Shown here: positions 1 to 64,000 of the stretch, piece by piece
Position numbering within the stretch: the first letter of the stretch is position 1
Layout of the letters: each line of letters begins with the position of its first letter
DNA from: Chara braunii
Lineage: Eukaryota > Plantae > Charophyceae
Length of the DNA: 64,000 nt
Assembly (NCBI GenBank): GCA_003427395.1
Contig: BFEA01000032.1
Location: 4,907,489-4,971,488, forward strand
Direction: 5' to 3'
Position numbers and translations under genes: made by a program
Notes under the pieces: model-generated
The model's input: the letters and a program-made list of their open reading frames with translations, nothing else
Database searches by the model: none
Told to the model about the DNA's origin: nothing

Positions 1-464
1 GGGGTCGACAACCCTGAGTCTAATGTCCATCTCTGCTCCACGAAGGGTCCTTGCTAATCCGTAGGGGCCCTTCTGAAACGAGATTGGACGAATAGATTGG
101 AGCATTTGTTAAAAAAAAAAAAAAAAAAGGACTTGCACTCACATGCACACACATGTGTTCACAGTGTTGGGGGATGGGGTAGCCCTAACTTTTTTCCCTC
201 TTGCAGTTTCATTTTCGGAAGGGAGGGGCGTTTTTCGCCACCCCACCCTGTTAACAGGGGTCGGTTTTTTTTTTTTTCTTCTTGTTTTTAGTGTTTGGGC
301 ACATAGGGCCATGTGTCCGAGGCCCAACGCGTCGGTTCCGTTTTTCAAAATTCAACAGGACTCCCCCATTTTTGCGTTAAACGCGATGCAACGGGGGTCC
401 CCGAACCCGATAAATGGGTATAACGCCGTTCAATTTTTCCCGTTCTCCGTTCATCGGACACACA

Positions 465-943
465 GCATATTCCCATAGGACAGCTTGTCCACTGCCACAT
501 GCCTTCGAACAAGACAAAGGTCGTCTTGGGCCTGTCTTCCGGTCGTACAGCGACATGGTGAAAACAGTGTCGGATATCAAACTTCGTGAAAACTCGTGCA
601 AAGTCGATGGCATCCAGAAGGTCGTCAATACAGGTAGCGGATAAACATCCTTGGTGGTTATTGCATTTAATTTTTGATAGTAAATGCAAACGCGGACCGT
701 CCCGTTTCCTTTCGGCACGAGGACCACAGGGAACGACCAGGGACCCAGAGAGGGTACCACCCACCCTAGACACTCGAATTCCCGTACCCTTTCCAAGGTT
801 AGTTGCCGTTCTTTTAAGGAGTATCGGTACGGTTGACAATGTATGGCGGCGTGGTCCCCGGTATCAATCACGTGCCTTATCAGGTGCGACAGCCCTATAT
901 CATGGTCTTGAATACTGACCGCCTCAGGGTAAGTCTGTATCAC
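465..943 (-). pseudogene. pol: Ty3/gypsy reverse transcriptase N-terminal half (frameshift near 630, truncated)
   Basis: HVIDTGDHAAIHCQPYRYS...PSLGPWSFPVVLVPKGNGTVRVCIYYQKLNAITTKDVYPLP, then in another frame IDDLLDAIDFARVFTKFDIRHCFHHVAVRPEDRPKTTF...CPMG. Confidence 0.92.
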
Positions 944-1599
944 CGCAAGGAGGCGTCGATATTCGTTGGGTACATGAGCAGGAATCTGAATATCGATGCT
1001 CCCGCTAGGAAGGGCGACCGTTGATGTGACGGTTGGGACCCGAGCAATTTCCTCTGGGAAGCTCCGAACAAGGAGTTGTCGGTTTTTACCGAGTGTACAA
1101 TGGCTATGAGTTAACTATCTACCGGAGTGACCGGTTCATTCTCCGTTTCAATTTCTCCATCGATTTCAGCTTCGATCGAGGGTTCCACGGAAAAGGACCG
1201 CAGGAGTTCCCTTGGGCCCCATGCGTTTTCAAGGGTCGCAGACTGAAACGCTACCCTTTCGTCCAAACGCACGGCGGCCTTGGGGTCTATGAGTAGGGGT
1301 CGTGGGGGCCTAAAAGATAGGTCGCATAGCCCCCTTAGCTCAACAAATCTCTCCGGGAGGGGATCCGTTTTGAGATACAAGGATGCAAGGGGTTCCGGGA
1401 GGTTCATTATTCGTGAAACCCTTAGCAACAATTCCCCTATCACCGTAGAGGAGAACAACTAACCTCAGGTAGACTCACTCTTACTAACCCCTGTCGACAT
1501 GTGTCGCCAAAATTAGTGAAACCGGTCCTGCATTCGTATTGGATATCCGTCCGGTTCCTCTGCATCCTCATTTTCTGTCGCGGGTCTTTCTTCGCCCAT

Positions 1600-2070
1600 T
1601 GACACCCATCAAACCATATTGACTTTGCGAACCTCGGTGGAAATGCGGGGGGTGGGCTGTGTGCGTACTCGTACGGCCATCCTCATGGGTATCGTTTGAG
1701 GCTTAGGGTAGGCCGAGGTAAGTATTATCTTAGAACTGTCAAAATACATCCGCGCGCCTACCGCCGCCTGCCACGGGATCACCTGCACATCCAACACAAT
1801 CGCATCGCACAAACAATGCACCCGCCCAACTCTTATAGGAACATCCACAATCCGTCCTTTACAGTGAATACTATCTTCGATGGCGGATACATACAGCTCG
1901 TCAGGTCGAAGGGGTTGAACCTGTTTCCCCTAACCCAAACGTTTCGTCAAGCTCCAGGAGATAGCTATGGCTGACGATCTCGAATCCATGATGGCAGTCG
2001 AGGGACTTCCCCAAACCTCACAATCGCACTCGACACTTTTCCAGGTAATCGGGTAAGCCCAAAGAAATAC
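1600..2070 (-). pseudogene. Retrotransposon aspartic protease (degenerate)
   Basis: VECDCEVWGSPSTAIMDSRSSAIAIS is a D-S-G active site mutated to DSR. It continues after a frameshift as DVPIRVGRVHCLCDAIVLDV. Confidence 0.7.
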
Positions 2071-2559
2071 TCCGGGTTTCTCCAGTGGTGGATCCACGGC
2101 GTGGATCATCCCGACTCGGTTGGCCTCGTGCGTTTTCGAGGTGGATGGTTGAGCTTCAATATCCCTCGACAAGTCGTGGATCGCCAACTTTTTACCCCTT
2201 CGGCCTTCTTCGAACCAACGACGGTTTTTCTGGCATAGTTCGATTAGTTTCTCATTGGCGGCTTCCGAAATGGTCAGCAGGTAGGGAACAGGTATGGGTA
2301 TCCGCAGATCCAAAGCCTTCAGGGCATCTAGTACGCCGATTTGGCCATCCTTGTACTCGGGACCCGGTATCTTGGGATCTTCGAACCCGGGTCTCCACGG
2401 TCTTAAGTCACTTTCCTCGGCAACTCGCGGGGTATGGCGGATTATGCCGATGGTCCCAGGTTCAAGCATCGAGGCCGCCAGGTATTCATTGATTCCAATT
2501 TCGGCGGCCGTCGGGACCACCATGTCTGGGGTCTCCGCATCCATGACCGCTGCCACCCT

Positions 2560-3431
2560 CCCCTAGCCTGCAGCGGTTGGAGCTGGCAGTGGGATTTGGG
2601 ATGGGCCAGCGATTCCCGCCTAAGCCCAAGGTCGCGGACAGTCTTTGGCCAAGTGGCCAGGTTGATTACAATTATAGTTGGGCATAGGCTGAGTAGCTCC
2701 GACCACAGCTGGCCGAAGCAACGCCGCTCCAACGGCCGCGACAAATGGTTGTTTCTGGGCCACGACCGCCCTTTGCCTCTGCCAGCTCTGAACGAGCTCG
2801 GTTAAAGGCACCACAACCGTCACAAGTTGTTGCTATCTCTTTCATTGAGGGCTCATCTACTTCCCCTCCTCCATGCGTCTGTATAGGGCGTCGGAAGGCC
2901 GAGGAAGAAGATGGGGCCCATCGGTCCGGGTTTTTCTTGGCTGGTCAAGGTATGCTCTATTGGGTTGCATGTCTTACGGATCTTTTTCTGCAGCCGGGAA
3001 TCAGACAATCCCCGAACGAAATCGGTTCGCACCATTTTCTCATCCACCCCCGAGCGTTCGGCCAAGTAGGTGAAGCGCTCTGCGTACCTTGCCAGAGTCT
3101 TCCGGGGCTGTTGGGTGTATTCCTTGATTAGGCGTAAACATTGCCCAGGCGCGATGTGATCAAAGCGCTCGAGAAACTTTCGCTGGAAGGTGGGCCAGTT
3201 GGTATAGACGTTTTGTCCATACCATTCGAACGCGGTCCCTGCTAACCTTCTCAAAATCCGTTCTCGAAGCAACTGGTCCGTCCAGACCTGGGCCTTCAGG
3301 GCCGCAAGCCAGGTGCTTGGATCCATTTCATTTTTCGAGAAGATGGGAACTTCCGAGGGAGGAGGGACAAAGTACAAGGGATGGTCAGCCATCCCCACAT
3401 GATTATCCACTCCCTGTCCTGGTTCCACCAT
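2560..3431 (-). pseudogene. gag: Retrotransposon gag with CCHC zinc knuckle (frameshifted)
   Basis: ORF 2853-3431 (RLAGTAFEWY...WPTFQRKFLERF...LARYAERF...FVRGL) is a retrotrans_gag-like segment. ORF 2620-2823 contains NYNCNQPGHLAKDCP. Confidence 0.85.
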
Positions 3432-3644
3432 GACGTGGGGTTGGTTTCGCCCCTCTGCCCCTTTGGCTTGTTATGATTGACGTTCGTGGTCCGGCGGCAC
3501 CGGGGCGCCAGCCTATCCGTAATTAAAACAAGGCAAAAAGAAGAGAGAGGGAAAAATGAAAATTAAGTCTACGAAATGAATAGCAGATCCTAACCAAAAA
3601 TGGACAGCCGTCCCAGAAGGCGACCTCGGAGCCGAACTAAATCA

Positions 3645-3656
3645 GCTTTGATACCA
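3645..3656 (-). promoter_or_regulatory. Primer-binding site for initiator tRNA-Met
   Basis: Minus strand reads TGGTATCAAAGC (consensus TGGTATCAGAGC, 1 mismatch). It sits next to an LTR-end-like TCACGCCC. Confidence 0.8.
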
Positions 3657-4712
3657 ACCTCACGCCCCGGCGCAGTTTTCCGTACTTCAAATGCCGATCA
3701 AAGTGGAAAGGGGCATGGTCGAGGATTTTTGGCCGTGGGCGTTGAGTCATCCAGACAAAACGGGGGACTAGTTTCGACCCAAGGTGCCTGGACGAGGATT
3801 TGAGTTGTCGCCGAAGGCAGATGATGGGAGGACGGCGTCCTACGGCCCGACCGTCGTCCTTTTCCGAAAAGAAAGAAAACATAAACGAGAGGAGAGGAGA
3901 AGCGAAACGAAGGCGACGGGGGCGGAGTTCCATTCCCCGAGGCGCAGGGTTCCCGCGGCCTTGGGGGTGGAGGCCCCGAAAACAGGTTCAGGCTTCATTG
4001 TCAGACTCGCCGAGTCCGTGCCGACGACGCAGCACAGGCTCGCCCGGGGTCAGACAGGTTGACGGGACCCAGGTTCGGAAATGGCCGGGGAGTGCACCCC
4101 TGTTACGGGAGAGTTCGGGGAATCGAGCAGCCCCTTCGTACCCCAGGACCAACCGTCGCCACGAGCACGAGTCTCCTTGGCGACACCAGTGACAATTAAA
4201 CCGCAGTTGCCAGGCCCAGATGTCTTGCACAGCTGACCAGGGCAGCACCGTGAGGTCGGTGTACGGCAAAATTAAAGGTGGGGAACCAAATCGCTCTATC
4301 AGCACAAACCCACTCCCACCTATGTGGCACGCCTGGGTCAGGTTGTAAAGGTGGATTCGCTCAGCGCGCCACAGCAGGCTCCGCACGTCCGCATCGCAGT
4401 ATATGTCATCGTCGTCTGCGATCGGGAAGAGCAGAAGCGCCCCACGACGCTCTGAGGGAAGGTCTGAGCTCGGGCCACGGCCCACATTTCCGTCTGTCGA
4501 GACAGACCCTGACTCCATGCAAAGATCAATGAATACCGCAGGGGAAGGATGCTCCCAGCTCTCTTTCTCCATCTCTTCTCTGTGTCATCAACCTGAATGC
4601 AGTGATGGGCACCCGTGGTGGATATAGAGAGGTCGGCCGCTTTGCGAGGACGCAGGTGACCAATCTCCTCGAAGGTATCCGCTTCCTCTTGGGGTCCCGA
4701 CCGTCGCCCGAG

Positions 4713-4716
<4 letters not shown>

Positions 4717-4774
<58 letters not shown>
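4717..4774. repeat. (AG)n microsatellite
   Basis: Pure AG run. Confidence 0.95.
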
Positions 4775-4777
<3 letters not shown>

Positions 4778-6438
4778 GTAAGCACATATCACACACCCAC
4801 TCGCGCGATTAATCAAAAAGGAAGGGAGACGGGAAGGACCAATGCATTCATGCCCATATGCAAGCACACTCAATACTCCCGCTCATCAGGCACAGAGGCG
4901 CATACACGCACGCATACCCATAGAGCCCTCTCTGAAACATTCAACATCCATAGATTGTCATACCCGACATGCATAACAAATTACCCAACCTTTGGAGTCA
5001 TGCACACATAACACGGGGACAAAGCTGCAACGGAGAAAAAGCTTCGTCTTCAAAATACAAAATTCTCTCAACTGGCCGCTCCGGGCCCAGTCCCCAATCC
5101 ATCAAAACCACCGACAACCATAGCCACAAGNCCCTGCCGCTGTCGGCGTCTGATCTCCGCCACCGCTCAGTCCCTCCGGCTGCCTTTACCCCAAATCTAC
5201 CGCTAACTCCGCCACCCGCCGTCACACCGCCCACCACGGGGCACGTCGAGCCTTTTCGGCACCACGGGCTCGCGCATAGCTTGCACAGCTTGCAGTCAAG
5301 ATCAAAGAGGGTGAGAGGAAGGGATTGCGAGATTTTATAGCAAGGAAGGCGGCGGAGAGGCAAAGCACGGGGTGTAGATGGTCAGGATAGAAGAAGGGCA
5401 GACGTTCCATAAGGGTCGAAAGAGGCGAATCGAATGTTCTGCGAGATTGGGGCGGTTGTCCATGTGGGGTGCGCTTCCCGCAGCCCCCACATTGCCCGAC
5501 CATCCCAATCAGACAACCAATCGTTCGCAGGGAAAGGAAGGGATCGGACTTCGCTTAGAGGGAAGAGGAAGAGACATGCAGGAGAGAGATGCCCAACAAG
5601 AAAAGAAGATGGTGCGGGGATGCAGGGCGGGGGAACAGGTTTACGCGGCGCAACAAAAATTCAAAAACTGCCACGTGCCCAAAAATTCAAAATTCCTACT
5701 CCCGCTAAGTCCCAGCCGTTTCTTGAATTTCTTGGCGCGGCCGCTAACCGGCCACGAAAGACCCGAATTACATTTTCTACTCCGCCCTTCTTAAACAAAA
5801 GAAACAGGAAAGAAAAACGAAAATGAAGCACCGTTTTCCCTCACTATCTTGAATCTGTACTTTGGGGTTCTATGTGCGATTCTCCCTTAGGGGCACCAGA
5901 AATCGCCAGCACGGATCCTCGTTTATCACAATGTTCTGGCTTTGTAGGTGCTGTTTTTTTCACTGTTGACACTCAACCCATTGGCCCAACACCCTGTGCA
6001 GCAATCATCGCCGCATAGAGCGCTAATGGACACATGGCAAAAGACGAACACAAGGAACGAGCGACCAGGCTGAGGATCTCCACGTCGGACTCTCAGCTCT
6101 GTAACGAGCAACGCTGAGATCTGGTCCAAAAACGGGATCCCACATGTGTACCTTCACCCTTTCGCTCTAAGAGACAATCAGTAGCCCACGCAAAAGTACA
6201 GCAACACTTTTTGGACTGAATGGATGTTTAAAAACAGCACGCACCTGTTCCCTTCCCGTGCGCCATTGACCTGTTCTCGCTAAAACCAGAACCAAGCGGG
6301 GGACTTCAGTTCCATCCAAGTCCCCACACTCAATTTCCCAAAAATCCTTGGCACACACCATTTTACTGTCTTTCAGGGCCTTTTCCGAACAACACACAAC
6401 TCCGACCGGAGGACAGGATAGGGCGTGAGGTTGAGCGT

Positions 6439-6565
6439 CACAGTGCTAACAGGCATTCTAACAAAGATCACTACAAATTGTCACATCTCAAAGGAGGTGG
6501 TAGATTCACAGTGCTAACAGGCATTCTAACAAACATGACTACAAATTGTCACATCTCAAAGGAGA
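6439..6565 (+). repeat. Two-copy ~68-bp direct repeat
   Basis: CACAGTGCTAACAGGCATTCTAACAAA..ACTACAAATTGTCACATCTCAAAGGAG occurs twice. Confidence 0.9.
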
Positions 6566-6843
6566 GAGAGCAGGTTAACCGAGCACCTATTTTTCAGGCC
6601 CATTTATAAGAAAACCAGACAGTCATTTTAACAACACTTCACACCAATCTATAGAGTGCACTTCTTACGCCCCCATCAGAGGTGGTAGATTTGACTTACT
6701 TTATAAAGAAGACGGTGAGAATAAGAGAAAAGATAGCAGATGTCGTGTAAATACAAGGGGCTGTGTCCAAGAAATGGAAATGAGAGAAGATATGTTATGT
6801 ACCTAAGCCGTGGCATCCATGCAGACACCTTGCAAGCATGTAC

Positions 6844-7275
6844 GCCTGCATGCATGCACAAGAAAAGGAGTCATGGTGGTATTTACAGGCCAAATGACAG
6901 CACTCACTTTGTTGCAAATGGGCAGTGCACATCATAGAGATTAATTAAGTACTGGAAGCTCTCGGTTAAACAAGATGTCAATCATATTGAGACATCCTCA
7001 GGTTGCTCTAGTGTTGAACCAGCCCAGCACACCCTACCTGATCATTGACAACCAATGTGGGTGTGCCTGCATGCATGCATAGGTGCATGCACAAGAAAAG
7101 CAGAGTCATTTAAAGGCCAAACGATCAGCAATCAGTTTTCTGCAAATTGGAAGAACACATCATACCCGCTTTAATTAAACTCCTGGAAGCACAGTCAGAC
7201 AAGATGTCAATCATATGGAGACAACCTCAGGTTGCTTTAGTGTTGGATCAGCCCAGCATACCCTACCTGATCATT
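6844..7275 (+). repeat. Two-copy ~225-bp direct repeat
   Basis: GCCTGCATGCATGCA...CAAGATGTCAATCATA...CAGCCCAGCA.ACCCTACCTGATCATT occurs twice. Confidence 0.85.
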
Positions 7276-8345
7276 CACATCAATCCGGTCTTCCCTCACA
7301 TCCCCAACCATGAAGACAGAGAGTTGCGGTGCCACTTGACAGGATCACTCAAGCAATCAGGAGATACCTATGAATGAATCTTGCTATGCCCTGTGTGCCC
7401 CACTGAGAGTGTAGATTAGCATCACAAAACGACCTAAGCAGTCAACGATATAAGCACGGATATCCAAGTATACCCTCCTTTCTCAGTCTCCTTTCCATTC
7501 CATATGGTTTGCACACCTAATGATTGCCAAATTGATCGTGGCGTGCTCCAAAGATGCAGGCTGCCAATAAGGTGTGTAGCCACGGCTTTGTTCCCAGCCA
7601 TCTGACAACAACTGGTCTCAGAGTCTAATTTGGTACCGGCTTTGGAGCAGCCAAAAGGTCATCAAGGACAGAACGCCCGGTCATTATTGCTATATCTGGA
7701 CTGAAGGTTACCCCAAACACAGCTATACTGTCATGGCTCTATTCTCGTGAAGCGGGTAGATCACCAAGGTCTGAGGATGCATTGCACACTTTTCGTGGCA
7801 TGAGATTTTCTGTGCACTTCCCTTGCGCACCAGTTCGGGAACGCATAGCTATTGCTTCACCTGCTCTTTGTTTTCCTATTTGTATCTTTACCCAAACTCT
7901 TGCAGTTCTGGAGTGACTCTCTATATAACAGCTTCAATAGCAGCAAACCCAAAAACAGCCCGAAGGATGTCAGAAAAATATGCGGCCAGGTTAAACAAGA
8001 TAGTATACAGGTAGATACGAGGGGCACTCTCCGGAAGGCACCACAAACGAACGTGGGAGATAGTTGGGCAGATAGGAAAAGAGTGTGCACCGGCAACTAT
8101 CTTTAGTTCCGTCCGTTTCCTATCCTCAGCAGCGACTGAAGATAGTCCAAATCGTTTCCTCTCCTCACCTCCCCCATGTTCTTTAATCCTTTGCTCTCCT
8201 CACATACTGCCAACGTCTTCTTCGATCCTTTCCTTTCCCTCTCGGCTGCCAACGTGTCGTTTAATCGTTTCCTCTCCACGATTGAAGGAGAAAAAAGGAG
8301 GACGAGCAAAGAACACCAGGAGGAAGATGATGAGAACAGACACAG

Positions 8346-8364
8346 AACCCTAAACCCTAAACCC
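8346..8364. repeat. Telo-box / interstitial (TTTAGGG)n
   Basis: AACCCTAAACCCTAAACCC. Confidence 0.6.
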
Positions 8365-10148
8365 AACACCAACATCAGCAGCAGAAGAAGAAGAAAAAGG
8401 AGAAGAACCTACACCGATTTTAGCAAAATGGGAGTACAGAAAGCAGCGCCAGGAAAAAAGGCCACAGCGTTCGACGCGGAGATGAAGGAAACAGAAAAGG
8501 AACGCTGTCCTTTTGGACAATTCCGTGTAAACCAGAGCGAAGCTCATGCACCACGGCGAACAAAAAGAAAAAGGCGAAGAAAGAAGTAGAAGAAAATCAA
8601 GCTGAGTGCTGTCACCCCTTCCAAAAGGTGAAAAGAGTCCTCCCGTGCATCCGTTAAAACTGGAACAATATAGACAAGCCTATGGTATCATGCTCCCTGC
8701 GCAAGGATGACAAGCACAGGTCGAGAAAAACAGGTGCACGTGAAGTAGCTAACGCGTTACGACCATATACTGGGTGCCAATGCGATCACGGAAAGAGGGG
8801 AAGCAATAATATGAGAACAGTAAAAGAGGGAAGGGGGAGGAAAGAGAGCAGCGAAGTGGGGAGAGAGAGGGAGGGAGGGAACAAAGAAGCAAAACGAGAC
8901 CTCCAGAGGCAGGAGAAAGATAGAGAGGGAGGGAGGGAGACTACGGACCGGTGGAGCAAAATGAAACCTGCGGTGACAGAAGCAATTGAGCAACGAAGGG
9001 GCAGGAGGAACCGGATCACAGCTACGTGCTGCGACGGTCAGATCAATCAAGGAAGGAACACTCAGACTGCGATCAAGTCGGGGAGTGATAACATACAAAC
9101 AAAGGTATGGAGAGGGAAGAAGATAGCGATATGAGGATGACATTGTAAAGCAGTCATGGCACAGGCAAGAATAGTACAAAATGATTCCGTCCGATCTCCA
9201 CTCTCTGCTTGCAGAGGATGAGATCACCGACGAGATAAAGAAATTGGGTAACGAAATGACGAGTACAATCAGATGGAGAACGGCAATTTGCGCAACAGCT
9301 ACGAATGTTCGAGCGGAGAGAGGGTTGCGAAAGGAAATTCCCCTATCGATGGAGCCAAACAGGTCACGGGAAATGGGTGGACATTAGGTTATCTCGAATA
9401 CATTGTGAGAAAAGAACGGAGAATCAAGTAGGGGGGAAGAGAGCTGAATAGCTTAGACAGAACGAGTTACAGCCGGAGAGTAGGTGACAAAGCAACCTGG
9501 ATCTGGACTGCAAGGCGATACCTGAACGGCTGGAGAGAACGGGGCAAAGTACTGTTGCGAACATGGAGATACAGACTTTACTCAATAATAGCCTGTTCTG
9601 TTTGGTGTCACGCAGATGGTCCTCCACGACATCCACGACATGGAGCTGGGTGACCGGTAGCCCTTGAGGAGATGGTGTGGGCTACTAGTAAAAACGCGAA
9701 ATGAGAGGGCATCAAAAGGAGAAGCATTGAGGAAGACAGGGAAAAAGCGCACGAGCGAGCGAGCGAGCGAGCAAGCGAAACAGACACAGATAGTCAATTG
9801 GTCGTAGGCGGAACAGTAGCAGTACGAGGAACAGGAGAACCGTGCAGAAACATTCGCGTGAAGGACATGCAGCACTCAGATACGCCCTGCGACCACTGAG
9901 TGCCATTATGCGAAGGTCTACCTTCCTCGCCGAACTGCCACAGCGTCACAATTCCCGCCCAAGCGATCCACCGACATCGGGGTCACTCTTCCCGCCTCAG
10001 CGACACCAAGACAATCATGTAGCTCGAGAACTACACTCGCAAATCAATTCGCCCGCCGCCACTCTCTCTTCCTTCCTATCTCTCTCTCTCCACCACTGCC
10101 ACTCTCTCTCTCTCTACACCACTGCCACTCTCTCTCTCTCTACACCAC

Positions 10149-10152
<4 letters not shown>

Positions 10153-10213
<61 letters not shown>
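10153..10213. repeat. (CT)n microsatellite preceded by short CACCACTGCCACTCTC repeats
   Basis: Read directly from the sequence. Confidence 0.9.
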
Positions 10214-10216
<3 letters not shown>

Positions 10217-10877
10217 TCCCCTGGCGTTGTTAGCATGCGTGCAAGTATGCATGACTACTCCAAGAAGTCCCTTCCTTGCACTTCACCCCGCTCTATGACC
10301 CACGCCGTCTTCGCGGTTCATCAGGTAGTTCTCCTCGTTGCCTTCCTCGGCTTCAACACACCCCTTTCCTCCCATTGACACGCAGCTTCCTCTCTCGAGC
10401 CCGTGCGGAGCGCACTTCACATTCAGGAAGAAAGCACTGGCCGAGGAGCCCGCAAGTACACAATGCCCATTATCTGTAAATCTCGAGTCGCCCATCAGCT
10501 TTCGCCTCATCTGTGCCTTCTGCTCATCAAATTACGGAGAATGTAGTCAGCCAAATGACACGTGATCAATGTGATCCGCATCATCGCGATTATTATTGTC
10601 ATCTAACAAATCGACGTCGCCCAAGAGCTGCAGCTTCAAAGAAACATTACACGGCACAAAGGACCACTCGCCCAAATGAATGCCGTTCACTGATTCTGGA
10701 TTTCCTGCGACCAGTCAGCTCAACTACGGTACCTCAAGTGCGTGAAAAGCAACNAAAGCAGACANACATTACACAGACAGAGGTACTCAAGCAATTATCA
10801 AATCGGAAACGAAATTCAGAATTTCCTCTATAATGGCATACATGCAGAGAGGAGACATCTGTCTAGAGGAAAAGGGT

Positions 10878-10893
10878 GGTGTTAAGAAACACC
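10878..10893 (-). promoter_or_regulatory. Histone 3'-UTR stem-loop (SLBP-type element)
   Basis: mRNA sense reads aucau-GGUGUU-UCUU-AACACC-acccu: a 6-bp stem, a 4-nt U-rich loop and an ACCC 3' flank, about 60 nt after the stop codon. Confidence 0.85.
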
Positions 10894-10952
10894 ATGATTA
10901 ACTTTAGGCGCCGGCCCTCCATACCAGTGAAGGGACCATTCGCGCCCGACGC

Positions 10953-11339
10953 TCAAGCCTCAGCCTCGCCCTTCTTCCCAGTCGCCGACTTCTTCGGCAA
11001 CAACACAGAGTGTATGTTGGGCAAAACTCCTCCGGCGGCGATTGTGACACGACCCAGAAGCTTGGACAACTCCTCGTCATTCCGGATGGCCAGCTGAATG
11101 TGCCTCGGAATGATACGCGTCTTCTTGTTATCCCTGGAAGCGTTNCCAGCCAGCTCGAGCACCTCAGCCGCCAGATACTCCATCACGGCCGCCAGATACA
11201 CAGGCGCCCCGGCTCCAACACGCGTAGCATATTTGCCCGCCTTCAAGTACCGAGCAATCCTTCCTACAGGGAACTGAAGTCCCGCCTTCGCGGATCGGGA
11301 AACTCCCTTCTTGCGTGCAGTCTTGCCGCGGCCAGACAT
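10953..11339 (-). CDS. H2A: Histone H2A, canonical green-lineage type, intronless, 128 aa
   Basis: MSGRGK...[20 protein letters not shown]...[23 protein letters not shown]...[21 protein letters not shown]...[15 protein letters not shown]. The ATG at 11339 is in a gccATG context. One N falls in a Gly codon. Confidence 0.97.
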
Positions 11340-11499
11340 GGCGAACACTGGATCGAAGGAGAGAGAAGACACGAGAGAGTGAGTCAAGACTCAGAAGGTA
11401 GAACGGATACCACTTTTACGATGAAAACTCGCAAATTTGCTGAGCTCCCGCGTCGTGTTGCGAAATGGAAACTACTGCTACCCNTTTACACAAACTCTA

Positions 11500-11725
11500 G
11501 TACTTATATGGCCTCAAGAGCAGGGACATGTTAACGACCAATGAAAAGAAAGCTCTTGGATCGGTCCGGGCATTCGGCATCCGTCCTTGCGAGGAGGTCG
11601 CCTGCGCGCCCAGATCGTAAGCAAATACCCGGCAGCCGGCATTGCCAAAACCGCAGTCCGGTTTTCGATTTTTTTTGGCTTTGCCGCGCTGCCGTTTTGA
11701 CAAAAGTTTTCGTCCAGGCCAATCC
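11500..11725 (-). promoter_or_regulatory. Putative H2A promoter (TATA-like box, CCAAT boxes)
   Basis: Minus-strand CATATAAG near 11503-11510, and CCAAT on the plus strand near 11538 and 11719. Confidence 0.4.
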
Positions 11726-13174
11726 GTCGGCTATTGCGCCGCGCGGCAAAATCGAAAAGCTGGACAGCAACAGCCATTTATGGACCAACAGGCCAAAACT
11801 GGTAGGACCTGTCCTAAACAACCGGGGACAGAGATATTGAACCGCTACCGGTTAGCGTCTAGTCCAATTGATTATTAGCCGTCAAGATGCATCATTTGAC
11901 GGCCGACAATTAGACATTCTTAACACAGATGCTAATGGCCCTTTACCACATCTAGGTGCAGATAACGCCCTTGGCAACTGAACCTGGCAGTCCATTCTGC
12001 CTGGGCTGATGTTATCCTTTTCTCTCCACAAGCTTCGCTTTTTAGGTAACCTTCTCACGGTAAAGGAGACGTCGCGGGTTGGAGGGCGGTGGGTGTCTTG
12101 ATAGGGAGGGAGTGCGGAGTAGGGGTGTTGAGTCACAGTGGCAGGGCAGAGTTGTGGGGTGGTCCCCCTTGGCGGGTGGTAGAGGAACTGTTCTTTTATT
12201 TTTGAGAAAATTGCATCTGTACCCCACTTAAAGATGAAAATACCCTCTATACCCAGTCCCAGTGCCAATTTGCACCTATACCTGGAAAACGGCCGGTGGA
12301 AATTATTTGCATGCCCGCGACTGAGGTGGACCCAGGTTGGTACCGCAAACTTACAGTTATAACCAACTACCGGAATGCACAAATTATGGACATACCCAAG
12401 CAAAATTATGGGCATACCCGGGACTGACGTGGACCGGCCAAATTATTCAGATACCATACTACCGGATGCCTGAAATTATGCTTATATCCCCAGCAGCCGC
12501 TGGGCCACAAGGGTCCACGAGGTGGGCATTAGCATAATTTTGTGGTTGCCATCCAAGGCCCGCTTTTGGCTGTTGGTACACCCGCAAGTTTGCCAGCCCG
12601 TTTCAAAGCATGGGCATAGTTTCGTTGCCTGGAACTCAGGGCCTGCAGGACTGGGTATGCCTACAATTTTGCACGGGGGAAAAGTGGGGTACAACGCACA
12701 AGTTGGGCGCTGGGACTGGGTATAGCGGGTATTCCCATCTTTCAGTGGGGTACAGATGGAATTTTCTCTTTTTTTTCTTTTGGAAAGATAGCAATTGGCC
12801 ACGGGGTCCATTACCCAACTTAGGCTAAGGACTAGAGACAGGGGGGCAAGTCTCACTAACAAGTTGAGCCAGTCCAACGCTCAATTTTCAACCAAGGTGC
12901 AACTTACCGCGACATTGGAGATGGCATTCAGATACGTCCATCCAGTGGTGGAATAACTCCACGATTTTACAAAATCCTTTTGTTCTTTTCTTGTGTCGAA
13001 GAAATGGGGTAAAATTCACGATTGCTCAAATGCAATGTCCCCTACACTGCCCGCTTTCGGTTGAGCTATCTACCCCATACGGATTGGGTTAAATAGTTCA
13101 ACGGCTGATTGGTATGGTGGCACAAATTCAAGACTGAAGGTCACAGTTACCACCAGGATTGTCTGACACCTGCT

Positions 13175-13545
13175 CTGCCTTCCCATGACTATGCTCTATG
13201 GCCTCCATGGTTGAACATGTCGGGCAGGTCCATTACAACAGTAATGTCCTTCACGTGTATAAGGGCACCCATGGTCTGAAAAGTGAGACGGGTGCATTGA
13301 CAATTTTGTTGGTAACATCTGCTATATGTGTCCATGTCATGCTTGATGGCCTCCTATAGTTCAAAAAGTTGGCCATGTGCATTACAACTATGTGTGTCCT
13401 TCGTATGTATTCGGGCGCCCTATCGTCACCTAAGTCAGGCATGTGCATTAGCAATTTATGCGGTCACATCTTATCTGCCTTCCCATGCTCATGCTCGATG
13501 GCCTCCCATGGTTGGAAATGTCGGACAAGTGCATTACATCAATCG
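13175..13545. repeat. Degenerate ~155-bp tandem repeat (about 2.5 copies)
   Basis: Recurring CCATG..ATGCT.GATGGCCTCC.ATGGTTG.A.ATGTCGG.CA.GT.CATTACA.CA. Confidence 0.65.
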
Positions 13546-14993
13546 TAGTCGTGAGGTCGGGCCAGCATCATGAATCCCAATCGCGCCTCCCGTACCGGAA
13601 TCATATATGGTTAATAGGTAGTGTTATTTTCGGTGAATTTTTCACCGAAACTACTATATTTCCCCGAATTTCGCCGCACCACCACAAGCAATGTCATCAA
13701 AAATTTAGCGAACAAACAATGTAGGCTCATAATAAAAACATCAAACAAACAAACAAACAGACAAAAAAAAAACTAAAAAGCAATGCAACTCTACTCGGAG
13801 TAAAAATTGGGAAGAACACCGAATCCGGAAAACAAATTGGCGAACTTCGAAAGCTACTCCGAATAGGGTTGACGACATTGCTTGTGTTGGTGTGCCAAAA
13901 AACACCGAATTTTTTATCTTCCAATAACGGCCTCTTGCCGGAACGAATCATTTTATTTTTTTAGTATCGAAAAAAGTAGAGAAATCCACTATCAAAGTAT
14001 ACGACTATGACGCTAAGAATCTTCGCAAACAACCCGGAAGTAACCAGGACAATGAGATATTTACCCAACTTCACTTTAACCGAACAACTTACCAACTTAG
14101 TCCATGCTAGCTGTGCTGCCACCATTTCACTCGAGCCCTCTGATCTCCATTGCTAATATCTTATCAATTATTATATGTTTGAAACGACATAACAAACCCT
14201 TCCTCGCAATTCAGTCTAATTACTCAAACATAGTACGTAGGTCTAACATAGCCTGCAGGGCGACCACCCTCTAATTGGCACTCCTACCTTGATCCCAACC
14301 TTCCAACATAAGAAACTTAAAACCCAGAGTCCCCACAAAACATCTAACTACCAGTCAATACCACCCATGGTTAAATGTAAACTGAGTGCCCCGGTATTGG
14401 TATTTAACCTACTTCAACCAACTGCAGAATTCCTACTTCTCCTCAGGGCCACTGTTAGCGACCAATAGGGGGATTTCTCTTGACCCAACGTTCTCATAAA
14501 CACTAAAACCCTTCCGTGTTGCTAAACTACCATTGTTCCTCAAACTCCGATCCGCCTTGATGTACTGCATAAGCCTATAACGAATCATGCTTTCACTTCC
14601 ACATTTGGCCACCAAATCATCAAAACACCTACAAATTATATTTTTTCCCATCGCGTTTGTAAAACGAACATTAAAAATTGCTCAACTAAATAAAAAAACA
14701 CATCCTAATTTACGGAAAAAAAAGTGGCATCGTTGAGTTACCCCAACTCAACGGTGTAATTGGTACGTGGCCCCATATTACGTGTCCCATTTCCTATTAT
14801 GAAGACTTTTTCAAAAAAGTAACTCTTGAAGCATAACGTCTAAAGCATTGAGCCACCAACCCCAGATATCATCGACAATACTATTGAGGAGTTAACCAAT
14901 GTAAAACCACCAAAACTTCTCATCCAACTTCTGCCTATGTTTCTTTTTTTTTTTCCTTTTCTTTTGAATCAGCCTACAATCCCCAACCCAGGT

Positions 14994-15091
14994 ACCACCC
15001 GGGTTGGAGGTCGCCCAGGGCCGGATCCATAGTCTATTCAGGTTGAGCACCACCCAGGTTGGAGGTTACCTAGGACCGGATCCAGTCTATT
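14994..15091. repeat. Two-copy ~57-bp direct repeat
   Basis: CCACCC.GGTTGGAGGT..CC.AGG.CCGGATCCA..GTCTATT occurs twice. Confidence 0.8.
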
Positions 15092-15170
15092 GCTACAACT
15101 AGCTGCCCTGTTTTATGAGTATTGACTACTGCTCCGACGTATTCTCTGTCCTATGATTCGGTTGTTTGTC

Positions 15171-15533
15171 ATGTATAGTCGTGGCATGACGACATGCGAG
15201 AAGGGAGTTTACCATTCCGTGAAGGTAAGAATTCAACTCCCTGTTGGTAAGGAAATATGCTACATGCGTCGGAGATGGTGTGTTTGTGTATTTGGAGGTC
15301 GTGATGCAGTATCTAGCGATTGAGGTGCTAAAGCTGACTGGTGATGCTTCCAGGGATAATAAGAAGATGCGTATCATTCTGAGGTACATTCGACTGACTA
15401 TTCGGAATGACGAGGAGTTGTCAAAGCTTATGGGCCATGTCACAATCATCGCCAGAGGAGTTTTGCCCAATATTCACTTTTGTTGTTGTCGAAAACGTTG
15501 GTGACTTGGAGGAAGGGCGAGGTTAAGGCATGA
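15171..15533 (+). pseudogene. H2A: Histone H2A pseudogene
   Basis: Colinear with the intact gene. It has a ~22-bp deletion near 15252, a frameshift near 15481 and many C>T/G>A changes. The start of the 3' UTR is kept and partly duplicated, but the stem-loop is absent. Confidence 0.93.
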
Positions 15534-16169
15534 GCGTCGGGCGCGGATGGCCCCTTCATTGGTGAGAAAAACAAGGTCGAGGCTTGAGCGTGATGTGCAC
15601 ATGGCCCCTTCACTAGTATCTAGGCAAATGTCTTTTCTCTGCAGTCATATGAGCTTCGAGTAAATGTTCAATTTTGTTCCTCGTACAAACATTTCATTCG
15701 ATGTGTCCCATTGCAATCATTTTATTGAGTTGTGTGTGTACATTATCTTGGTAAAGACAAAGCATCTTCGCTTTGAAGCTGTCCGGTTTGTATTAGAAAA
15801 TGATGTAGGTCACTGTAAGCTGGCGACCTTCTCTGTAATTTTACATGGTTAAGGCAAAAATGAGGCGAATGCTGATAGGGAACTCAAGATTCATTGTAGA
15901 TAATCAAAATGAAGATAAGTTGTGGGTGATATGTCGTTGTGGACTTCTCGGCCAATGTGTTATTTTTATATTTGAATTACGGTCCATATAGGCTCGACAA
16001 ACGAAGTTACAGATCAATGGGAGGAAAGGAGAGCGATAAGGATTACTACGTGATGGACTCCCACAGTGGCATGGGTCGTAAAGCGAGTGAAGTGTGATAA
16101 TGCATCTACCTCTTAGATGCCTAATTAGGGTGCCTTACATATGACCACACATTGTAAGGATGGGAAGGG

Positions 16170-16193
16170 ATGTGTGTATGTGTATGTGCGTGT

Positions 16194-16278
<85 letters not shown>

Positions 16279-16488
16279 NNNNNNNNNNNNNNNNNNNNNN
16301 NNNNNNNNNNNNNNNNNNNNNNNNNNNNNNNNNNNNNNNNNNNNNNNNNNNNNNNNNNNNNNNNNNNNNNNNNNNNNNNNNNNNNNNNNNNNNNNNNNNN
16401 NNNNNNNNNNNNNNNNNNNNNNNNNNNNNNNNNNNNNNNNNNNNNNNNNNNNNNNNNNNNNNNNNNNNNNNNNNNNNNNNNNNNNNNN

Positions 16489-16525
<37 letters not shown>
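16170..16525. repeat. (TG)n(AG)n microsatellite, assembly gap (N 16279-16488) and poly(A)
   Basis: Read directly from the sequence. Confidence 0.95.
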
Positions 16526-16528
<3 letters not shown>

Positions 16529-16935
16529 ATACGAAAAAACATAGTTTTTCAGGGATATGATTGTTTGTGAATATCTCGAGCGGGAGGAGTGACTCTATTT
16601 TCTTTTGTTCCTCTCGGCGTTTCCTTTTCACCCTTCTCAATTCGCTTTGTCCATTGACTGGGGCGCACTCACAACGAAGGATTTGCTTTCGATATAAATA
16701 TCAATCTAGTGCAGACGGTAGAGGGTGGTATAAATGGGGTTGAAAGTGGTTGAAGCATCCATCGCAATAACTTGTGAAATCGGCATGAAAAATGCGTAAA
16801 GTTGCGGAAGATGATGGTTGTAAGGGTAAATTTGACTTGTGCATGTCATTCACGAGCATATTTGTTTTTCTTGTCCTACTCGTATTCCTCTAATTATCAG
16901 TGTTCCGCCTACGAACAAAGTTTTGAAGTGGTATT

Positions 16936-16983
<48 letters not shown>

Positions 16984-17890
16984 CTCTCTCTCTCTCTCTC
17001 TTGCATGTTCCTTGTCTTGTACCTCAATGCCTCACCTTTTCTTATCACCTCTTTTCGCATTTGTTGTTTATTATGTCATCATTGCACCCCCTGCTAAATG
17101 TTCACGATTTGTAATTTTCTCGTTACCTCCATTTATTCTCATCTGTATCTTCGTGTTTGCAATAGTAAATTGATCTCATTTATGCAACCATTTACTTATC
17201 CCTTCGTGTTCCACATCGAGCTTGCTTATCACCTACCCTCCTGCTTTAACTCCTCGTTCTATCCAACTATCCTACTCTCTTCCTCTACGTGTCCTCTTCT
17301 TCAAGTTCCTTTTCACATTGTATCTTCCCTTGTTCGTTTTGCTACCAGATACCCTCTGGGCGAGCCATTCTCCGCGGCTGATTTGGGTTCATTGAGAGTC
17401 CAACTCGAATTGTCTTTCTATGTTATTTTCGTGCTCGTCATCACATGATCATATCTCATTATCTGGCGATATCACTTCGTTATGTGATTGGCGATGTTAT
17501 CCTCGTGCTATAAGAAGAGGGACCTTACGATATCACTTTGCATTGTTTCTTCCTTCACATACTCATAATGTTGTCAAATTGCTTCACAACTCTATCTTCG
17601 TTTTGTTATCTCTCCCTCTTTGTCTTATTTCTTACCGCCTTTGTTGGTTTGGTCGCATGATCTTAAGCTAAAATGTTTCTTTCCTGTTTTTCTTTCTTTT
17701 GTACGTTATCAGACCCTATTAAGGTCAAAGTTTCAATGTCTCTTTTCTTCATCAATCTGATTTGATTGTCACGTTGTTGTTATTGGTTCTTTCTGCCTCC
17801 TTGTACCGTCGTCCTTTCTTTTTCTCTTTCTTGCTTTCCTGCTTATGCAAACTTCATCCTGCTTCCTCCTTCCTCTGCCTCCTTCTCTTT

Positions 17891-17930
<40 letters not shown>

Positions 17931-20900
17931 CTGAAAACTCCCTCATCCCCTTTCCTACCTTTCCCTCGTTTTTCTTTCTCACTCCTCTCTGCTTCGTCAT
18001 TTCTTCCGTTATCATATTGCCACTCGGTAAGGTTTGCTATTTTTTTTCCACCTCTCTTTCTCGATTTGTGTGTGTCACCCTTGTAGAAGAAACATAGTAG
18101 GTTTGTCTGTGTTGTTCATGTTTTAGCAAATGTACTGGAAAAAAAAATTCATGTTTTTAAGCAGATGACAACACGATTTTCTCTTCTTGTTTTTTTCTCC
18201 TTACCCTTCCTTTTGCTCGTTATGTTGCATGGGTTTTGCTCTATTTTACACATACCTGTCAAAACGAACAACTTTCCTTTTATGTTTCCTTGATCCCTTT
18301 CTCTGAATCCGTACCCTCTTTTCCGGGGCCAATTTTCAGGACCGTCAATCGAAGTACGTATCTTTTCCCGCCGCCTCTTTTGCAGCTAATGGTTGTGTTT
18401 AGTTTAGGGTTTTGTGTTAGTTTCATCATTTTTCTTCCGATGTTTGCTTTGCTCATTCTTCTTTTTCGTTAAGGAGAAAAAACGGTTTACGACAACGTCA
18501 ACAATTGATGAAGAGAGGAATCATCGTTAATGAGGAGAGAAAACAATTGGGTTGAAAGATAGTCGTTGATGCACTATCTTTTTCAAGCAAGTTGTCCAAG
18601 TATTTTTCTCAAGATGTTTGTGGTGAGTTTCGATCCTTGCATTTGTTGCTGTCGGTATACCATCTTGTTTAAACGAAAATTATTCTTCTCTGGTTTGAAG
18701 TTGATGTTGTTACTCTAGACGTGTCAGCATTTTGATAAAGATTTCGATAGGAAAACAAAGAGTGACAGGCAATCCCAAGCAGGTGTGTAAGGGAGCTATA
18801 CACAAAATATCATGTGATAAAAAATAAAATGAAGGTGCAATCCTCCGTGTCGAGCACATTAGTCTCATAGGGGGAACCACCCAGCCGCGTCACGCAGGAT
18901 TTTGCAGGACTTTCGCAAGGGAGCTTTTGCCGCTCCGGTCGAGTGAGCCAACCGCACCTCTCGCGAAACATAGACTAGGCTTAGAATAAGAAGGCAAAAA
19001 AAGGGGTTTAAGGTTCTTGAGATATAAGAAAGGGCCAACTCAACTCGCATAAAAGGGTCTTGGTATCTTGAAGCGCCTAAGGGCCCCACAATGATGGCCA
19101 ACACGTGTAGCAGGCTGGTCAGGCCACAACCACAAAGTAACATAACAACCCTCTGTACGCGCACGTGCCACGGTCAGACGTACAAATAAAAAGAAAAAAA
19201 AAAATTATTCCTAGTTTGATAAAAAACAAAAGTTGAACGGTAAATGCACGGGTTATGTGACATCAATAAGAAAGATCACCGTGCCTCAAGACTGCATATG
19301 CCCACACACTCCCTATCTATCCTTTGAACACACAGTTGGCCATAAAAATAAAACTGACTGTGACTCGCTCAACTTTCGCTCCCTATTTTCGAATAAAAAT
19401 TATTTATCTATCATTTGCAAAAACTAAAGCGGATACCATTCTAAGGGTATTCGCACCGAAATCGGTGACCTTTATGCCACAAAGCCTACGCCACGTTAGG
19501 CTCTTAGAGCAGTTGTCAAATCGGTGGGAACAAAACTTGATGACACACCTCATCGGTAGTCTAGGGTTTTGAGACACATCATAATCAATTCGAGAAACAT
19601 TATGTGTACAAAGTTAAAAACCATATGAAACTAACAAAATGTATATACTTATATCAAAGTATCGACGGTAGACTGAGAAAAGAGGTGCAAAGCATATGGA
19701 AAAAAAATGTATACTCGTATGTAGGGATCGAAGGGAGACTGAGAAAAAAAAGTATAATTCGAAAAGACATAGAAGAGACTCGAAAGAGAGTTGAGAATAT
19801 ATGCCAAAGTGAGACATACTCACACTACGACTTTATAAGATGCATCTGACGAATTCATTCTGCAAGCAAGCTGCTATACTATGCACTGCTTGAAAAGTAC
19901 GGTTGTAGATTAACCTTATTGCTGAGATGGTCCACATATATATTTTTTATGGCTCATTGCTAAACATGATAACATGAAATTTTTTAGTACTTGTTATGAT
20001 TGTGGATTATTGGGTTATCAGTGTGCATCTTTGGGTGGAGGATGACTATGTTTATAATGTCTCAAAACTGAAAATCATCGTCGGTAGGATGGTCAACAAA
20101 AAGTTATTTGGCCTAAAAATTATCATATGACACTAGTATTTCGCATTCCTGTGCTTTACTTGTATAAGACATGACCAACAGTTGCAATCTACACCTCAGA
20201 GCCATCTAAGAGCTTCAAAATCCCGTATGCATCCTTATATCCTTGATTGCTTGGGTCGGTGGTTCATGATACTAACCTACTACCCGAGTGGGGCACATAG
20301 AAAGTATAAAATTAGATCTATTGGATGCATATATCCTTTATTCTTAGAGTGTTCCTGTCAAGGGGCACTGCAACTTTTTGTCTTAATGGTTGCGGGTGCG
20401 TGAGAAAATTTGGATGATGTTAATAACAATGTACGGTGTGTCAGGTTGATCCAACACTAGAGCAAACTAAGGCTGTGCAATAACATGTAGAAAAACAAAT
20501 CATAATCATTATATCATTATTTGACCCCAAATAATGCAAAGTTATTATACTTGTGTGTTCGAACTTTGATCTGTTTATTGAAAACTCATGAGTGTACTAT
20601 TCACCCATGCGGACTACATTATGTTGTTTATTTGGCATGTGAATGAAACTTCCTTATACATGCACATTTGCATTATTTTATTATTCTTCGACATGCTATC
20701 ATTCCTCTTCGTTTCCTTATTCTTCTATCCTTTTTGTATCGTTTCACTTCTTCTTGGGGTGCAATGGATTGCAGTATTCCGATATCGACTTTTGCATTAT
20801 GAATGTCCAGGAATCATCCCAAAATTTTACATGAGGCTCAACCAAAGGGTCAAAGTGAAGAGACAAGAAACATCTAATCTATCTTTTGTAAGAAACACTC

Positions 20901-22494
20901 CCAAGGTTGCGTACGTAGGCAAGCAAACACTCATGCAAGAGACTAGCTACCCATCTTTGCACCAACACAATACCATAGTCAAGGCACAGTTGGACGAGGA
21001 TACAAGTAACTGGGTCAAGGAAAAAAAATAGGAGTTCATTTCAAGGGCACTCACAATCTCTCAACTAATCTCCTTGTGCGACAACATTCCAAGTAGTTGA
21101 AAAAAACTCTTACATGAAAATTTCACCTCGTAAAGCAAAGAGTGGGATATGTTTATTAAAGAATCCCCTCTTCAAAGGGTTTACACATTTAAAAAATTTC
21201 AGGTTATAATAATACAACCATCTTCATTTCATTTCCTCGTGAATATGATTAAAAAGAAACTCATGAAAAGTAATGAATAAAGACTCATTCACAATAATTA
21301 TCAGGAACGTACGAGTTCGGGACATCTAGCCTCGAATCTTTTACCCTCAAAAGGTCATTACATGTAGAGTTCGGTCTGACAAACTTGGTTTGGGGGTCTG
21401 ACAAGCCCAACAGAGCCAAAACTTTCATCCCGTTATACGAGTACTCAGTTAAATTGGGCTACAAAATGTTTCTCAAAACAAAAGACCCAACACCAAGAAG
21501 ATGGGTAAGGGAGGTAAAGGAAGATCACTACCCGATAAAACGATCCATGGAAGAAACACAATAAACAAAAAATTGTTATCATCAAAAGCCTTCAATGACT
21601 CATTGCTAGCATCAACATATATTTGCTAGACATTTTTTTTCAACACGGTGCACATACGGCCGCAAGTTTCGATTGTGGCGCCATCCAAAAGGAGGTCCGT
21701 GCCTTTTCTATTTTTAGCATAGAGCGTTTCCGGCCTCATAAAAAAAAAATGAAAATACTTCTGGTTTAATAGTTGGCAGAATAGCCAATCTATACAGATT
21801 TGTTTATGATTTATTCAGACCAATAAAATCGTACATTGCCCGATTAGATATTAAAGTCAGATCACTACAGGTCTCAAGCAAAGGATCTATGGACCTCCCT
21901 ATTCTCCCCCCCCCCCCCTCCCTTCCCTCCTCTCCTCGGCCCTCCCTTCTCAAATCCCTCTTTGGAGCAACCCCCCCATTCCCCTCTCCCCTCTCATAGC
22001 CCGAAAGAAATTTGTACAACATGATCATAAATATCATCCTGTTGACAATTTGGAAACAGAGATGCAGCATCAGGCCGGACAACGCTTAGAATCCAAATGA
22101 ACAGGTTTGGAAGGAATCGAGTGGCGTCATAGAAACAAAAATCAAGTGTTTGTGGAGCAAACAAAGGGTCTCCTTCTCATCAAGTCATACGAAACTCTGA
22201 ATTAGGACGAGCTTGCAACGAACTTGGTTACTAAACAATATATTGCAATGATGGAAAAAGTATACTTGCCATGGAAGAAATGACACAAAAATCTTGAAAG
22301 CCCCAATATTAGTAGATCAACTCAAGTATAATCCAACAAAGACCCAAAGAAGAAAATGTGTTGAAAAAAAAATTACGTTGGTGTGGCAATAAAATTTAGG
22401 GGACTAGCAGAGCTAGATACTTTTTCAAGACAGAGATAGATAATAAATTGATTGGAAACAATAAAAACTTAAGCAGAAAAAACTCATTAGCTTT

Positions 22495-23272
22495 CTGGCT
22501 AATCATTGCCTTCAATTACAAGCCAAATCACTTGAATGTATGGAATCGCTCACTCCAGGTATACAACCTGCAACCTGTTGATTTCAAATTAGAAGATACA
22601 CCGAAAGACAAAGGGAGCTTGGGTTAAACCGAAACTCACAGATGCCCCAACATCCTTAGTGCAAGATATACTACCGTGACGGGTGTACCAGACTCAACTC
22701 CAACCACACGGGCTCATTGAGACAAGCTCAACGGGATTCCATATCGACCAACATGGGTACAATCTCCCGTGAGCTCAAAGCATGTTCCATCAAAACTCAA
22801 TGGTTGATCATTGTTTTTAAGTAGAAACCATATTACTTAAATGCATGAAATCGCTCACTTGAGGGATAAAACCTACAACTTGCCGATCTCAATCTCAACA
22901 CATACTGGAAGGCAAAGCGAGTTGGGATGAAGCTAAAGCTTGCACTGACTGTGCATGTGCGAATTTCAACCGACCCCAACACAGTTAGTGCAAGATATGC
23001 TACTACAATTTGGTGTATCTAAACTCAACTCTAACCAAACAACCCCATTGAGACAAGCTTAAGGGGATTTGATGTTGGATAATAAGGGTACAATTTCTCA
23101 CAAGCTCAAGGTATGTTGCATCAAGGTTATTTATTAATCATTGTCTTCGAGTATAAGCCAAATCACTTGAATGCACCAAACCGTTTACTGCAAGGATTGA
23201 ACCTGCAATTTGTTGATCTTAAATAAGAACACATTCTGAAAGGAAAAGCAAGTTGGGATGAAACTAAACTCT
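22495..23272. repeat. ~310-330-bp tandem repeat, about 2.5 copies
   Basis: ATCATTG.CTT...AGCCAAATCACTTGAATG...AACCTGCAAC.TGTTGAT...TTAGTGCAAGATAT.CTAC...CATTGAGACAAGCT recurs at about 22500, 22807 and 23136. Confidence 0.85.
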
Positions 23273-24061
23273 AAGGTGACGAAGGTAGAAAGACGTGTCA
23301 AGAGATAAACCATTTATGTGTTACAATAAAATAAAGGAGAGTAACACTACTACCTGTGGGGATGATTTGGTCTAGTTGGTTCAAGTCTATTCGACACCCC
23401 AGAGGACTAAGAGAAGTGATTAAGAGATTTTCTACAGGGGTAAATTAGTGGTAAGTCCTTCCCTGGAAGGAAGTAACCAGTGTTGCCATCTCATGATTCT
23501 CAAACAAAAATGGAAAGAAGCATTGTGTAAGAAACCCTAGATCCACTTTCCAACATAGGAAAACAAAAAAGGCACAACCGGGACGGAGCGAGCACGTATG
23601 TCTTTGGCTGGATCAACTCCATGAACATTAATTTATAAATCAATCCACCCAAATAGAGGCATAGCAAACAAAGTAAGGAACGGTGGACCAAATACCTAAA
23701 CCTACGCACAAGTGATCTACAATGGTTGCAACTTTTTACGAACTTAACAAATAAACCAGCTAAATTAATGATACTACAATGACAGATCGTTCATAGATCC
23801 CTTCCAAGAAGAGAGTTGCTCATCAAACTCACTCTTATCACCTTGTTAAACCATCAGTACCTGGAGGTGTTTTATTATGAGTCTCAATTTTGTCTGCCAA
23901 CCAAGAGCGCCGAACCTACATCCACACGATAACTTTTCATGGAAAATATGGTACGAGGTTGTACTTTTTTTTTTTTAAGTTTTATTGTTGGACCTCATTC
24001 TCATTACATCCATACAACCAGTCTTGTCCTGCTCCCGCGTTCGTATGAAAAATGTAAGAGT

Positions 24062-24094
<33 letters not shown>

Positions 24095-25814
24095 CCATTT
24101 TTTGTTTCGTTCTCTTCCTCCCCGTTGCACCTCATACTGTGTTTTTCTTTTCTCAACCGTGTCCGCGGGTATGGCTATGTCATGATGTTGACATTCGCAT
24201 GGCAAACACGTCTACTCCTATTATGATTGTCCCCCCCTCGGTCTAATCCAATATATGAGCGCGTTGTCGTTCGTTGTTGCGTTGCCACCATCCATGTCTT
24301 TTTGCCACCGTCGTTCATGGATGTGAATGTTGGTGATGACAATACTCTTTTCGAGTCGCACGTTCGCGAATGGAAGGACATCAGCAACGACTAACATCAT
24401 CGAGGATAACATTCTTGTAGCCCCTGTGGACATATGCACGCACTTACATACACACACATACACACAGTTCGTCGCTCCAGTACACAATGTTGTACATGCG
24501 TTTGAACGCTCTGTGAACCTGATACATTCAGAATGTTGGAATTGTAAGAATGCATCTGGTCCAGAAATTGAGCAATTTCATGCCTAGTGTTGTGTATTGG
24601 AGCCCTCCTCCCACACGCGCATACATGGTCTAAATCAGAAGAAGGACAGGGTTGGTAAGTTGGGTTTAAGAACGGTTTTTCGGACAAGGGTCGATTGTAA
24701 ATAAGAACCTACCTGCGAAAGATGGTGGGAGACTCAATTTTTTTTTTTTTTTTTTTTCTTTTTCTTTTCTTTTCAAGTGAGATTGTGAGAGACTCGATCA
24801 TTTGTAGTATGCAGAGAAATAAGAATAGCGAAACTCATCCCCTTGACCTTGTTCTCTGACTCTATACTCGTATTCCATTTTTTCATTTTTTTTTCTTTCT
24901 GTTTCTCTTTTCTTTTCTGTTATTTTACATTTTACTAATCAACAGATGTCAAAACCACGCTCAAACCCGATTATGGAATACTAAGACAATGTGAACGAGT
25001 CTCGCGAAGGATTCTTGGGATGAAGAGACATAATGAAACTATTGGTTGTCTAAATGTTTTTACTTTTTCTTTTTCCTACTTTGTTATTTTTTTTTTACCT
25101 TTTTGCTTTTGATTTTGCTTGAATGTTTTTTCAAAGCTTCCAATAAGAAGAAAGGATGCACCCCAATCAACAGGTATATCTTCTATGAAATACGTACACC
25201 CCACTTGGCGAAAGATCGATACAAATCTATTAGCAACATGCAGGTATTACACAAAGAGACGCAGAAACTGTCGATGTTACCGATGGGTTTGCATGAGAGA
25301 AATCTCTGTTTTTCATGATAGGAAGTTTAAATGATCTATAAAGAGAAGCGTCGAGTAGTTTACACCATCAGAAACTCAAAGCGATTCATAGTGTGGAACC
25401 TACCGACTGCTTGAAAAATGGTGTTGTCTCTCGACGTTATCTGTTTTTTATGCTTCCTAGTGACATTTTTCTCAGGAAATGAACTTCCCACTCAAATTAG
25501 ATGTAGTAGCTGCTCACCGAGAGGCGAGCTTGGAGGAGGCGAAACTATCTCATGTCCTTCCGCAACCAAAATGATTACCTCATAATTGCTCTTTGCCTCT
25601 TCGGGTCTACCCCTCCCCCGTCCTTATTGTCGTTATGCTTTTACTATTCCCGCAAGTGGTTAATGACCTCCTGAAATTTCAGAATGAACTTTGTTTTGGT
25701 TAGCAGAGGTATGAAATCGCTAAAATGGCATGATGGCATTTCATGTTATTTCATAAGTTGCTCGTGGTTTGAGGGTTGATTTTTTTTTTTTTTTTTTTTT
25801 CAACGTTGCTGTCT

Positions 25815-26357
25815 GCCACTTCATGTAATTTCATGATTTTCAGGAAGGGAGATCTGAAACCTCTTAAATGACCTGAAATGGTTGAAGCTTCTGAAAGCGA
25901 TTTCCTGTTCCCTCATCCAAATGGTTGGATGGGGACATCTGAAACCACTTTTAAATTTTCAGCCACTTCAGGTCATTTCAGCAGTTTCACGTAAGGAGAT
26001 CCGAAACGTCTCAAATAACTTCAAGAGGCTAAGTCATCTGAAAACGGTTGGAGGTCCCCCCGTCCGAATAATTGGATTTGGGGACATGAAACCACTTTCA
26101 GAAGCTTCAACCACTTTAAGTCATGTTACGAGTGCCAGGTAGGGAAACTTGAAATGTCTCAAATTACTAGAAGTGACTGAAGCTTCTAAAAAAGGTTTCA
26201 TATCCCCCCATTTAATTGCTTGGATGGGGGGGCCTGAAATCGATTTCAGAAGCCTCGACCAATTCAGGTTATTTCAAGAGCTTCGAGTTGGATTTGAAAT
26301 CTCTGAAATGACATGAAGTGGTTGAAGCTTTTGAAAGCGGTTTCATGTTCTCCCATC
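25815..26357. repeat. Tandem array of ~147-bp palindromic units
   Basis: Units start at 25856, 26003, 26151 and 26296. Each is an imperfect inverted repeat centred on CATCCAA..TTGGATG. Confidence 0.85.
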
Positions 26358-27863
26358 AAAGTACCCAACACTCGTATGAAGTAGTTGATACCCAAAAATA
26401 AAGATATTTGTTAACCTTCTCTCTCTATTTTGCTTGATCTTGCTTCCGAATGGTGCCCTCGCTTACGCTTGAGCTTTTGCCTATCCTAGAAGGTCGCGTT
26501 TGCTCCAGTAAGGTTCCTTGTTGCGTATATCCTAGCTACTATTTGCTACGCCACCCTCGCCCCCACTCTCACCTTTGCCTTTTGCATCACTATTGTTGCT
26601 GCCATAACCTTTGGTCTCCTAGCTAGTAGTTGGACAAGAGTAGTAGCAACGCACGCACCACTTCGCGGAGACGGACTCAGGGTGCTGACTTGCATAGCGT
26701 ACGACGGAGACACCAAAAGGATTGCAAGATGACAAAAGTTGAGATATGAAATTCGCCCTTGTTTTTACAGGTGACATATATAAAATTTGAATTGAATTCG
26801 AAAACTTGAATGAGTGCGGTCAATTTCTCGACGGTCAACAATGTGGTTAATAATACGAGAAGATAGAAAGTGTATGGACGCGCAAGTTTCAGGTGAGCGT
26901 GATTTCCTTTTTGATATATCATGAGCCAATATTTTTACCGAAAAATTTTAACTTTTAATTAAATTAAGATTAAATGATTTTTTTCCTCCAGTTGATAAGT
27001 CTATTTGTGGCGTGTGTGCACAGGCGGAGGTGGCATCGTCATGGCCGACGTCAGGTCAGGTTATCGGTGCCGCGAATTAAAAGAGGATTACCTTTGATTT
27101 TATTTAAGGTGGCGGTTGAGTCCTCATAGTGCAAAAATAGTAAGGTGGGCGGTTACTATGCCTTTGGTTTAGACGGTGCGGGCAACCATCGGCCTCGACG
27201 TGCGTGAAGTTCGGCACAACGAAGGTCGGGATATCCGGTATCGAGATGGTAAAGACGGCCTCGAAAGAAGCGGTTAATTTTTGCGGAGACCAGCTTCGAT
27301 GATGGTGCGACCTTTATGTGGAAAACGACGCTTGCTACGTCCCGACTTGGGTTTAGCCTTTTTGGGTATGATACTATGTTTTTAAACTACAAATATAGGG
27401 ATCGAGGCCAACGACTGACGATGGAGCAATGAAGCAGCTTGAAGGGAGCCGGGAGGTTGAGGGTCTGAAGGAACTGTTGCTCTTGGTTTTGTCGCTGGTC
27501 CCTATCGCGGGACCAACTAGCAGAACTGGAATATGCTGCAAATGAGAGCTCGTGATTCTCACAGTCGCCAGTGGTAGTACGAAGCTAGAGTTAGAGGAAT
27601 GAATGTTTCTCCTTGGGAAAGTTTGACAATTGTTGGGGGCTGTGTATGATAGGCGGGTGTGAGTTACGAATGGTAAAATTGACCATATTAGTGCATGGCA
27701 ATGTGGCGTTTTGAATGTGTGTATATTTTGTGCAGATCGATTATTGGAGCTTGACGTGCCGTTGATGTTTTAGTTGAATGTTTGTGGGGCTTGATGTACA
27801 AGTCACTCCCTATAAACAGTGATAGTGACAACCATATGTCGCACGATCTACATATCTTATGAC

Positions 27864-28534
27864 CTGGTTAGCACCCCGTACGCGTACGCCATATGTACGC
27901 GTATGTATTCTGGCGTACATATACGAACCCAAACTCGCGCGTACTCGTACCTTAAAAAAAAAAAAAAAAAAAAAAATTATGTTGTGTAGAATAAGATAAA
28001 AACAAATTTTGCCTGGGAGTCATTCTCGAATTCCCAACCAACCTTGATTTAAAAATAAAAAAAACTTAAAGAGAACTTCAAAAAAACAAAACAAAAAGAA
28101 CTCTAGAATAATTTTTCAATTACTATGATAATATTACCTTTTTTTTGAGTTTTTTATTTTTAAATCGAGTTTGGTTGGGATATCGGGGATGACTCCCAGG
28201 CACAAGTTGTTTGTATCATAATTCTGCATAACATATATTTGTTACAAAAAATATTTTTATTTTTTATGTTTATTATTATTATTTTTTAATTTTAATTTAT
28301 GTGTTTTTGATTTTTAACTCGAGTTTGATACGAAATTTCGAGATTAGTATAAGACAAAAGTTGTTTGAAATATTATTTTGCATAACACACGTTTGTTTCA
28401 TAATTTTTCATTTTATTTTTGTTTTTTAACGTATTTCTACATACGGGAGTACATGTACGAGTGTACATGTCACGTACAAGAATACGTGTACGTGTGTACG
28501 CGCTACCCATGTACACGTACGCCGTGTTACCCAA
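27864..28534. mobile_element. hAT-type MITE
   Basis: TIRs CTGGTTAGCAC / GTGTTACCCAA, 8-bp TSD-like CTTATGAC / CGTATGAG, GTACGCGTAC subterminal repeats and an internal inverted repeat (~27978-28235). Confidence 0.7.
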
Positions 28535-28840
28535 CGTATGAGTTTATCTTTTATTTATCCTATTTTACCTCAAGTTTGATGGATAAATGGGTGTTGAAGA
28601 ATTTGTGTGTTTATCTATTGATTTGGTGAATGTGTTCGTCAGTATAAGGGATAAGTTATGTTTTTCTTGGGAGCCAAGAAAGGACTGGGCACCGACTTAT
28701 GTTTTGAGTTAATATTCAGTGAAAGTTGTGACGCATGGTTAGACTTAGTGTCCTAGTCGACTGCCATACGACTGCGCTTGGAAGATCAGCGCTCCAAACG
28801 ATGGTTCGCGCACGGGTTTCATTCGGACGTTACACCGCAC

Positions 28841-30211
28841 CAGAGAGCGCAAACGGGTAACCGTTGCCCGTACCCGACTGTACCCAATTGTAACTGCCAG
28901 GTTACAGACGAGTATGGGTACCCGTTTCGAAGGCGGAGTTGGGTATGGGCATGCACAAACAAAAGGTGGTGGTTTTTAGGTCGGGCACAATTGCCCTTTT
29001 TGGAGATCACGGGTGGGTAGGGGCAGGTAGGGGTAGGGGTAAAAAAAATAAAAATGGGTATGGGCGGCGAGGAAAAAAAATAGATGGGTATGGGTAGGAA
29101 AAAAAATAGACAGGTATGGGCAGGTACGGGTGGCCCAAAAAAAAAAAGAGGTGGATACGGGTGGGTGGAGGTTCCCATCGGGTAACCGTGGTATACCCGA
29201 TGTAAGTCTTGTAGCTTTGCAAGCTTTGTATTTTTGCTCTAGCGTGATGCTTTTCTCATATTCCAAATTCCTCGCTCTCCCATGAAGCAAGCGTTTTTTC
29301 TCGCAAGAGTGAATTTTATGTCTTCATTTTTTTATTCTTTGTTTTTCAAATTTTCAGACTAGTTTCATATGTGTGTAAGCCTGGGTATGTAATATTTACG
29401 TGTGTGTGTGTATGTGTGTGTGTGTGTTGTGTGTGCATGTGTGTATGTGAGAGTGTACGTGTGTGCGACAGACTGAGGGTTGTTACATTTGCAGATGCTA
29501 TACAAGTAGCATAGGTTGCTGTAGCACCAGATGCATCCATAGCAGCATTAGAATGACCAGATGTAACAACTGTTGCTGTTGCAGCAGTAGCTGCAACAAC
29601 TGCCACATCTAAAAAATAGTAAAATAAAATAATAATATTAATAATAATAAAAATTAGCACGTGAATCCTGTGGCGTCCAAGGGGTTGGGGACACTTGGCG
29701 GCGGTTAAGGGCAACTAGGGGTGGTTAGGGACAATTAGGAACAAGTAGGGACGGTTAAAAAAAAATAATTAAAAAAAATAGGGGCGGTGAGGGACAGTTA
29801 GGGATAGTTAGGGGCGGTTAGGAACAGTTCGGGGGGGTTATGGGCGGTTAGGGGGGGGTGGGTGACGAGCACGGGTGGTTACGGGTGGATGTATACAATG
29901 ATGGGTAGGTACGGGTGGGTACGGGTAAAAAAAACTTGGTTAGGTAGAGTATGGGTGGTTAACAAACGGTTTGGGTTCAAGTGGCCATTGGTGGTTTTGC
30001 AAAAAAATGTTCATGGGTAGGTTTGGCTAGTTACATATTGACGAGGTTCAGGTAGGGTAGGTTTGGCTATTCTTTTGTTTCTTTTTTAGCAAGTGGAGAT
30101 GGGTAAAGGTCCATGAGGCCAGGTATACAATAGGTATGGGTGGTTGGCTTTCAAAGAGGGTGTGGTTAGGTCAGGTACAGGTATTCCTAAAAATCCCAGT
30201 TGTGAACTCTG
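28841..30211. mobile_element. Non-autonomous hAT-type DNA transposon
   Basis: TIRs CAGAGAGCGCAAACGGG / CCCAGTTGTGAACTCTG and 8-bp TSD CACCGCAC / GACCGCAC, with GGGTA/TACCC subterminal repeats. Removing it restores the LTR U5 block. Confidence 0.85.
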
Positions 30212-32609
30212 GACCGCACGTACCCCGTATGCTACTGCGAATGAGAAACGCCCTCAGCTGGGACACCTGTACGATTGTATTCGAGAAGCCTTCATACGTG
30301 GTTCGGTAGCTCGGCGAAGATACGCCCACCGAAGGAAGGTGACAACTCCCGCAGGTGGAGGTAAGTTGTACCTCGCACGACCCTATCCTGTCGAAGGGGT
30401 TCGCGAATGATATGACTATCACACTCGGTTGGAGCGACACCACTCTGCGAGAAGTCCTGCAAAATCCTGTGTGGCACGACCGAGAGTTTGATGATACTGT
30501 TGGTGGTGGTAATGGAAAGGTTTCAGGGATCAACCACCCCTTCTTGATTCTTCTAATTGTCGAGCTTCATGCGCACGTGTAAGTAGCAAAAAAAAAAGAG
30601 TTTGGTGGTGCGCCAGATGAGAGACTTTTGAAAAGTTTTTTTTGTAGGATAGAAACCCGGTAGCCGTAGATATAGATGGTAGACCCTTGAAACAACTGTG
30701 ACCAAGATGCGACCTTAAGTAAGGTGGAATATAAATGAAGTCTGATATATGAGAGGTTTTGCGTCGGGACTCACCGGACAAGCCTAGGTGAGTTGGTGAG
30801 ACAAACGAGTGAGAGGCAGCAGACTTAGGTTCCAGTCTAACTGACACAAATAAAAGGAAGGAGGGCATGTTCGAGCCTCGAGGAGATATGAAAGTAGGGT
30901 AGTCCCTCGAGGCCTTGCTTTTAGCGTTTGTCCTTTGAGGTACTTAGTGCAACTAGAGTAGTATGTGGGAGTGGGATGGTGTTGCACGAACCCCAAGGCC
31001 CTTAGTTGCACAGTTTGAGTGGTACGGGCCAAGTCGTGAGGCTATGAAGGCTCGTCTTGTCTGGAAGCTGAGTTTTTTTTTCGACAAAAGTTGGGCATTG
31101 AGGGTCGTCAGGGAGATGGAAGAGGAGAAGCCGAAGTTGAAGGCGAAGGAAATCGATGACGAAGATGGACATGATGGGCACAAATATGAGTATCTTCTTC
31201 ATTTCTTAATAAAATTGGATGAGGGTTTTCATACAAGGCGAACGGATTGGTTATGCAAGATTTTGGGTTTGGCCAGCAGTCTTGTCGGGAGGGAGTGCAG
31301 GTGCTCCACATAGGTCAGTTCTCGCTCGATGACTCTGAGAGGGAGTTGTGATCGCCAGTCATCGAATGGAATAAAGAAAAGGGAAGGTTGACCTTGGGGT
31401 TTGTCACCATGAGCGAATTGAATGGCAACATTAGTTTGGTTGCTAGGGCGTTGTGTGACAAGTTGGAGTACAACTGAGGGGAGGAAAATGTGAATATATA
31501 TTTCGACTAACGTGCGGTTGATAGAGAGGTTGCACCTTGGTTGTGTGATTACTAACACGTCCGAAAAAAGGCTTGAAGGCCTAGCAATGAGGCGCTATGA
31601 GTATGGTTATCACCTCACAATTTAGTTGTTCGTACATCTTGTTATCCTCAAGATGATTGGGGAGTTGAATCAGTGACCGGACTGCAACTATTAAAAGATT
31701 GATCTAAGCGCATCGTGAATCTAGTCGGGTTGTAGGCCAGATACGGGCAGTGCCAAGTGCTATAAAAGAAGAAGTTGGGAAAGTCAGTATACCAATATGA
31801 TTGAGGTCTCACATGCTGAGGGATGAGTGAACTCGTTTGGTAATGTCATTTTGAATCGCGCTTGCGGTGGTTAGATTTAGACATGTCGCTGAGCAGAAAA
31901 AACAAACATAGTGAGAACTCTCAATCGACTGATTCTAAGTAAGGTTTGGATTCACTTTTTATGTTTTTTTTTTTTTTTTTAATATAAGGTTGTGTGGGGT
32001 GTCGGGGACGGTGTGAGGACGGAGAGCATGTTCGCTAGGAGGCTGGATGCACCGAGTTCAGCCTCTCGTCGGCTTAGTGAACCCGCCACATACAGAGAGC
32101 ACTAAAGCACAGAGTCCAAAACCTCGACTACACACATCAGGAGGTATTGACCCAACTCGGTGCTACCCAGTCGCCAACAACGGGATATGCCATGCTCGCA
32201 CTTAGGTTTGGAGGTCCCCCAAGGCACTCTATCGAGAGATGTCATCACATCCTGCCACTTGCCACCGAAGGAGACTGTCGTAGTAGGACTGCTAGGAGAA
32301 CGATGAACCTTGATATCCCCTTCCCTAACTCTCACTATTGAGTCCAACCCTTTTCTCCCCCCACCACCCATGAACCCGCACAACCTAAGAGGGGGTGCAA
32401 GCAATGCTCTCCTACAACCCACACAGAGCAATGTCGTATAGCACGCCCAAGGGGAAAGCCACCGACAATGGGTGGATCCCACAGTTCCGAGTCGTATCTT
32501 GATACCTTTGCGCACAACTGAGTTTCGAGCTTTCAACTACTTGCGTTGCCCAGTGTTACAGTGTACACACAAGCCCGTCAGTCGAGGACCGCAAGCGGAA
32601 TGCGCAGGG

Positions 32610-32691
32610 TGCAAGTCCGAGGATTTGAACCTACGCCTATATGCCACAATCCGCATTTGAACTAGTGCTATGCCCACTGAACTAAGGTTAT
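32610..32691 (-). mobile_element. tRNA-derived SINE head (Pol III A and B boxes)
   Basis: Minus strand has TAGTTCAGTGG (A box, 32674-32684) and GGTTCAAATCC (B box, 32621-32631). There is no intact cloverleaf, and the 3' end was not located. Confidence 0.65.
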
Positions 32692-35382
32692 GAGTATTTC
32701 ACGAGTGTTTTCTGCCCTGCGACTTTGGTGGTTGAGTGAGGGCGAGTAACATGGTAGTAGCATGAGAGGTAAAGGGGAAGTAGGGAACTGGGCTAAGGAG
32801 ATAGGCGCAATGAGAAAGAAAGTTCAAGAGGAGTGATACTTACCTCAAGGTTGACTAGTCACGCCTTTGCCTTGGTGAGCATTGCTTTGAAGTGTTTGAC
32901 ATCAACTGATTCATAGTATTAGTTTGGTCGTTGGGGCACAAATTAAGAAGCTAATGAAGAAAAGAGGAAGTCAATTGGTTGTTACTTCGAAATGCAATTC
33001 AATTGCAGTCGCTGTTTGAATCAGTGGTTGGGTGCTATATTAGTGATTGTGTCAAACTCATAACATCTCACTACGTTTATGATTGTACTCATAACATATA
33101 CTATTACTGTATTTGTAACTGGTTTGTGATATTAATGAATTTTCACGATATTCATAATTTTGTATGTGTCCCCGGCCTTCGTCCTTACTCATAGTTGTAT
33201 GTGTGTCCATATACTTTGTTCTTAGTTGTGTTTTTGTTTCGCGTACGTGTGTGTAGTTATACTTATGCATTCCCTGGTAATCGTCAAGCTAAACTTTTCT
33301 TGTCGGGAGTGCTTCTGCTCGTATTTAGACATGTTTGTTCTCGTGATTTGTGGTGCCCATGTTCGAGTTGCTGCAGACTCGCAGCCACATTTTTTACGGT
33401 TTCGATTGTATTCGTTACTTTAATGATCATGTTCAGAATCTGCTATAATCACAACATTATCATCATCATCATCATATTCAATTGTGATAATTTGTTTTCA
33501 CTAGATTCAATCACGATTATCATTTATCCCGACGTCGACCATGTTCGCCCTGTCTATCGGATTTAACGACGATCACGATCAACGTTTTTTCGTGAAGGCG
33601 GATTTGTCCCGACTTATAATCGTGGTTGCTTTGCCTTGGGACCCTGACCATTTTGTTGATCGCGTGTATTTGCTAGGAGCAACGAAACTTTTGTGGTTAC
33701 AATCCTTGTTTGCGTTTTTCTTATATTAAAATCATATTCGTTTTACTAGTAATCATAATCTTTTTTTTTTTTTTTGAATGATCACACTTATTTGTCACTT
33801 ATGGTCGGCTTCGTTCCTTCCTCGCGGTCATATTCATCCTTTCTCTACGACCATCATGATATTTGTTCCTTTTTGTCATTGCATGTATTTTTCTTTGTAG
33901 ATTTATTCATTTAATAGGGTTAACTTTGTTTGTAACGGAGTGTGTACAAAAAGAGAGAGTCGATACATGAGTAAAAAAACAAGAGAGCATAAGTTGAGGT
34001 AGATAGATTCGGAAGGAGGAAAAAAAAGAAGAGAGGAAGTGAGAATTTGAAAGAGAAGGGGAAGAAAAAACGTCTGATCAAAGGTTAACCTAACTGGTTG
34101 AACTATATAGTTCCCACTCGACCCATTTTGTTTATTTGCATAAATCAAGATAAAGGCACAATCAGATACATCCCGCTCGGTGTGCGTGATCATGATCGGT
34201 CATGCTGACTGTGCTGCGTAATTGAGTAGAATGAGAGAGAAAATGATGGAAAAGGTGGAAAGGAGAATATGAAATTACTAGAAGATTGTGAGGAGGAGAG
34301 GAGAAAAAAAATGGTAAAAGATAAGTGAAAAATAAGGTACATGAAAGAGCAGTGAGAAGGAGGGGAGAAAAGTAAAAAAAAGGAGAATAGAGTGAGAAAG
34401 GTAGGGGATTAGTGGTAAGTTTAGAAAACGATAATGAGGGGATAAAGGAGAGAGAGGGGAAATAAGTGGGGGGAAGTTGATTAGTGAGTAGAGGGTGATA
34501 CCCAATTCTTGGGTGGCCAAGAGCATAAAAATCACAAAGATCCTATGGATCTTGACTTCAAACACCCCTTTGGGAAAGAGGTCTTTAAGATGAGGATGAA
34601 CTGCTGCTGCAACAGTTGAATCTCATCGGATGGATCAGATCTGCAGATAAAAACTACATGCATATATCTGGGCTAGGCTGAGATCTTGATAAGCTACCCA
34701 GTTCTTACTGTACCGCAGCCCCCTAGCCAAGAGGGTCTTCAAGTTCAAAGCCCTCAGCAAACTGCCACGTGGCACTGCAGATGTGGCACGGGGCGAGGCC
34801 ATGTTGCTCGCTACTCGATGCTTGCCGATGTGGGGGGAATAATAAATAGTCGGTGTGACACTCTTCAACACCAGCGCGTCACTCACACTACCAACTCGTA
34901 AGTAGATTTTGACCACTGTGTTAAGGCAATGGCCACACACGCTGTCGTACCAAATACCCTTACAAGGGTATTTGGCGTGCTTTTTGTAAGTCACGCTAGT
35001 GCGACCTCGTCCGAGGTTGATGGCGCATTCGCGGGTGAGAGTTGAGTCCTTGCCCGGGTGAGTAGAGCGCGCGAGGTATTGACAGCAAGGAGCAACCATG
35101 TGCGACCCGGTTTGTGCACTGCGTCACAGGCCAGCGGGACGTGTGACCCCTCGCCCCGTTACTTTTTTTTGTTTCCTCGTGTTTATTCTTATTTTTATTA
35201 ATTTTATTATTTTACTTCATTTTTACGGTTATCTTTGACCCGGTGACCGGGTCCGAGACCGACGCCGCGCACTTGGGTCTGGCTCGACTACTACTTTGCC
35301 GGACACGGGCGGCCGTTACGGCAGTCGAGGACCTTGATCACCCGCCTCTTTCCACAGGCCCGCTTGGGTTCCGGCGTGTCCT

Positions 35383-35660
35383 GGATACTGGCAAAAATTC
35401 CTCTGTCTACCCGTCTTGATACTTGGACTGGGGAGTTCAATGTGCATGCGAGCCGGTGGGTAATTAGCCCACGAGGAGGAAAGAAACCTTGGTGGGGGGA
35501 GTCGCTGCGGGCGCACCGTCCGCCAACCACGGTGTGTTGTGACAGGTTTGAGTGCAAGCATGCTGACCAGGGGTCCACAAGGTGGTGAACTATGCCTGGG
35601 CGAGGCCAATGGGCGCCGGTAAAAGGTTCCCGCAGTGCTGGCCGCGCGGCCCAAGCCGTT
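35383..35660 (+). pseudogene. Degenerate 28S/26S rRNA fragment (sense) inside the LTR
   Basis: ACCCGTCTTGATACTTGGACTGGGGAGTT resembles ACCCGTCTTGAAACACGGACCAAGGAGTC. GGTGAACTATGCCTG follows at the expected spacing. Confidence 0.8.
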
Positions 35661-35671
35661 CCAGCAGCAGA

Positions 35672-35711
35672 CCACTTCGGCCCGCAAAGTTCTCATTTAA
35701 AGAATTGCTAC
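35672..35711 (-). pseudogene. Short degenerate 28S rRNA fragment (antisense to the LTR)
   Basis: CCACTTCGGCCCGCAAAGTTCTCATTTAAAGAATTGCTAC is a variant of the two longer copies. Confidence 0.65.
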
Positions 35712-35770
35712 AGCGGGGCCAGGGGGGCGCTGGTGGGAGGCTGCCGCAGTTTTTTGCTGTATGGCAAGGC

Positions 35771-35861
35771 TGTCCCAGCTGTTGTTCCATGGGACACCGC
35801 CCCCACCTCGATCTTCAAAGTTCTCATTTGAATATTTGCTACTACCGCCAAGATCTGCACC
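35771..35861 (-). pseudogene. 28S rRNA fragment (antisense to the LTR)
   Basis: Reverse complement GTGCAGATCTTGGCGGTAGTAGCAAATATTCAAATGAGAACTTTGAAGA is near-identical to a conserved eukaryotic LSU core. Confidence 0.92.
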
Positions 35862-35961
35862 AGGACCTGCGGGGTGGTGGAAGCCTGGGCAACCATGACC
35901 AAAGGATACACCGCCCGTTAACCTCAACCTGCTGCGAAAAGTGAGAGGGTTGGGTGTTGCA

Positions 35962-36210
35962 GGCCTGTGGGACCAGCAGCTGCGGACCCAGCTCAGTTGG
36001 TACACCCGCAAACTGCTGAAAATGGGCCTGTGGGAACTGCTGCAGCGGGCCTAGCTCAGTGGTACCCCCATGAACTGTTGAACAGGCATATGAGACCAGC
36101 ACCTGAGGACCTAGCTCAGATTGGTATACCCGCGGACTGTGGAAACATAGGCCCGTGGGAACAGCTGTCGGCAGGCCTAGCCCAGTTGGTAGACCTGCGG
36201 GCTGTTGAAA
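35962..36210 (+). repeat. Four tandem ~62-bp units, each a tRNA 5'-half with an A box
   Basis: CAGCTCAGTTGGTA, TAGCTCAGTGGTA, TAGCTCAGATTGGTA and TAGCCCAGTTGGTAGA, each followed by an anticodon-arm-like segment ending CTG(C/T)(T/G)GAA. Confidence 0.7.
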
Positions 36211-36407
36211 CACAAACCTGAGCTTAAACTCCACGGAAGGTGGGTGAGTGGGAGCTTGCGGGACATGTTGAAATACCGTTACTTTTATTTTTATTATTTT
36301 ATTATTGTTTATTACTATTATTATTATTATATTACTTATTCCAAGAGGTGGGGACTGAGCAAGGGGCGCCAGTGGGAGACTGCCACAATGTTGGCTGTGG
36401 AGCAAGT

Positions 36408-36686
36408 TGTCCCAGTAGTAGATTCACATGGAGCCCTTCCCCACTTCGGCCCCCAAAGTTTTCATTTGAATATTTGCTACTACCACCATGAGCTGCACCG
36501 GGCCCGCCTCACTTAGCTCACACTGCAGGCTGCACAGCAGGCCTGCGCCTTCCAGCTCATCGGGGAGTTGTGAAGGCCGATGTAGCCCTATCCCTTTGGG
36601 GCAAGCAGTCGGCAAGTGAGTTGATACACACTCCCTAGCAAATCTCAATTTCCACGACCACCACCACGCTGTCTGTATCAGCCACC
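36408..36686 (-). pseudogene. ~280-bp degenerate 28S rRNA fragment (antisense to the LTR)
   Basis: TTCACATGGAGCCCTTCCCCACTTC...TCATTTGAATATTTGCTACTACCACC...TCGGCAAGTGAGTTGATACACACTCCCTAGC...TTCCACGACCACC..GCTGTCT is colinear with LSU antisense. Confidence 0.88.
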
Positions 36687-37785
36687 AGTCGCTGAGGTGT
36701 ACGGGTTAGTGCGCAGTTTAGCGCAGATGGGAGGCAGCGGCTTAGCACAGGAAAGTGAGTGACGGGCAGCAGTGAAGAGAAGTGAACCTGGATAGGAAAC
36801 TGTGTCGGATGCATACAAGGCGAATTGGAGATGGCGGAGTCGATAAAAACGAATATGCCGACGGGGAAGAAGATGTTTTGCGACAGTTCCTCGATGGAAA
36901 CCGGCAAATGGAGGTTCGTTTCCTATGTTTTTGGCCAAGGCGAACCTAATGGCAGAGTAAGAAAGGGAAGTTAGTGGTTAGTTTTGGCGCTACAGAGGAA
37001 AAGTGGTGCGCGGGAGATGGCGGAGACGAGGAAGAAGGGGAGTGGGAACATTTGTATCTCGCTCGTTTCCGGACGAAATCGGGCGAGGGAGGACTCGAAT
37101 CGGGGGTTTTGGGGGTGGGAGACCCCGATTCTGAAGTCAGTACTGGTGAAAAGTCAGTAGAAAAGGAGTTAGTGGAGAAAGGAGCCGCGCGGAGGGATGG
37201 CAGAAGTAGATATGGCAAGGGTTGAAAAACAAAGATCTCACTCGATTCTGCACGGAATCGAGCGAACTAAAAGGCAGAATGGGGGTTTTGGAACATCACG
37301 AGTTCGATGGCGTGGTCAGTTTCTGTGATAAAGATACGGTTTTGGTGCTGCGGGACTCACGGGCTGCGCTGGGGAAAAGAAGGGCTGGAAAACGACAGTG
37401 TATCTTTCCATATTCTAGCGGAAGATACATTTTCATTTTGAACATTCGGTGGGAGAGTTTATTTGGTGGTCTTGCACTCTGCTGGTCACCTCCATTCTGT
37501 TGCTATCATCAGGGCTCAGTCGTTGTTGCCGGACACAGTCAAGGAGAGGGGCTGGTTGAGTTCGTCGCAGACGCCATCGAAGTCGTGGTGGTCGTATTTT
37601 GATCCACCAGTCCTGGCCATGTTCACGACCAGGTGCACTTGTTGGCTGAAGAGAGCGGGAAGGAGAACGGCGGGGGCTGCGCAACTACTAGTAAAGGCTT
37701 CAAAAATTTCAGATGTATCTTTCCGCGTTTTAGCGGAAGATTCATTCTACATTAGCACAATCTAATAAGGAGGGAGCATCAACGA

Positions 37786-37857
37786 GATAGATAGATAGAT
37801 AGATAGATAGAGATAGAGAGAGATAGATAGAGATAGATAGATAGATAGAGAGATATT

Positions 37858-37893
<36 letters not shown>

Positions 37894-37938
37894 GATAGAG
37901 AGAGATAGATAGAGATAGATAGATAGATAGAGAGATAT

Positions 37939-37997
<59 letters not shown>

Positions 37998-37998
37998 N

Positions 37999-38089
<91 letters not shown>
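37786..38089. repeat. (AGAT)n/(AG)n microsatellite inside the LTR
   Basis: Read directly from the sequence. Confidence 0.95.
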
Positions 38090-38092
<3 letters not shown>

Positions 38093-39769
38093 GGGCAACG
38101 ACACTCACCTCTAAGTGCTGGCGATGCGGAATGAGCGGAAGGTCGAGCTGTGGTGTCAGGCTGCAGAGCTCAACAACGGGAAAGATTCGTATGCATCTGC
38201 CCGGGTTTTAACAGAAAGATTCATTTTTACTGTGTGCCTTTGGTGGGTAGTGTAGCAAGGAGAACGTCATTCCCCGTGCTCGAGGTCGTCTTTGATGAAC
38301 CCACAGTCCGCTGTTTTCTGGTCGAGGTGGTGATCGTGCCCACTTTTGAGCATTGCAATGATGCTCTCCCTAAATCTGACTAGGGCCTGGGTCAGATGCA
38401 CCGAGTGAAGGTGGGCACAGTCATGATGAAGGGGGGGGTCGAAGCGAACAGGTATCAGGCGCGGAAGGAGGAAAGGCTATAGTGAGGCTAGAGCTCTCCT
38501 CTCATACTGATTACAATCAGATATAGAGAGAGATAAAGTAAGAAAGGGATGGGAGTGATGATGTAAAGGCACTTATCTGCTTATGGCAACAGCCTGTGCA
38601 TACAACATCTGCACGTATGTTGGTCGGTGCTGCTGACCGGATTGCTGCTCACAGTCCACGTTGCTGTGCATTGGCTCTGTGCTGCTGTAAGTTACTGCGC
38701 TTAAGCAGCCTGGACCTGCTGATATGCTTCATTGTTGTGCCTTGCTCAGAGTCTCCCGTGGTGCCTTTGCAACGCGGTTGCTGGTTAGTTTTTACGAATA
38801 TGGCTACCACTGTGCCTCGCTGCTGCTGGCGCCGTGTCTTTGTCATATCAACCGCGACACTTGCTGTGTGATACTGCTTGCTGGGAGCGGGTGCTAGTGC
38901 AGTGAAGAAGTGTGGAGGGCATAGGATTGGTCTGATTCAGTCTGTGTGCGCCTGGCTGCCTCCTCGCAGTTGTCTGTGCACAAGGACAGTGAAGTCACTG
39001 AAGTGCAAATCGTTTGTTGGACTTGGACATAGAGGCGGGGGACGTTGTCGGATGAGGAATTGGCTGACACATCACTTATTTTACCAGGCAACAAAGGGCA
39101 TTCTGAGCTGAGCTCAGCAAGATCTGGGCCTAGTGTTGGGTGCGGTCGGTCTTGCCACTTAGCTAGTTCAGAACTGCTGCCTGGCCTTGGGAATGTGCTG
39201 ACTGTGATAAAAAACAGACTGTTGTGGCTCTCTGGGAGGCTACTGTTGCAGCTGTTTTCAGAAGTTACTGTGATGACTGGTTCCTACCCGAACTACATAT
39301 TATTTTGGGACCGATTGTTACTACTCGAAGAGTTGTTGTTGTGTGATGGAGTACCGTTTGATGCTCCCAACTTCAGTAGGAGTTGCTTTTTTAAGAGATT
39401 GATGTCGCTGCTCCTAACTACTGTTATGAGTAGAGGCGTGGTTATGTGATCAAGAAAGATTGTTGTTACTATGGGGTTACTGTGGTACTTGGTGAGGCGC
39501 TGCACTGCAGCGACTGCGCACAACTGTTGTGCACGCAGTGCCTCATTGTGCTTTGGCCGCACATGTGCGGTGTTTTCTTGGGGGTGTGCTCTGCTTGAAC
39601 GCACCCTTCTTATGTTACGTAGTGACAGTTGGTCGGAGGGGGTAGCTTTGCGAGTTGAGGGAAGGAAACTGACTCTGCACAAGGATCATTGTTGCGGCTT
39701 GGACGACAGTCGGGAGGTCAACATTCGGCGTTTTGACTTCAGTTTGGCGGTATTACTGCGATTTTGGCC

Positions 39770-40036
39770 ACCATTGCGGGACCCTCAGGCGCACAAAGAT
39801 TATAAGGCCCTCTCCAGCGAGTCTGAGAGCACCCTTCTTGAATCTGAGAGATTGAATCTATCTCTTTCTGCCCTTCTTTCTGCAAGTCTAGTCTATTTGG
39901 TTCTGAGAGGAAGGCGGCAGGCGGGATTGCAACCCGTAGGACCGCAACAAGACTCTGTGGGGAGTCTGCCCACCGATTGCGGGAGCTCTGCTGGAACTCA
40001 TGAGGAGTTCTGGAGGCAGGGAACTGAAAGGTAACC
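39770..40036 (+). promoter_or_regulatory. Putative LTR promoter, first exon and splice donor
   Basis: Most conserved block versus 62060-62325. TATAAG lies at 39801, and conservation drops at AG|GT (40031; 62320 in copy F). Confidence 0.6.
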
Positions 40037-40341
40037 ATTGCTTTCTTTCTATAAACCCGGTATAACCCCTATCTGTATTCCCTGTGACGTTTCGACTGAG
40101 TAAATTGCATGCATCCCTATTTTGACTTTCAGTTTGACTTTCAGGATGAACCAGATTAAATAAAGGAATGTATGCTTAATCTCAGTTTCAACTTTGTTTT
40201 TTGACTGAAAGCAGATTGTAAAAAGGGAATGCATCTGGGAAAGCGTAGGATGGAACGCAGTTTTTGCGTGAGGGTTGACTGGGTCAATCGACTTGTTTAT
40301 TTTGGGGTTTCCTCTGTTTATTTCGTTCTTAACGAGGAGGT

Positions 40342-40906
40342 CTGAGCCATTCTATAAGTTTAGGTGGCTCAGCCTCTTCCTGCTTTTACTTAGAGGAAAT
40401 GAACTTGACAGAGGGTAGATCATTCTATAAGTTTAGGTGGTCTAGCCCAATGCCACGCACATATTGGGTCAGAGAGAAACGAATCAGGTAGAGAGTCAGA
40501 CTGTTCTGTAAGTTCAGGTGGTCTGACTCAAAGCCTTGCACATGCTGGAACCCAAAGGTTATAACTTGACTATATTTTATTACTATCTTATTTAAGAACA
40601 GGCTAGTCGGACTATTCTATAAGTTTAGGTAGTCTGACTATAGCTTATCACAACCTGAAGAGAGTATTAATTAAGAGTAAATTGATGGTAAGATGGGGCA
40701 AACTGAATTTGAGTTTGGTTCAGTCATATGCAGCCTGAAAAGACTAAGTGCAGACAATTATATATAACTTGGATATTTTAAACAGTTCAGGGCGACTATA
40801 ATGGTCTAGTCATATGCCCAAAGAATAAAGAAGTAGTTGTGCCCTTTGTTTTGTGTATACTTATCGGCTAAGTTAGACACATTCCATAAGTTTGGGTGGT
40901 CTGACC
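40342..40906 (+). repeat. Array of UAAGUU-loop RNA hairpins (5 intact, 2 decayed)
   Basis: Loops at 40355, 40428, 40509, 40620 and 40887 are closed by CTA/TAG, CTG/CAG or CCA/TGG, with covarying outer stems. Confidence 0.85.
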
Positions 40907-41214
40907 TTATGTCTTATGTAAGCAGGGTATAAAGGGTTAAATCCTTGAAAGATCATGAACTATTGTTGTCTAGATAAACTTGGGATGGTGAGAGTACTTA
41001 CCTTTGTGGTTTGACCTGCATGTGGCCGAGTGAGGTTACTACTTGGTCCGAGTTTCAGTTTGATAGGTAGTTGCTTTAGTCGCTCGGCACGTGCTAGAGC
41101 TGTAAGAGTTAGTTTCAATTCCTGCATTTTCCGAGCTAAGTTTTTTTTACTTAGATCAATTATCGCATTTTCTGGGATCATTTTTTTTTATTTGGCTTTG
41201 TATAAATCTTGACA

Positions 41215-41760
41215 AGTTACTTTCTCTACGGTAAGCGCTGCCGAAATTTCTACAAATCCAAGAGGTAGTCAATTGTTGACTTGTCAAAGTTCAACTTGTA
41301 TTTTTTTTATATATGACCCAGTAAAAATCTGGAAAGTTTCCTTTTCTAAAGAGAGTGCTGCCCAAATTTTTGCTAATTCAGGGAGTTAGACAAAATTGGA
41401 CTTTGAGAAGTCAAAGTTACTTTCAAATTCTGGACTTAGCCTTGTATAAATTTTGGAATAACACTTTTCTAGAGGGAGTGTTGCCGAAATTTCTGCAAAA
41501 GCTAAGGAGTTAGTTAAATCATGTCTAAGTTGAACCCAAGTTATCTTTTTAGTTCCTATCTGACTTAGTATAAATCTGGGAAGTCTCTCTTTCTAAAGGG
41601 AGTGCTGCCCAAATTTCTACTAATTCAGGGAGTTAGACAAAATTTGACTTTCCAAAGTTAAAGATTATTTATGCTTTCATATGTGGACTTATATAAATTA
41701 TGGAAAGATACTTTTCCTACGGGAAGCGCTGCCGAAATTTTCTTAGTTTGAAGGAGATAT
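41215..41760 (+). repeat. ~120-bp tandem subrepeat in the LTR
   Basis: TTTCTA.AGGGAGTGCTGCC.AAATTT...GGAGTTAG occurs about 5 times. Homologues lie at 63555-63965 and, inverted, at 56450-56600. Confidence 0.85.
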
Positions 41761-43030
41761 ATTATATTTTGATAGGTGATGATTCTGGTAATCCACTCTG
41801 AATAGGGAAGATTTTGCCATGAGTCTACCTTTCTTTGGGCACTTGCTTAGAGGTAGGCTTATATATAGTTAACTAGGATGATTTGGGTAAGGTCATGATA
41901 TGGAGATTGTTCTCCATGAACTTATAGGTTTAGCCTGGGGCATTTACCTGTCATGTGTTACAGGTCCTCTTGATCGTTTGATTCAAAATCCGGACTAGAT
42001 TCAACTTGATCCCTTGAGGGTCATCCTCTGTTATCACTGATAACAGGTCGGTTGCCGATTCGTTGGTTTGCGATTCAACTCCAATCCACTCTTGCCACTC
42101 AACCTAAATGCTTTAGCCCTGTGGTTTGAATTGTTTCATTGTGTTTTCACCCAGACTTTATTTTGAATGACCATTTAAGGAAAAAAAACTGAGTATTTTA
42201 CTTTGAGGAGTTGCACAAGAGTGAGGCTTGTGTGGCTAAAGGCAAGGGGTGTGAGTGCAGAGAATGGTTGAAGTTGACCCCGTATAATGCATGGACTTTC
42301 TGGATGAATCTTTGATGTGATTGCAGATATGCTTGGTGATTCGGACTTGGGATTTGACTGTCTGCGCTCACATACATATATATATGGCTGAGAGGAGTCT
42401 CACTGTGACTGTGAGAAGTGATCGTCCTATATTAATAACCCTCTATATATATGTGTATGTATATGTCTTGAGTGTTTCGTGCGGCTTATTGTGACCGCGC
42501 GTAAGAGTTAAACATATTATGTGTTTGAGAGAAAAGGGAGATCCCCTTTTATCTTGTGTTTTTTAAAGATTTTTATACTCGGACGTTTGTCCTGAGCCGA
42601 GATTCAAGGTCCTTATCCAGGACATCCCAAACCCTAGACTCTGCAGGGAAGAAATCTGTCCCCGTGCAGAGCCTACTTGCCTTGCGTACCGAGACGCTCA
42701 GACCAAAGGTGGGAGGTCTCGCGGCGGCTGCACGACTATTCCTTCAGCCGTGCAATATCGTGAGGGATCAGACCATCACGATACTTCGAGTCTGACACTT
42801 GAGAGCCATAAGTGGTACTCGGATCCACGAGGGACCGCTTGATTACGGGCACTACATAGTACGCCATCATTGCGACTGCTTACGTACGCTTGCATTACGA
42901 GTCGGTATGAGTTAGTCCTGCGTCCGCGCGGTTGTATACTAATTCTCGCGCGCGACGCCTATTCGATTCCCGCATCGGAAAGTTATGGGATGACTACCAA
43001 AGAGACTGGGAATGTCGTCGCGTTGTTTGA

Positions 43031-43064
<34 letters not shown>

Positions 43065-43534
43065 TTTTTTGCGTTCGTAGAGTGGTGTGCACGTGGTGTG
43101 TGGGATGCGTCCTAGTCGACCGACGACGAGTCGCACTTGGGACCGCACCCCCCCAAGATGGCGGTCTGCGTGCGGGTCCGATAGAGGCGTACTACCGCAT
43201 GTACCCCCTATGCTACAGCGAACGAGAAACACCCTCGGCTGGTGCACCTCTGCGATTGCAGCTGATTAGCTTTCGTAATGTGGACTGGTAGCTCGACGGG
43301 GATACGCCCACCGAAGGGAGGTGACAACTCCCATAAGGTGGAGGTAAGGCGTGCCTCGCGTAGGCCCTGTCCTGTCGTAGGGGCTCGTGAGAGGTATGGC
43401 TGGCGCACTCGGCTGGAGCGGCTTGCGGAAGCTCCATGTATATTCGCGATGAGAATTATATCCAACTCCTGCGTGACGCGGCCGGGAGGGTCCCGCGCTG
43501 CCCTATGAGGTGCCGGACCAATGCGCTCGACAGG

Positions 43535-43552
43535 TGGCGCCGTTGCCGGGGA
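43535..43552 (+). promoter_or_regulatory. Primer-binding site for tRNA-Asp(GUC) (Athila-type)
   Basis: TGGCGCCGTTGCCGGGGA is complementary to the plant tRNA-Asp 3' end TCCCCGGCAACGGCGCCA, 2 nt after the LTR-terminal CA. Confidence 0.92.
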
Positions 43553-44981
43553 TAGCGGTTGCCTGCCGTTGTCCCTGGTGGAACGACATCCGGGTATGAA
43601 AAAATAAAAACTAGGCTAAATGAGAAACTTTCTTTAGACATATATGGTCGATTGCTTAATACCTTGACTATCATTGGAGATGTCTGAAGACTGTGACCTA
43701 AATATGAGGTGGTTATTATAAGAGGTCAAGCTGAGTCACCCTCCCCTGGTCGATAAAGCCTTGGTTTTGAGGGGGCTTCTGATATGTGAGCGACATGGAT
43801 GAGGGAGTGACTGATAAGTGCGAAGTGAGGGATTTGATGACAAAACTCTTTCCTTGAATTCATATTGAATTATGGTATGATAGGTACTGTCTGCCTAAAT
43901 CCTTTAACAACATCAGTTGGCGGTGAGTTGAGTTACCTAGCAGATTGTCTAGATGTAACGACCGATAAAAGTTTGAGACGTAGTGACTATTTAGCTAGTG
44001 ATTTGGCTAACCTAAAGAGAGACATACATTTTAAGTATACATAAAATATATGTATATATATTTGTTTTTTTGATAATTTTTATCTGGTTGGTGCCATATA
44101 TGCGTTTTTGTGTATTTTGTTTGAGGTCTGATTGATGACGTATGTATGAATTGTCTTTTGAAGAGGACATAGCCTTTGCACGAAACCCACATCTGGCATG
44201 GGACCAGAGGTGAATGGGGGTGACTCATTCCTGGGGAATGTGGTTCTTCCCAAGGAGAGTTAGTCAGCATATATAATTTGTCCTCAGTGAAAGTGCATTC
44301 TTGAATTGTTATCCCCTCGCTGAGACTTAAGGAAGCATTTATTAGTCTCAAGGATGATAGTGAGACGCACGCCGGAATTATGTTCCTGGTCCATGAGTGG
44401 GGTATTATTGCTTTTCCTATGATAGGAGAGTATTTACACTATTTGTTGAGAAAAAAAGGAGTTTGTTATCTTACCGAAACTGTGATGGCCAAGTGGAACA
44501 GCTACTGCTTAGTGAGAGCGGTTCTGGAGTAGCGACCTAGGCTCGTCTCGCATTGAGCAGGGCCACCATATTTGTAAAGGAGCGAATTCACTATTCGTTG
44601 CCTTAATAGGTATGAATGGGGTTGTCCACCTGACGATGATTAGGTTCGGTGAGGTGCAGACGCCGGAATCAGAGGGGATTGCGGTGAGGCTTGATTTTTA
44701 GAGCGGGGCTCAAGAGTCAAGATGTTGTCTCATGAGGATTACACCGTCTCTCAGTACTTTATGCTTCGCTTAAGAGCTGAAGGGGTAACTATTGTACTCG
44801 TTCAACAGAAAAATTGTCGCCGAAATTCAACAAAATTTTTTTTTGATGTCTAACTTATTCACACCAGAAAGGGTGTGACCAACTGTTGAAACTGGGTCTT
44901 CTGCTGTGTTCAACTACTCATCAACATTATCAACTTATTCCCAACGAGTTCAACATGGTTTCCAACGAGTCCAACATGGTT

Positions 44982-44987
<6 letters not shown>

Positions 44988-45041
<54 letters not shown>

Positions 45042-45205
45042 GCAGTGCAATATGAACAACAAACACACAAAGAACCCCACATTTCAACACAGTTGGGAAG
45101 TGGGTGCCACTTACGCCAGAATACGGCTACAACGTCTTCGTATATGGCTCCCACTTCCCAACCAGATCGTCACAAGTGTAAGTTATGTGATACGGTAACA
45201 ACAAT

Positions 45206-45255
<50 letters not shown>

Positions 45256-45381
45256 NNNNNNNNNNNNNNNNNNNNNNNNNNNNNNNNNNNNNNNNNNNNN
45301 NNNNNNNNNNNNNNNNNNNNNNNNNNNNNNNNNNNNNNNNNNNNNNNNNNNNNNNNNNNNNNNNNNNNNNNNNNNNNNNNN

Positions 45382-45453
<72 letters not shown>
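44988..45453. repeat. (AG)n microsatellites flanking an assembly gap (N 45256-45381)
   Basis: Read directly from the sequence. Confidence 0.95.
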
Positions 45454-45458
<5 letters not shown>

Positions 45459-45670
45459 GGGTTTTTGCAGTGGTATATGAAAAACACACACACAAGGAAC
45501 CCCAAATCATTTAGGGGCATTTTGGCATATATCTCAACTTATGGGGGTATTTCCTCGGCTACCAGAGTAAAAAAAAAAACTGTGAGAGCGTGGCCTATTG
45601 ACCCTCAAGCGTTTCAAGCATATTTGCGGCGCATCGAGGTGCGCTACACCCTGCACGTGTGTCGCACCGC

Positions 45671-46567
45671 TGTCGGAGCTGATACCCTTACAAGGGTATC
45701 CGCTCATGATATTGCAGTTGACATAATGTCGACGCCAACTGTTAGAACGGAAACTGCTAAAAATAGGAACTGGGGCAAGCCCCTCGACCATTATGGTCAT
45801 AAGAGTGTAGGAACCGCAAGGGCCAAAACACGGCACGCACGGATAAGAGTCAGGGGTTAAAAATTTTCGAGTGCTTGTCTGCGTCATCGCAACGTATGCA
45901 AAGACGACGGAGGTTAGTGGATTAAAAATTTGAATGACCGCGCGCGCCATTTCGACAGGCGTAAAGAGTACAAAGTGGTCAATAAATAAAACCTCCGACC
46001 ACGAGGTCGGAAGGTTAATCAAAACGGAAAAGAGTCACGGGGGGCGCGGAAACGGTTTTTCTCAGTCAGTTGATGACTGAGGAAGTATGACTGTTTCGGC
46101 TCAAGCCCGCACACGTCGAGTGTGTCGGAAAAGAGAGGCGGAAAACCACTCCCCGCAGGATAGAATATAAGTAGAAATCAGTAAAGGCCCCGACCATGTG
46201 TCCGGGGCGACTAGACAAAAGGGGCCTAACCTGCTGTAACAGGCTGCGATGGCCAACAGTGGCCTGGGTTTCCCCTAAGGTAGGACGCAAGCCTTATGAA
46301 CTGACTAGACTGAACCCTGTACTTTACTTAGGGCAGATTGACTCTTAGTAAAATCGAACTAGGAACTAGCCCAGTAGGTATAGGCACAGACTGATACGCA
46401 GAGGATCTTGGGATCGAGTCCGACCTGTCTCCGAGCTAGCTCCTTTTGCTAGCTATAGGGGGCAGGGCCTACCTTTTCCACCCGCCCACAGATGGGCGGG
46501 ATTCGAACCCGCGCCCTCCGTGTCGAGGGTTAGTTAGAGGTTGGTGGAGCCTACACCTCGGACCCGA
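45671..46567 (+). mobile_element. 5' part of an LTR of the same family (copy C), interrupted by copy D
   Basis: TGTCG plus the family terminal hairpin GATACCCTT-AC-AAGGGTATC. 45830-45990 resembles 26650-26855. Confidence 0.7.
46481..46520 (-). pseudogene. tRNA-Leu-like variable/T-arm fragment with a perfect B box
   Basis: Minus strand GGAGGGCGCGGGTTCGAATCCCGC resembles tRNA-Leu GAGGGCGTGGGTTCRAATCCCAC. It overlaps a CCCGCCCA/TGGGCGGG hairpin. Confidence 0.6.
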
Positions 46568-47529
46568 TGTCGGTGCGAATACCCTTATGAGGGTATTCAC
46601 CCTGGTTTTTGCAAGCAACAGAAAATAGTTTTGGCTTAGAGCTTAAGTATACCGTGCTAGGCGTTACGTTGACTGGATTATCGATTAGAGTAAAGAGTGC
46701 GTGGCCGCGCAGGTTTAAGGCGCGCGTGATTCATCCCCTGATATCGTTTACGAAACCGGCGCGGACGCCAGTCTCTTTATTTTTATTTTTATCTCTAAGT
46801 CTTTATTTTTGGTTACTCTTGATTAAACTAGGATCTAGGGGATATTTTCTTTCGATGGCTACGTTTATCCGGGTCGAGCGCGCGTGCGGAGAACGCCCCC
46901 GACGACGACGTTGACAATGACAGCGCGACTTCGTGCGACGAGCGGGGTGTCGCAGGATGGCGCGCGGGGTGATTATGGCACGGTATAAGCAAGCCGTCGC
47001 GGGGCACTGGAAAGCCGTGCAGCCGGTTTGTGGACCCAAAGCGCCGAGCCGAACTGCCTTGTATGGTGCTTTGCGGGTGCTGGTCTCAGGCTTGGATTTA
47101 GCCCTATAGGTTACGATAACGGACAATTACTATGAAGGTTCGGGGATCGAGGCCAGCGGGCGTCGGCCCAACAACTGTAGCGGAGCGGCGTGAAAAGGGC
47201 CGAGGGGTCGAGGGCCCGACGAGGGCTATCCCCCTCCGCTTTTTGTTTGCGGGCGCGGAGGAGGAGGAGAAGGGCCGATCCGTAGGGCTGCCCGTTGAAA
47301 TTCCCCGTTTTAGAGTTATTGAGTTTGCTTTTGTTTAATCTCCTTTTTATTCTTGTTTTACTCGCGTCCCGTTCTGGGACGCGATATCGGGCCTGATATG
47401 GGGTCACGGGAGGTGAGTTGTATTCGCGGGGTTGTCGAAAGTGCAATTACAAACTGTTTTCGTGACCGCGCTGGAGCCGCACCCTGCTTTGTCATGGGAC
47501 GAGGCACAGTGGGGGCGCGGCTGGCGCCC

Positions 47530-47603
47530 AGGAGCCTAGCTCAATAGGGGCACCCTTGGGCTGCTGAGTCGTGGATCCGGGTTTGGACCAGAAAATGGAG
47601 CCT
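47530..47603 (+). pseudogene. Degenerate tRNA-like element in the LTR
   Basis: TAGCTCAATAGG (A box), an anticodon-arm-like GGGCTGCTGAG and GGTTTGGACC (decayed B box). It resembles the units at 35962-36210. Confidence 0.45.
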
Positions 47604-47703
47604 GTTGAGAAGGTTAAGTAGTTCAAGGTTGCCTGGGGCCAAGCGGACCCCGAGGGCGGCCGCATGGTCTTTGGTAATGCCATGATGGGGCGGCCGCGGT
47701 CAA

Positions 47704-47792
47704 GTTCTTCGGGACATCCGTTAAAATTGGAACGATATAGAGAAGATTAGCATGGCCCCTGCGCAAGGAATAATGCGTATAAAACGGGGAGA
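47704..47792 (+). ncRNA. U6: U6 snRNA-derived copy embedded in the LTR (variant or pseudogene)
   Basis: GTTCTTCGGGACATCCGTTAAAATTGGAACGATATAGAGAAGATTAGCATGGCCCCTGCGCAAGGA matches the plant U6 core. ACAGAGA has become ATAGAGA (47738), the 3' end is divergent, and no USE/TATA lies upstream. Confidence 0.92.
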
Positions 47793-50700
47793 GGAACGAG
47801 AATTTCGGGTTTTCGTTTTGGGGATTGGTTTCACTCTCTCGCTGCAACACTCTTTGCTACGAGGGCGGATCGCTATTTCGCTATTTGGCAGCTGCACTAT
47901 GAGGCGGAGGCTGGCGAACGGGAAGTACGAGGCAGCGGGGGAGGGAATAAATGTGGACGCAGTCTCGTGCAAGGGACACTCCTAGTAGAAAAAGGGAGGC
48001 GCCGGGGCAACGGAAGCTGCGAGCGCCGGTGGTGCTGATCGGAGCAGGGCGCCGGGGAACGAAGGTGCGAGGGAGCCAGCGAACCCGGCACGCTGCCGGG
48101 GCCAGGTGCATTCGGAGGTAGAATAAGCGGAGCTGCAATGATGCGCAGCGTGGCGGACTGACGGGCGCTATGGGAGCGTGGAGTTGAGGTAGCGACGGCG
48201 GGTGCTGGGGACATGGAGCGCATCGAAGAGCTGCGGGGGGGGGGGATGGACGTTGAATCAGCAGTCAGGCAGAAGGGATAAACCTGGTTGGACTAGTGCG
48301 CCAGGTGCATGCAAGGGAAAGTGGAGATGGCGGAGGCGAAGTGAAGGCAGGGCGCAGTCAAGGAGGAGTGGCGTAACCGATTTGCGGTGGAATCGAGTTA
48401 GGGGATACAACTGGCGTTAGTACGGAGGCGACAAGGGGAGAAAGAAATAGGAATGAACCCGGACGTGGGGTGCGCCGGGTGCATTCGGAGCGAAGAGGAG
48501 GTATGGCGGGGTGGATAACTCACAACTCGCCCGTTTCTTAGCCAAATCGGGCGAGCGAAGAGTTGATTTCGGGGGTTTAAAGGTGGGCGACCCCGACTGT
48601 AGTGTTAGTTTTAGGATTAGATTAGTAGATTGTGAGTTAGTGAGAAAGTCAGTGAGGGGAGCTATGGCGGAGAGATTAGGGGGTGGGATGACGACCGGAA
48701 AACGCCCGTTTCTCTACGATAGCGAGTGTCTACGGGGTCGAAACTGGCAGTCGAGTATGGGGTTAGATAAGAGAAATAGTTAGCAGGAGGAGAGTTAGAG
48801 GAGGGATGGACTGCGAGGGGTGAGGAGGAGAGGAGATTCGAATGAACCCAGATGGGTTTCCGCGTTAGGTACATGCAAAGGAGGGAGGGAAAAAAATATT
48901 GATCCCACCCATTTCCTGATGAAAACGGGTGGGAGAAAGGTCGACTCCAATGTTTTTCGGCAGGGCGGATTTGAAGTCGGTTCAGTCAAGGAGTTAGCAG
49001 TTAGTGAGCTAGAAAAAGAAAGGTTATGCGTGAGGTGATGGACATGGCCCTTTCGGGCCGAAAAGGTCGCCCGTATACATCCATTATTATTATTATTATT
49101 ATTATCCATTGTCATTGTTATATTATATTTATTATTATTATTATTATTATTTTTTATATTTATTTATTTATCTATTTATTTATTTATTTATTTATTTTTA
49201 CCCTACCATCACGATCGGTGGTTCCTCCGTATGAGCTGCTGTTCAGAAAGTACGAACATGACGTGATCGCAACAAGCTGGGGAGAAGAAGAAGAAGAAGA
49301 AGAAAAGGGGAGAAGAAGGGGAAAGGAAAGGAGGCGAATGGTGGTTCTTGGGTGTATGAGACATCTGTGAGTGGGGGATCGAGGTTGTGAGTGGTACGAG
49401 AGACATACCTGGTGCTGAAGGCGTGCAACATTGATCGCCATGTGCTCGTACTTCGGGAATGCTTTTGACCTCATCTTTCGACTTCATAGTATAGGCTAGA
49501 TAGGATCTGTCACATGTAGTCCTCCTAGTGAATCACATCTTCCTAGTGGATCATACCTAGTGGAAGTCCCCCGCGCGACTTCCCCTCCCCGCTTCGCACT
49601 CCTTCCCCCCCTCCCCCCACGCCCGTGCCATACCCCCCGCACATTTCTTTCCCCACCTACTTCGCGCTCCCTCTCCTACCCTCGCGACACATGGCACAAT
49701 AGGACAAGGCTTACAAATCATCGAACATCATAGAACTTGCCCGTTTTGTTTTTTTTTTCGTTTTAAAATTAATTCTTTTCGATTTTTTTTTTTTTTCGCA
49801 GTTTGTTTTCTTTTTCATAGTCAGCAATTATTATTCTCTTTTCCTTGTCATTTATCTTTCAAAAATTAATTTCGCAATTAATCAATTTAACCATTTTCAA
49901 ATACTTTTGAATCTTGATTTTTTTTCCGAATATTTTGCATTTCGAAATGAATTTCTTCGGAAATACCCTAAAATTTCATTTACTCCACCCAAAAATTGCA
50001 TTTCCGTTTTTGAAATTCCAAAAAGTTTTTCTTGCAAATATTTTAATTACTTAAATAATTAAACTCCGAAAAAGAACCAAATCAACATTTAAATCCAAAT
50101 TCAACTTTCTTTTCGTTTTAAAAATTCTCGAATTTCTTTTTCAAATTTCGTTGTATTTTTCTCGAATTTAACCTTTTTTTTTTCCAACATTTCTTTTATT
50201 TTTTCAAAGTAATTTAAAAATCCCGATTTAAATTATTTTCATAATTATCAATTAAATTCGTTAAAAGTTCAAAATAACCCCCCAAAGTATAGCATTTGTT
50301 TTTTTTTTCCATTTATTCCAATTTTAAAATTTCCGCATTTTGTCACAAAAAATAGCCCGAAATTTTTTATTGTCATTTAAAATTTCTTCCTCCCGAAATT
50401 TTTAATTGTCATTTACTAATTTTTTCCCTTCCTCCCGCCAACCTCTCCCAAAGTTCCAATATTTTTCCTCTTCTTCTATCTTCTCCCCATTCCCCCATCC
50501 CTCCTCTCCCATCACACCCAATTGGTCACATCATCTAAAATTTCTAATGCGTGTGACACGTATATCCTCTTTTTGTGTTTGTTTGACAATGCCGTTCATC
50601 GTGCTGTGTGAAACACCAACCTAATTCGGTGGGATCAATCTTCGTTCTGTCTTCTTCCAACGCCGCAAACGGAATAAATTTCGGCCATTTTGTTCAAAAG

Positions 50701-51326
50701 GTACGTGAAATTCTTTATTTACATCAAATTCTTTCATAACTTAGTTTAAAATTTGACTTTATTTCAGAGATTCGTAAAATAAAATTTAAAATTTACTACA
50801 TTTAATCCTTCTGACGTCCACTTTACTTCTACTTTATATCCCTCGTAAAATTCCAAAATTCTAAAATTTCGCAATTCGTTTTGAAATTCTTTTGAAAATT
50901 ATTTGAATTTTTTTTTAATTTTACAACATGTCGATACAATTTATTAATTCATCTAAATAAATTTGAAATTCCTCCCAATTCAATTTACTTGACTGTCATT
51001 CAATTCTTTCTGCCATTTCATCGTAAATTTTTCAATTACGAATGAGTCTTCTATTTTTATTTCAAATCACCTTTGAAATTATCTTAATTCCAAAAATACG
51101 TTAAGGAATTGTTCATTTTAATTCAAAATCCTCCTCTGTACTCATCTCTGCATGTTTTATCATCTCCTCGAACTTTCGGTAATTTTGACGAATATTTTTG
51201 AAATTCCTTGAATTTTGCTTCAATTTTCTTTCAATTCCGAATTTACGTCCAAATAATTTCGAAACTTTATTTTGACTTTGTGATTGTTTTATGCATGCTT
51301 TCCTTTATACCCCGCGTCTGACTCGA

Positions 51327-52029
51327 TGGAGATTCCCACCCCTGCGGCCGCCAGTTCGGGCCCCACCACGCAGTCAGACCCTGTACTGGCCATCCTCCAG
51401 CACATACGGGCCACATTCGAGGCCAAATTTACGGCCATGCAAACCAACTTCGATACTTTGTCGGACCGACTGTTTGGCACTTGAGACACTGGTTTTGGGT
51501 AGAGAGAGGTCTCCCGCTCGTACGTGGCACGCAGTCGGATTCCAATACCACCGCACGAAACGATATTCCTAGCCAAATGAATAAAGACAAGACATGGAGA
51601 AGGAAGGGCGACGAGCCATGGGGAGCAGAACATTTTAAGAGGGCACCCACAAAAGTCTTTCAAATAAAAAGGGATGACGGAAAGCTTGGCGTGACCTTGC
51701 AGCAACTAGCGTTTACAGAACTCGTGCTTCGCACACAAATAGAACAGACAAAGAAGTCAAGCAAGGCGTCGAATCAGTTGCTGAAAATGACCGCTATTAA
51801 GAACGACATAATCAATAAAGCACGGAACCGAGACAGAGTTATGAGTTTCTGCATTTTCAAGCTTGACCGCGACACACGTATGGCAGATGTGGCAACGCAG
51901 TACTACAATGCAGGCAATAGAAAGACAGAGAACAGTGCAGTCGACGACAAGGGCAACACAGTACATGACTTTGAATTCGAAGTCTTAGCCCCGCAGACGC
52001 AACCACAAACTTCATGCGCAGGACCTTGA
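51327..52029 (+). pseudogene. Frameshifted ORF of unknown function, possibly a transposon ORF1/gag-like gene
   Basis: MEIPTPAAASSG...LQHIRATFEAKFTAMQTNFDTLSDRL continues in another frame for about 180 aa of protein-like sequence. It follows an AT-rich intron-like tract that starts AG|GTACGT at 50701. Confidence 0.4.
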
Positions 52030-52131
52030 AATTTTTTTGTTGACTGACACTTTTGTTATTCTGACGGATGGGACATGACTCAAGATCTGGTGGAATTGCA
52101 TGCCTGCAACTCGTATCACAACAACACGTCT

Positions 52132-52194
<63 letters not shown>

Positions 52195-52302
52195 GACACA
52201 CAGAGAGAGAGATNCAGTTTTGAAGTGTGGACACAAAGGATTTAGCTCGGATCTCGTGCGAAAAACCGAGTTATTGTGGCTGGGGTAGCCTTATCCCTTC
52301 AT

Positions 52303-52487
52303 CATCCTGCGGGAATAAAACCATATGAGGCGACCACACCCCTCAAACCTTACCCTTTGGTGAGACGTGGGTCCGCCGCCAGGTTGCTCTTATCCGTCCG
52401 TCTTCCTGCGGGAATAAAACCATATGAGGCGGCCACACCCCTCAAACCTTACCCTTTGGTGAGACGTGGGCCCACCGTCAGGTTGCG
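52303..52487. repeat. Two-copy ~100-bp direct repeat
   Basis: TCCTGCGGGAATAAAACCATATGAGGCG.CCACACCCCTCAAACCTTACCCTTTGGTGAGACGTGGG.CC.CCG.CAGGTTGC occurs twice. Confidence 0.9.
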
Positions 52488-54944
52488 CCGGTCAGCAACC
52501 AACACTAGGGGTTGCGCCCTAGTGATGCTAGATTATCCCCTAGTTGGGTCTCTGATATATATCTTAAAATTAACATCGTAGTGACTTGATGGTGTGTCGC
52601 AATAATCTCAGGCTTACTGCGAGACTATGCAGAGGTTTGTTTTCACTCAAAAGGCATACACCAGCTCTCTATGGGACAACACAGAGAGCACTGCATCCTC
52701 TCCAAAATCCACAAAAATTCACCACCAGATTCACAGGGCCGTGGCCTCCCGCTTGATCAAAGTAAAACAGACTACACATTTTAAAGACATCTCTCAAAAT
52801 TTCACAAATTTGTGACCTTCCAAATCTTCATCAATAAATAACCAATTCATTGGTATTTCTCGTCAGACTTTATCGTCTAAACTGTTGTCCATACCGTTTC
52901 AAATCAGTTAACCACCTTCCACCTTTGAAGGGGAGTCACTCATATAATCTCACAACCACCTCCCACATGGAGGGGAATCAACCATAAAACACTCATTCTT
53001 GAGAGACCAATTTGTGGCTCCTCAACTCAACTCAACAATCATTCGGCATGGACAAGCATTTCAGTTTCAAAAGACTCATAGATCCCTTGAAATTTTCACA
53101 CATTTTCACCAAACAAATTGTGTTTCCCTCTCTTGTACTCGAGCCTATTATCTGTCCGTAGGCAGATTGTACGAGTATACTAAAGCGTAGACAGTTTACA
53201 CATTTCACATTCACAAAAACGCAAGAGATGCATCCTGTACACGTCTTACACAAAAAATCATCATACATCAAGATAAGTCCACACATGTGAGAATGACTGT
53301 GATCGCCAAACAAAGAGGTAGTCTATGATCTTTATTACGTATAGGGTCGTGATATCCCAACTCACAGGAACAAAAATAGTCTTAAGGGCACACATATACT
53401 CAGAGTTGAACATCTTTAACTCAAAAATAAATCAGCGTAATCACTATGTCACCAATATACTCAACATCTGGAAAAGTCACAGTTCGAAAAAAAAAATCAG
53501 GCATGATCACAATATCACCAGGTATCGCACAAAAGTATCACGTCTTCATTAATCGTAATTGAAAAATGGTCTTAATCAAAACAAAATTTGCAGACGTGTG
53601 CTTAAATAATAATTTTTACGCTCAACTCGAAAATCGTATATATTTTTAAAGACAAAATAACAACAATAATATATTGTAATCCTATGTATCATAATGGAGA
53701 AAGAATAACCATGAAAAATGATATCATAATCAAGTGAATTTTTCCAACCATGAAGGCTTTCAAATGCAACAATTATAAAAGTATTATATTGCACTTCCCG
53801 AGGTTTTGACACAAATATACTGTGTCGAGGGGCAGTGTAACCCTTCTCAAAAGGATAACATCTTATTCCTGAGCCCTGCTCAAGGATCAAACCTTAATGC
53901 ATCTCCCTTTGATTACAGCACTTGCATCTTGCAGACTCTTGCCAATAAGGTAGTCAACCTCACCATGCATACTCTGGGATGGCCTATCCCTTCGCATGCA
54001 GATGAACCCACTTGATACAAAAATAGTTGGGGATCCACCCCCTACCTCTCTGTGGCAGGTAGTAGCCGCCTCCCTCAAAGGTCATGGTCCGACAAGGTTC
54101 AAACACTTTCCTCCTATTTGGTAGTAATATAGTCATTTTACCACAAAGAATCAGACGACAACACCCCACTATGGACCAGGAACATAGTTCCGGCGTGGGT
54201 CTCACTACTACCTACAAGACAAGATCATAATTTCTTCAAAATCATCTCTCAGGGAACAATAACATAGCGTTGGAACTTTCCTTAAGGTAGACTTTACACA
54301 TTGACCACTTTCTCACGAAATTCACTTTCCCCAGAAACCGATCACTCCATTCACCTCCGAATCCGCATCGGACGTAGATTCTGTGTAATTTTTTTACTCT
54401 CTTTTAAAAGATCAACCCACACATATCGATTCAGAATAAAAATAGACATTAGTTGATAATTTCAAGTTGACTAGCTTATATAGATAAACTTAGAATAATT
54501 GTATTTAAATAAATAAAATCAGAAAAATAGTAAATGTGGCTAATCATAAATAAATAAACCTCAGATAAATGACATCGAGTACATCGACTTACATGAGTCT
54601 GCATTTAAATAAGCTTACTTAAATGTGTGCTGACGTAAATGAATGAATCTCATAGGTAGGCTAAAAGGGTTAAAAAGACAAACTCACATGCTTAGTTAAA
54701 ACAAAATGTTTATGGTTTCCCTTGCAGAAGTGTTTTCGTAAGAGGAAAATACTTCTTCCTAACCTAGGTCATTTCCTATCGTTAGTGTATCATGACACTG
54801 TCATTTAATAGTGCAATCCCACTACAATCATCATCACATCTCTCATTTACCTAACGCCATTAATAAAGATTGTCGTTTTCCCTGGATCATCAGTCTGCAC
54901 TTAACCTGGGTTCGTTCTCTAAGGACCCCGGTAGGCAGCTGAGA

Positions 54945-54962
54945 TCCCCGACAACGGCGCCA
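54945..54962 (-). promoter_or_regulatory. Primer-binding site for tRNA-Asp (minus-strand element)
   Basis: Minus strand reads TGGCGCCGTTGTCGGGGA directly after ...CTCGACA-GG. Confidence 0.9.
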
Positions 54963-56979
54963 CCTGTCGAGTGCATCGGTCCCGCAAGGAGACCCTCCGG
55001 ACCGCGTCACGTAGGATTTGGAGCGTGGTTTGCCGCTCCAGCCGAGTGCGCCAGCCGTACCTCTCGCGAGCCCTTACGATAGGACAGGGTCACGCTAGGC
55101 ACGTCTTACCTCCACCCGCGGAAGTTGTCACCATCCCTTCGGTGGGCGTATCCCCGCCGAGCTACTGAACCACGTGCGAAAGTTTTTCGTTTGCAGTCGC
55201 AGAGGTGGTTCGGTCGAGGGCGTTTCTCGTTCACTGTAGCATAGGGGGTACGCGCGGTCAACGCCCCTCAATCGGACCCGCACGCGAATCTACGCATTGG
55301 GGGGTTGAGGTCCCAAGCACAACTCGTCGTCGGTCGACTAGGACGCATCCTACATATCACGCGTTACACTACAATACTCACACACACGGAAGGACACAAA
55401 ACAAACAACACAATAACACAACAACACTCCCAGTCCCTTTATTGCCTGACCCATTACCTTTTAAAATGGAAGTCGGTTAGGTGTCGCTCGTGAGACTCAA
55501 GATAAAATAACGCAGGCGCAGTGCTTTTTCATATCGACTAGCCATGGAAGCATACGCAAGCAGTCGTAATGATGAAGTAATGTGTGGTAGTCAAAATCAT
55601 GCGACCCTTGATGATCTCGGGGGTCACATTTTGACACTCAAGTGTCGGCTGACACTCGCCTTGAGGGGTTAATCTTTTGGCGCTAGACAACCGCCAAGGC
55701 GGTTGATCACCACACCCTCTTCTGCACCCTATGGAAAGTGGGTGGTACACAGGTTCATACCTGTGGTGACAATCGTCTCTTATTGCCCTGGAGACCAACT
55801 CCACCATCTAGAACGTGGATAAAACTCAAGGAGTTTGACTTTGACGGCTGCCACGGACTATAACGTCCAACTAAAAAAACAAAAAGGATGAAAGGGGAAT
55901 CTTCGTTTTCTCTCAAAGTATAATCTGTTTAACCCTTGCACACGGTCACAATGGGTCGCGCGAACATCCAACGTGTAACTTCAATCATTCTTTGCGCTAA
56001 CACCCCTCGCTTTAGCCATACAAGCCTCTCACTCTTTGTGCAACTCTCAAAAAAAAAATACTCAGTATCTTTATTAAATGGTCATTCAAATAAAGTCCGG
56101 GTAAAAACACAACGAAACAAATCAAACCACAGGGTTAAAGCCTTCAGGTTGAGTGGCAAGAGTGGATTGAAGTTGAGTCGAAAACCGACAAATCGGCAAC
56201 CGACCTGTTACTAGTGATAACAGAAGATGATCCTCATTGGATTAAGTTGATGCTAGCCCAAATCTTGAATCAATTTGAATAAAGATGGCCTGCAATGCAG
56301 CACAGCCCAGTGCCCAAGCCATGCTTGAGTGATCATGAAATAAACCTACGTTCCTCATTAGCCTCCGATGTTTATAAAAGAATGTCAGGAATTTTGACAT
56401 ATATCCCTTGAAGGGCAGATTGTCGAACCTTCAAGTTCTAAAATACCTTAACTCCTTTAAAATATAAAAAATTTCGGCAATGCTTCCTGTAGGAAAAATG
56501 CCTTTTCATAATTTTCAAGTGTCAAAAAATGACTAACTCCTCCAAATCTGTAAAATTTCGGCAGCGCTTCCCGTAGGAACAGGAGACTGCCAAGATTTAT
56601 ACAAAGCTGAAAATGCAAAGACAAAGTACAACTATACTTGGGACTAACTTCTGACAGTTACTTGATAGTTAGAACCGGAGATAGTCTGCACGATCCCTTC
56701 TTGAAGATGGCATCGTGAGCTAACACCGATCCTAACTCCTAGTAGGGCCAGTCCTATCTTATCCCAAGTTTCCCTCCCACCATCCATCTCACCTACCTAA
56801 AGTTCTAGCACTCAGCGAGCATCTAAAACAACTAAGCTATCAAAAAGATGCCCCAAACGATTGTCCACAAACATGCATAACAAACATCTCTCTCAGTCCC
56901 ACATCAGCTTAATCCGAATCGTTCGTTAATCTCTCAATTTTTTTGACCCTCAATAACCCCCTTTCCTATGGCATAGGAT

Positions 56980-58177
56980 CAGACCGCCCCAACTTAAGGG
57001 TACGCCCGAGTGAAACAAATAGGGTGCGCACAACTAGACTGCCCCAACTTAGGGGTATGCCTAGCTTCCATGACAGAAACGTGTGTGCAGACTACCCCAA
57101 CTTAGGGGTATGCCCAACCCAACATTAACTGTGCACATAAAGCATATGACCAGACCGCCCTAACTTAAAGGTACGCATGACTTTTTCTTAACTGACGACA
57201 TGAGGCATATGACTGGACTGCCCTAACTTAAGGGTATACCTAGTTAGCCTTAAACGAAGTTTACGTAGGGCATATGATTAGACTGCCCCAACTTAGGGGT
57301 ATGCCTAACCTGCCTAAACAGGTACAAACGACGAATGGTCAGACCGCCCTAACTTAAGGGTACGTCCAACCTACATAACATTAACGACGCTAAACCGCCC
57401 CAACTTAGGGGTACGGCTAGTTAGCCTAAACAGTTTAAGATACATAAGGCAATGTGACCAGACCGCCCTAACTTAAGCCACAGGTCCCCCCGCCACCGAA
57501 AACCCCTAGTCCCTGTGTTAGGGCCGGTTTGTACGGAGGGGCGGCGACCGTACGGAGGCGTCGGGTTGTGCGGAGACCGACGGGTCCAATCCCACCATTT
57601 TGCAAGCGGCAACTTTGCCGATTTTTTATGCTCAAAAGAAGTCATGAAAATATCTGAAAATTTGAGCGTCTGTAGATTAGGTCATGATCTTTCAGGGAAA
57701 AATATCAGAAAAAATAAAATAAAAATAATTTTCACGGTGAAATATTCGCCGCGCCGATTCGGTTTATTTTCATTTTTTTTCGCAAATTTCGTACGGAGGC
57801 CCGCCCGGTTTTCCGCGCTGTACAACCGGTACCCGTCGTGAAACGGCGCTACCGGTATCCCGAGGTTTTTGACGTTAGGGGGACCTGTGGTGCCTGATCT
57901 GCCTAAAACAAGTTACAAACGACGTATGACTAAGCCGCCTCAACTTAGGGGTACGCTTAGCCTCCGTAACAACAGTTCAAACATTCATGAATACTTTCAT
58001 ACAAACTTAATAATTTCAGTTCTTCTTAGGCAGATGATCAGACCGACCCAACTTAGGGAGACATCCAACCCTGCCTTGTGTTTAAAAGGGAAAAAAAAAA
58101 AAAAATTATACTAAAACGCTGCCCCTTTTTGTGTTATCACGAGCATAAAACTGAACCGCGCTAACTTAAGGGTACGC
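56980..58177 (-). repeat. Array of 12 UAAGUU-loop hairpins with variable spacers
   Basis: Plus-strand GACYGCCCY-AACTTA-RGGGTAYGC with loops at about 56991, 57046, 57099, 57162, 57225, 57290, 57351, 57402, 57470, 57942, 58050 and 58163. Confidence 0.9.
57478..57890. mobile_element. ~410-bp MITE inserted into one hairpin unit
   Basis: TIR CCACAGGTCCCCC / GGGGGACCTGTGG with GTACGGAGG subterminal repeats. No clear TSD. Confidence 0.8.
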
Positions 58178-61100
58178 TGTCGGCGCGAATTCCCTTATAA
58201 GGGTATCCACTCTGTTTTATGCAAGTGGCAGAAAATGATTTTGGGGTAAAGTTAAGTATATCACGCTAGGCGCAGCTATGTCTGTGACTTACATTGACTG
58301 GGTGGTTGACTATAATAGAGAGTGTGTGGGCAAGCGGATTTTAAGACGCGCGTGATCTTTTTATTTGTTGATGATTGAAAGGATGGCGTGATCGCCGACC
58401 ATAATTTATTTCTTCTGATTAAACAGGGACTAAAAAAAGTTTTATTTCTTGATTGGTGCATTTACCTCGACTTGCGCACGCATACGGAGGACGACGTCAA
58501 CGGCGGCATGATCCGGTATAGCCGCGCGGTGGGCACGGAGGTTGGCGGTCGACGGTTCGGTCGATAGGTCGATGTGTGGGATTAAAATGTTTCGGTAGAT
58601 TGGCGCGTCGAGCAGTGTCTGTTTATTTAGACTTTCGTCAAAGTGAACAAGCCTTGGGCCTAGCGCTATTGTTTACAGTATTAGACTCACGTCAAGGAGA
58701 TTCAGGGATCGGGGTCGAGTGGCGACGACGCGAGAACATCAGAGTGTCGCGAAGGCGTCAATGGGGTCGAGGGTCGGCAGGGTTATCCCCCTCGGCTTTG
58801 TCGTCCGTGACGCCTGATCGGAGATGGCGTTTCCTAGGTAATCCTCTTTAGCGCCGTATTTTGTTTGTTTCTTTTGAGCCCCGACGAGCCGTTGACCTGG
58901 GGTAACGCCGAATTTAATGGCCACCTCGATGCGGTCCTGGGTACGACCCACGTTTCGGGTCTAGGGAGGGCGCGCGGGGGTGTGATGTATTTACAAGGTG
59001 GCCGGGAGCGTGGCCATGGGCTAGTCTCGTGAGCACGCCGAAGCTATCCCGTTTGAGCGTTTCGGGGCCTACGTAGTAGCCACACCCATGCTCAAGCCTC
59101 CCATGAGGGAGAATGCGGGAACTCCTCCCACTAGTAGGGGCGATATCCGGTATAGCGGGTGGTACCGGCCAGGGGTTAGCCGGTTGCATTAGGACCAAGC
59201 TTCTCGGAGGCGGCCGTGGGCCACTACGGCCAGCCTATTGTGAAGCCCTTCCTCACCGCAGTGGCACATCAGGCCGCGCCGCAGCCCGCTGATAGTAGGT
59301 AGACGCCCATCGGGGGACCAGCTAGCAATCGGGAGCAGAGTCGAGCAGCGTTGCGCAACAGCGGACTGAAAAGTTGGGGCAGATAGGAAGACCGCTGCGC
59401 TAAGGCGCTAGCTGGCCGATGGTGAAAACAAAAGGGAGTGGGGGAGTACGAGGGTTGTCAAGCGAGAGCAAAGAAAACAGTTGAATCCGGGCGCTAAATC
59501 ACGCCGGATGCATGCGGGGAGTAGGAAAGAAGTGAAGAGGAGAAAACTTGCCACATCGGCCGGTGGCTCGCCCCGCTAAGAGTACTTCTTCGGGAAAGTC
59601 TTGGCTGGTCGGACGGCTCTGTGGCGCAGCGATAGAGACCGGTAGCACTTGAGTGCAGCTTGAGCGCTGAAGAGACGAGCGAGATGGATACTGAGGCGGG
59701 CTAGGAAAGAAAAGGAAAGGAACGAACCCGGGCGGGAAGATGCGCCGGGTGCATGCGAAAAGGCGGGCTATGGCTGAGAGGGGGAGAGGGCCAGCTCGCT
59801 CGATTCCCCATAGTTTCCGACGGGGGAAGAGTCGATCCCGGGGTTTTTGCCCCGGGCGAGCGCAGTGANGAGGTTAGTTTTGGAAGAGGGTTAGTGTAGG
59901 AGGGGGTAAGAGAGAAATGAANTACNCGGGATATGGCGGGAGAAGAAGTACGGGTAGANAAGTTGANCTCACCCGTTTCTCGATGAGAACGGGCGAGTGA
60001 AGACTCGCTCTGGGGTTTTTAGACATTGCGAACACGATAGTGNAGTCAGAAGGGAGGAAAAANTAATGTAAAAGGGAGTTAATAGGAAAAACCGCGCGCG
60101 GAGAGTGTCGGGGAGGAAGACGAACGAGAGTGAAGTTGCACTAACTCGCTCGTTTTCCGACCGATTTTAACGAACTAAGATACTAGACTCGGTTTTTTAG
60201 GCCGGGCGAATACGTTGGTGAAGTCAGAATAGTGGGAGGATTAATGGATTTGAAGTTAGAAAGAGAAGTGGTAGCGCGGAGCTATGGCGGGCGAAGAAGT
60301 GAAGGAGAAGAGGAAGGGAAAAGGTTATATCTCAACCGTTTTTTGACGAAATTGGGCAAAATAAAACTATAGATTGGGGTTTTGGGGTGCTGCGAGATGA
60401 ACAGTGATGTTAGTTTTGCGGATAAAGGAGCGGATCAACTGGTACAGAGGAAAAGGGCTGCGAGAGAGTGTCGAAGAGGGGAATATGACGAATTTGAAGG
60501 TATTCGTTTTAGCAAACTCCTAGCAAGGACTAGGCAAGAAGGAGGAGAGATGAGGAGCGGGGGTTTTGGGAAGTTGCCAGCTCCATGGCAGGCTCGGATC
60601 CCGCAGTGAAGATGTAGTCTCTGTGCTATGTCAGGTAGCGGCTGCGCGAATATTGAAGGGCGCTTGGAAAGCTGAATGTATCTTTTCGCATTCTAGCGGA
60701 AGATTCATCCGGATTTTGCTAATCCTATCGATGGAAAAGGCCACTCTCTAACTCTCTACAAGCATGATCGACAGCGATTTATATTTCCGCTTTTAACGGA
60801 AAGGTTCATTCTCATTTTACAGCTTCGAGGGGAGGGGCTACGCGGCTCATGGTCGCTTCCGATCGTGGTGCTCGGGACACGCAAGTGGTCTTCATCTTCA
60901 CACTGACCACTTCACCATTGGTAATCTCGTCTCATTGCCTGTCAATTGTCCATCCGGCGGTCCTCTTCCTGTTCGCGGTCAGCCTGCCTTTCTTGAGTCT
61001 GCGAGGTGTACGGGAGCCTGGCCGGGTGGCCTACCAAGTGAAGAGAGAGAGGGAGAGACGGCCCCCACTTGTCCCCCTGTGGGAAAGGCAGTAGGGAAAT

Positions 61101-64000
61101 GTGTGTTGCCCGTGTGATCCCGTCAGGGTGCATGAGGGGCCTCGTTGTACTACTCATTATGCTGCCCATGGACGAAGAGTCATTCGTGATCTACTGTGTG
61201 AGTTGCAGTTGGACCATCTTCGACTGAATCTGGCTGTATCAGTGACCAGATTCGTCGATGTAATCGGAGTCGTAGTGAGGTCTGGATCGGGAGCAGGATA
61301 GTAAGAGGGTCGGAGCGAAGGCGAGGACTACTCGAAAGGAGAACGCAAAAAACCAGCGGGAGACCAGGGGAGAAAAAACCATACGTTCCTGAGCAGTTTG
61401 CAAAGCTAGCGATGCTTGCCGAATAGCTGAGTGCTGAAGCTATTGCTCACTAAGTGATCATCTGCGCGGCCGTGTGAGTGATCATGCGGGTTGCTGTTCG
61501 CTATGCGCGCAGAGCCTTACTGGAGCGATTGCGGTGGTTACTACGGGTACTCCATGCCGTCGGCTTGGCCGAGGAAGCTTGGGCCTTGCCGCTAGGTGGG
61601 GAGACCGAGACTACGGGAAGGGGCTGCTCTGCTGCTGTGTGAACTGTTGGTGGCCCCAACTGTGCTCCTACTGAAGCAGCCGCGGGGCTTGATACGGGCT
61701 GCCAGGGCTGCTGAGCGACGTTACGCTACTGCGCACGCTTCATTCTGTCACGATAGCGACCGCTGAGTGCACGGTCCCGTCGGCCCATTCAGCCCTGTGT
61801 ACTGGGCCCCGTATCAAAGCGCCTAATGGCGGGGCTAACTGCTGATTTCAGACGGGATGTGGGAAAGAGGAAGTGATTGAATAACAAAAGGAGGAGGGTA
61901 CTTTTGTCGTGGACTAGGAGGTCACAAAAAGGTTGGCTCCGACGGGTTAATTTCGGCCAACCAGGCTGCGACTGACGGACTATTGTTGCAACTTAGAGAG
62001 CCGTCAGGCGTATAACCTCAATGATTGATTCGGGGTTGACTAAGCTGTTACGTCGGCTGTCATTGCGGGGCCCTCAGGCGCATCCAAATTTAAAGACCCT
62101 CTCTTGCGAGACTGAGAGCATCATTCTTGGATCTGAAAGTCTAAAATCCTTCTCCTTCTGCCCTTCTAACTCTCAGTCTAGTCTTGTGGTTACGCGAGGA
62201 AGGCGGCAGGCGGGATTGCCACCCGTAGGTCCGAGTCAAGACTCTGTGGGGAGTCCACCCACCGATTGTGAGAGCTCTGCCGAAACTCATAAGGAGTTCT
62301 AGAGGCAGGAAACTGTCAGGTATATCATTTTCATCTGTATCACCCACTACTACCCATGTTTGTTTATCTCCCTGCAGTATGACTTACGTATGCATGTGTG
62401 TCCCTATGATTTGGCTTTCTTTTTCAGGATTCAATCAGACTGAATGGAAGGAATGTGTGAAAGTGAAGTTTAAGTTTCTCTTTTGTTTTAATTGAAAGCA
62501 GACAAGGGATAAAGTAGGGAAAGGTGGGAGGAAGGTGGACTGCATGCGTTTGGAAGAGTCAACCAAAGCCTGAGCATTGTTTCTACTGTGAATGGTTCAT
62601 GACTATGTTTATTTGGCTGTTTTATGAAGGACCACGCATTGTTTCTACTGTGAATGGCCTGGTTGCTATGTTTATTTCGTTGTTCTCTGGAGGACCGGGC
62701 ATTGTTTCTACTGTGAATGGCCTGTTTACTCTCTGAGGGTTTGCCTGATTGAAGGGGTTTAAATTCTTGTTTAGTCTGAGGGAGGATTTTTGTTCTAAGG
62801 CTAAGCATTGTTTCCATGATGAATGATTTAGCCTGAAAACCACGCACATAAATTAAAGTAAGTATAAAGGAAAGTACTTTATGTATATTTGCATGTGAAC
62901 TGGCAGTTGGACATTGTTTCTACTGTGAATGGTCCAGCGTTAAGCCATATCATTAAGAAGAGAAAAGGAAAAATACAAGGTATAAATGAAAATAGTTTGG
63001 GCAAGCTGAACATTCTTTCTACTGTGAATGGTTCAGTCCCCTGCCCATATTTGCCTTTTTCTTTTGAAAACAAAGTCAGAGAAATACTAAAATTTTGGAT
63101 ATTAAACAGCTCAGGGCGACTATACATTTTTTCCATGACGAATGGCCTACTCATCTGCCCAAAAGAAGAGAGAAGTAGTTGTGCAATCTGTTTGTGTATA
63201 TCATAAAGACAATCTGAGAATTGTTTCCATGACGAATGGTCCAGCTCTATGTCTTATGTAAAATGGGTATAAGGATTCAAGGACTTGAAAAATTCATAAA
63301 CTATCTATGTAGAATTGACCTTGGATGGTGAGAGTACTTTCCCTTGTGGTTTAGCTTGCATGTGACTAAGTAAGGTCACAACTTAGTATGAGTTTCAGGT
63401 TGGTAGGTAGTTGCTTTAGTTGTTTGCCACGTGCTAGAACCATAGGAGTTAGTATCAAGTCCTGCATTTTTTCTAATAATTTTTTTTACTTAGGTCAATT
63501 CTTGCATTTTCTAAGATTTGTTCTTATCCTTGGCTTTGTATAAATTTTGGCAAACTACTTTCTCTACGGGAAGCGCTGCCGAAATTTTTAAAAATTCGAG
63601 GAATTAGTTGAATTTTAACTTGACAAAGTTGTCAAAAGTTCAACTTTGTCTTTTTCTGACTTGGAATAAATCTGGGAAGTCTCCCTTTCTAAAGGGAGTG
63701 CTGCCAAAATTTTTGCTAATTCAGGGAGTTAGACAAAAATTGAGCTTTGGGATGTCAAAGCTACTTCCAAATTCTAGACTTAGCCTTGTATAAATTTTGG
63801 AATAACACTTTTCTAGAGGGAGTGCTGCCGAATTTTTTACAAGAATTAAGGAGTTAGACAAATTTTGACTTTCCAGAGTAAGAGATTATTTTTACTCTCA
63901 TATCTGGGCTTATATAAATTCTGGAAAGACACTTTTCCTACGGGAAGCGCTGCCGAAATTTTCTTAGCTGGAGAGGAGATAGATTATATTTTGACAGGTG
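58178..64000 (+). mobile_element. LTR of the same family (copy F), running off the window
   Basis: TGTCG start inside a repeat unit of copy E. It is colinear with copy B (62060-62325 with 39770-40035; 63100-64000 with 40780-41780). Confidence 0.9.
62571..63245 (+). repeat. Array of 8 hairpins with a different core motif
   Basis: CATTGTTTCTACTGTGAATGG or CATTGTTTCCATGAYGAATGG at 62575, 62637, 62700, 62806, 62912, 63011, 63125 and 63219. Confidence 0.88.

Follow-up and report, generated by a model that had tools for sequence, protein, structure and literature searches.

Here we show that a stretch of Chara braunii DNA 64 kb in length (the window) contains seven pieces (A to G) of one LTR-retrotransposon family with very long LTRs, in which a tRNA-derived part of the LTR is, judged from the sequence, inherited family-wide rather than captured separately as cargo. 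One copy, B, also carries pieces of 26S rRNA that look like the product of a single capture; its sense piece occurs in many copies together with its LTR flank and was likely captured once and then amplified. The best reading of the family is that of a giant-LTR relative of Cassandra and Helenus.

Results

Termini, priming site and copies

The family ends in TGTCG...CGACA, inverted termini of the TG...CA type found in LTR retrotransposons. A terminal hairpin common to A, B, C, D and F (34954..34971 in B, + strand) has its motif at five sites in the window against a chance expectation of 0.01, and summed DNA-contig depth over it reaches 74,000-134,000; the terminal motif had 0 matches among metagenome contigs. 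CGACA followed by a primer-binding site occurs twice (B and E), that is, directly after the LTR in two of the four 3' ends seen, A and G being without it. The site downstream of B (43535..43552, + strand) is of tRNA-Asp/Asn type, with the Asp/Asn primer-site motif of ATHILA, and its best match among the tRNAs compared is Asp(gtc), at 15 of 18 positions. Within the window, neither a paired LTR nor a PPT nor gag-pol was found, and no complete element is present; none of the eight open stretches downstream of the primer sites of B and E matches a retroelement Pfam family, the remnants being short and decayed. We infer that the 5' part of the LTR corresponds to U3.

Copy B is an 8,590-bp LTR (34943..43532, + strand) with both ends, TGTCG...CGACA, collinear with F and E. 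Position 34943 is taken as the element end because the loose ends of DNA contigs disagree there: just before it, 83 contigs of run X1 and 90 of run X2 have unlike ends (agreement 0.36-0.37). Its purine-rich repeat block (36767..37440, + strand) is common to D and F at 60-73% identity. The 5' part of C (45671..46567, + strand), whose 5' end is homologous to D and F (z 5.0-5.5), is interrupted by the insertion of D (46568..49041, + strand), a truncated copy of the 5' 2.5 kb that is ~66% identical to F over the 5' end. Copy E (54945..58175, - strand) comprises the 3' part of the LTR and a primer site (54945-54962) and extends to about the start of F, with matches to B reaching ~57000; F itself (58178..64000, + strand) runs past the window end. 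Copy A (18848..19466, - strand) is a 620-bp solo LTR with both ends and no module; it interrupts another repeat, the second U6-bearing one, at its ends, and in a check for a 4-6 bp target-site duplication (TSD) its flanking sequences did not match over 5 bp. Copy G is a decayed 5' end (26746..27500, + strand) with a probable 3' end at 30212-30489.

A tRNA-derived module shared by the family

The first-pass annotation had overlooked an A/B-box module of tRNA origin that is present in C, D and G and degraded in F. The best-kept example, in C (46360..46432, + strand; A+B rank 2 of 128,000), scores 19.8 bits with a tRNA profile that is biased toward A-box matches, having been made from phage and prokaryote tRNAs fetched with the window's A-box motif; it is also recovered by a profile of D, F and G (12.8 bits against a maximum of 4.5). 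The modules of D (47092..47155, + strand) and G (~27349-27410) rank 11 and 23 of 128,000, and that of F (~58654-58720, + strand) has a degraded B box. An A-box-like remnant in B just 5' of the first 26S piece (35274..35292, + strand) is weak, being recognised by alignment only, with a poor A+B score (rank 15,280 of 128,000). Further along in B, four tandem copies of ~62 nt (35955..36212, + strand), originally described as four tRNA halves brought in as cargo, turn out to be repeats of the family module with the A box retained and the B box mostly lost: they align to the module of C (z 7.7, 61/84), though not to those of D or F (z 0.9 and -0.1). Downstream, a (TTA)n tract (36285..36340, + strand) is ambiguous in origin, either an ancestral T-rich tract, such as D and F have downstream of the module, or the A-rich tail of the antisense 26S piece. 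A second A/B-box-like stretch in D (47531..47592, + strand), the tRNA-like element earlier placed at 47530, is weak (rank 21 of 128,000) and has no match to the tRNA profile. A free tRNA-like head lies at 32609-32684.

The A and B boxes of the modules are preserved and the cloverleaf is gone; cloverleaf folding was rejected after the modules had been folded, and ARAGORN finds 0 tRNAs. The module is predicted to bind TFIIIC. The first TTTT lies 84-205 nt downstream of it in C, D and F, and the LTR of B has 63 T4 runs; the module could yield only short transcripts, not element RNA. Oligo-dT libraries would miss Pol III RNA from it. Of the functions that had been proposed for the cargo, the sequence supports only that of a Pol III-type promoter or TFIIIC site, and does so through this shared module, not through the rRNA or U6 pieces.

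26S rRNA pieces in copy B

An LSU profile built from 46 rDNA loci (two viral-contig loci were too short to serve as references) finds six 26S pieces of 5.4-128 bits, all inside B, where the best of 10 shuffled windows gives 2.5. They derive from one rRNA stretch of ~1 kb (~920 profile positions), lie in both orientations and are spread over 3.7 kb of B, reaching +4.1 kb; in rRNA coordinates, the members of two pairs adjoin each other. The sense and antisense LSU pieces reported in B are real (68 bits with Rfam for the antisense one, up to 128 with the profile). Two of the six (c and b below) lie outside the zone of 0.3-1.8 kb to which the cargo had been assigned, and the sense sequence starts at 35304 instead of 35383.

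Sense piece a (35304..35640, + strand; 59 bits for 35374-35603) has its start where host rRNA reads begin to match, and reaches 35635-35640 in 9 of 38 reference loci. The main antisense piece, ~300 nt long (36422..36721, - strand), scores 124-128 bits. Its 3' part is duplicated at 35776..35869 (- strand, 58 bits; 35724-35867 and 36363-36505 are 77% identical), and another part in short form at 35672..35711 (- strand, 11.8 bits). Sense piece c (38115..38175, + strand) is weak, at 5.4 bits against a shuffle maximum of 2.5; in rRNA coordinates, it and the start of the antisense piece have 15-20 nt in common. Sense piece b (38997..39037, + strand; 16.2 bits) lies 3.36 kb beyond piece a and follows on from it in rRNA coordinates, its start being -12 to +5 nt from the end of a in the nine of 38 references that align a fully and 20-46 nt from it in the other 29; between the two stand the family's own module and purine block in their native order. 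Pieces b and c are short, and b against one reference scores 49 with a shuffle maximum of 47. Rfam gave chance-level matches only over 37400-43600 and missed both, and no SSU, 5.8S or ITS sequence was found in the family with 14 loci that have long upstream flanks. A simple inversion for c and the antisense piece was rejected, as the purine block between them keeps the family orientation, and a weak 26S-like match at 45566-45618 (7 bits) is not counted here. An A-rich tract lies 60-80 nt beyond the antisense piece.

The sense 26S piece is multi-copy

DNA contigs (runs X1 and X2) and RNA reads were compared with B over 34700-35800 only. The junction of flank and 26S at 35304 is bridged, with at least 31 letters on each side, by 5 of the 16 contigs listed (8 per run, from 2,671 and 2,799), which differ from B by 7-19%; the piece is present in diverged sister copies, whose lack of it would have spoken against the original proposal. 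With the host-rDNA spikes excluded, B-type sequence reaches a summed depth of 185-2,500, which is not a copy number; the contig of the locus itself has a depth of ~15, and the sequence immediately flanking the LTR one of 18-38. At 35382, 35491, 35380, 35502 and 35373, another letter than B's stands in 99-100% of RNA reads and in 3-16% of DNA depth; since the RNA reads differ there and DNA depth mostly agrees with B, the sisters share B's derived letters. Elsewhere, among the 40 of 295 difference rows listed, most contigs carry the rRNA letter. It is because diverged sisters bridge the junction and share non-rRNA letters that one capture followed by amplification is likely. The hairpin is linked to the cargo through a chain of overlapping contigs, none of which spans both alone, and run X5 contributed few contigs, almost all of them on the rRNA-like portion. 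A search for RNA data sets with the 5' region of B listed none, which has no bearing on expression. Host rRNA reads match the 26S sequence of B mostly at below 90% (736 of 788), and none of the 788 matches 34700-35800 at 99% or more (one oligo-dT run, 6% read).

U6, a reversed tRNA piece and other matches

Copy D carries a sense U6 snRNA copy (47704..47805, + strand; 72 bits) that starts at U6 +1, with the 5' two-thirds nearly intact and the 3' third poor, and that is much nearer to consensus than D is to F. The ~450 nt after it do not align to F (z -0.7). No TSD of at least 7 nt was found in seven junction tests around the pieces, that of the U6 included, and the U6 has no A-tail; TSDs would be erased at 20-30% divergence. 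Three U6-like pieces lie within the window, where U6 is also carried by an unrelated repeat family; derivation of the U6 in D from the second U6-bearing repeat was rejected on unrelated flanks (z 0.2-2.1), and its being a working gene on the lack of an upstream TATA and the eroded 3' part.

In C, which D cuts before the supposed cargo bay, the T-arm noted earlier belongs to a reversed tRNA-like piece (46490..46557, - strand; 14.0 bits with the tRNA profile, where shuffles reach 10.6 at most; A+B rank 6 of 128,000). A tmRNA match in C was rejected as T-arm only, and Rfam matches to SCARNA7, CrcZ and miRNAs, none of which reaches the gathering score, as palindromes or low-complexity sequence. 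In F, the stretch 58800-59450, once listed as hairpin-rich cargo, has no noteworthy Rfam match, folds no better than shuffles (z -0.82) and is homologous to the stretch before U6 in D (z 4.1); by this homology it is family sequence, not ncRNA. F and G have no recognisable captured RNA.

The giant-LTR family proposed in the first-pass annotation is upheld, and the copies do differ in the host ncRNA pieces that their 5' parts contain (26S in B, U6 in D, reversed tRNA in C), but a bay differing in every copy, with one interchangeable module, is not supported: two copies have no recognisable captured RNA and the tRNA-like part is family-wide. Foreign ncRNA stands within ~0.6 kb of the module in three of the five copies with the module region (B, C and D, not F or G; P 0.002-0.014), and three of six events fall in ~9.5% of the window (P 0.014), an enrichment at this position that is post hoc and only suggestive.

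Discussion

How did rRNA and U6 sequences enter the LTR? We give an even chance to jumps of the reverse transcriptase (RT) onto abundant co-packaged RNAs and back, by which the 26S of B and the U6 of D would have become passengers of the LTR. Retroviral plus-strand synthesis starts in U3. A jump would give a sense piece if it fell in minus-strand synthesis, and an antisense piece if it fell in plus-strand synthesis; a gain in U3 would be copied into both LTRs and inherited, and later duplications may have scrambled the captured stretch. RT jumping is favoured because all six 26S pieces come from one stretch of ~920 positions, because b resumes near the end of a around a natively ordered module and purine block, because the U6 is sense and starts at +1 without an upstream TATA, and because none of the pieces tested is flanked by a TSD of at least 7 nt. 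Against it stand the A-rich tract past the antisense piece, which could be a LINE-type tail, and the known ability of LINE machinery to retrocopy 28S, U6 and tRNA, with the copies lying in either orientation (PMC13174262, PMC4476161). A tolerant 5' region of the LTR probably carries the rRNA and U6 sequences as neutral passengers.

Somewhat short of even is the prospect that only the rRNA of B is heritable, the U6 of D and the reversed tRNA of C being single-locus insertions after integration, so that there was one capture and no pattern; this is compatible with either mechanism for B. The U6 being nearer to consensus than D is to F suggests a young insertion, and three U6-like pieces lie in the 64 kb, but neither TSD nor A-tail marks this one, and the unaligned ~450 nt after it look more like replacement than clean insertion.

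Rather unlikely, in our judgement, is insertion at the DNA level into an active master LTR that was then amplified, whether of LINE retrocopies (tRNA-SINE head, 26S, U6) or of break-repair filler. Both orientations are present, an A-rich tract lies near the antisense piece, and the U6 in the unrelated repeat together with the free tRNA-like head indicates that such retrocopies are common here; for Helenus, Ajax and Cassandra, Kojima (PMC10886601) proposes that they arose through the insertion of SINEs. A SINE-type insertion is likely right for the module itself. For the captured pieces, it is opposed by the lack of TSDs and of recognisable LINE sequence beside them, and by the split of a and b around an LTR segment, which requires insertion, duplication into it and deletion.

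That the cargo was selected, the ncRNA helping the element through TFIIIC or nucleolar tethering or as mimicry or decoy against small-RNA silencing, with the module as recurrent capture site, is very doubtful: the three copies with ncRNA near the module, the nearly intact 5' part of U6 and the amplification of the B type together with its pieces speak for it, but the 26S pieces are eroded and scrambled, their match to host rRNA is probably too distant for efficient small-RNA mimicry, F and G are without pieces and A without the whole zone, and none of the 788 RNA reads matched at 99% or more.

We consider it improbable that a Pol III/TFIIIC module retained in U3 draws nucleolar and Pol III RNAs time and again to the sequence beside it, distinct sub-lineages then heritably carrying 26S, U6 or tRNA; the a/b split of B would then be the fossil of an RT leaving and re-entering one rRNA molecule in one particle.

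As far as the accessible text of Kojima 2024 (PMC10886601) describes them, the TRIMp3 elements comprise Helenus, with a tRNA-derived LTR, and Cassandra and Ajax, with 5S-derived ones. Like them, the present family has a primer site adjoining the LTR and, within the LTR, a stretch of small-RNA origin that no longer has the fold of the RNA but still has its A and B boxes (in C, D and G; degraded in F). It differs in size: whole TRIMp3 elements measure 311-1,263 bp and are thought to be wholly transcribed by Pol III, whereas here one LTR alone has 8.6 kb with its many T4 runs, and the short copy A is without the module; the family is no miniature (<~1.3 kb) of that kind. The 26S and U6 pieces are additional to it. 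The module alone is not new, because "not a few" Repbase LTRs contain tRNA-like parts, according to the same text.

With ATHILA and other non-chromovirus Ty3/gypsy elements, the family shares the 13-nt Asp/Asn primer-site motif after the LTR and long non-coding regions, going by parts of bioRxiv 10.64898/2026.03.20.713144 and PMC6317226; ATHILA LTRs are typically 1-2 kb and LTRs above 3 kb infrequent, in the available portion of PMC3485330, and the family is known here without a coding domain. The same RNAs recur in SINE28 and LINE-1 chimeras (28S of 50-482 nt, U6 sense from +1, antisense tRNA; excerpts of PMC10946416, PMC13174262 and PMC4476161), but those are non-LTR products of target-primed RT flanked by TSDs, whereas the present pieces sit within an LTR, as part of which the sense piece of B was amplified. 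Mobilisation of snRNA with LTR elements is likewise recorded by Giles et al. 2004 (via PMC4476161), although the mammalian LTR-linked snRNA copies are few, old and single and, in the part of that source available, are not described as inherited within an LTR lineage. The table of rDNA-bearing elements in a 2024 review (PMC10946416), in its accessible part, has no LTR element with 26S/28S, and a search of open papers, outside Repbase entries, found no precedent for 26S rRNA as an amplified part of an LTR.

The presence of small-RNA sequence in LTRs, a feature of miniature TRIMs, is thereby extended to very long ones, and 26S rRNA joins the sequences that have been amplified as part of an LTR. 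Repeats of this kind inflate counts of rRNA, U6 and tRNA genes, and rRNA reads are mis-mapped to them. Should other RNAs turn up in further lineages, the family would document what retrotransposon particles of the plant lineage package, and would show in a natural setting whether a Pol II element benefits from Pol III boxes.

Results

Copies, ends and size of the LTR family

Seven pieces of one LTR family lie in the window: copies A (18848-19466, minus strand), G (from 26746), B (34943-43532), C (45671-46567), D (46568-49041), E (54965 to about 58175, minus strand) and F (58178 onward). The terminal hairpin after TGTCG, or a decayed form of it, occurs five times against 0.01 expected, and self-comparison of the window recovered two further family pieces. 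The 3' ends of B and E read CGACA, two bases and then an 18-nt primer site, for which Asp(gtc) was the best of the tRNA set compared (15/18) and which contains a motif described for ATHILA (bioRxiv 10.64898/2026.03.20.713144; PMC6317226). Since the window's family copies yielded neither a paired LTR nor a TSD nor a coding domain, this ATHILA-type motif may be taken as a lead to superfamily placement, not a result. Self-comparison shows B to be collinear with F across 39683-41645 and with E across 40884-43595, so that its 8.6 kb form one LTR-like unit. Contigs exiting the window just before 34943 into unlike flanks numbered 83 and 90 in two DNA runs; that element end thus recurs at many sites. 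Internal tandem repeats (41190-41780, 56430-56630, 63513-64000; 56960-57480; 62574-62724), with units of ~120-125 and 63 nt and, in E, also shorter motif repeats, account for part of the LTR length.

26S rRNA pieces in copy B

Rfam gave an antisense LSU match in B (68 bits). With 107 usable rDNA loci as reference, LSU profiles were made from 30 and from 46; the 46-locus profile found six 26S pieces, every one in B, where the best of ten shuffled windows reached 2.5 bits. Three are antisense (36422-36719, 128 bits; 35776-35868, 58 bits; 35672-35711, 12 bits) and three sense (a, 35374-35603, 59 bits; b, 38997-39037, 16 bits; c, 38115-38174, 5.4 bits). The source of all six is LSU profile positions 135-1056. 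In rRNA coordinates, piece b starts -12 to +5 nt from the end of a in nine of 38 references, those aligning a to 35635-35640, and 20-46 nt from it in the 29 whose alignment of a stops earlier; c overlaps the long antisense piece (36422-36719) by 15-20 nt at the latter's start. The shared source, this abutment and this overlap point to one captured stretch, afterwards scattered. The rRNA cargo that the first-pass annotation had placed at 0.3-1.8 kb is real in B, but spread over 3.7 kb, well past that zone.

Read mapping for sister copies covered 34700-35800. Depth was 15.6 on the locus's own contig, and summed contig depth, which is not a copy number, was 18-38 just outside the LTR, 399-2,518 on B's non-rRNA 5' sequence and 185-1,302 on the 26S-piece parts and beyond that lack host rDNA coverage; the depth over B-type sequence shows many sister copies. 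The hairpin-to-cargo span is covered by no single contig. The junction at 35304 is bridged by 5 of 16 listed DNA records (of 2,671 and 2,799), 7-19% different from B, two of which may be one locus appearing in both runs. At 5 of 40 listed difference rows (of 295), the letter in nearly all RNA reads has 3-16% of DNA depth, indicating that sisters share B's derived state; other rows show changes private to B. Absence from sister copies, which the annotation had named as counting against it, is not what these bridging records and shared letters show for B's sense 26S piece. The 788 matching RNA reads (one oligo-dT run, 6% read), almost exclusively on the rRNA-like part, are host rRNA: none matches at >=99%, and 736 fall under 90%.

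A tRNA-derived module common to the family

ARAGORN found no tRNAs in the window. A tRNA profile was built from 163 sequences on phage and prokaryote contigs; as these had been retrieved with an A-box motif taken from the window, it favours A-box matches. It scored 19.8 bits on C at 46366-46428 (shuffle maximum 10.6), a module overlooked in the first reading. Alignment of 5' ends revealed an A-box and B-box pair at ~44-45 nt spacing common to C, D, F and G; when the modules of D, F and G were combined into a profile, C's was its only other clear match (12.8 vs 4.5 bits). By A+B-box score among 128,000 positions, C ranks 2nd, D 11th and G 23rd, F being degraded. The four "tRNA halves" proposed as cargo of B align to C's module (z 7.7) and not detectably to D's or F's. 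Judged by these alignments, the tRNA-like element is inherited within the family, as in Helenus. Folding found no tRNA fold of the module. Given a T4 terminator 84-205 nt past it in C, D and F and 63 T4 runs in B, Pol III, as predicted from sequence, could not make the whole element RNA. Separately, a tRNA/SINE-like free head at 32609-32684 (minus) has the window's best A+B-box score, and a 13-nt word across copy A's 3' junction (18843-18855) recurs in C's reversed tRNA-like piece (46510-46526), either by chance or through a shared target.

U6, copy F and other features

The U6 reported in D is confirmed at 47704-47805 (Rfam, 72 bits). F's supposedly hairpin-rich cargo gave no Rfam match of note and a folding z of -0.82, and is homologous to what precedes U6 in D (z 4.1). 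As an "interchangeable cargo bay" the zone is thus overstated, that reading being unlikely but conceivable: 26S in B and U6 in D stand, but the tRNA-like part is inherited and F's stretch is family sequence.

ncRNA scraps are common in the window; by a post hoc count, three of six events (P 0.014), or four of seven (P 0.002), fall within an estimated ~9.5% of it. U6-like pieces at 8637 and 18150 (minus) are part of another repeat with ~2.6 kb of patchy homology and flanks unlike D's. This second family, unrelated to the LTR family (7221-9575, plus; 20476-17142, minus), carries a decayed internal U6 in both copies (8637-8742; 18039-18150), ~280 nt past a telo-box-like motif.

Elsewhere lie an intronless histone H2A gene and a decayed copy nearby (10953-11390, minus; 10853-10898, minus; 15113-15563), with a histone 3' stem-loop by the gene under gathering score (Rfam, 25.8 bits); an unrelated LTR retrotransposon remnant (345-3470, minus) that retains fragments of gag (Pfam E 1e-8) and of RT (E 4e-5); and palindromic, MITE-like or foldback repeats (25812-26363, 27881-28502), which produce spurious miRNA matches. 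The host is probably of the green lineage, and the combination of a histone gene of the stem-loop type with repeats of plant-like character would point to an alga. Eukaryotic LSU rRNA terminates two IMG/VR "viral" contigs (L001:3726-4114, L002:2847-2968), possibly rDNA-inserting elements or misassigned contigs.

Discussion

Helenus and Cassandra likewise carry Pol III boxes in their LTRs, although this family falls outside their size range. In the available part of a 2026 paper, Cassandra and Helenus/Ajax are the only named LTR gains of this kind, and the table of rDNA-bearing elements in an rDNA/TE review gives 5S, IGS and SINE28 cases and no LTR with 26S/28S (PMC10946416). Our literature search found no report of such an LTR, its scope lying outside supplements and Repbase, which may contain this family; for algal genomes there was none among the matches listed.

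Jumps of reverse transcriptase onto co-packaged rRNA and U6 would account for the pieces, an origin we hold with about evenly divided confidence. It is favoured because D's U6 is sense and runs from +1, no TSD of 7 nt or more was found around the ncRNA pieces, the break between a and b encloses the LTR's own module and the purine block common to B, D and F (36767-37440) in native order, and plus-strand synthesis may offer a route to antisense pieces. In retroviral biology, plus-strand synthesis passes U3, and the antisense pieces in B could have arisen in this way; the literature search found no paper describing such captures.

The main rival, LINE-made retrocopies or repair filler with subsequent amplification, is possible though less probable for the rRNA and U6 pieces. 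In its favour, mammalian LINE-1 produces U6, 28S and tRNA copies of this kind (PMC13174262, PMC4476161). It probably does explain the module's own origin, and Kojima 2024 (PMC10886601) proposes a SINE insertion as source of the Helenus/Ajax/Cassandra stretch. Retention of the rRNA or U6 pieces for a selected role seems improbable. Whether by reverse-transcriptase jump or otherwise, B's sense 26S piece was likely captured once and then amplified.

Follow-up and report, generated by a model that had tools for sequence, protein, structure and literature searches.

Hairpins with a constant tip and covarying stems in a long LTR of Chara braunii: a possible response element for an RNA-binding protein

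What holds the loop of a hairpin constant from copy to copy, while the stem that carries it changes? This question is raised by a window of 64,000 nucleotides from Chara braunii (contig BFEA01000032.1, positions 4,907,489 to 4,971,488). Here, a first-pass annotation had noticed hairpins around a fixed TAAGTT loop, and had read them as multimerised protein-binding RNA stem-loops under selection, analogous to psi or to nuclear export elements. The array is real. It spans positions 40338-40908 of the plus strand and consists of five hairpins, here called type A after the element that carries them, and two units that lost their tip.

40338-40376, plus strand: type-A unit 1, with bulged U, inner stem CUA/UAG and UAAGUU loop at 40355
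40411-40449, plus strand: type-A unit 2, loop at 40428
40492-40530, plus strand: type-A unit 3, inner stem CUG/CAG, loop at 40509; the tip is deepest in the DNA contigs
40603-40641, plus strand: type-A unit 4, loop at 40620
40695-40731 (approximate), plus strand: tip-less unit, outer stem retained; its counterpart in the related LTR B (63011) has a full tip, and the same loss occurs in the related locus L004
40790-40819 (approximate), plus strand: tip-less unit, outer stem retained; B counterpart (63125) with a full tip, same loss in L004
40870-40908, plus strand: type-A unit 5, inner stem CCA/UGG, loop at 40887; the outer stem needs a shifted register

The loop is fixed in all five units, and the inner stems are as first described, CTA/TAG in three units, CTG/CAG in one and CCA/TGG in one. 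The three outer stems quoted with them are exact in the sequence. Each unit follows one plan: an outer stem, a single U left unpaired in the 5' arm, a stem of 3 bp and the UAAGUU hexaloop. The unpaired U between inner and outer stem, present in 8/8 aligned type-A units, had escaped the annotation, as had the two tip-less units. The spacers, described as unrelated, are so among themselves, since no tandem repeat found by TRF spans the array, but they are orthologous to the spacers of related LTRs.

By itself the hexamer is barely enriched in the window (50 occurrences against a mean of 40, with at least 50 in 3/100 shuffles). Fourteen of the 50 are hairpin loops, five in the type-A array, eight in a second array at 56976-58177 (minus strand) and one elsewhere. 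In a strict fixed-register test of the architecture 4/5 units passed, while dinucleotide shuffles gave one match in 6/2000 and two in 0/2000. The minimum-energy fold of the sense strand, in which all five units fold as drawn, has -172.8 kcal/mol (z -3.99, 0/100 shuffles); the antisense fold is weaker (-144.6 kcal/mol, z -3.01). Neither an Rfam family (cmscan, at the gathering score and also at E up to 1) nor a tRNA (ARAGORN) was found over the array, and the exact type-A tip had no match in the viral or metagenome contigs scanned.

The array is set in the long LTR of element A, to which the following features belong or relate.

34943-43532, plus strand: LTR of element A; the end TCGACA was read directly, the start TGTCG placed by collinearity with B and the deleted solo LTR
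39764-40030, plus strand: conserved block, putative first exon, common to all subfamilies and with the strongest stranded RNA signal
40031-40144, plus strand: predicted short intron, with the donor AG/GTA and, by eye, the acceptor TCAG/GA, both in A, B and L001
41180-41780, plus strand: degenerate repeats of about 124 bp, inside the LTR and 3' of the array
43535-43552, plus strand: primer-binding site; the same motif follows LTR C at 54962 (minus strand)
18848-19461, minus strand: deleted solo LTR of 614 bp, with a mutated start, the first-exon block (39764-39910) and the LTR end, without the array

The LTR of element A is at least 3.8 kb long (39683-43532) and probably about 8.6 kb, with nested insertions possible in its 5' half. 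Its termini are TG and CA within a short inverted repeat (TGTCG at 34943, TCGACA at 43532), the start at 34943 being the probable one for A. The 614-bp solo copy has both motifs at its ends, the start in mutated form, and TGTCG further occurs as a start motif at 45671, 46568 and 58178. Two further copies of the region 39683-43634 are present in the window, B (61977-63991, plus strand) and C (down to 54862, minus strand). In A and C the terminal TCGACA is followed by GG and by an 18-nt primer-binding site starting with TGG (43535; 54962, with one change), which we take to be of the tRNA-Asp type. Because the solo LTR joins the LTR start, the conserved block and the LTR end, the array lies within the LTR, with its end about 2.6 kb 5' of the primer-binding site. 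The solo LTR (19461-18848, minus strand) lost about 3.5 kb including the array, at a short shared sequence. A 3' UTR before a polypurine tract was considered as the location and rejected, as the array is flanked by the LTR start, the first-exon block and the LTR end.

The internal parts of A and C have apparently been cut by other insertions, and no 3' LTR lies within the window. A Pfam scan of 183/195 listed ORFs (12 with Ns or simple repeats were left out) gave no Gag or Pol in ORFs of at least 85 aa after either primer site. Downstream of the primer-binding site of A, a broken ORF-like stretch (44248-44787, plus strand) shares about 60% DNA identity with C and is a candidate extra ORF. Its remnant at 44305-44529 had no Pfam match and no homologue, which is weak evidence. 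In two DNA runs of one sample the contig depth was 10-66 over 38200-39648 and 9,000-53,000 in the array, with conserved blocks at up to 370,000, from which we infer that the family of element A is very abundant, contig depth not being a copy number.

The hairpins are likely multimerised RNA stem-loops under selection, as first proposed: their arms covary, G-U exceeds A-C on the sense strand, the tips show no common variant in 718 and 631 contigs, and sense reads were recovered at a low level. In an alignment of eight type-A units, five from the window and three from L004, 89.6% of the cells are paired and 10/12 pairs changed on both sides, with 0/500 shuffles in all five measures. Slid registers gave 24-46% paired cells. 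Pairing of each arm with its own partner ranked best among the permutations of the five window units (1/120), and 3/40,320 for all eight. The units of type D, from a related LTR, are 89.4% paired, with a covariation score of 0/500 and two pair-count measures not significant. Those of type C (10/12 units, two damaged ones dropped) are 89.2% paired, with a score of 2/500 and pair counts not significant; all covariation p-values are optimistic, because the units share ancestry by duplication.

Such pairing could also be a by-product without function, if template switching in the course of reverse transcription makes or repairs short inverted repeats and passes tips from unit to unit, and if CpG decay mimics compensation. 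The two-sided changes among the five window units are transitions only, in a region depleted of CpG (observed/expected 0.43). For this reason the covariation claimed for the inner stems, while based on compensating pairs that are present, is weaker than it first appeared. The tip-less units, the array-less solo LTR, the range of unit number and joints in the DNA contigs that skip or repeat units all fit a by-product. However, neutral decay should leave A-C about as frequent as G-U, and the G-U to A-C ratio in type A is 16:2 (p 0.007 against local composition, p 0.076 without the fixed U-G column). Elsewhere it is 24:6 in C (p 0.06), 11:4 in the outer stems of B (p 0.25) and 6:3 in D (p 0.61), none significant alone; pooled over the four types, 57/72 are G-U (p 0.002). 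In addition, 35/39 units fold better in sense than in antisense. Neutral decay should also leave single-sided intermediates, whereas the closing pair has no variant of 12% or more on either side in units 2 and 3, although both forms are common. CHG is not depleted (observed/expected 1.23), so CTG/CAG against CTA/TAG is not due to CHG decay. Nor would palindrome repair make a fixed bulge and a fixed asymmetric loop. Transversion compensations occur in two columns of type A once L004 is included, and in 3/5 columns of type D, a type in which one column holds all four Watson-Crick pairs. Taken with these points, a functionless origin appears very unlikely.

Among orthologous copies, tips are the most and outer stems the least conserved, both between A and L004 (identical in 28/32 tip, 272/334 spacer and 37/49 stem positions) and between B and its relative L002 (159/168, 373/419 and 91/112). 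Of 16 outer-stem pairs that changed between B and L002, seven are paired in both and eight in one only, the latter indicating that single copies do decay. A family-wide check was made on units 2 and 3 with the two DNA runs of one sample (718 and 631 contigs, 80% likeness). A frequency of at least 12% was reached by 17 variant rows; the bulge, inner stem and loop held none of them, and eight were at spacer positions. Stem variants at 40440, 40444, 40494 and 40502 still pair, and that at 40445 amounts to a bulge. Variants at 40496 and 40503 break pairing unless the partner changes as well; the matching change would be at about 11%, below the 12% cut-off, and L004 has it for 40503. Contig depth is highest at the tips of these two units, and depth and variants back constraint without proving it, because read placement favours conserved stretches.

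The first-pass reading would have lost its footing if the array were silent; low-level sense reads indicate that it is transcribed. First mates on the minus strand stand for plus-strand RNA in most libraries. Such mates were obtained from a stranded poly(A) run (X7; 6% read, 216 reads placed), in which sense and opposite reads, derived from depth, were about 90/4 over the first-exon block, 15/2 over the array and 17/10 over 40937-43020. Per DNA depth, sense reads were 24.5 in the first exon, 9.7 in the array and 1.1 after 40937, a drop of about ninefold. Units 2 and 3 had further reads in sense direction, two in X7 and four in X9, with none opposite, while run X8 showed both directions, roughly followed DNA depth and was little informative. 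All these RNA counts, obtained with raw reads of the same species, are low, and the reads stem from diverged copies.

Since the downstream blocks are common to all subfamilies, most transcripts with the first-exon block appear not to run beyond the array, although splicing to a distant acceptor could also explain part of the drop. The 15/444 joints listed held no spliced read across the predicted intron, whose acceptor in A lies 114 nt after the donor. Read ends did not pile up. For one loose read end, at 40024, a search of the window that allowed up to five differences gave no match, and no splice target was found. The array likely lies in a long R region, after the predicted short intron and just before the drop in sense RNA. 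In that position short LTR transcripts would carry it as well, and the array alone could not distinguish full-length RNA from them.

Psi lies 3' of the primer-binding site and is therefore present in genomic RNA only. The array, in contrast, lies inside the LTR, far upstream of this site and likely in R, and by position the analogy with psi proposed in the annotation is a poor one. A likeness to psi and to packaging-signal arrays of RNA viruses is seen in the several bulged hairpins with fixed loop and variable stems, and in the place of the array 3' of a predicted splice donor.

A position in R would also suit hairpins that aid reverse transcription, through the first strand transfer or through pausing of the enzyme, either as RNA or as single-stranded DNA. 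Conservation of long R regions has been linked to stem-loops (accessible part of PMC3601003). Yet homology is what strand transfer requires, rather than a constant loop and bulge carried by stems that vary freely, and such a role leaves the change of the tips as a set unexplained. The hexamer of type-A spacers that is complementary to the loop is not kept in other copies either, and we consider this role improbable. Pairing of the loop with AACTTG in the spacers, as a pseudoknot, was also considered. Three such sites exist in A and four in L004, but one in L001 and none in C, and other copies vary at the site that precedes unit 2; the pseudoknot was set aside.

Related LTRs hold an array at the same place, with 5 to about 19 units, and the tips are of four types. 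Two further arrays lie in the window.

62575-63239, plus strand: type-B array in LTR B (start 58178), eight units with another tip on the same scaffold
56976-58177, minus strand: type-C array, 12 units in which a 4-bp stem with a 3x2 internal loop carries UAAGUU; truncated at 58177

When metagenome contigs were scanned for a downstream motif common to A, B and C, four loci came up, whereas the viral and prokaryote contigs scanned had no match to it. L004 is a relative of type A (82% identity) and L002 of type B (86%), L003 has one A-like unit, and L001 a further tip type, D. In place of the type-A tip, 8/8 type-B units have CAUU-12 nt-AAUG with an unpaired G. Type D comprises 17 units with CA-UAAGU-UG on variable stems; these were chosen by the hexamer, and two more are visible with changed loops. 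The part of L001 that lies 3' of the array aligns with C at 78%. Among type-A-like units the loop is exact in 8/10, the exceptions being one unit in L004 and one in L003, which were kept out of the alignment and which the model matched weakly (E 0.01 and 0.019). Spacers and outer stems allow A to be aligned with B, but not one tip is the same in both. From one subfamily to another the whole set of tips changes, on a scaffold that is retained.

Several details of these arrays were seen in passing. Element B inserted into a hairpin unit of C at 58177. In L001, the stretches 2340-2750 and 3130-3540 suggest that the type-D array expanded by internal duplication of several units. At the internal loop of type C the two purines are both G (7) or both A (4), never one of each, possibly a non-canonical pair, and both changes are CpG to CpA, which confounds them with CpG decay.

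Fixed tips, freely covarying stems, pairing on one strand and many copies argue for a multivalent protein-binding RNA element. Because all tips change together between subfamilies of one species, we propose that its partner is encoded by the element. Tentatively, and with a little less than even confidence, we favour the array as a multivalent response element for a putative element-encoded RNA-binding protein, working by analogy like the retroviral elements RxRE and RcRE. Each tip would bind one copy of this protein, either a Gag nucleocapsid or the product of an accessory ORF, with loading that would be cooperative across several tips. Once coated, the RNA would undergo export and capture into particles, in the manner of Rex on RxRE or Rec on RcRE. 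Stems could drift freely provided that pairing holds. Protein and tip would co-evolve, so that tips would change as a set and each subfamily would acquire its own RNA address. Against an element-specific response element speak the type-A copies that spread with two tips lost and the solo LTR without an array. No partner protein was found in A or C: Pfam gave no Gag or Pol in the scanned ORFs, and the remnant had no homologue. UAAGU(U), moreover, is common to 3/4 tip types, which suits a host protein equally.

In this alternative, a host RNA-binding factor on the hairpins would control 3'-end formation, stability or export. It might let transcription of the 5' LTR continue past its poly(A) site, or else protect a short transcript of the LTR, about 1.1 kb long and ending behind the array. 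Relative to DNA depth, sense reads do fall right after the last unit, and in A, B and L001-L004 this unit is followed by a conserved TATGYCTTATGTAA block. Types A, C and D present UAAGU(U) on stems that differ, which a constant host protein would favour. UAAGU corresponds to positions +2 to +6 of the 5' splice-site consensus, an identity that fits a host factor, but the G of the splice-site GU is not conserved before the loop. Type B has another tip in the same genome, and the missing pile-up of read ends also counts against such a factor. UGUAA as a poly(A) signal was rejected, since the accessible part of PMC1868727 reports this signal as absent in streptophytes. On balance a host factor seems rather unlikely, though more probable than an aid to reverse transcription.

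Palindromes in the LTRs of Sireviruses raise another alternative, that of sites acting at the DNA level, for a transcription factor or an anti-silencing protein, or of precursors of small RNAs. As far as the accessible text of PMC4728375 goes, Ji/Opie LTRs carry 7.3 copies each, near-perfect and located before the TATA box, with the arms more conserved than the centre. Both are family-specific, multi-copy, hairpin-forming motifs inside a plant LTR. In the Chara array, however, a fixed centre (loop and bulge) sits on covarying arms, one strand is favoured by the G-U pairs, and the location is within the transcribed part, so that neither the arm conservation nor the place upstream of the TATA box seen in Sireviruses was found. 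A DNA-level or small-RNA role therefore receives little credence from us.

The preferred reading, a response element for an element-encoded protein, finds its closest analogues among export elements, which appear to fit better than psi. The best match would be with those located in an LTR: RxRE of HTLV-1 sits in the 3' LTR (accessible part of PMC9523361), and RcRE of HERV-K(HML-2) is a structured element of 433 nt in U3 with a proven partner (PMC11379458, as far as accessible). Like them, the Chara array is a structured RNA element inside an LTR, present in sense transcripts, though at low read counts. The further likeness we propose is an element-encoded protein that would be loaded for export of intron-containing RNA. 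In contrast to the single RcRE, the array is made of discrete small hairpins, 5 to about 19 in number, with four types of tip in co-resident subfamilies and a partner that is so far putative; its host, unlike that of RxRE and RcRE, is a charophyte alga.

A bolder and rather doubtful extension is an RNA address code, in which every unit, 5 to 19 of them, would receive a new tip as a subfamily diverges with its own RNA-binding protein. In addition, thousands of LTRs, solo ones included, would release a polyadenylated non-coding array RNA of about 1.1 kb as decoy or scaffold. If this holds, each subfamily would claim only its own RNA. How plant LTR retrotransposons select, export and package their RNA is largely an open question, and four tip types on one scaffold in one species offer a natural swap experiment, in which tip and protein can be crossed between subfamilies. 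A real code would place response elements of the Rev/Rex kind outside retroviruses, and would provide a case of concerted evolution of a multivalent RNA signal. No prior description of the array or of tip swapping was found in the literature searched, most subscription papers and genome-paper supplements being outside its reach.

Apart from the array, the family itself stands out by its unusually long LTR and by a preference for NCGN targets. NCGN precedes 5/5 LTR starts (ACGC, CCGC, CCGA, ACGC and CCGA, left flanks only, at a CG frequency of 0.044). The solo LTR flanks, CCGA and CGGA, are one base apart, and no complete target-site duplication can be read. Just inside each of the five starts (34943, 45671, 46568 and 58178 on the plus strand, 19461 on the minus strand) lies a short hairpin. 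A 4-bp NCGN target is reported for Phygy only, within the accessible part of a survey (PMC6317226), and the flanks resemble it, unlike the 5-bp duplication of Athila, which has no sequence preference. Phygy, however, has a total length of 7.7-10 kb, a coding-filled interior and a tRNA-Trp primer, whereas the LTR of A alone, at 3.8 kb or more and probably about 8.6 kb, is too long for such an element. It would also exceed the LTR maximum of "about 5 kb" given in the same survey (PMC6317226, accessible part), according to which 72% of Athila elements use a tRNA-Asp primer. With Retand, Ogre and Athila the family shares large elements, long LTRs and family-specific arrays without an assigned function (PMC11963269 and PMC6317226, both as far as accessible). 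The Retand arrays are head-to-tail tandem repeats between pol and the 3' LTR, and "hairpin" and "stem-loop" do not occur in the accessible text (PMC11963269). The Chara array, in contrast to these, lies in the LTR and has unrelated spacers.

Some other features of the window were recorded. The degenerate repeats of about 124 bp occur at 41180-41780 and 63516-64000 (plus strand) and at 56510-56640 (minus strand), with a core identical in A, B and C. The 5' part of the LTR starting at 46568 holds a captured U6 snRNA copy (47704-47805, plus strand; full-model match, 72 bits), and the probable 5' part of LTR A a fragment of large-subunit rRNA (36581-36687, minus strand; E 2e-8). A broken Ty3/Gypsy-type element of another family lies at 348-3470 (minus strand), with Gag and RT remnants. 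For a Gag fragment of another element in the window, 10/10 matches were Chara braunii proteins, at up to 84% identity over most of the query, and no homologue at near lengths was found. Repeats of different kinds include a 147-bp repeat with inverted symmetry (25812-26360), an imperfect palindrome of 273 bp (27971-28243) and a repeat of 305-330 bp (22496-23271). A C-terminal fragment of histone H2A (15229-15501, plus strand) lies within a 470-bp inverted duplicate of 10923-11396.

What the first reader, a model, noticed from the sequence alone, without database searches (positions are those of the whole stretch)
62571..63245. Subfamily 'barcode' swap: a different hairpin motif at the same homologous positions
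Seen: 63105-63300 aligns with 40782-40965 in its flanks. Where copy B has CATTCCATAAGTTTGGGTGGTC, copy F has AATTGTTTCCATGACGAATGGTC. All 8 units in F use the new core, in two sub-variants, with covarying outer stems (GGAC/GTCC, CTGAAC/GTTCAG). The repeats have therefore changed together while some spacers stayed alignable. Inference: RNA signal and cognate protein co-diversify, for example for self versus non-self packaging against non-autonomous parasites.
Basis: partly seen in the sequence, partly recalled or inferred. Interest (0 to 1): 0.8.

Follow-up and report, generated by a model that had tools for sequence, protein, structure and literature searches.

The report
Subfamily-coded RNA hairpins in giant LTRs
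In a likely stonewort (algal) genome, related retrotransposon end-repeats carry rows of 5 to 12 predicted RNA hairpins whose 19-base core is nearly fixed within a subfamily but different between subfamilies at the same positions, likely a binding code for an element-made protein that has not yet been found.

Summary
Observation confirmed. Copy F has 8 hairpin units of one core type, copy B has 5 (plus 2 collapsed) of another at collinear sites, and copy E has 12 of a third. All cores are 19 nt between a closing C-G pair. Cores are about 16/19 alike within a copy but 6/19 between F and B, whose spacers stay 75-81% alike. Two outside F-type copies repeat all 8 units; there cores differ 4-5% and spacers 10-12%. 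Outer stems covary and favour G-U over A-C on the sense strand, which points to RNA. The arrays lie inside what look like 7.6-8.6 kb Ty3-type LTRs (TGTCG...CGACA, Athila-type primer site) of a high-copy family, likely in a Charales alga. Best reading: a repeated RNA site for an element-made protein (packaging, export or TAR-like activation), homogenised within each element and recoded between subfamilies. No partner protein was found, these copies are non-coding, F's inner fold and the direction of change are unresolved, and no paired LTR was seen. Concerted motif turnover is known (VANDAL/VANC, Sirevirus LTR palindromes); the RNA-structured form and the LTR size were not found in my searches. 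New variant of a known kind.

The parts
62567..63248 (+). Copy F hairpin array: 8 units, 19-nt cores at 62576, 62638, 62701, 62807, 62913, 63012, 63126, 63220 (sub-variant order a,a,a,b,a,a,b,b); units 1-3 lie in a 63-bp tandem repeat
   Evidence: same 8 units and order in L001 and L002
58178..64000 (+). Copy F, predicted LTR, open at the window end (projected about 7.6 kb from copy B); inserted into the array of copy E; preceded by ACGC
   Evidence: shared 5' terminus and collinearity with B; E-type contigs continue past 58176 with other sequence (table 8)
62061..62319 (+). Conserved non-coding head upstream of the F array (82% to B); TATA-like word and pyrimidine patch, predicted core promoter or R start
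   Evidence: no codon-position bias, mismatches 13/18/15; deepest bin upstream of the array; promoter reading is inference
62320..62427 (+). Predicted GT-AG intron between head and array; same place in B (40031-40144)
   Evidence: sequence only; no spliced read among the joints shown
63520..63967 (+). Degenerate repeats of about 125 bp downstream of the F array (B 41183-41778; E 56440-56633, minus)
34943..43532 (+). Copy B, predicted complete 5' LTR of 8590 bp from TGTCG to CTCGACA, including a microsatellite-linked insert near 37670-38090 and an rRNA fragment
40339..40908 (+). Copy B hairpin array: 5 intact units with loop TAAGTT and a single-U bulge, 2 collapsed sites
43535..43552 (+). Primer binding site 2 nt after the B LTR end, starting TGGCGCCGTTGCC (Athila-type tRNA-Asp/Asn site)
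   Evidence: motif as given in 10.64898/2026.03.20.713144 (passages)
42239..42252 (+). PPT-like tract plus TGT inside the predicted LTR, conserved in E (56013-56000, minus); unexplained, no depth step there
54965..58177 (-). Copy E: 3' 3.2 kb of a related LTR ending CTCGACA, 5' part displaced by F
56974..58177 (-). Copy E hairpin array: 12 units, loop TAAGTT, 4-bp CCCY/RGGG stem, RTA/CR internal loop; unit 4 is cut by a 430-bp insert
   Evidence: joints 57475>57907 in other copies
54945..54962 (-). Primer binding site after the E LTR end (one change from B's)
   Evidence: depth falls from 202444 to 5263 across it in X1
18848..19461 (-). 614-bp internally deleted copy that joins the LTR start, the head and the LTR end in one orientation, without a primer site (likely a deleted solo LTR)
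46568..49041 (+). Copy G: 5' part of another LTR of the family, with a U6 fragment, no head or array; a further 5' terminus lies at 45671

Best explanation
The array is a row of predicted RNA hairpins inside what is likely the very long LTR of an algal Ty3-type retrotransposon, and it likely serves as a repeated, subfamily-specific binding site for a protein made by the autonomous partner element. Each unit is a position-specific outer stem that presents a 19-nt core. In the transcript (the 5' leader or R region if transcription starts in the conserved head, the 3' end if it starts further down) several copies of the partner protein (Gag/NC or a Rev- or Tat-like accessory protein) would load on the array and license packaging, export of unspliced RNA or elongation. 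Short-patch copying between neighbouring units, probably by template switching of reverse transcriptase at hairpins with the shared stem ends as anchors, would spread a changed core along the array while spacers stay put; selection for a matching protein would then hold the core fixed in that subfamily. Shown: motif types, their positions, conservation pattern, outer-stem pairing, termini and primer site. Inferred: LTR status, transcription of the array, the partner protein, the copying mechanism and the function.
For: Core identity 15.7-16.0 of 19 within F, B and E but 6.2 (4-7) of 19 between F and B, whose spacers are 74.5-81.0% alike. Among F, L001 and L002 cores differ at 6-8 of 152 positions (4-5%), spacers at 41-48 of about 410 (10-12%). 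Pairing: B 95% of 60 cells paired, 9 of 15 pairs with change on both sides, 0/500 shuffles as high; 23 distinct F-type units 88.9% paired, 39 cells with change on both sides against 15.6 shuffled; E 85.6%, 3/500; slid controls 25-52%. Non-Watson-Crick stem cells are 33 G-U against 9 A-C on the sense strand (p 0.009 against a composition-based share of 0.6, p 0.04 against 0.65; units not independent). All 4 displayed near-fixed differences between E and its relatives that fall on stem positions go from a mismatch or G-U in E to a better pair in the majority (40 of 416 rows were shown). L001 and L002 pair better than F (52 and 54 against 46 of 56 cells). LTR reading: shared 5' terminus at 5 places and 3' terminus at 3, primer site behind 2 of 3 ends, a deleted copy joining start, head and end, depth step at the end, NCGN before 5 of 5 starts.
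Against: No partner protein: Pfam found nothing in 6 read-through frames behind the two primer sites nor in B's upstream frames; two protein searches from copy B were blank. F's whole array folds no better than shuffles (z +0.8; B z -3.4) and only 2 of 8 F units reach z below -2. F's core is almost invariant, so its inner fold is not fixed by covariation: RNAalifold prefers a 12-nt loop with a bulged G to my hexaloop model. Covariation counts ignore relatedness of the units. RNA reads lie on the region but are mostly under 95% alike (132 of 2667 in X6 and 3 of 134 in X5 reach 95%), strand is unclear and no splice joint was among the rows shown. No second, paired LTR or clean target-site duplication is in the window; the 5' half of F has far fewer close relatives than its array (depth 44-208 against 26000-102000), and a PPT-like tract sits inside the predicted LTR.
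Confidence: 0.55

Rival explanations
1. The units are DNA-level sites in the LTR for an element-encoded anti-silencing protein or a host transcription factor, like VANC motifs in VANDAL transposons; the stems are a by-product of how the repeats arose.
For: Concerted gain and loss of motifs among related subfamilies in non-coding repeats is documented for VANDAL21 (PMC5735166, section 9 read). Subfamily variation in repeated LTR motifs is documented for Sireviruses (PMC4728375, passages). The array lies in an LTR, and the transcription start is not mapped.
Against: A double-stranded DNA site needs no pairing between its flanks, yet the flanks differ from unit to unit and stay complementary, with G-U favoured over A-C on one strand. 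The cores are not palindromes. No VANC-like protein was seen.
Confidence: 0.15
2. Neutral concerted evolution: hairpins stall reverse transcriptase, and template switching and quasi-palindrome correction keep stems paired and cores alike within a lineage, with no partner and no function.
For: Units 1-3 of F are a plain 63-bp tandem repeat; B has lost two cores by deletion between stems; F's array is weakly folded as a whole. Repeated copying among units would by itself slow core divergence within a subfamily.
Against: Palindrome correction gives Watson-Crick pairs, not an excess of G-U on one strand. Core length is 19 nt in all three types. The a/b sub-variant order is the same in F, L001 and L002 at 85% identity, so homogenisation is not fast, yet cores are still about 2.4 times more conserved than spacers.
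Confidence: 0.18
3. The hairpins are bound by a host RNA factor (export, localisation or small-RNA machinery), and cores turn over between subfamilies to escape host small RNAs while the fold is kept.
For: Hairpin-rich LTR regions are small-RNA hotspots and evolve fast in maize Sireviruses (PMC4728375, passages); a simple-retrovirus CTE binds only host NXF1 (PMC12789967, passages).
Against: A conserved host factor would not be expected to accept cores only 6 of 19 alike with a shifted inner stem; escape would favour diverse cores within an array, whereas they are uniform. No small-RNA data were examined.
Confidence: 0.12

Closest known systems
Athila / OTA (non-chromovirus Ty3) LTR retrotransposons (PMC6317226, passages; 10.64898/2026.03.20.713144, passages)
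   Same: TG...CA termini, primer site starting TGGCGCCGTTGCC right after the LTR, large non-coding regions with repeat arrays; that group has the largest LTRs, up to about 5 kb in that survey.
VANDAL/VANC motif arrays (PMC5735166, abstract and section 9)
   Same: Many copies of a short motif in non-coding parts of a transposon change together between related subfamilies; the partner protein is element-encoded and changes specificity.
   Different: VANDALs are DNA transposons and VANC binds a 9-bp DNA motif; here the host is an LTR retroelement, the unit is a stem-loop with covarying stems, and no protein is known.
Sirevirus LTR palindromic repeats (PMC4728375, passages)
   Same: Repeated, hairpin-prone motifs inside the LTR that differ among families and loci.
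   Different: Copia elements; symmetric palindromes with conserved arms; here the arms vary and the asymmetric core is what is conserved, in a likely Ty3 element.
Retroviral cis-acting RNA elements TAR/Tat, RRE/Rev, CTE (PMC12789967, passages)
   Same: Structured RNA in the LTR or in unspliced RNA that recruits a protein. The B/E geometry (small 5' bulge or internal loop, 4-bp stem, 6-nt loop) resembles TAR, and E's G.G/A.A covariation resembles the Rev site; both resemblances are recalled, not tested.
   Different: Those are one or a few elements per genome, not a dispersed row of 5-12; no Rfam family matched the arrays; function here is untested.
Retrosat2 of rice (PMC3485330, passages)
   Same: Long LTR (3.2 kb) whose R domain alone is about 2 kb, a precedent for a large transcribed LTR part.
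   Different: Less than half the size, and no hairpin array in the passages read.

Membership tests
LTR of an LTR retrotransposon | TG...CA termini with short inverted ends | tested here: met
   TGTCG at 34943, 45671, 46568, 58178 (TTTCG at 19461); CTCGACA at 43532, 54965, 18848
LTR of an LTR retrotransposon | primer binding site just after the 5' LTR | tested here: met
   2 of 3 ends, 2 nt downstream; depth step there
LTR of an LTR retrotransposon | two similar LTRs around an internal region, PPT before the 3' LTR | tested here: inconclusive
   no paired LTR in the window; none of 5 starts has a PPT before it; a PPT-like tract lies inside the unit; no genome held
LTR of an LTR retrotransposon | target-site duplication | tested here: inconclusive
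   only the deleted copy has both flanks: CCGA left, CGGA right, 3 of 4
Autonomous Ty3 element | gag-pol behind the primer site | tested here: not met
   0 Pfam families in 6 read-through frames of 1.3 kb (B) and 2.7 kb (E); no hit from 47 fetched Ty3 proteins beyond 4 kb of the window
Athila lineage | tRNA-Asp/Asn primer site TGGCGCCGTTGCC | tested here: met
   exact in B, one change in E (motif)
Athila lineage | placement by RT/RH/INT phylogeny | not testable with these tools
   no polyprotein linked to these copies
Athila lineage | LTR of about 1-2 kb (Brassicaceae search window) | tested here: not met
   8590 bp in B, projected 7.6 kb in F
Phygy (moss non-chromovirus Ty3) | NCGN insertion preference | tested here: met
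   ACGC, CCGC, CCGA, ACGC, CCGA before 5 of 5 starts; CG frequency 0.044; preference from PMC6317226
Phygy (moss non-chromovirus Ty3) | short element, internal part almost all coding | tested here: not met
   against the description
Sirevirus repeated LTR motifs | symmetric palindrome with conserved arms in a Copia LTR | tested here: not met
   arms vary, core conserved and asymmetric
VANC target arrays | units change together between subfamilies | tested here: met
VANC target arrays | bound as DNA by an element-encoded VANC protein | not testable with these tools
   no such protein seen; binding needs experiment
TAR/RRE/CTE-type RNA elements | match to a curated family | tested here: not met
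   none of 11 Rfam matches at E up to 0.5 falls in an array
TAR/RRE/CTE-type RNA elements | stem-loop in the element's RNA bound by a cognate protein | tested here: inconclusive
   pairing supported; transcription of these copies and binding not shown

The most novel reading that the evidence does not exclude
A charophyte Ty3 lineage with 7-9 kb LTRs uses a row of bulged RNA hairpins as an orthogonal address code: each subfamily's Gag or accessory protein reads only its own 19-nt core, whole arrays are recoded by unit-to-unit conversion, and copy B, with two collapsed sites, is caught between codes. This would be an RNA counterpart of VANC motif turnover and a natural set of orthogonal RNA-protein pairs.
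Probability: 0.33. Interest if true: 0.8.

Novelty: new variant of a known kind. Interest (0 to 1): 0.56.

Why it matters
How LTR retrotransposons tell their own RNA from relatives' RNA is open: a 2026 model paper calls the evidence for private replication in LTR elements less clear-cut and expects parasitised elements to evolve more self-specificity (PMC13558583, passages). A discrete, repeated, subfamily-specific RNA motif makes this testable by cross-binding and by matching motif types to protein clades. Orthogonal hairpin-protein pairs would also be useful as RNA tags.

Tried and rejected
No whole genome was held, so copies could not be counted or classified genome-wide. A conserved LTR-tail pattern found nothing in viral or metagenome contigs; the F core pattern found 2 contigs. 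No RNA holder was listed for the F stretch. Earlier scan notes: nothing returned in 4 look-ups. Coding reading of the head: rejected, no codon-position bias and no relative of the 194-aa frame among 1.84 billion representatives. A 75-aa frame behind B's primer site had 18 candidates and no hit; the gag fragment at 2856-3470 had 269 candidates and no hit. Tandem reading, with a 1.3-kb LTR starting at the PPT-like tract at 42240 and the array in a 3' UTR: first favoured, then dropped because depth shows no step there, loose ends there agree at 0.87, and the deleted copy joins start, head and end. An LTR start at TGTTGC (39690/61984): dropped because B and F stay collinear upstream to a shared terminus, though the depth rise near 62000 is not fully explained. 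A fourth core type in the window: a structure-only scan gave 61 hits, 15 in the three arrays, and no other cluster of like cores. tRNA genes: 0, so the primer could not be matched to a host tRNA. Direction of change: distances 3' of the array do not settle it (B-F 75.6%, B-E and F-E 70.2%, B-L001 82.8%, E-L001 64.6%, E-L002 73.7%). Pfam was run on 6 of 33 planned read-through frames; the hypervariable LTR middle and the stretches 19.5-26.7 kb, 30.5-34.9 kb and 49.2-52.1 kb were scanned only through their longer open frames or not at all. B-type copy number was not measured. The G.G/A.A covariation in E may be only shared CpG decay. Structure prediction and complex prediction were not used: no candidate protein.

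Full report
Setting. The window is eukaryotic and repeat-rich. A Ty3 reverse-transcriptase fragment at 377-1111 (minus) has its 23 best hits, and 24 of 47 hits in all, named Chara braunii at 57-70% identity, so the host is likely a stonewort. That element is separate from the ones studied here and is not shown to be their partner. No whole genome was held.

The observation. Copies B and F align over 39683-41778 and 61977-64000. F has 8 units, five with loop TACTGT and three with loop CATGAY; B has 5 intact units with loop TAAGTT and two sites where the core has dropped out between the stems; a third copy, E (minus strand, 58177-56974), has 12 units with loop TAAGTT and a different stem. Flanks show that B2/F4, B4/F5 and B5/F8 are the same sites, and that B's collapsed sites match F6 and F7. 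In all three types the core is 19 nt long between a closing C-G pair. Cores are 15.7-16.0 of 19 alike within a copy, 6.2 between F and B, 5.3 between F and E and 10.1 between B and E, while the spacers of B and F are 74.5-81.0% alike and the head 82.3%. Models built on each type do not cross-detect above background: the F model gives its 8 units 41.6-50.3 bits and the next of 13 hits 13.5; the B model finds the untrained fifth unit at 34.5 bits and no F unit. The weak next hits include B and E units, which hints at a shared build.

Is it a subfamily trait? For F, yes. One exact-core scan of metagenome contigs gave two contigs, L001 and L002, 85% alike to F over 1.3-1.5 kb. Each has all 8 units at the same sites with the same order of sub-variants, 16 of 16 F-type. 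Among the three copies cores differ at 6-8 of 152 positions, spacers at 41-48 of about 410, stems at 12-20 of 112. So the core is held within the subfamily and yet two-thirds different in B. These contigs were picked by the core itself, so they cannot show how many copies lack it. Laid contigs give summed depth 26000-102000 over F's array and 3200-16600 over E's in run X1, against 11-18 for contigs with 0-1 differences from the window; this is no copy number, but both types are clearly abundant. B-type abundance was not measured. In X3, 71 contigs leave F at 63200, just before unit 8, with a mixed consensus (agreement 0.51), which suggests further types at that site.

RNA or DNA? With structures I named, B has 95% of 60 cells paired and 9 of 15 pairs with changes on both sides (0/500 shuffles); E 85.6% of 132 (3/500); F 85.2% of 88 (0/500); the 23 distinct F-type units 88.9% of 253, with 39 double changes against 15.6. 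Slid controls give 25-52%. These counts do not correct for relatedness. Imperfect stem cells are 33 G-U and 9 A-C on the sense strand; composition predicts a G-U share near 0.6 (p 0.009; 0.04 at 0.65). Of the 11 displayed near-fixed differences between E and its relatives in or beside the array, 4 fall on stem positions and all 4 give a better pair in the majority (only 40 of 416 rows were displayed). F itself is decayed: 46 of 56 stem cells pair, against 52 and 54 in L001 and L002, and its whole array folds no better than shuffles (z +0.8, 16 of 20 shuffles as good), unlike B's (z -3.4). RNAalifold recovers my structure for E but for F prefers a 12-nt loop with a bulged G; F's inner fold is open because the core hardly varies.

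What carries the arrays. A shared 5' terminus (TGTCG followed by a palindrome) stands at 34943, 45671, 46568, 58178 and, on minus, 19461; a shared 3' terminus (CTCGACA) at 43532, 54965 and 18848. B and F are collinear from start to array in the alignable blocks, with unalignable middles. The 614-bp copy at 19461-18848 joins start, head and end in one orientation. Two of three ends are followed after 2 nt by TGGCGCCGTTG(C/T)C, the Asp/Asn primer site described for Athila (10.64898/2026.03.20.713144, passages), and depth falls about 38-fold there. All five starts follow NCGN, the preference reported for moss Phygy elements (PMC6317226, passages). F is inserted in E's array: E-type contigs run on past 58176 with other sequence. 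The simplest reading is a Ty3-type LTR of 8590 bp in B (with inserts) and about 7.6 kb in F, the array ending 2.0-2.6 kb before the LTR end. Against it: no paired LTR, no clean duplication, a PPT-like tract inside (42239; no depth step at its E counterpart), and a 5' half with few close relatives (depth 44-208 over most of 60100-61933). One contig joins the sequence just behind E's primer site to F's start region in element orientation (54929>58227), which would fit tandem units with a very short internal part; it is a single contig from one sample. Behind the primer sites B and E share decayed sequence with no Pfam family in six frames.

How it likely works. Upstream of the array lie a conserved non-coding head (no codon bias) with a TATA-like word and a pyrimidine patch, and a predicted GT-AG intron kept in B and F. 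If transcription starts there, the array is in the long R/U5 leader (a 2-kb R is known in rice Retrosat2; PMC3485330, passages); if it starts lower, the array is at the RNA's 3' end. Either way it would be in the genomic RNA. Variable stems that present a fixed, subfamily-specific core are what a repeated protein-binding site looks like. I put 0.55 on an element-made partner (Gag/NC, or a Rev- or Tat-like protein; PMC12789967, passages), with the array recoded by short-patch copying between units. RNA reads lie over the region but come mostly from other copies, and neither strand nor splicing could be read. Rivals: neutral concerted evolution (0.18), DNA sites of the VANC kind (0.15), host factor or small-RNA escape (0.12). 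Which core came first is open: E and B share the loop, but B's collapsed site ends in F-type letters, and distances do not settle the tree.

Compared with what is known. Motifs that change together between subfamilies are described for VANDAL21 (PMC5735166, abstract and section 9), and repeated hairpin-prone motifs that differ by family for Sirevirus LTRs (PMC4728375, passages). Large LTRs up to about 5 kb with repeat arrays are known in non-chromovirus Ty3 elements. No Rfam family matches the arrays. Seven searches, judged from listings and abstract starts, showed no paper on such an RNA-hairpin array in an LTR or on these algal elements; the library lacks most subscription papers, I did not see the Chara genome paper, and I read no supplements, where repeat libraries may list the family. 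The TAR and Rev-site resemblances are recalled.

Verdict. The partner and the function are inferred. New variant of a known kind; interest 0.56. The bold reading, an orthogonal RNA address code, has probability about 0.33 and would deserve 0.8.

Noticed in passing
window 47704-47805 (+), 8637-8742 (+), 18039-18150 (-): U6 snRNA-like fragments (72, 34 and 25 bits); the best lies inside the 5' part of LTR copy G, recalling small-RNA pieces in Cassandra, Helenus and Ajax LTRs (PMC10886601, passages).
   Followed up: partly
window 36581-36687 (-): Fragment of large-subunit rRNA inside the hypervariable middle of LTR copy B (45 bits).
   Followed up: no
window 7221-11396 (+) and 20476-15113 (-): Two inverted, 60-75% alike copies of a long unit that carries histone H2A (with a histone stem-loop at 10853-10898) and a U6 fragment; possibly a gene-capturing element.
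   Followed up: no
window 60634-60736; also 37400-37440, 37669-37763: Short high-copy hairpin repeat; reads continue into (TG)n behind it, and in the window one copy precedes a long (AGAT)n/(AG)n tract: perhaps the end of a microsatellite-linked element.
   Followed up: no
window 42239-42252 (+) and 56013-56000 (-): PPT-like tract plus TGT inside the predicted LTR, in an 87% conserved block; possibly the relic start of an older, shorter LTR.
   Followed up: partly
window 57478-57905: A 430-bp insert splits unit 4 of E; other copies lack it (joints 57475>57907).
   Followed up: partly
window 26746-30490 (+): Pieces of another copy of the LTR family (5' region and tail, no head or array) broken by two palindromic MITE-like inserts near 27880-28510 and 28820-30200.
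   Followed up: partly
L001 276, 593, 687; L002 282, 598, 692: The b sub-variant in both outside copies holds the self-complementary hexamer CCATGG across its loop, a possible kissing-loop site; F has CCATGA at these places.
   Followed up: no
window 377-3660 (-): Broken Ty3 element with gag and RT remnants and a Met-type primer word at 3656; nearest proteins are from Chara braunii.
   Followed up: partly
window 51322-52029 (+): 235-codon open frame after an AT-rich stretch, no Pfam match.
   Followed up: partly
window 25812-26356, 22496-23271, 13166-13541: Other degenerate tandem arrays (about 147, 305 and 150 bp units); the first gives weak microRNA-precursor matches below threshold.
   Followed up: no
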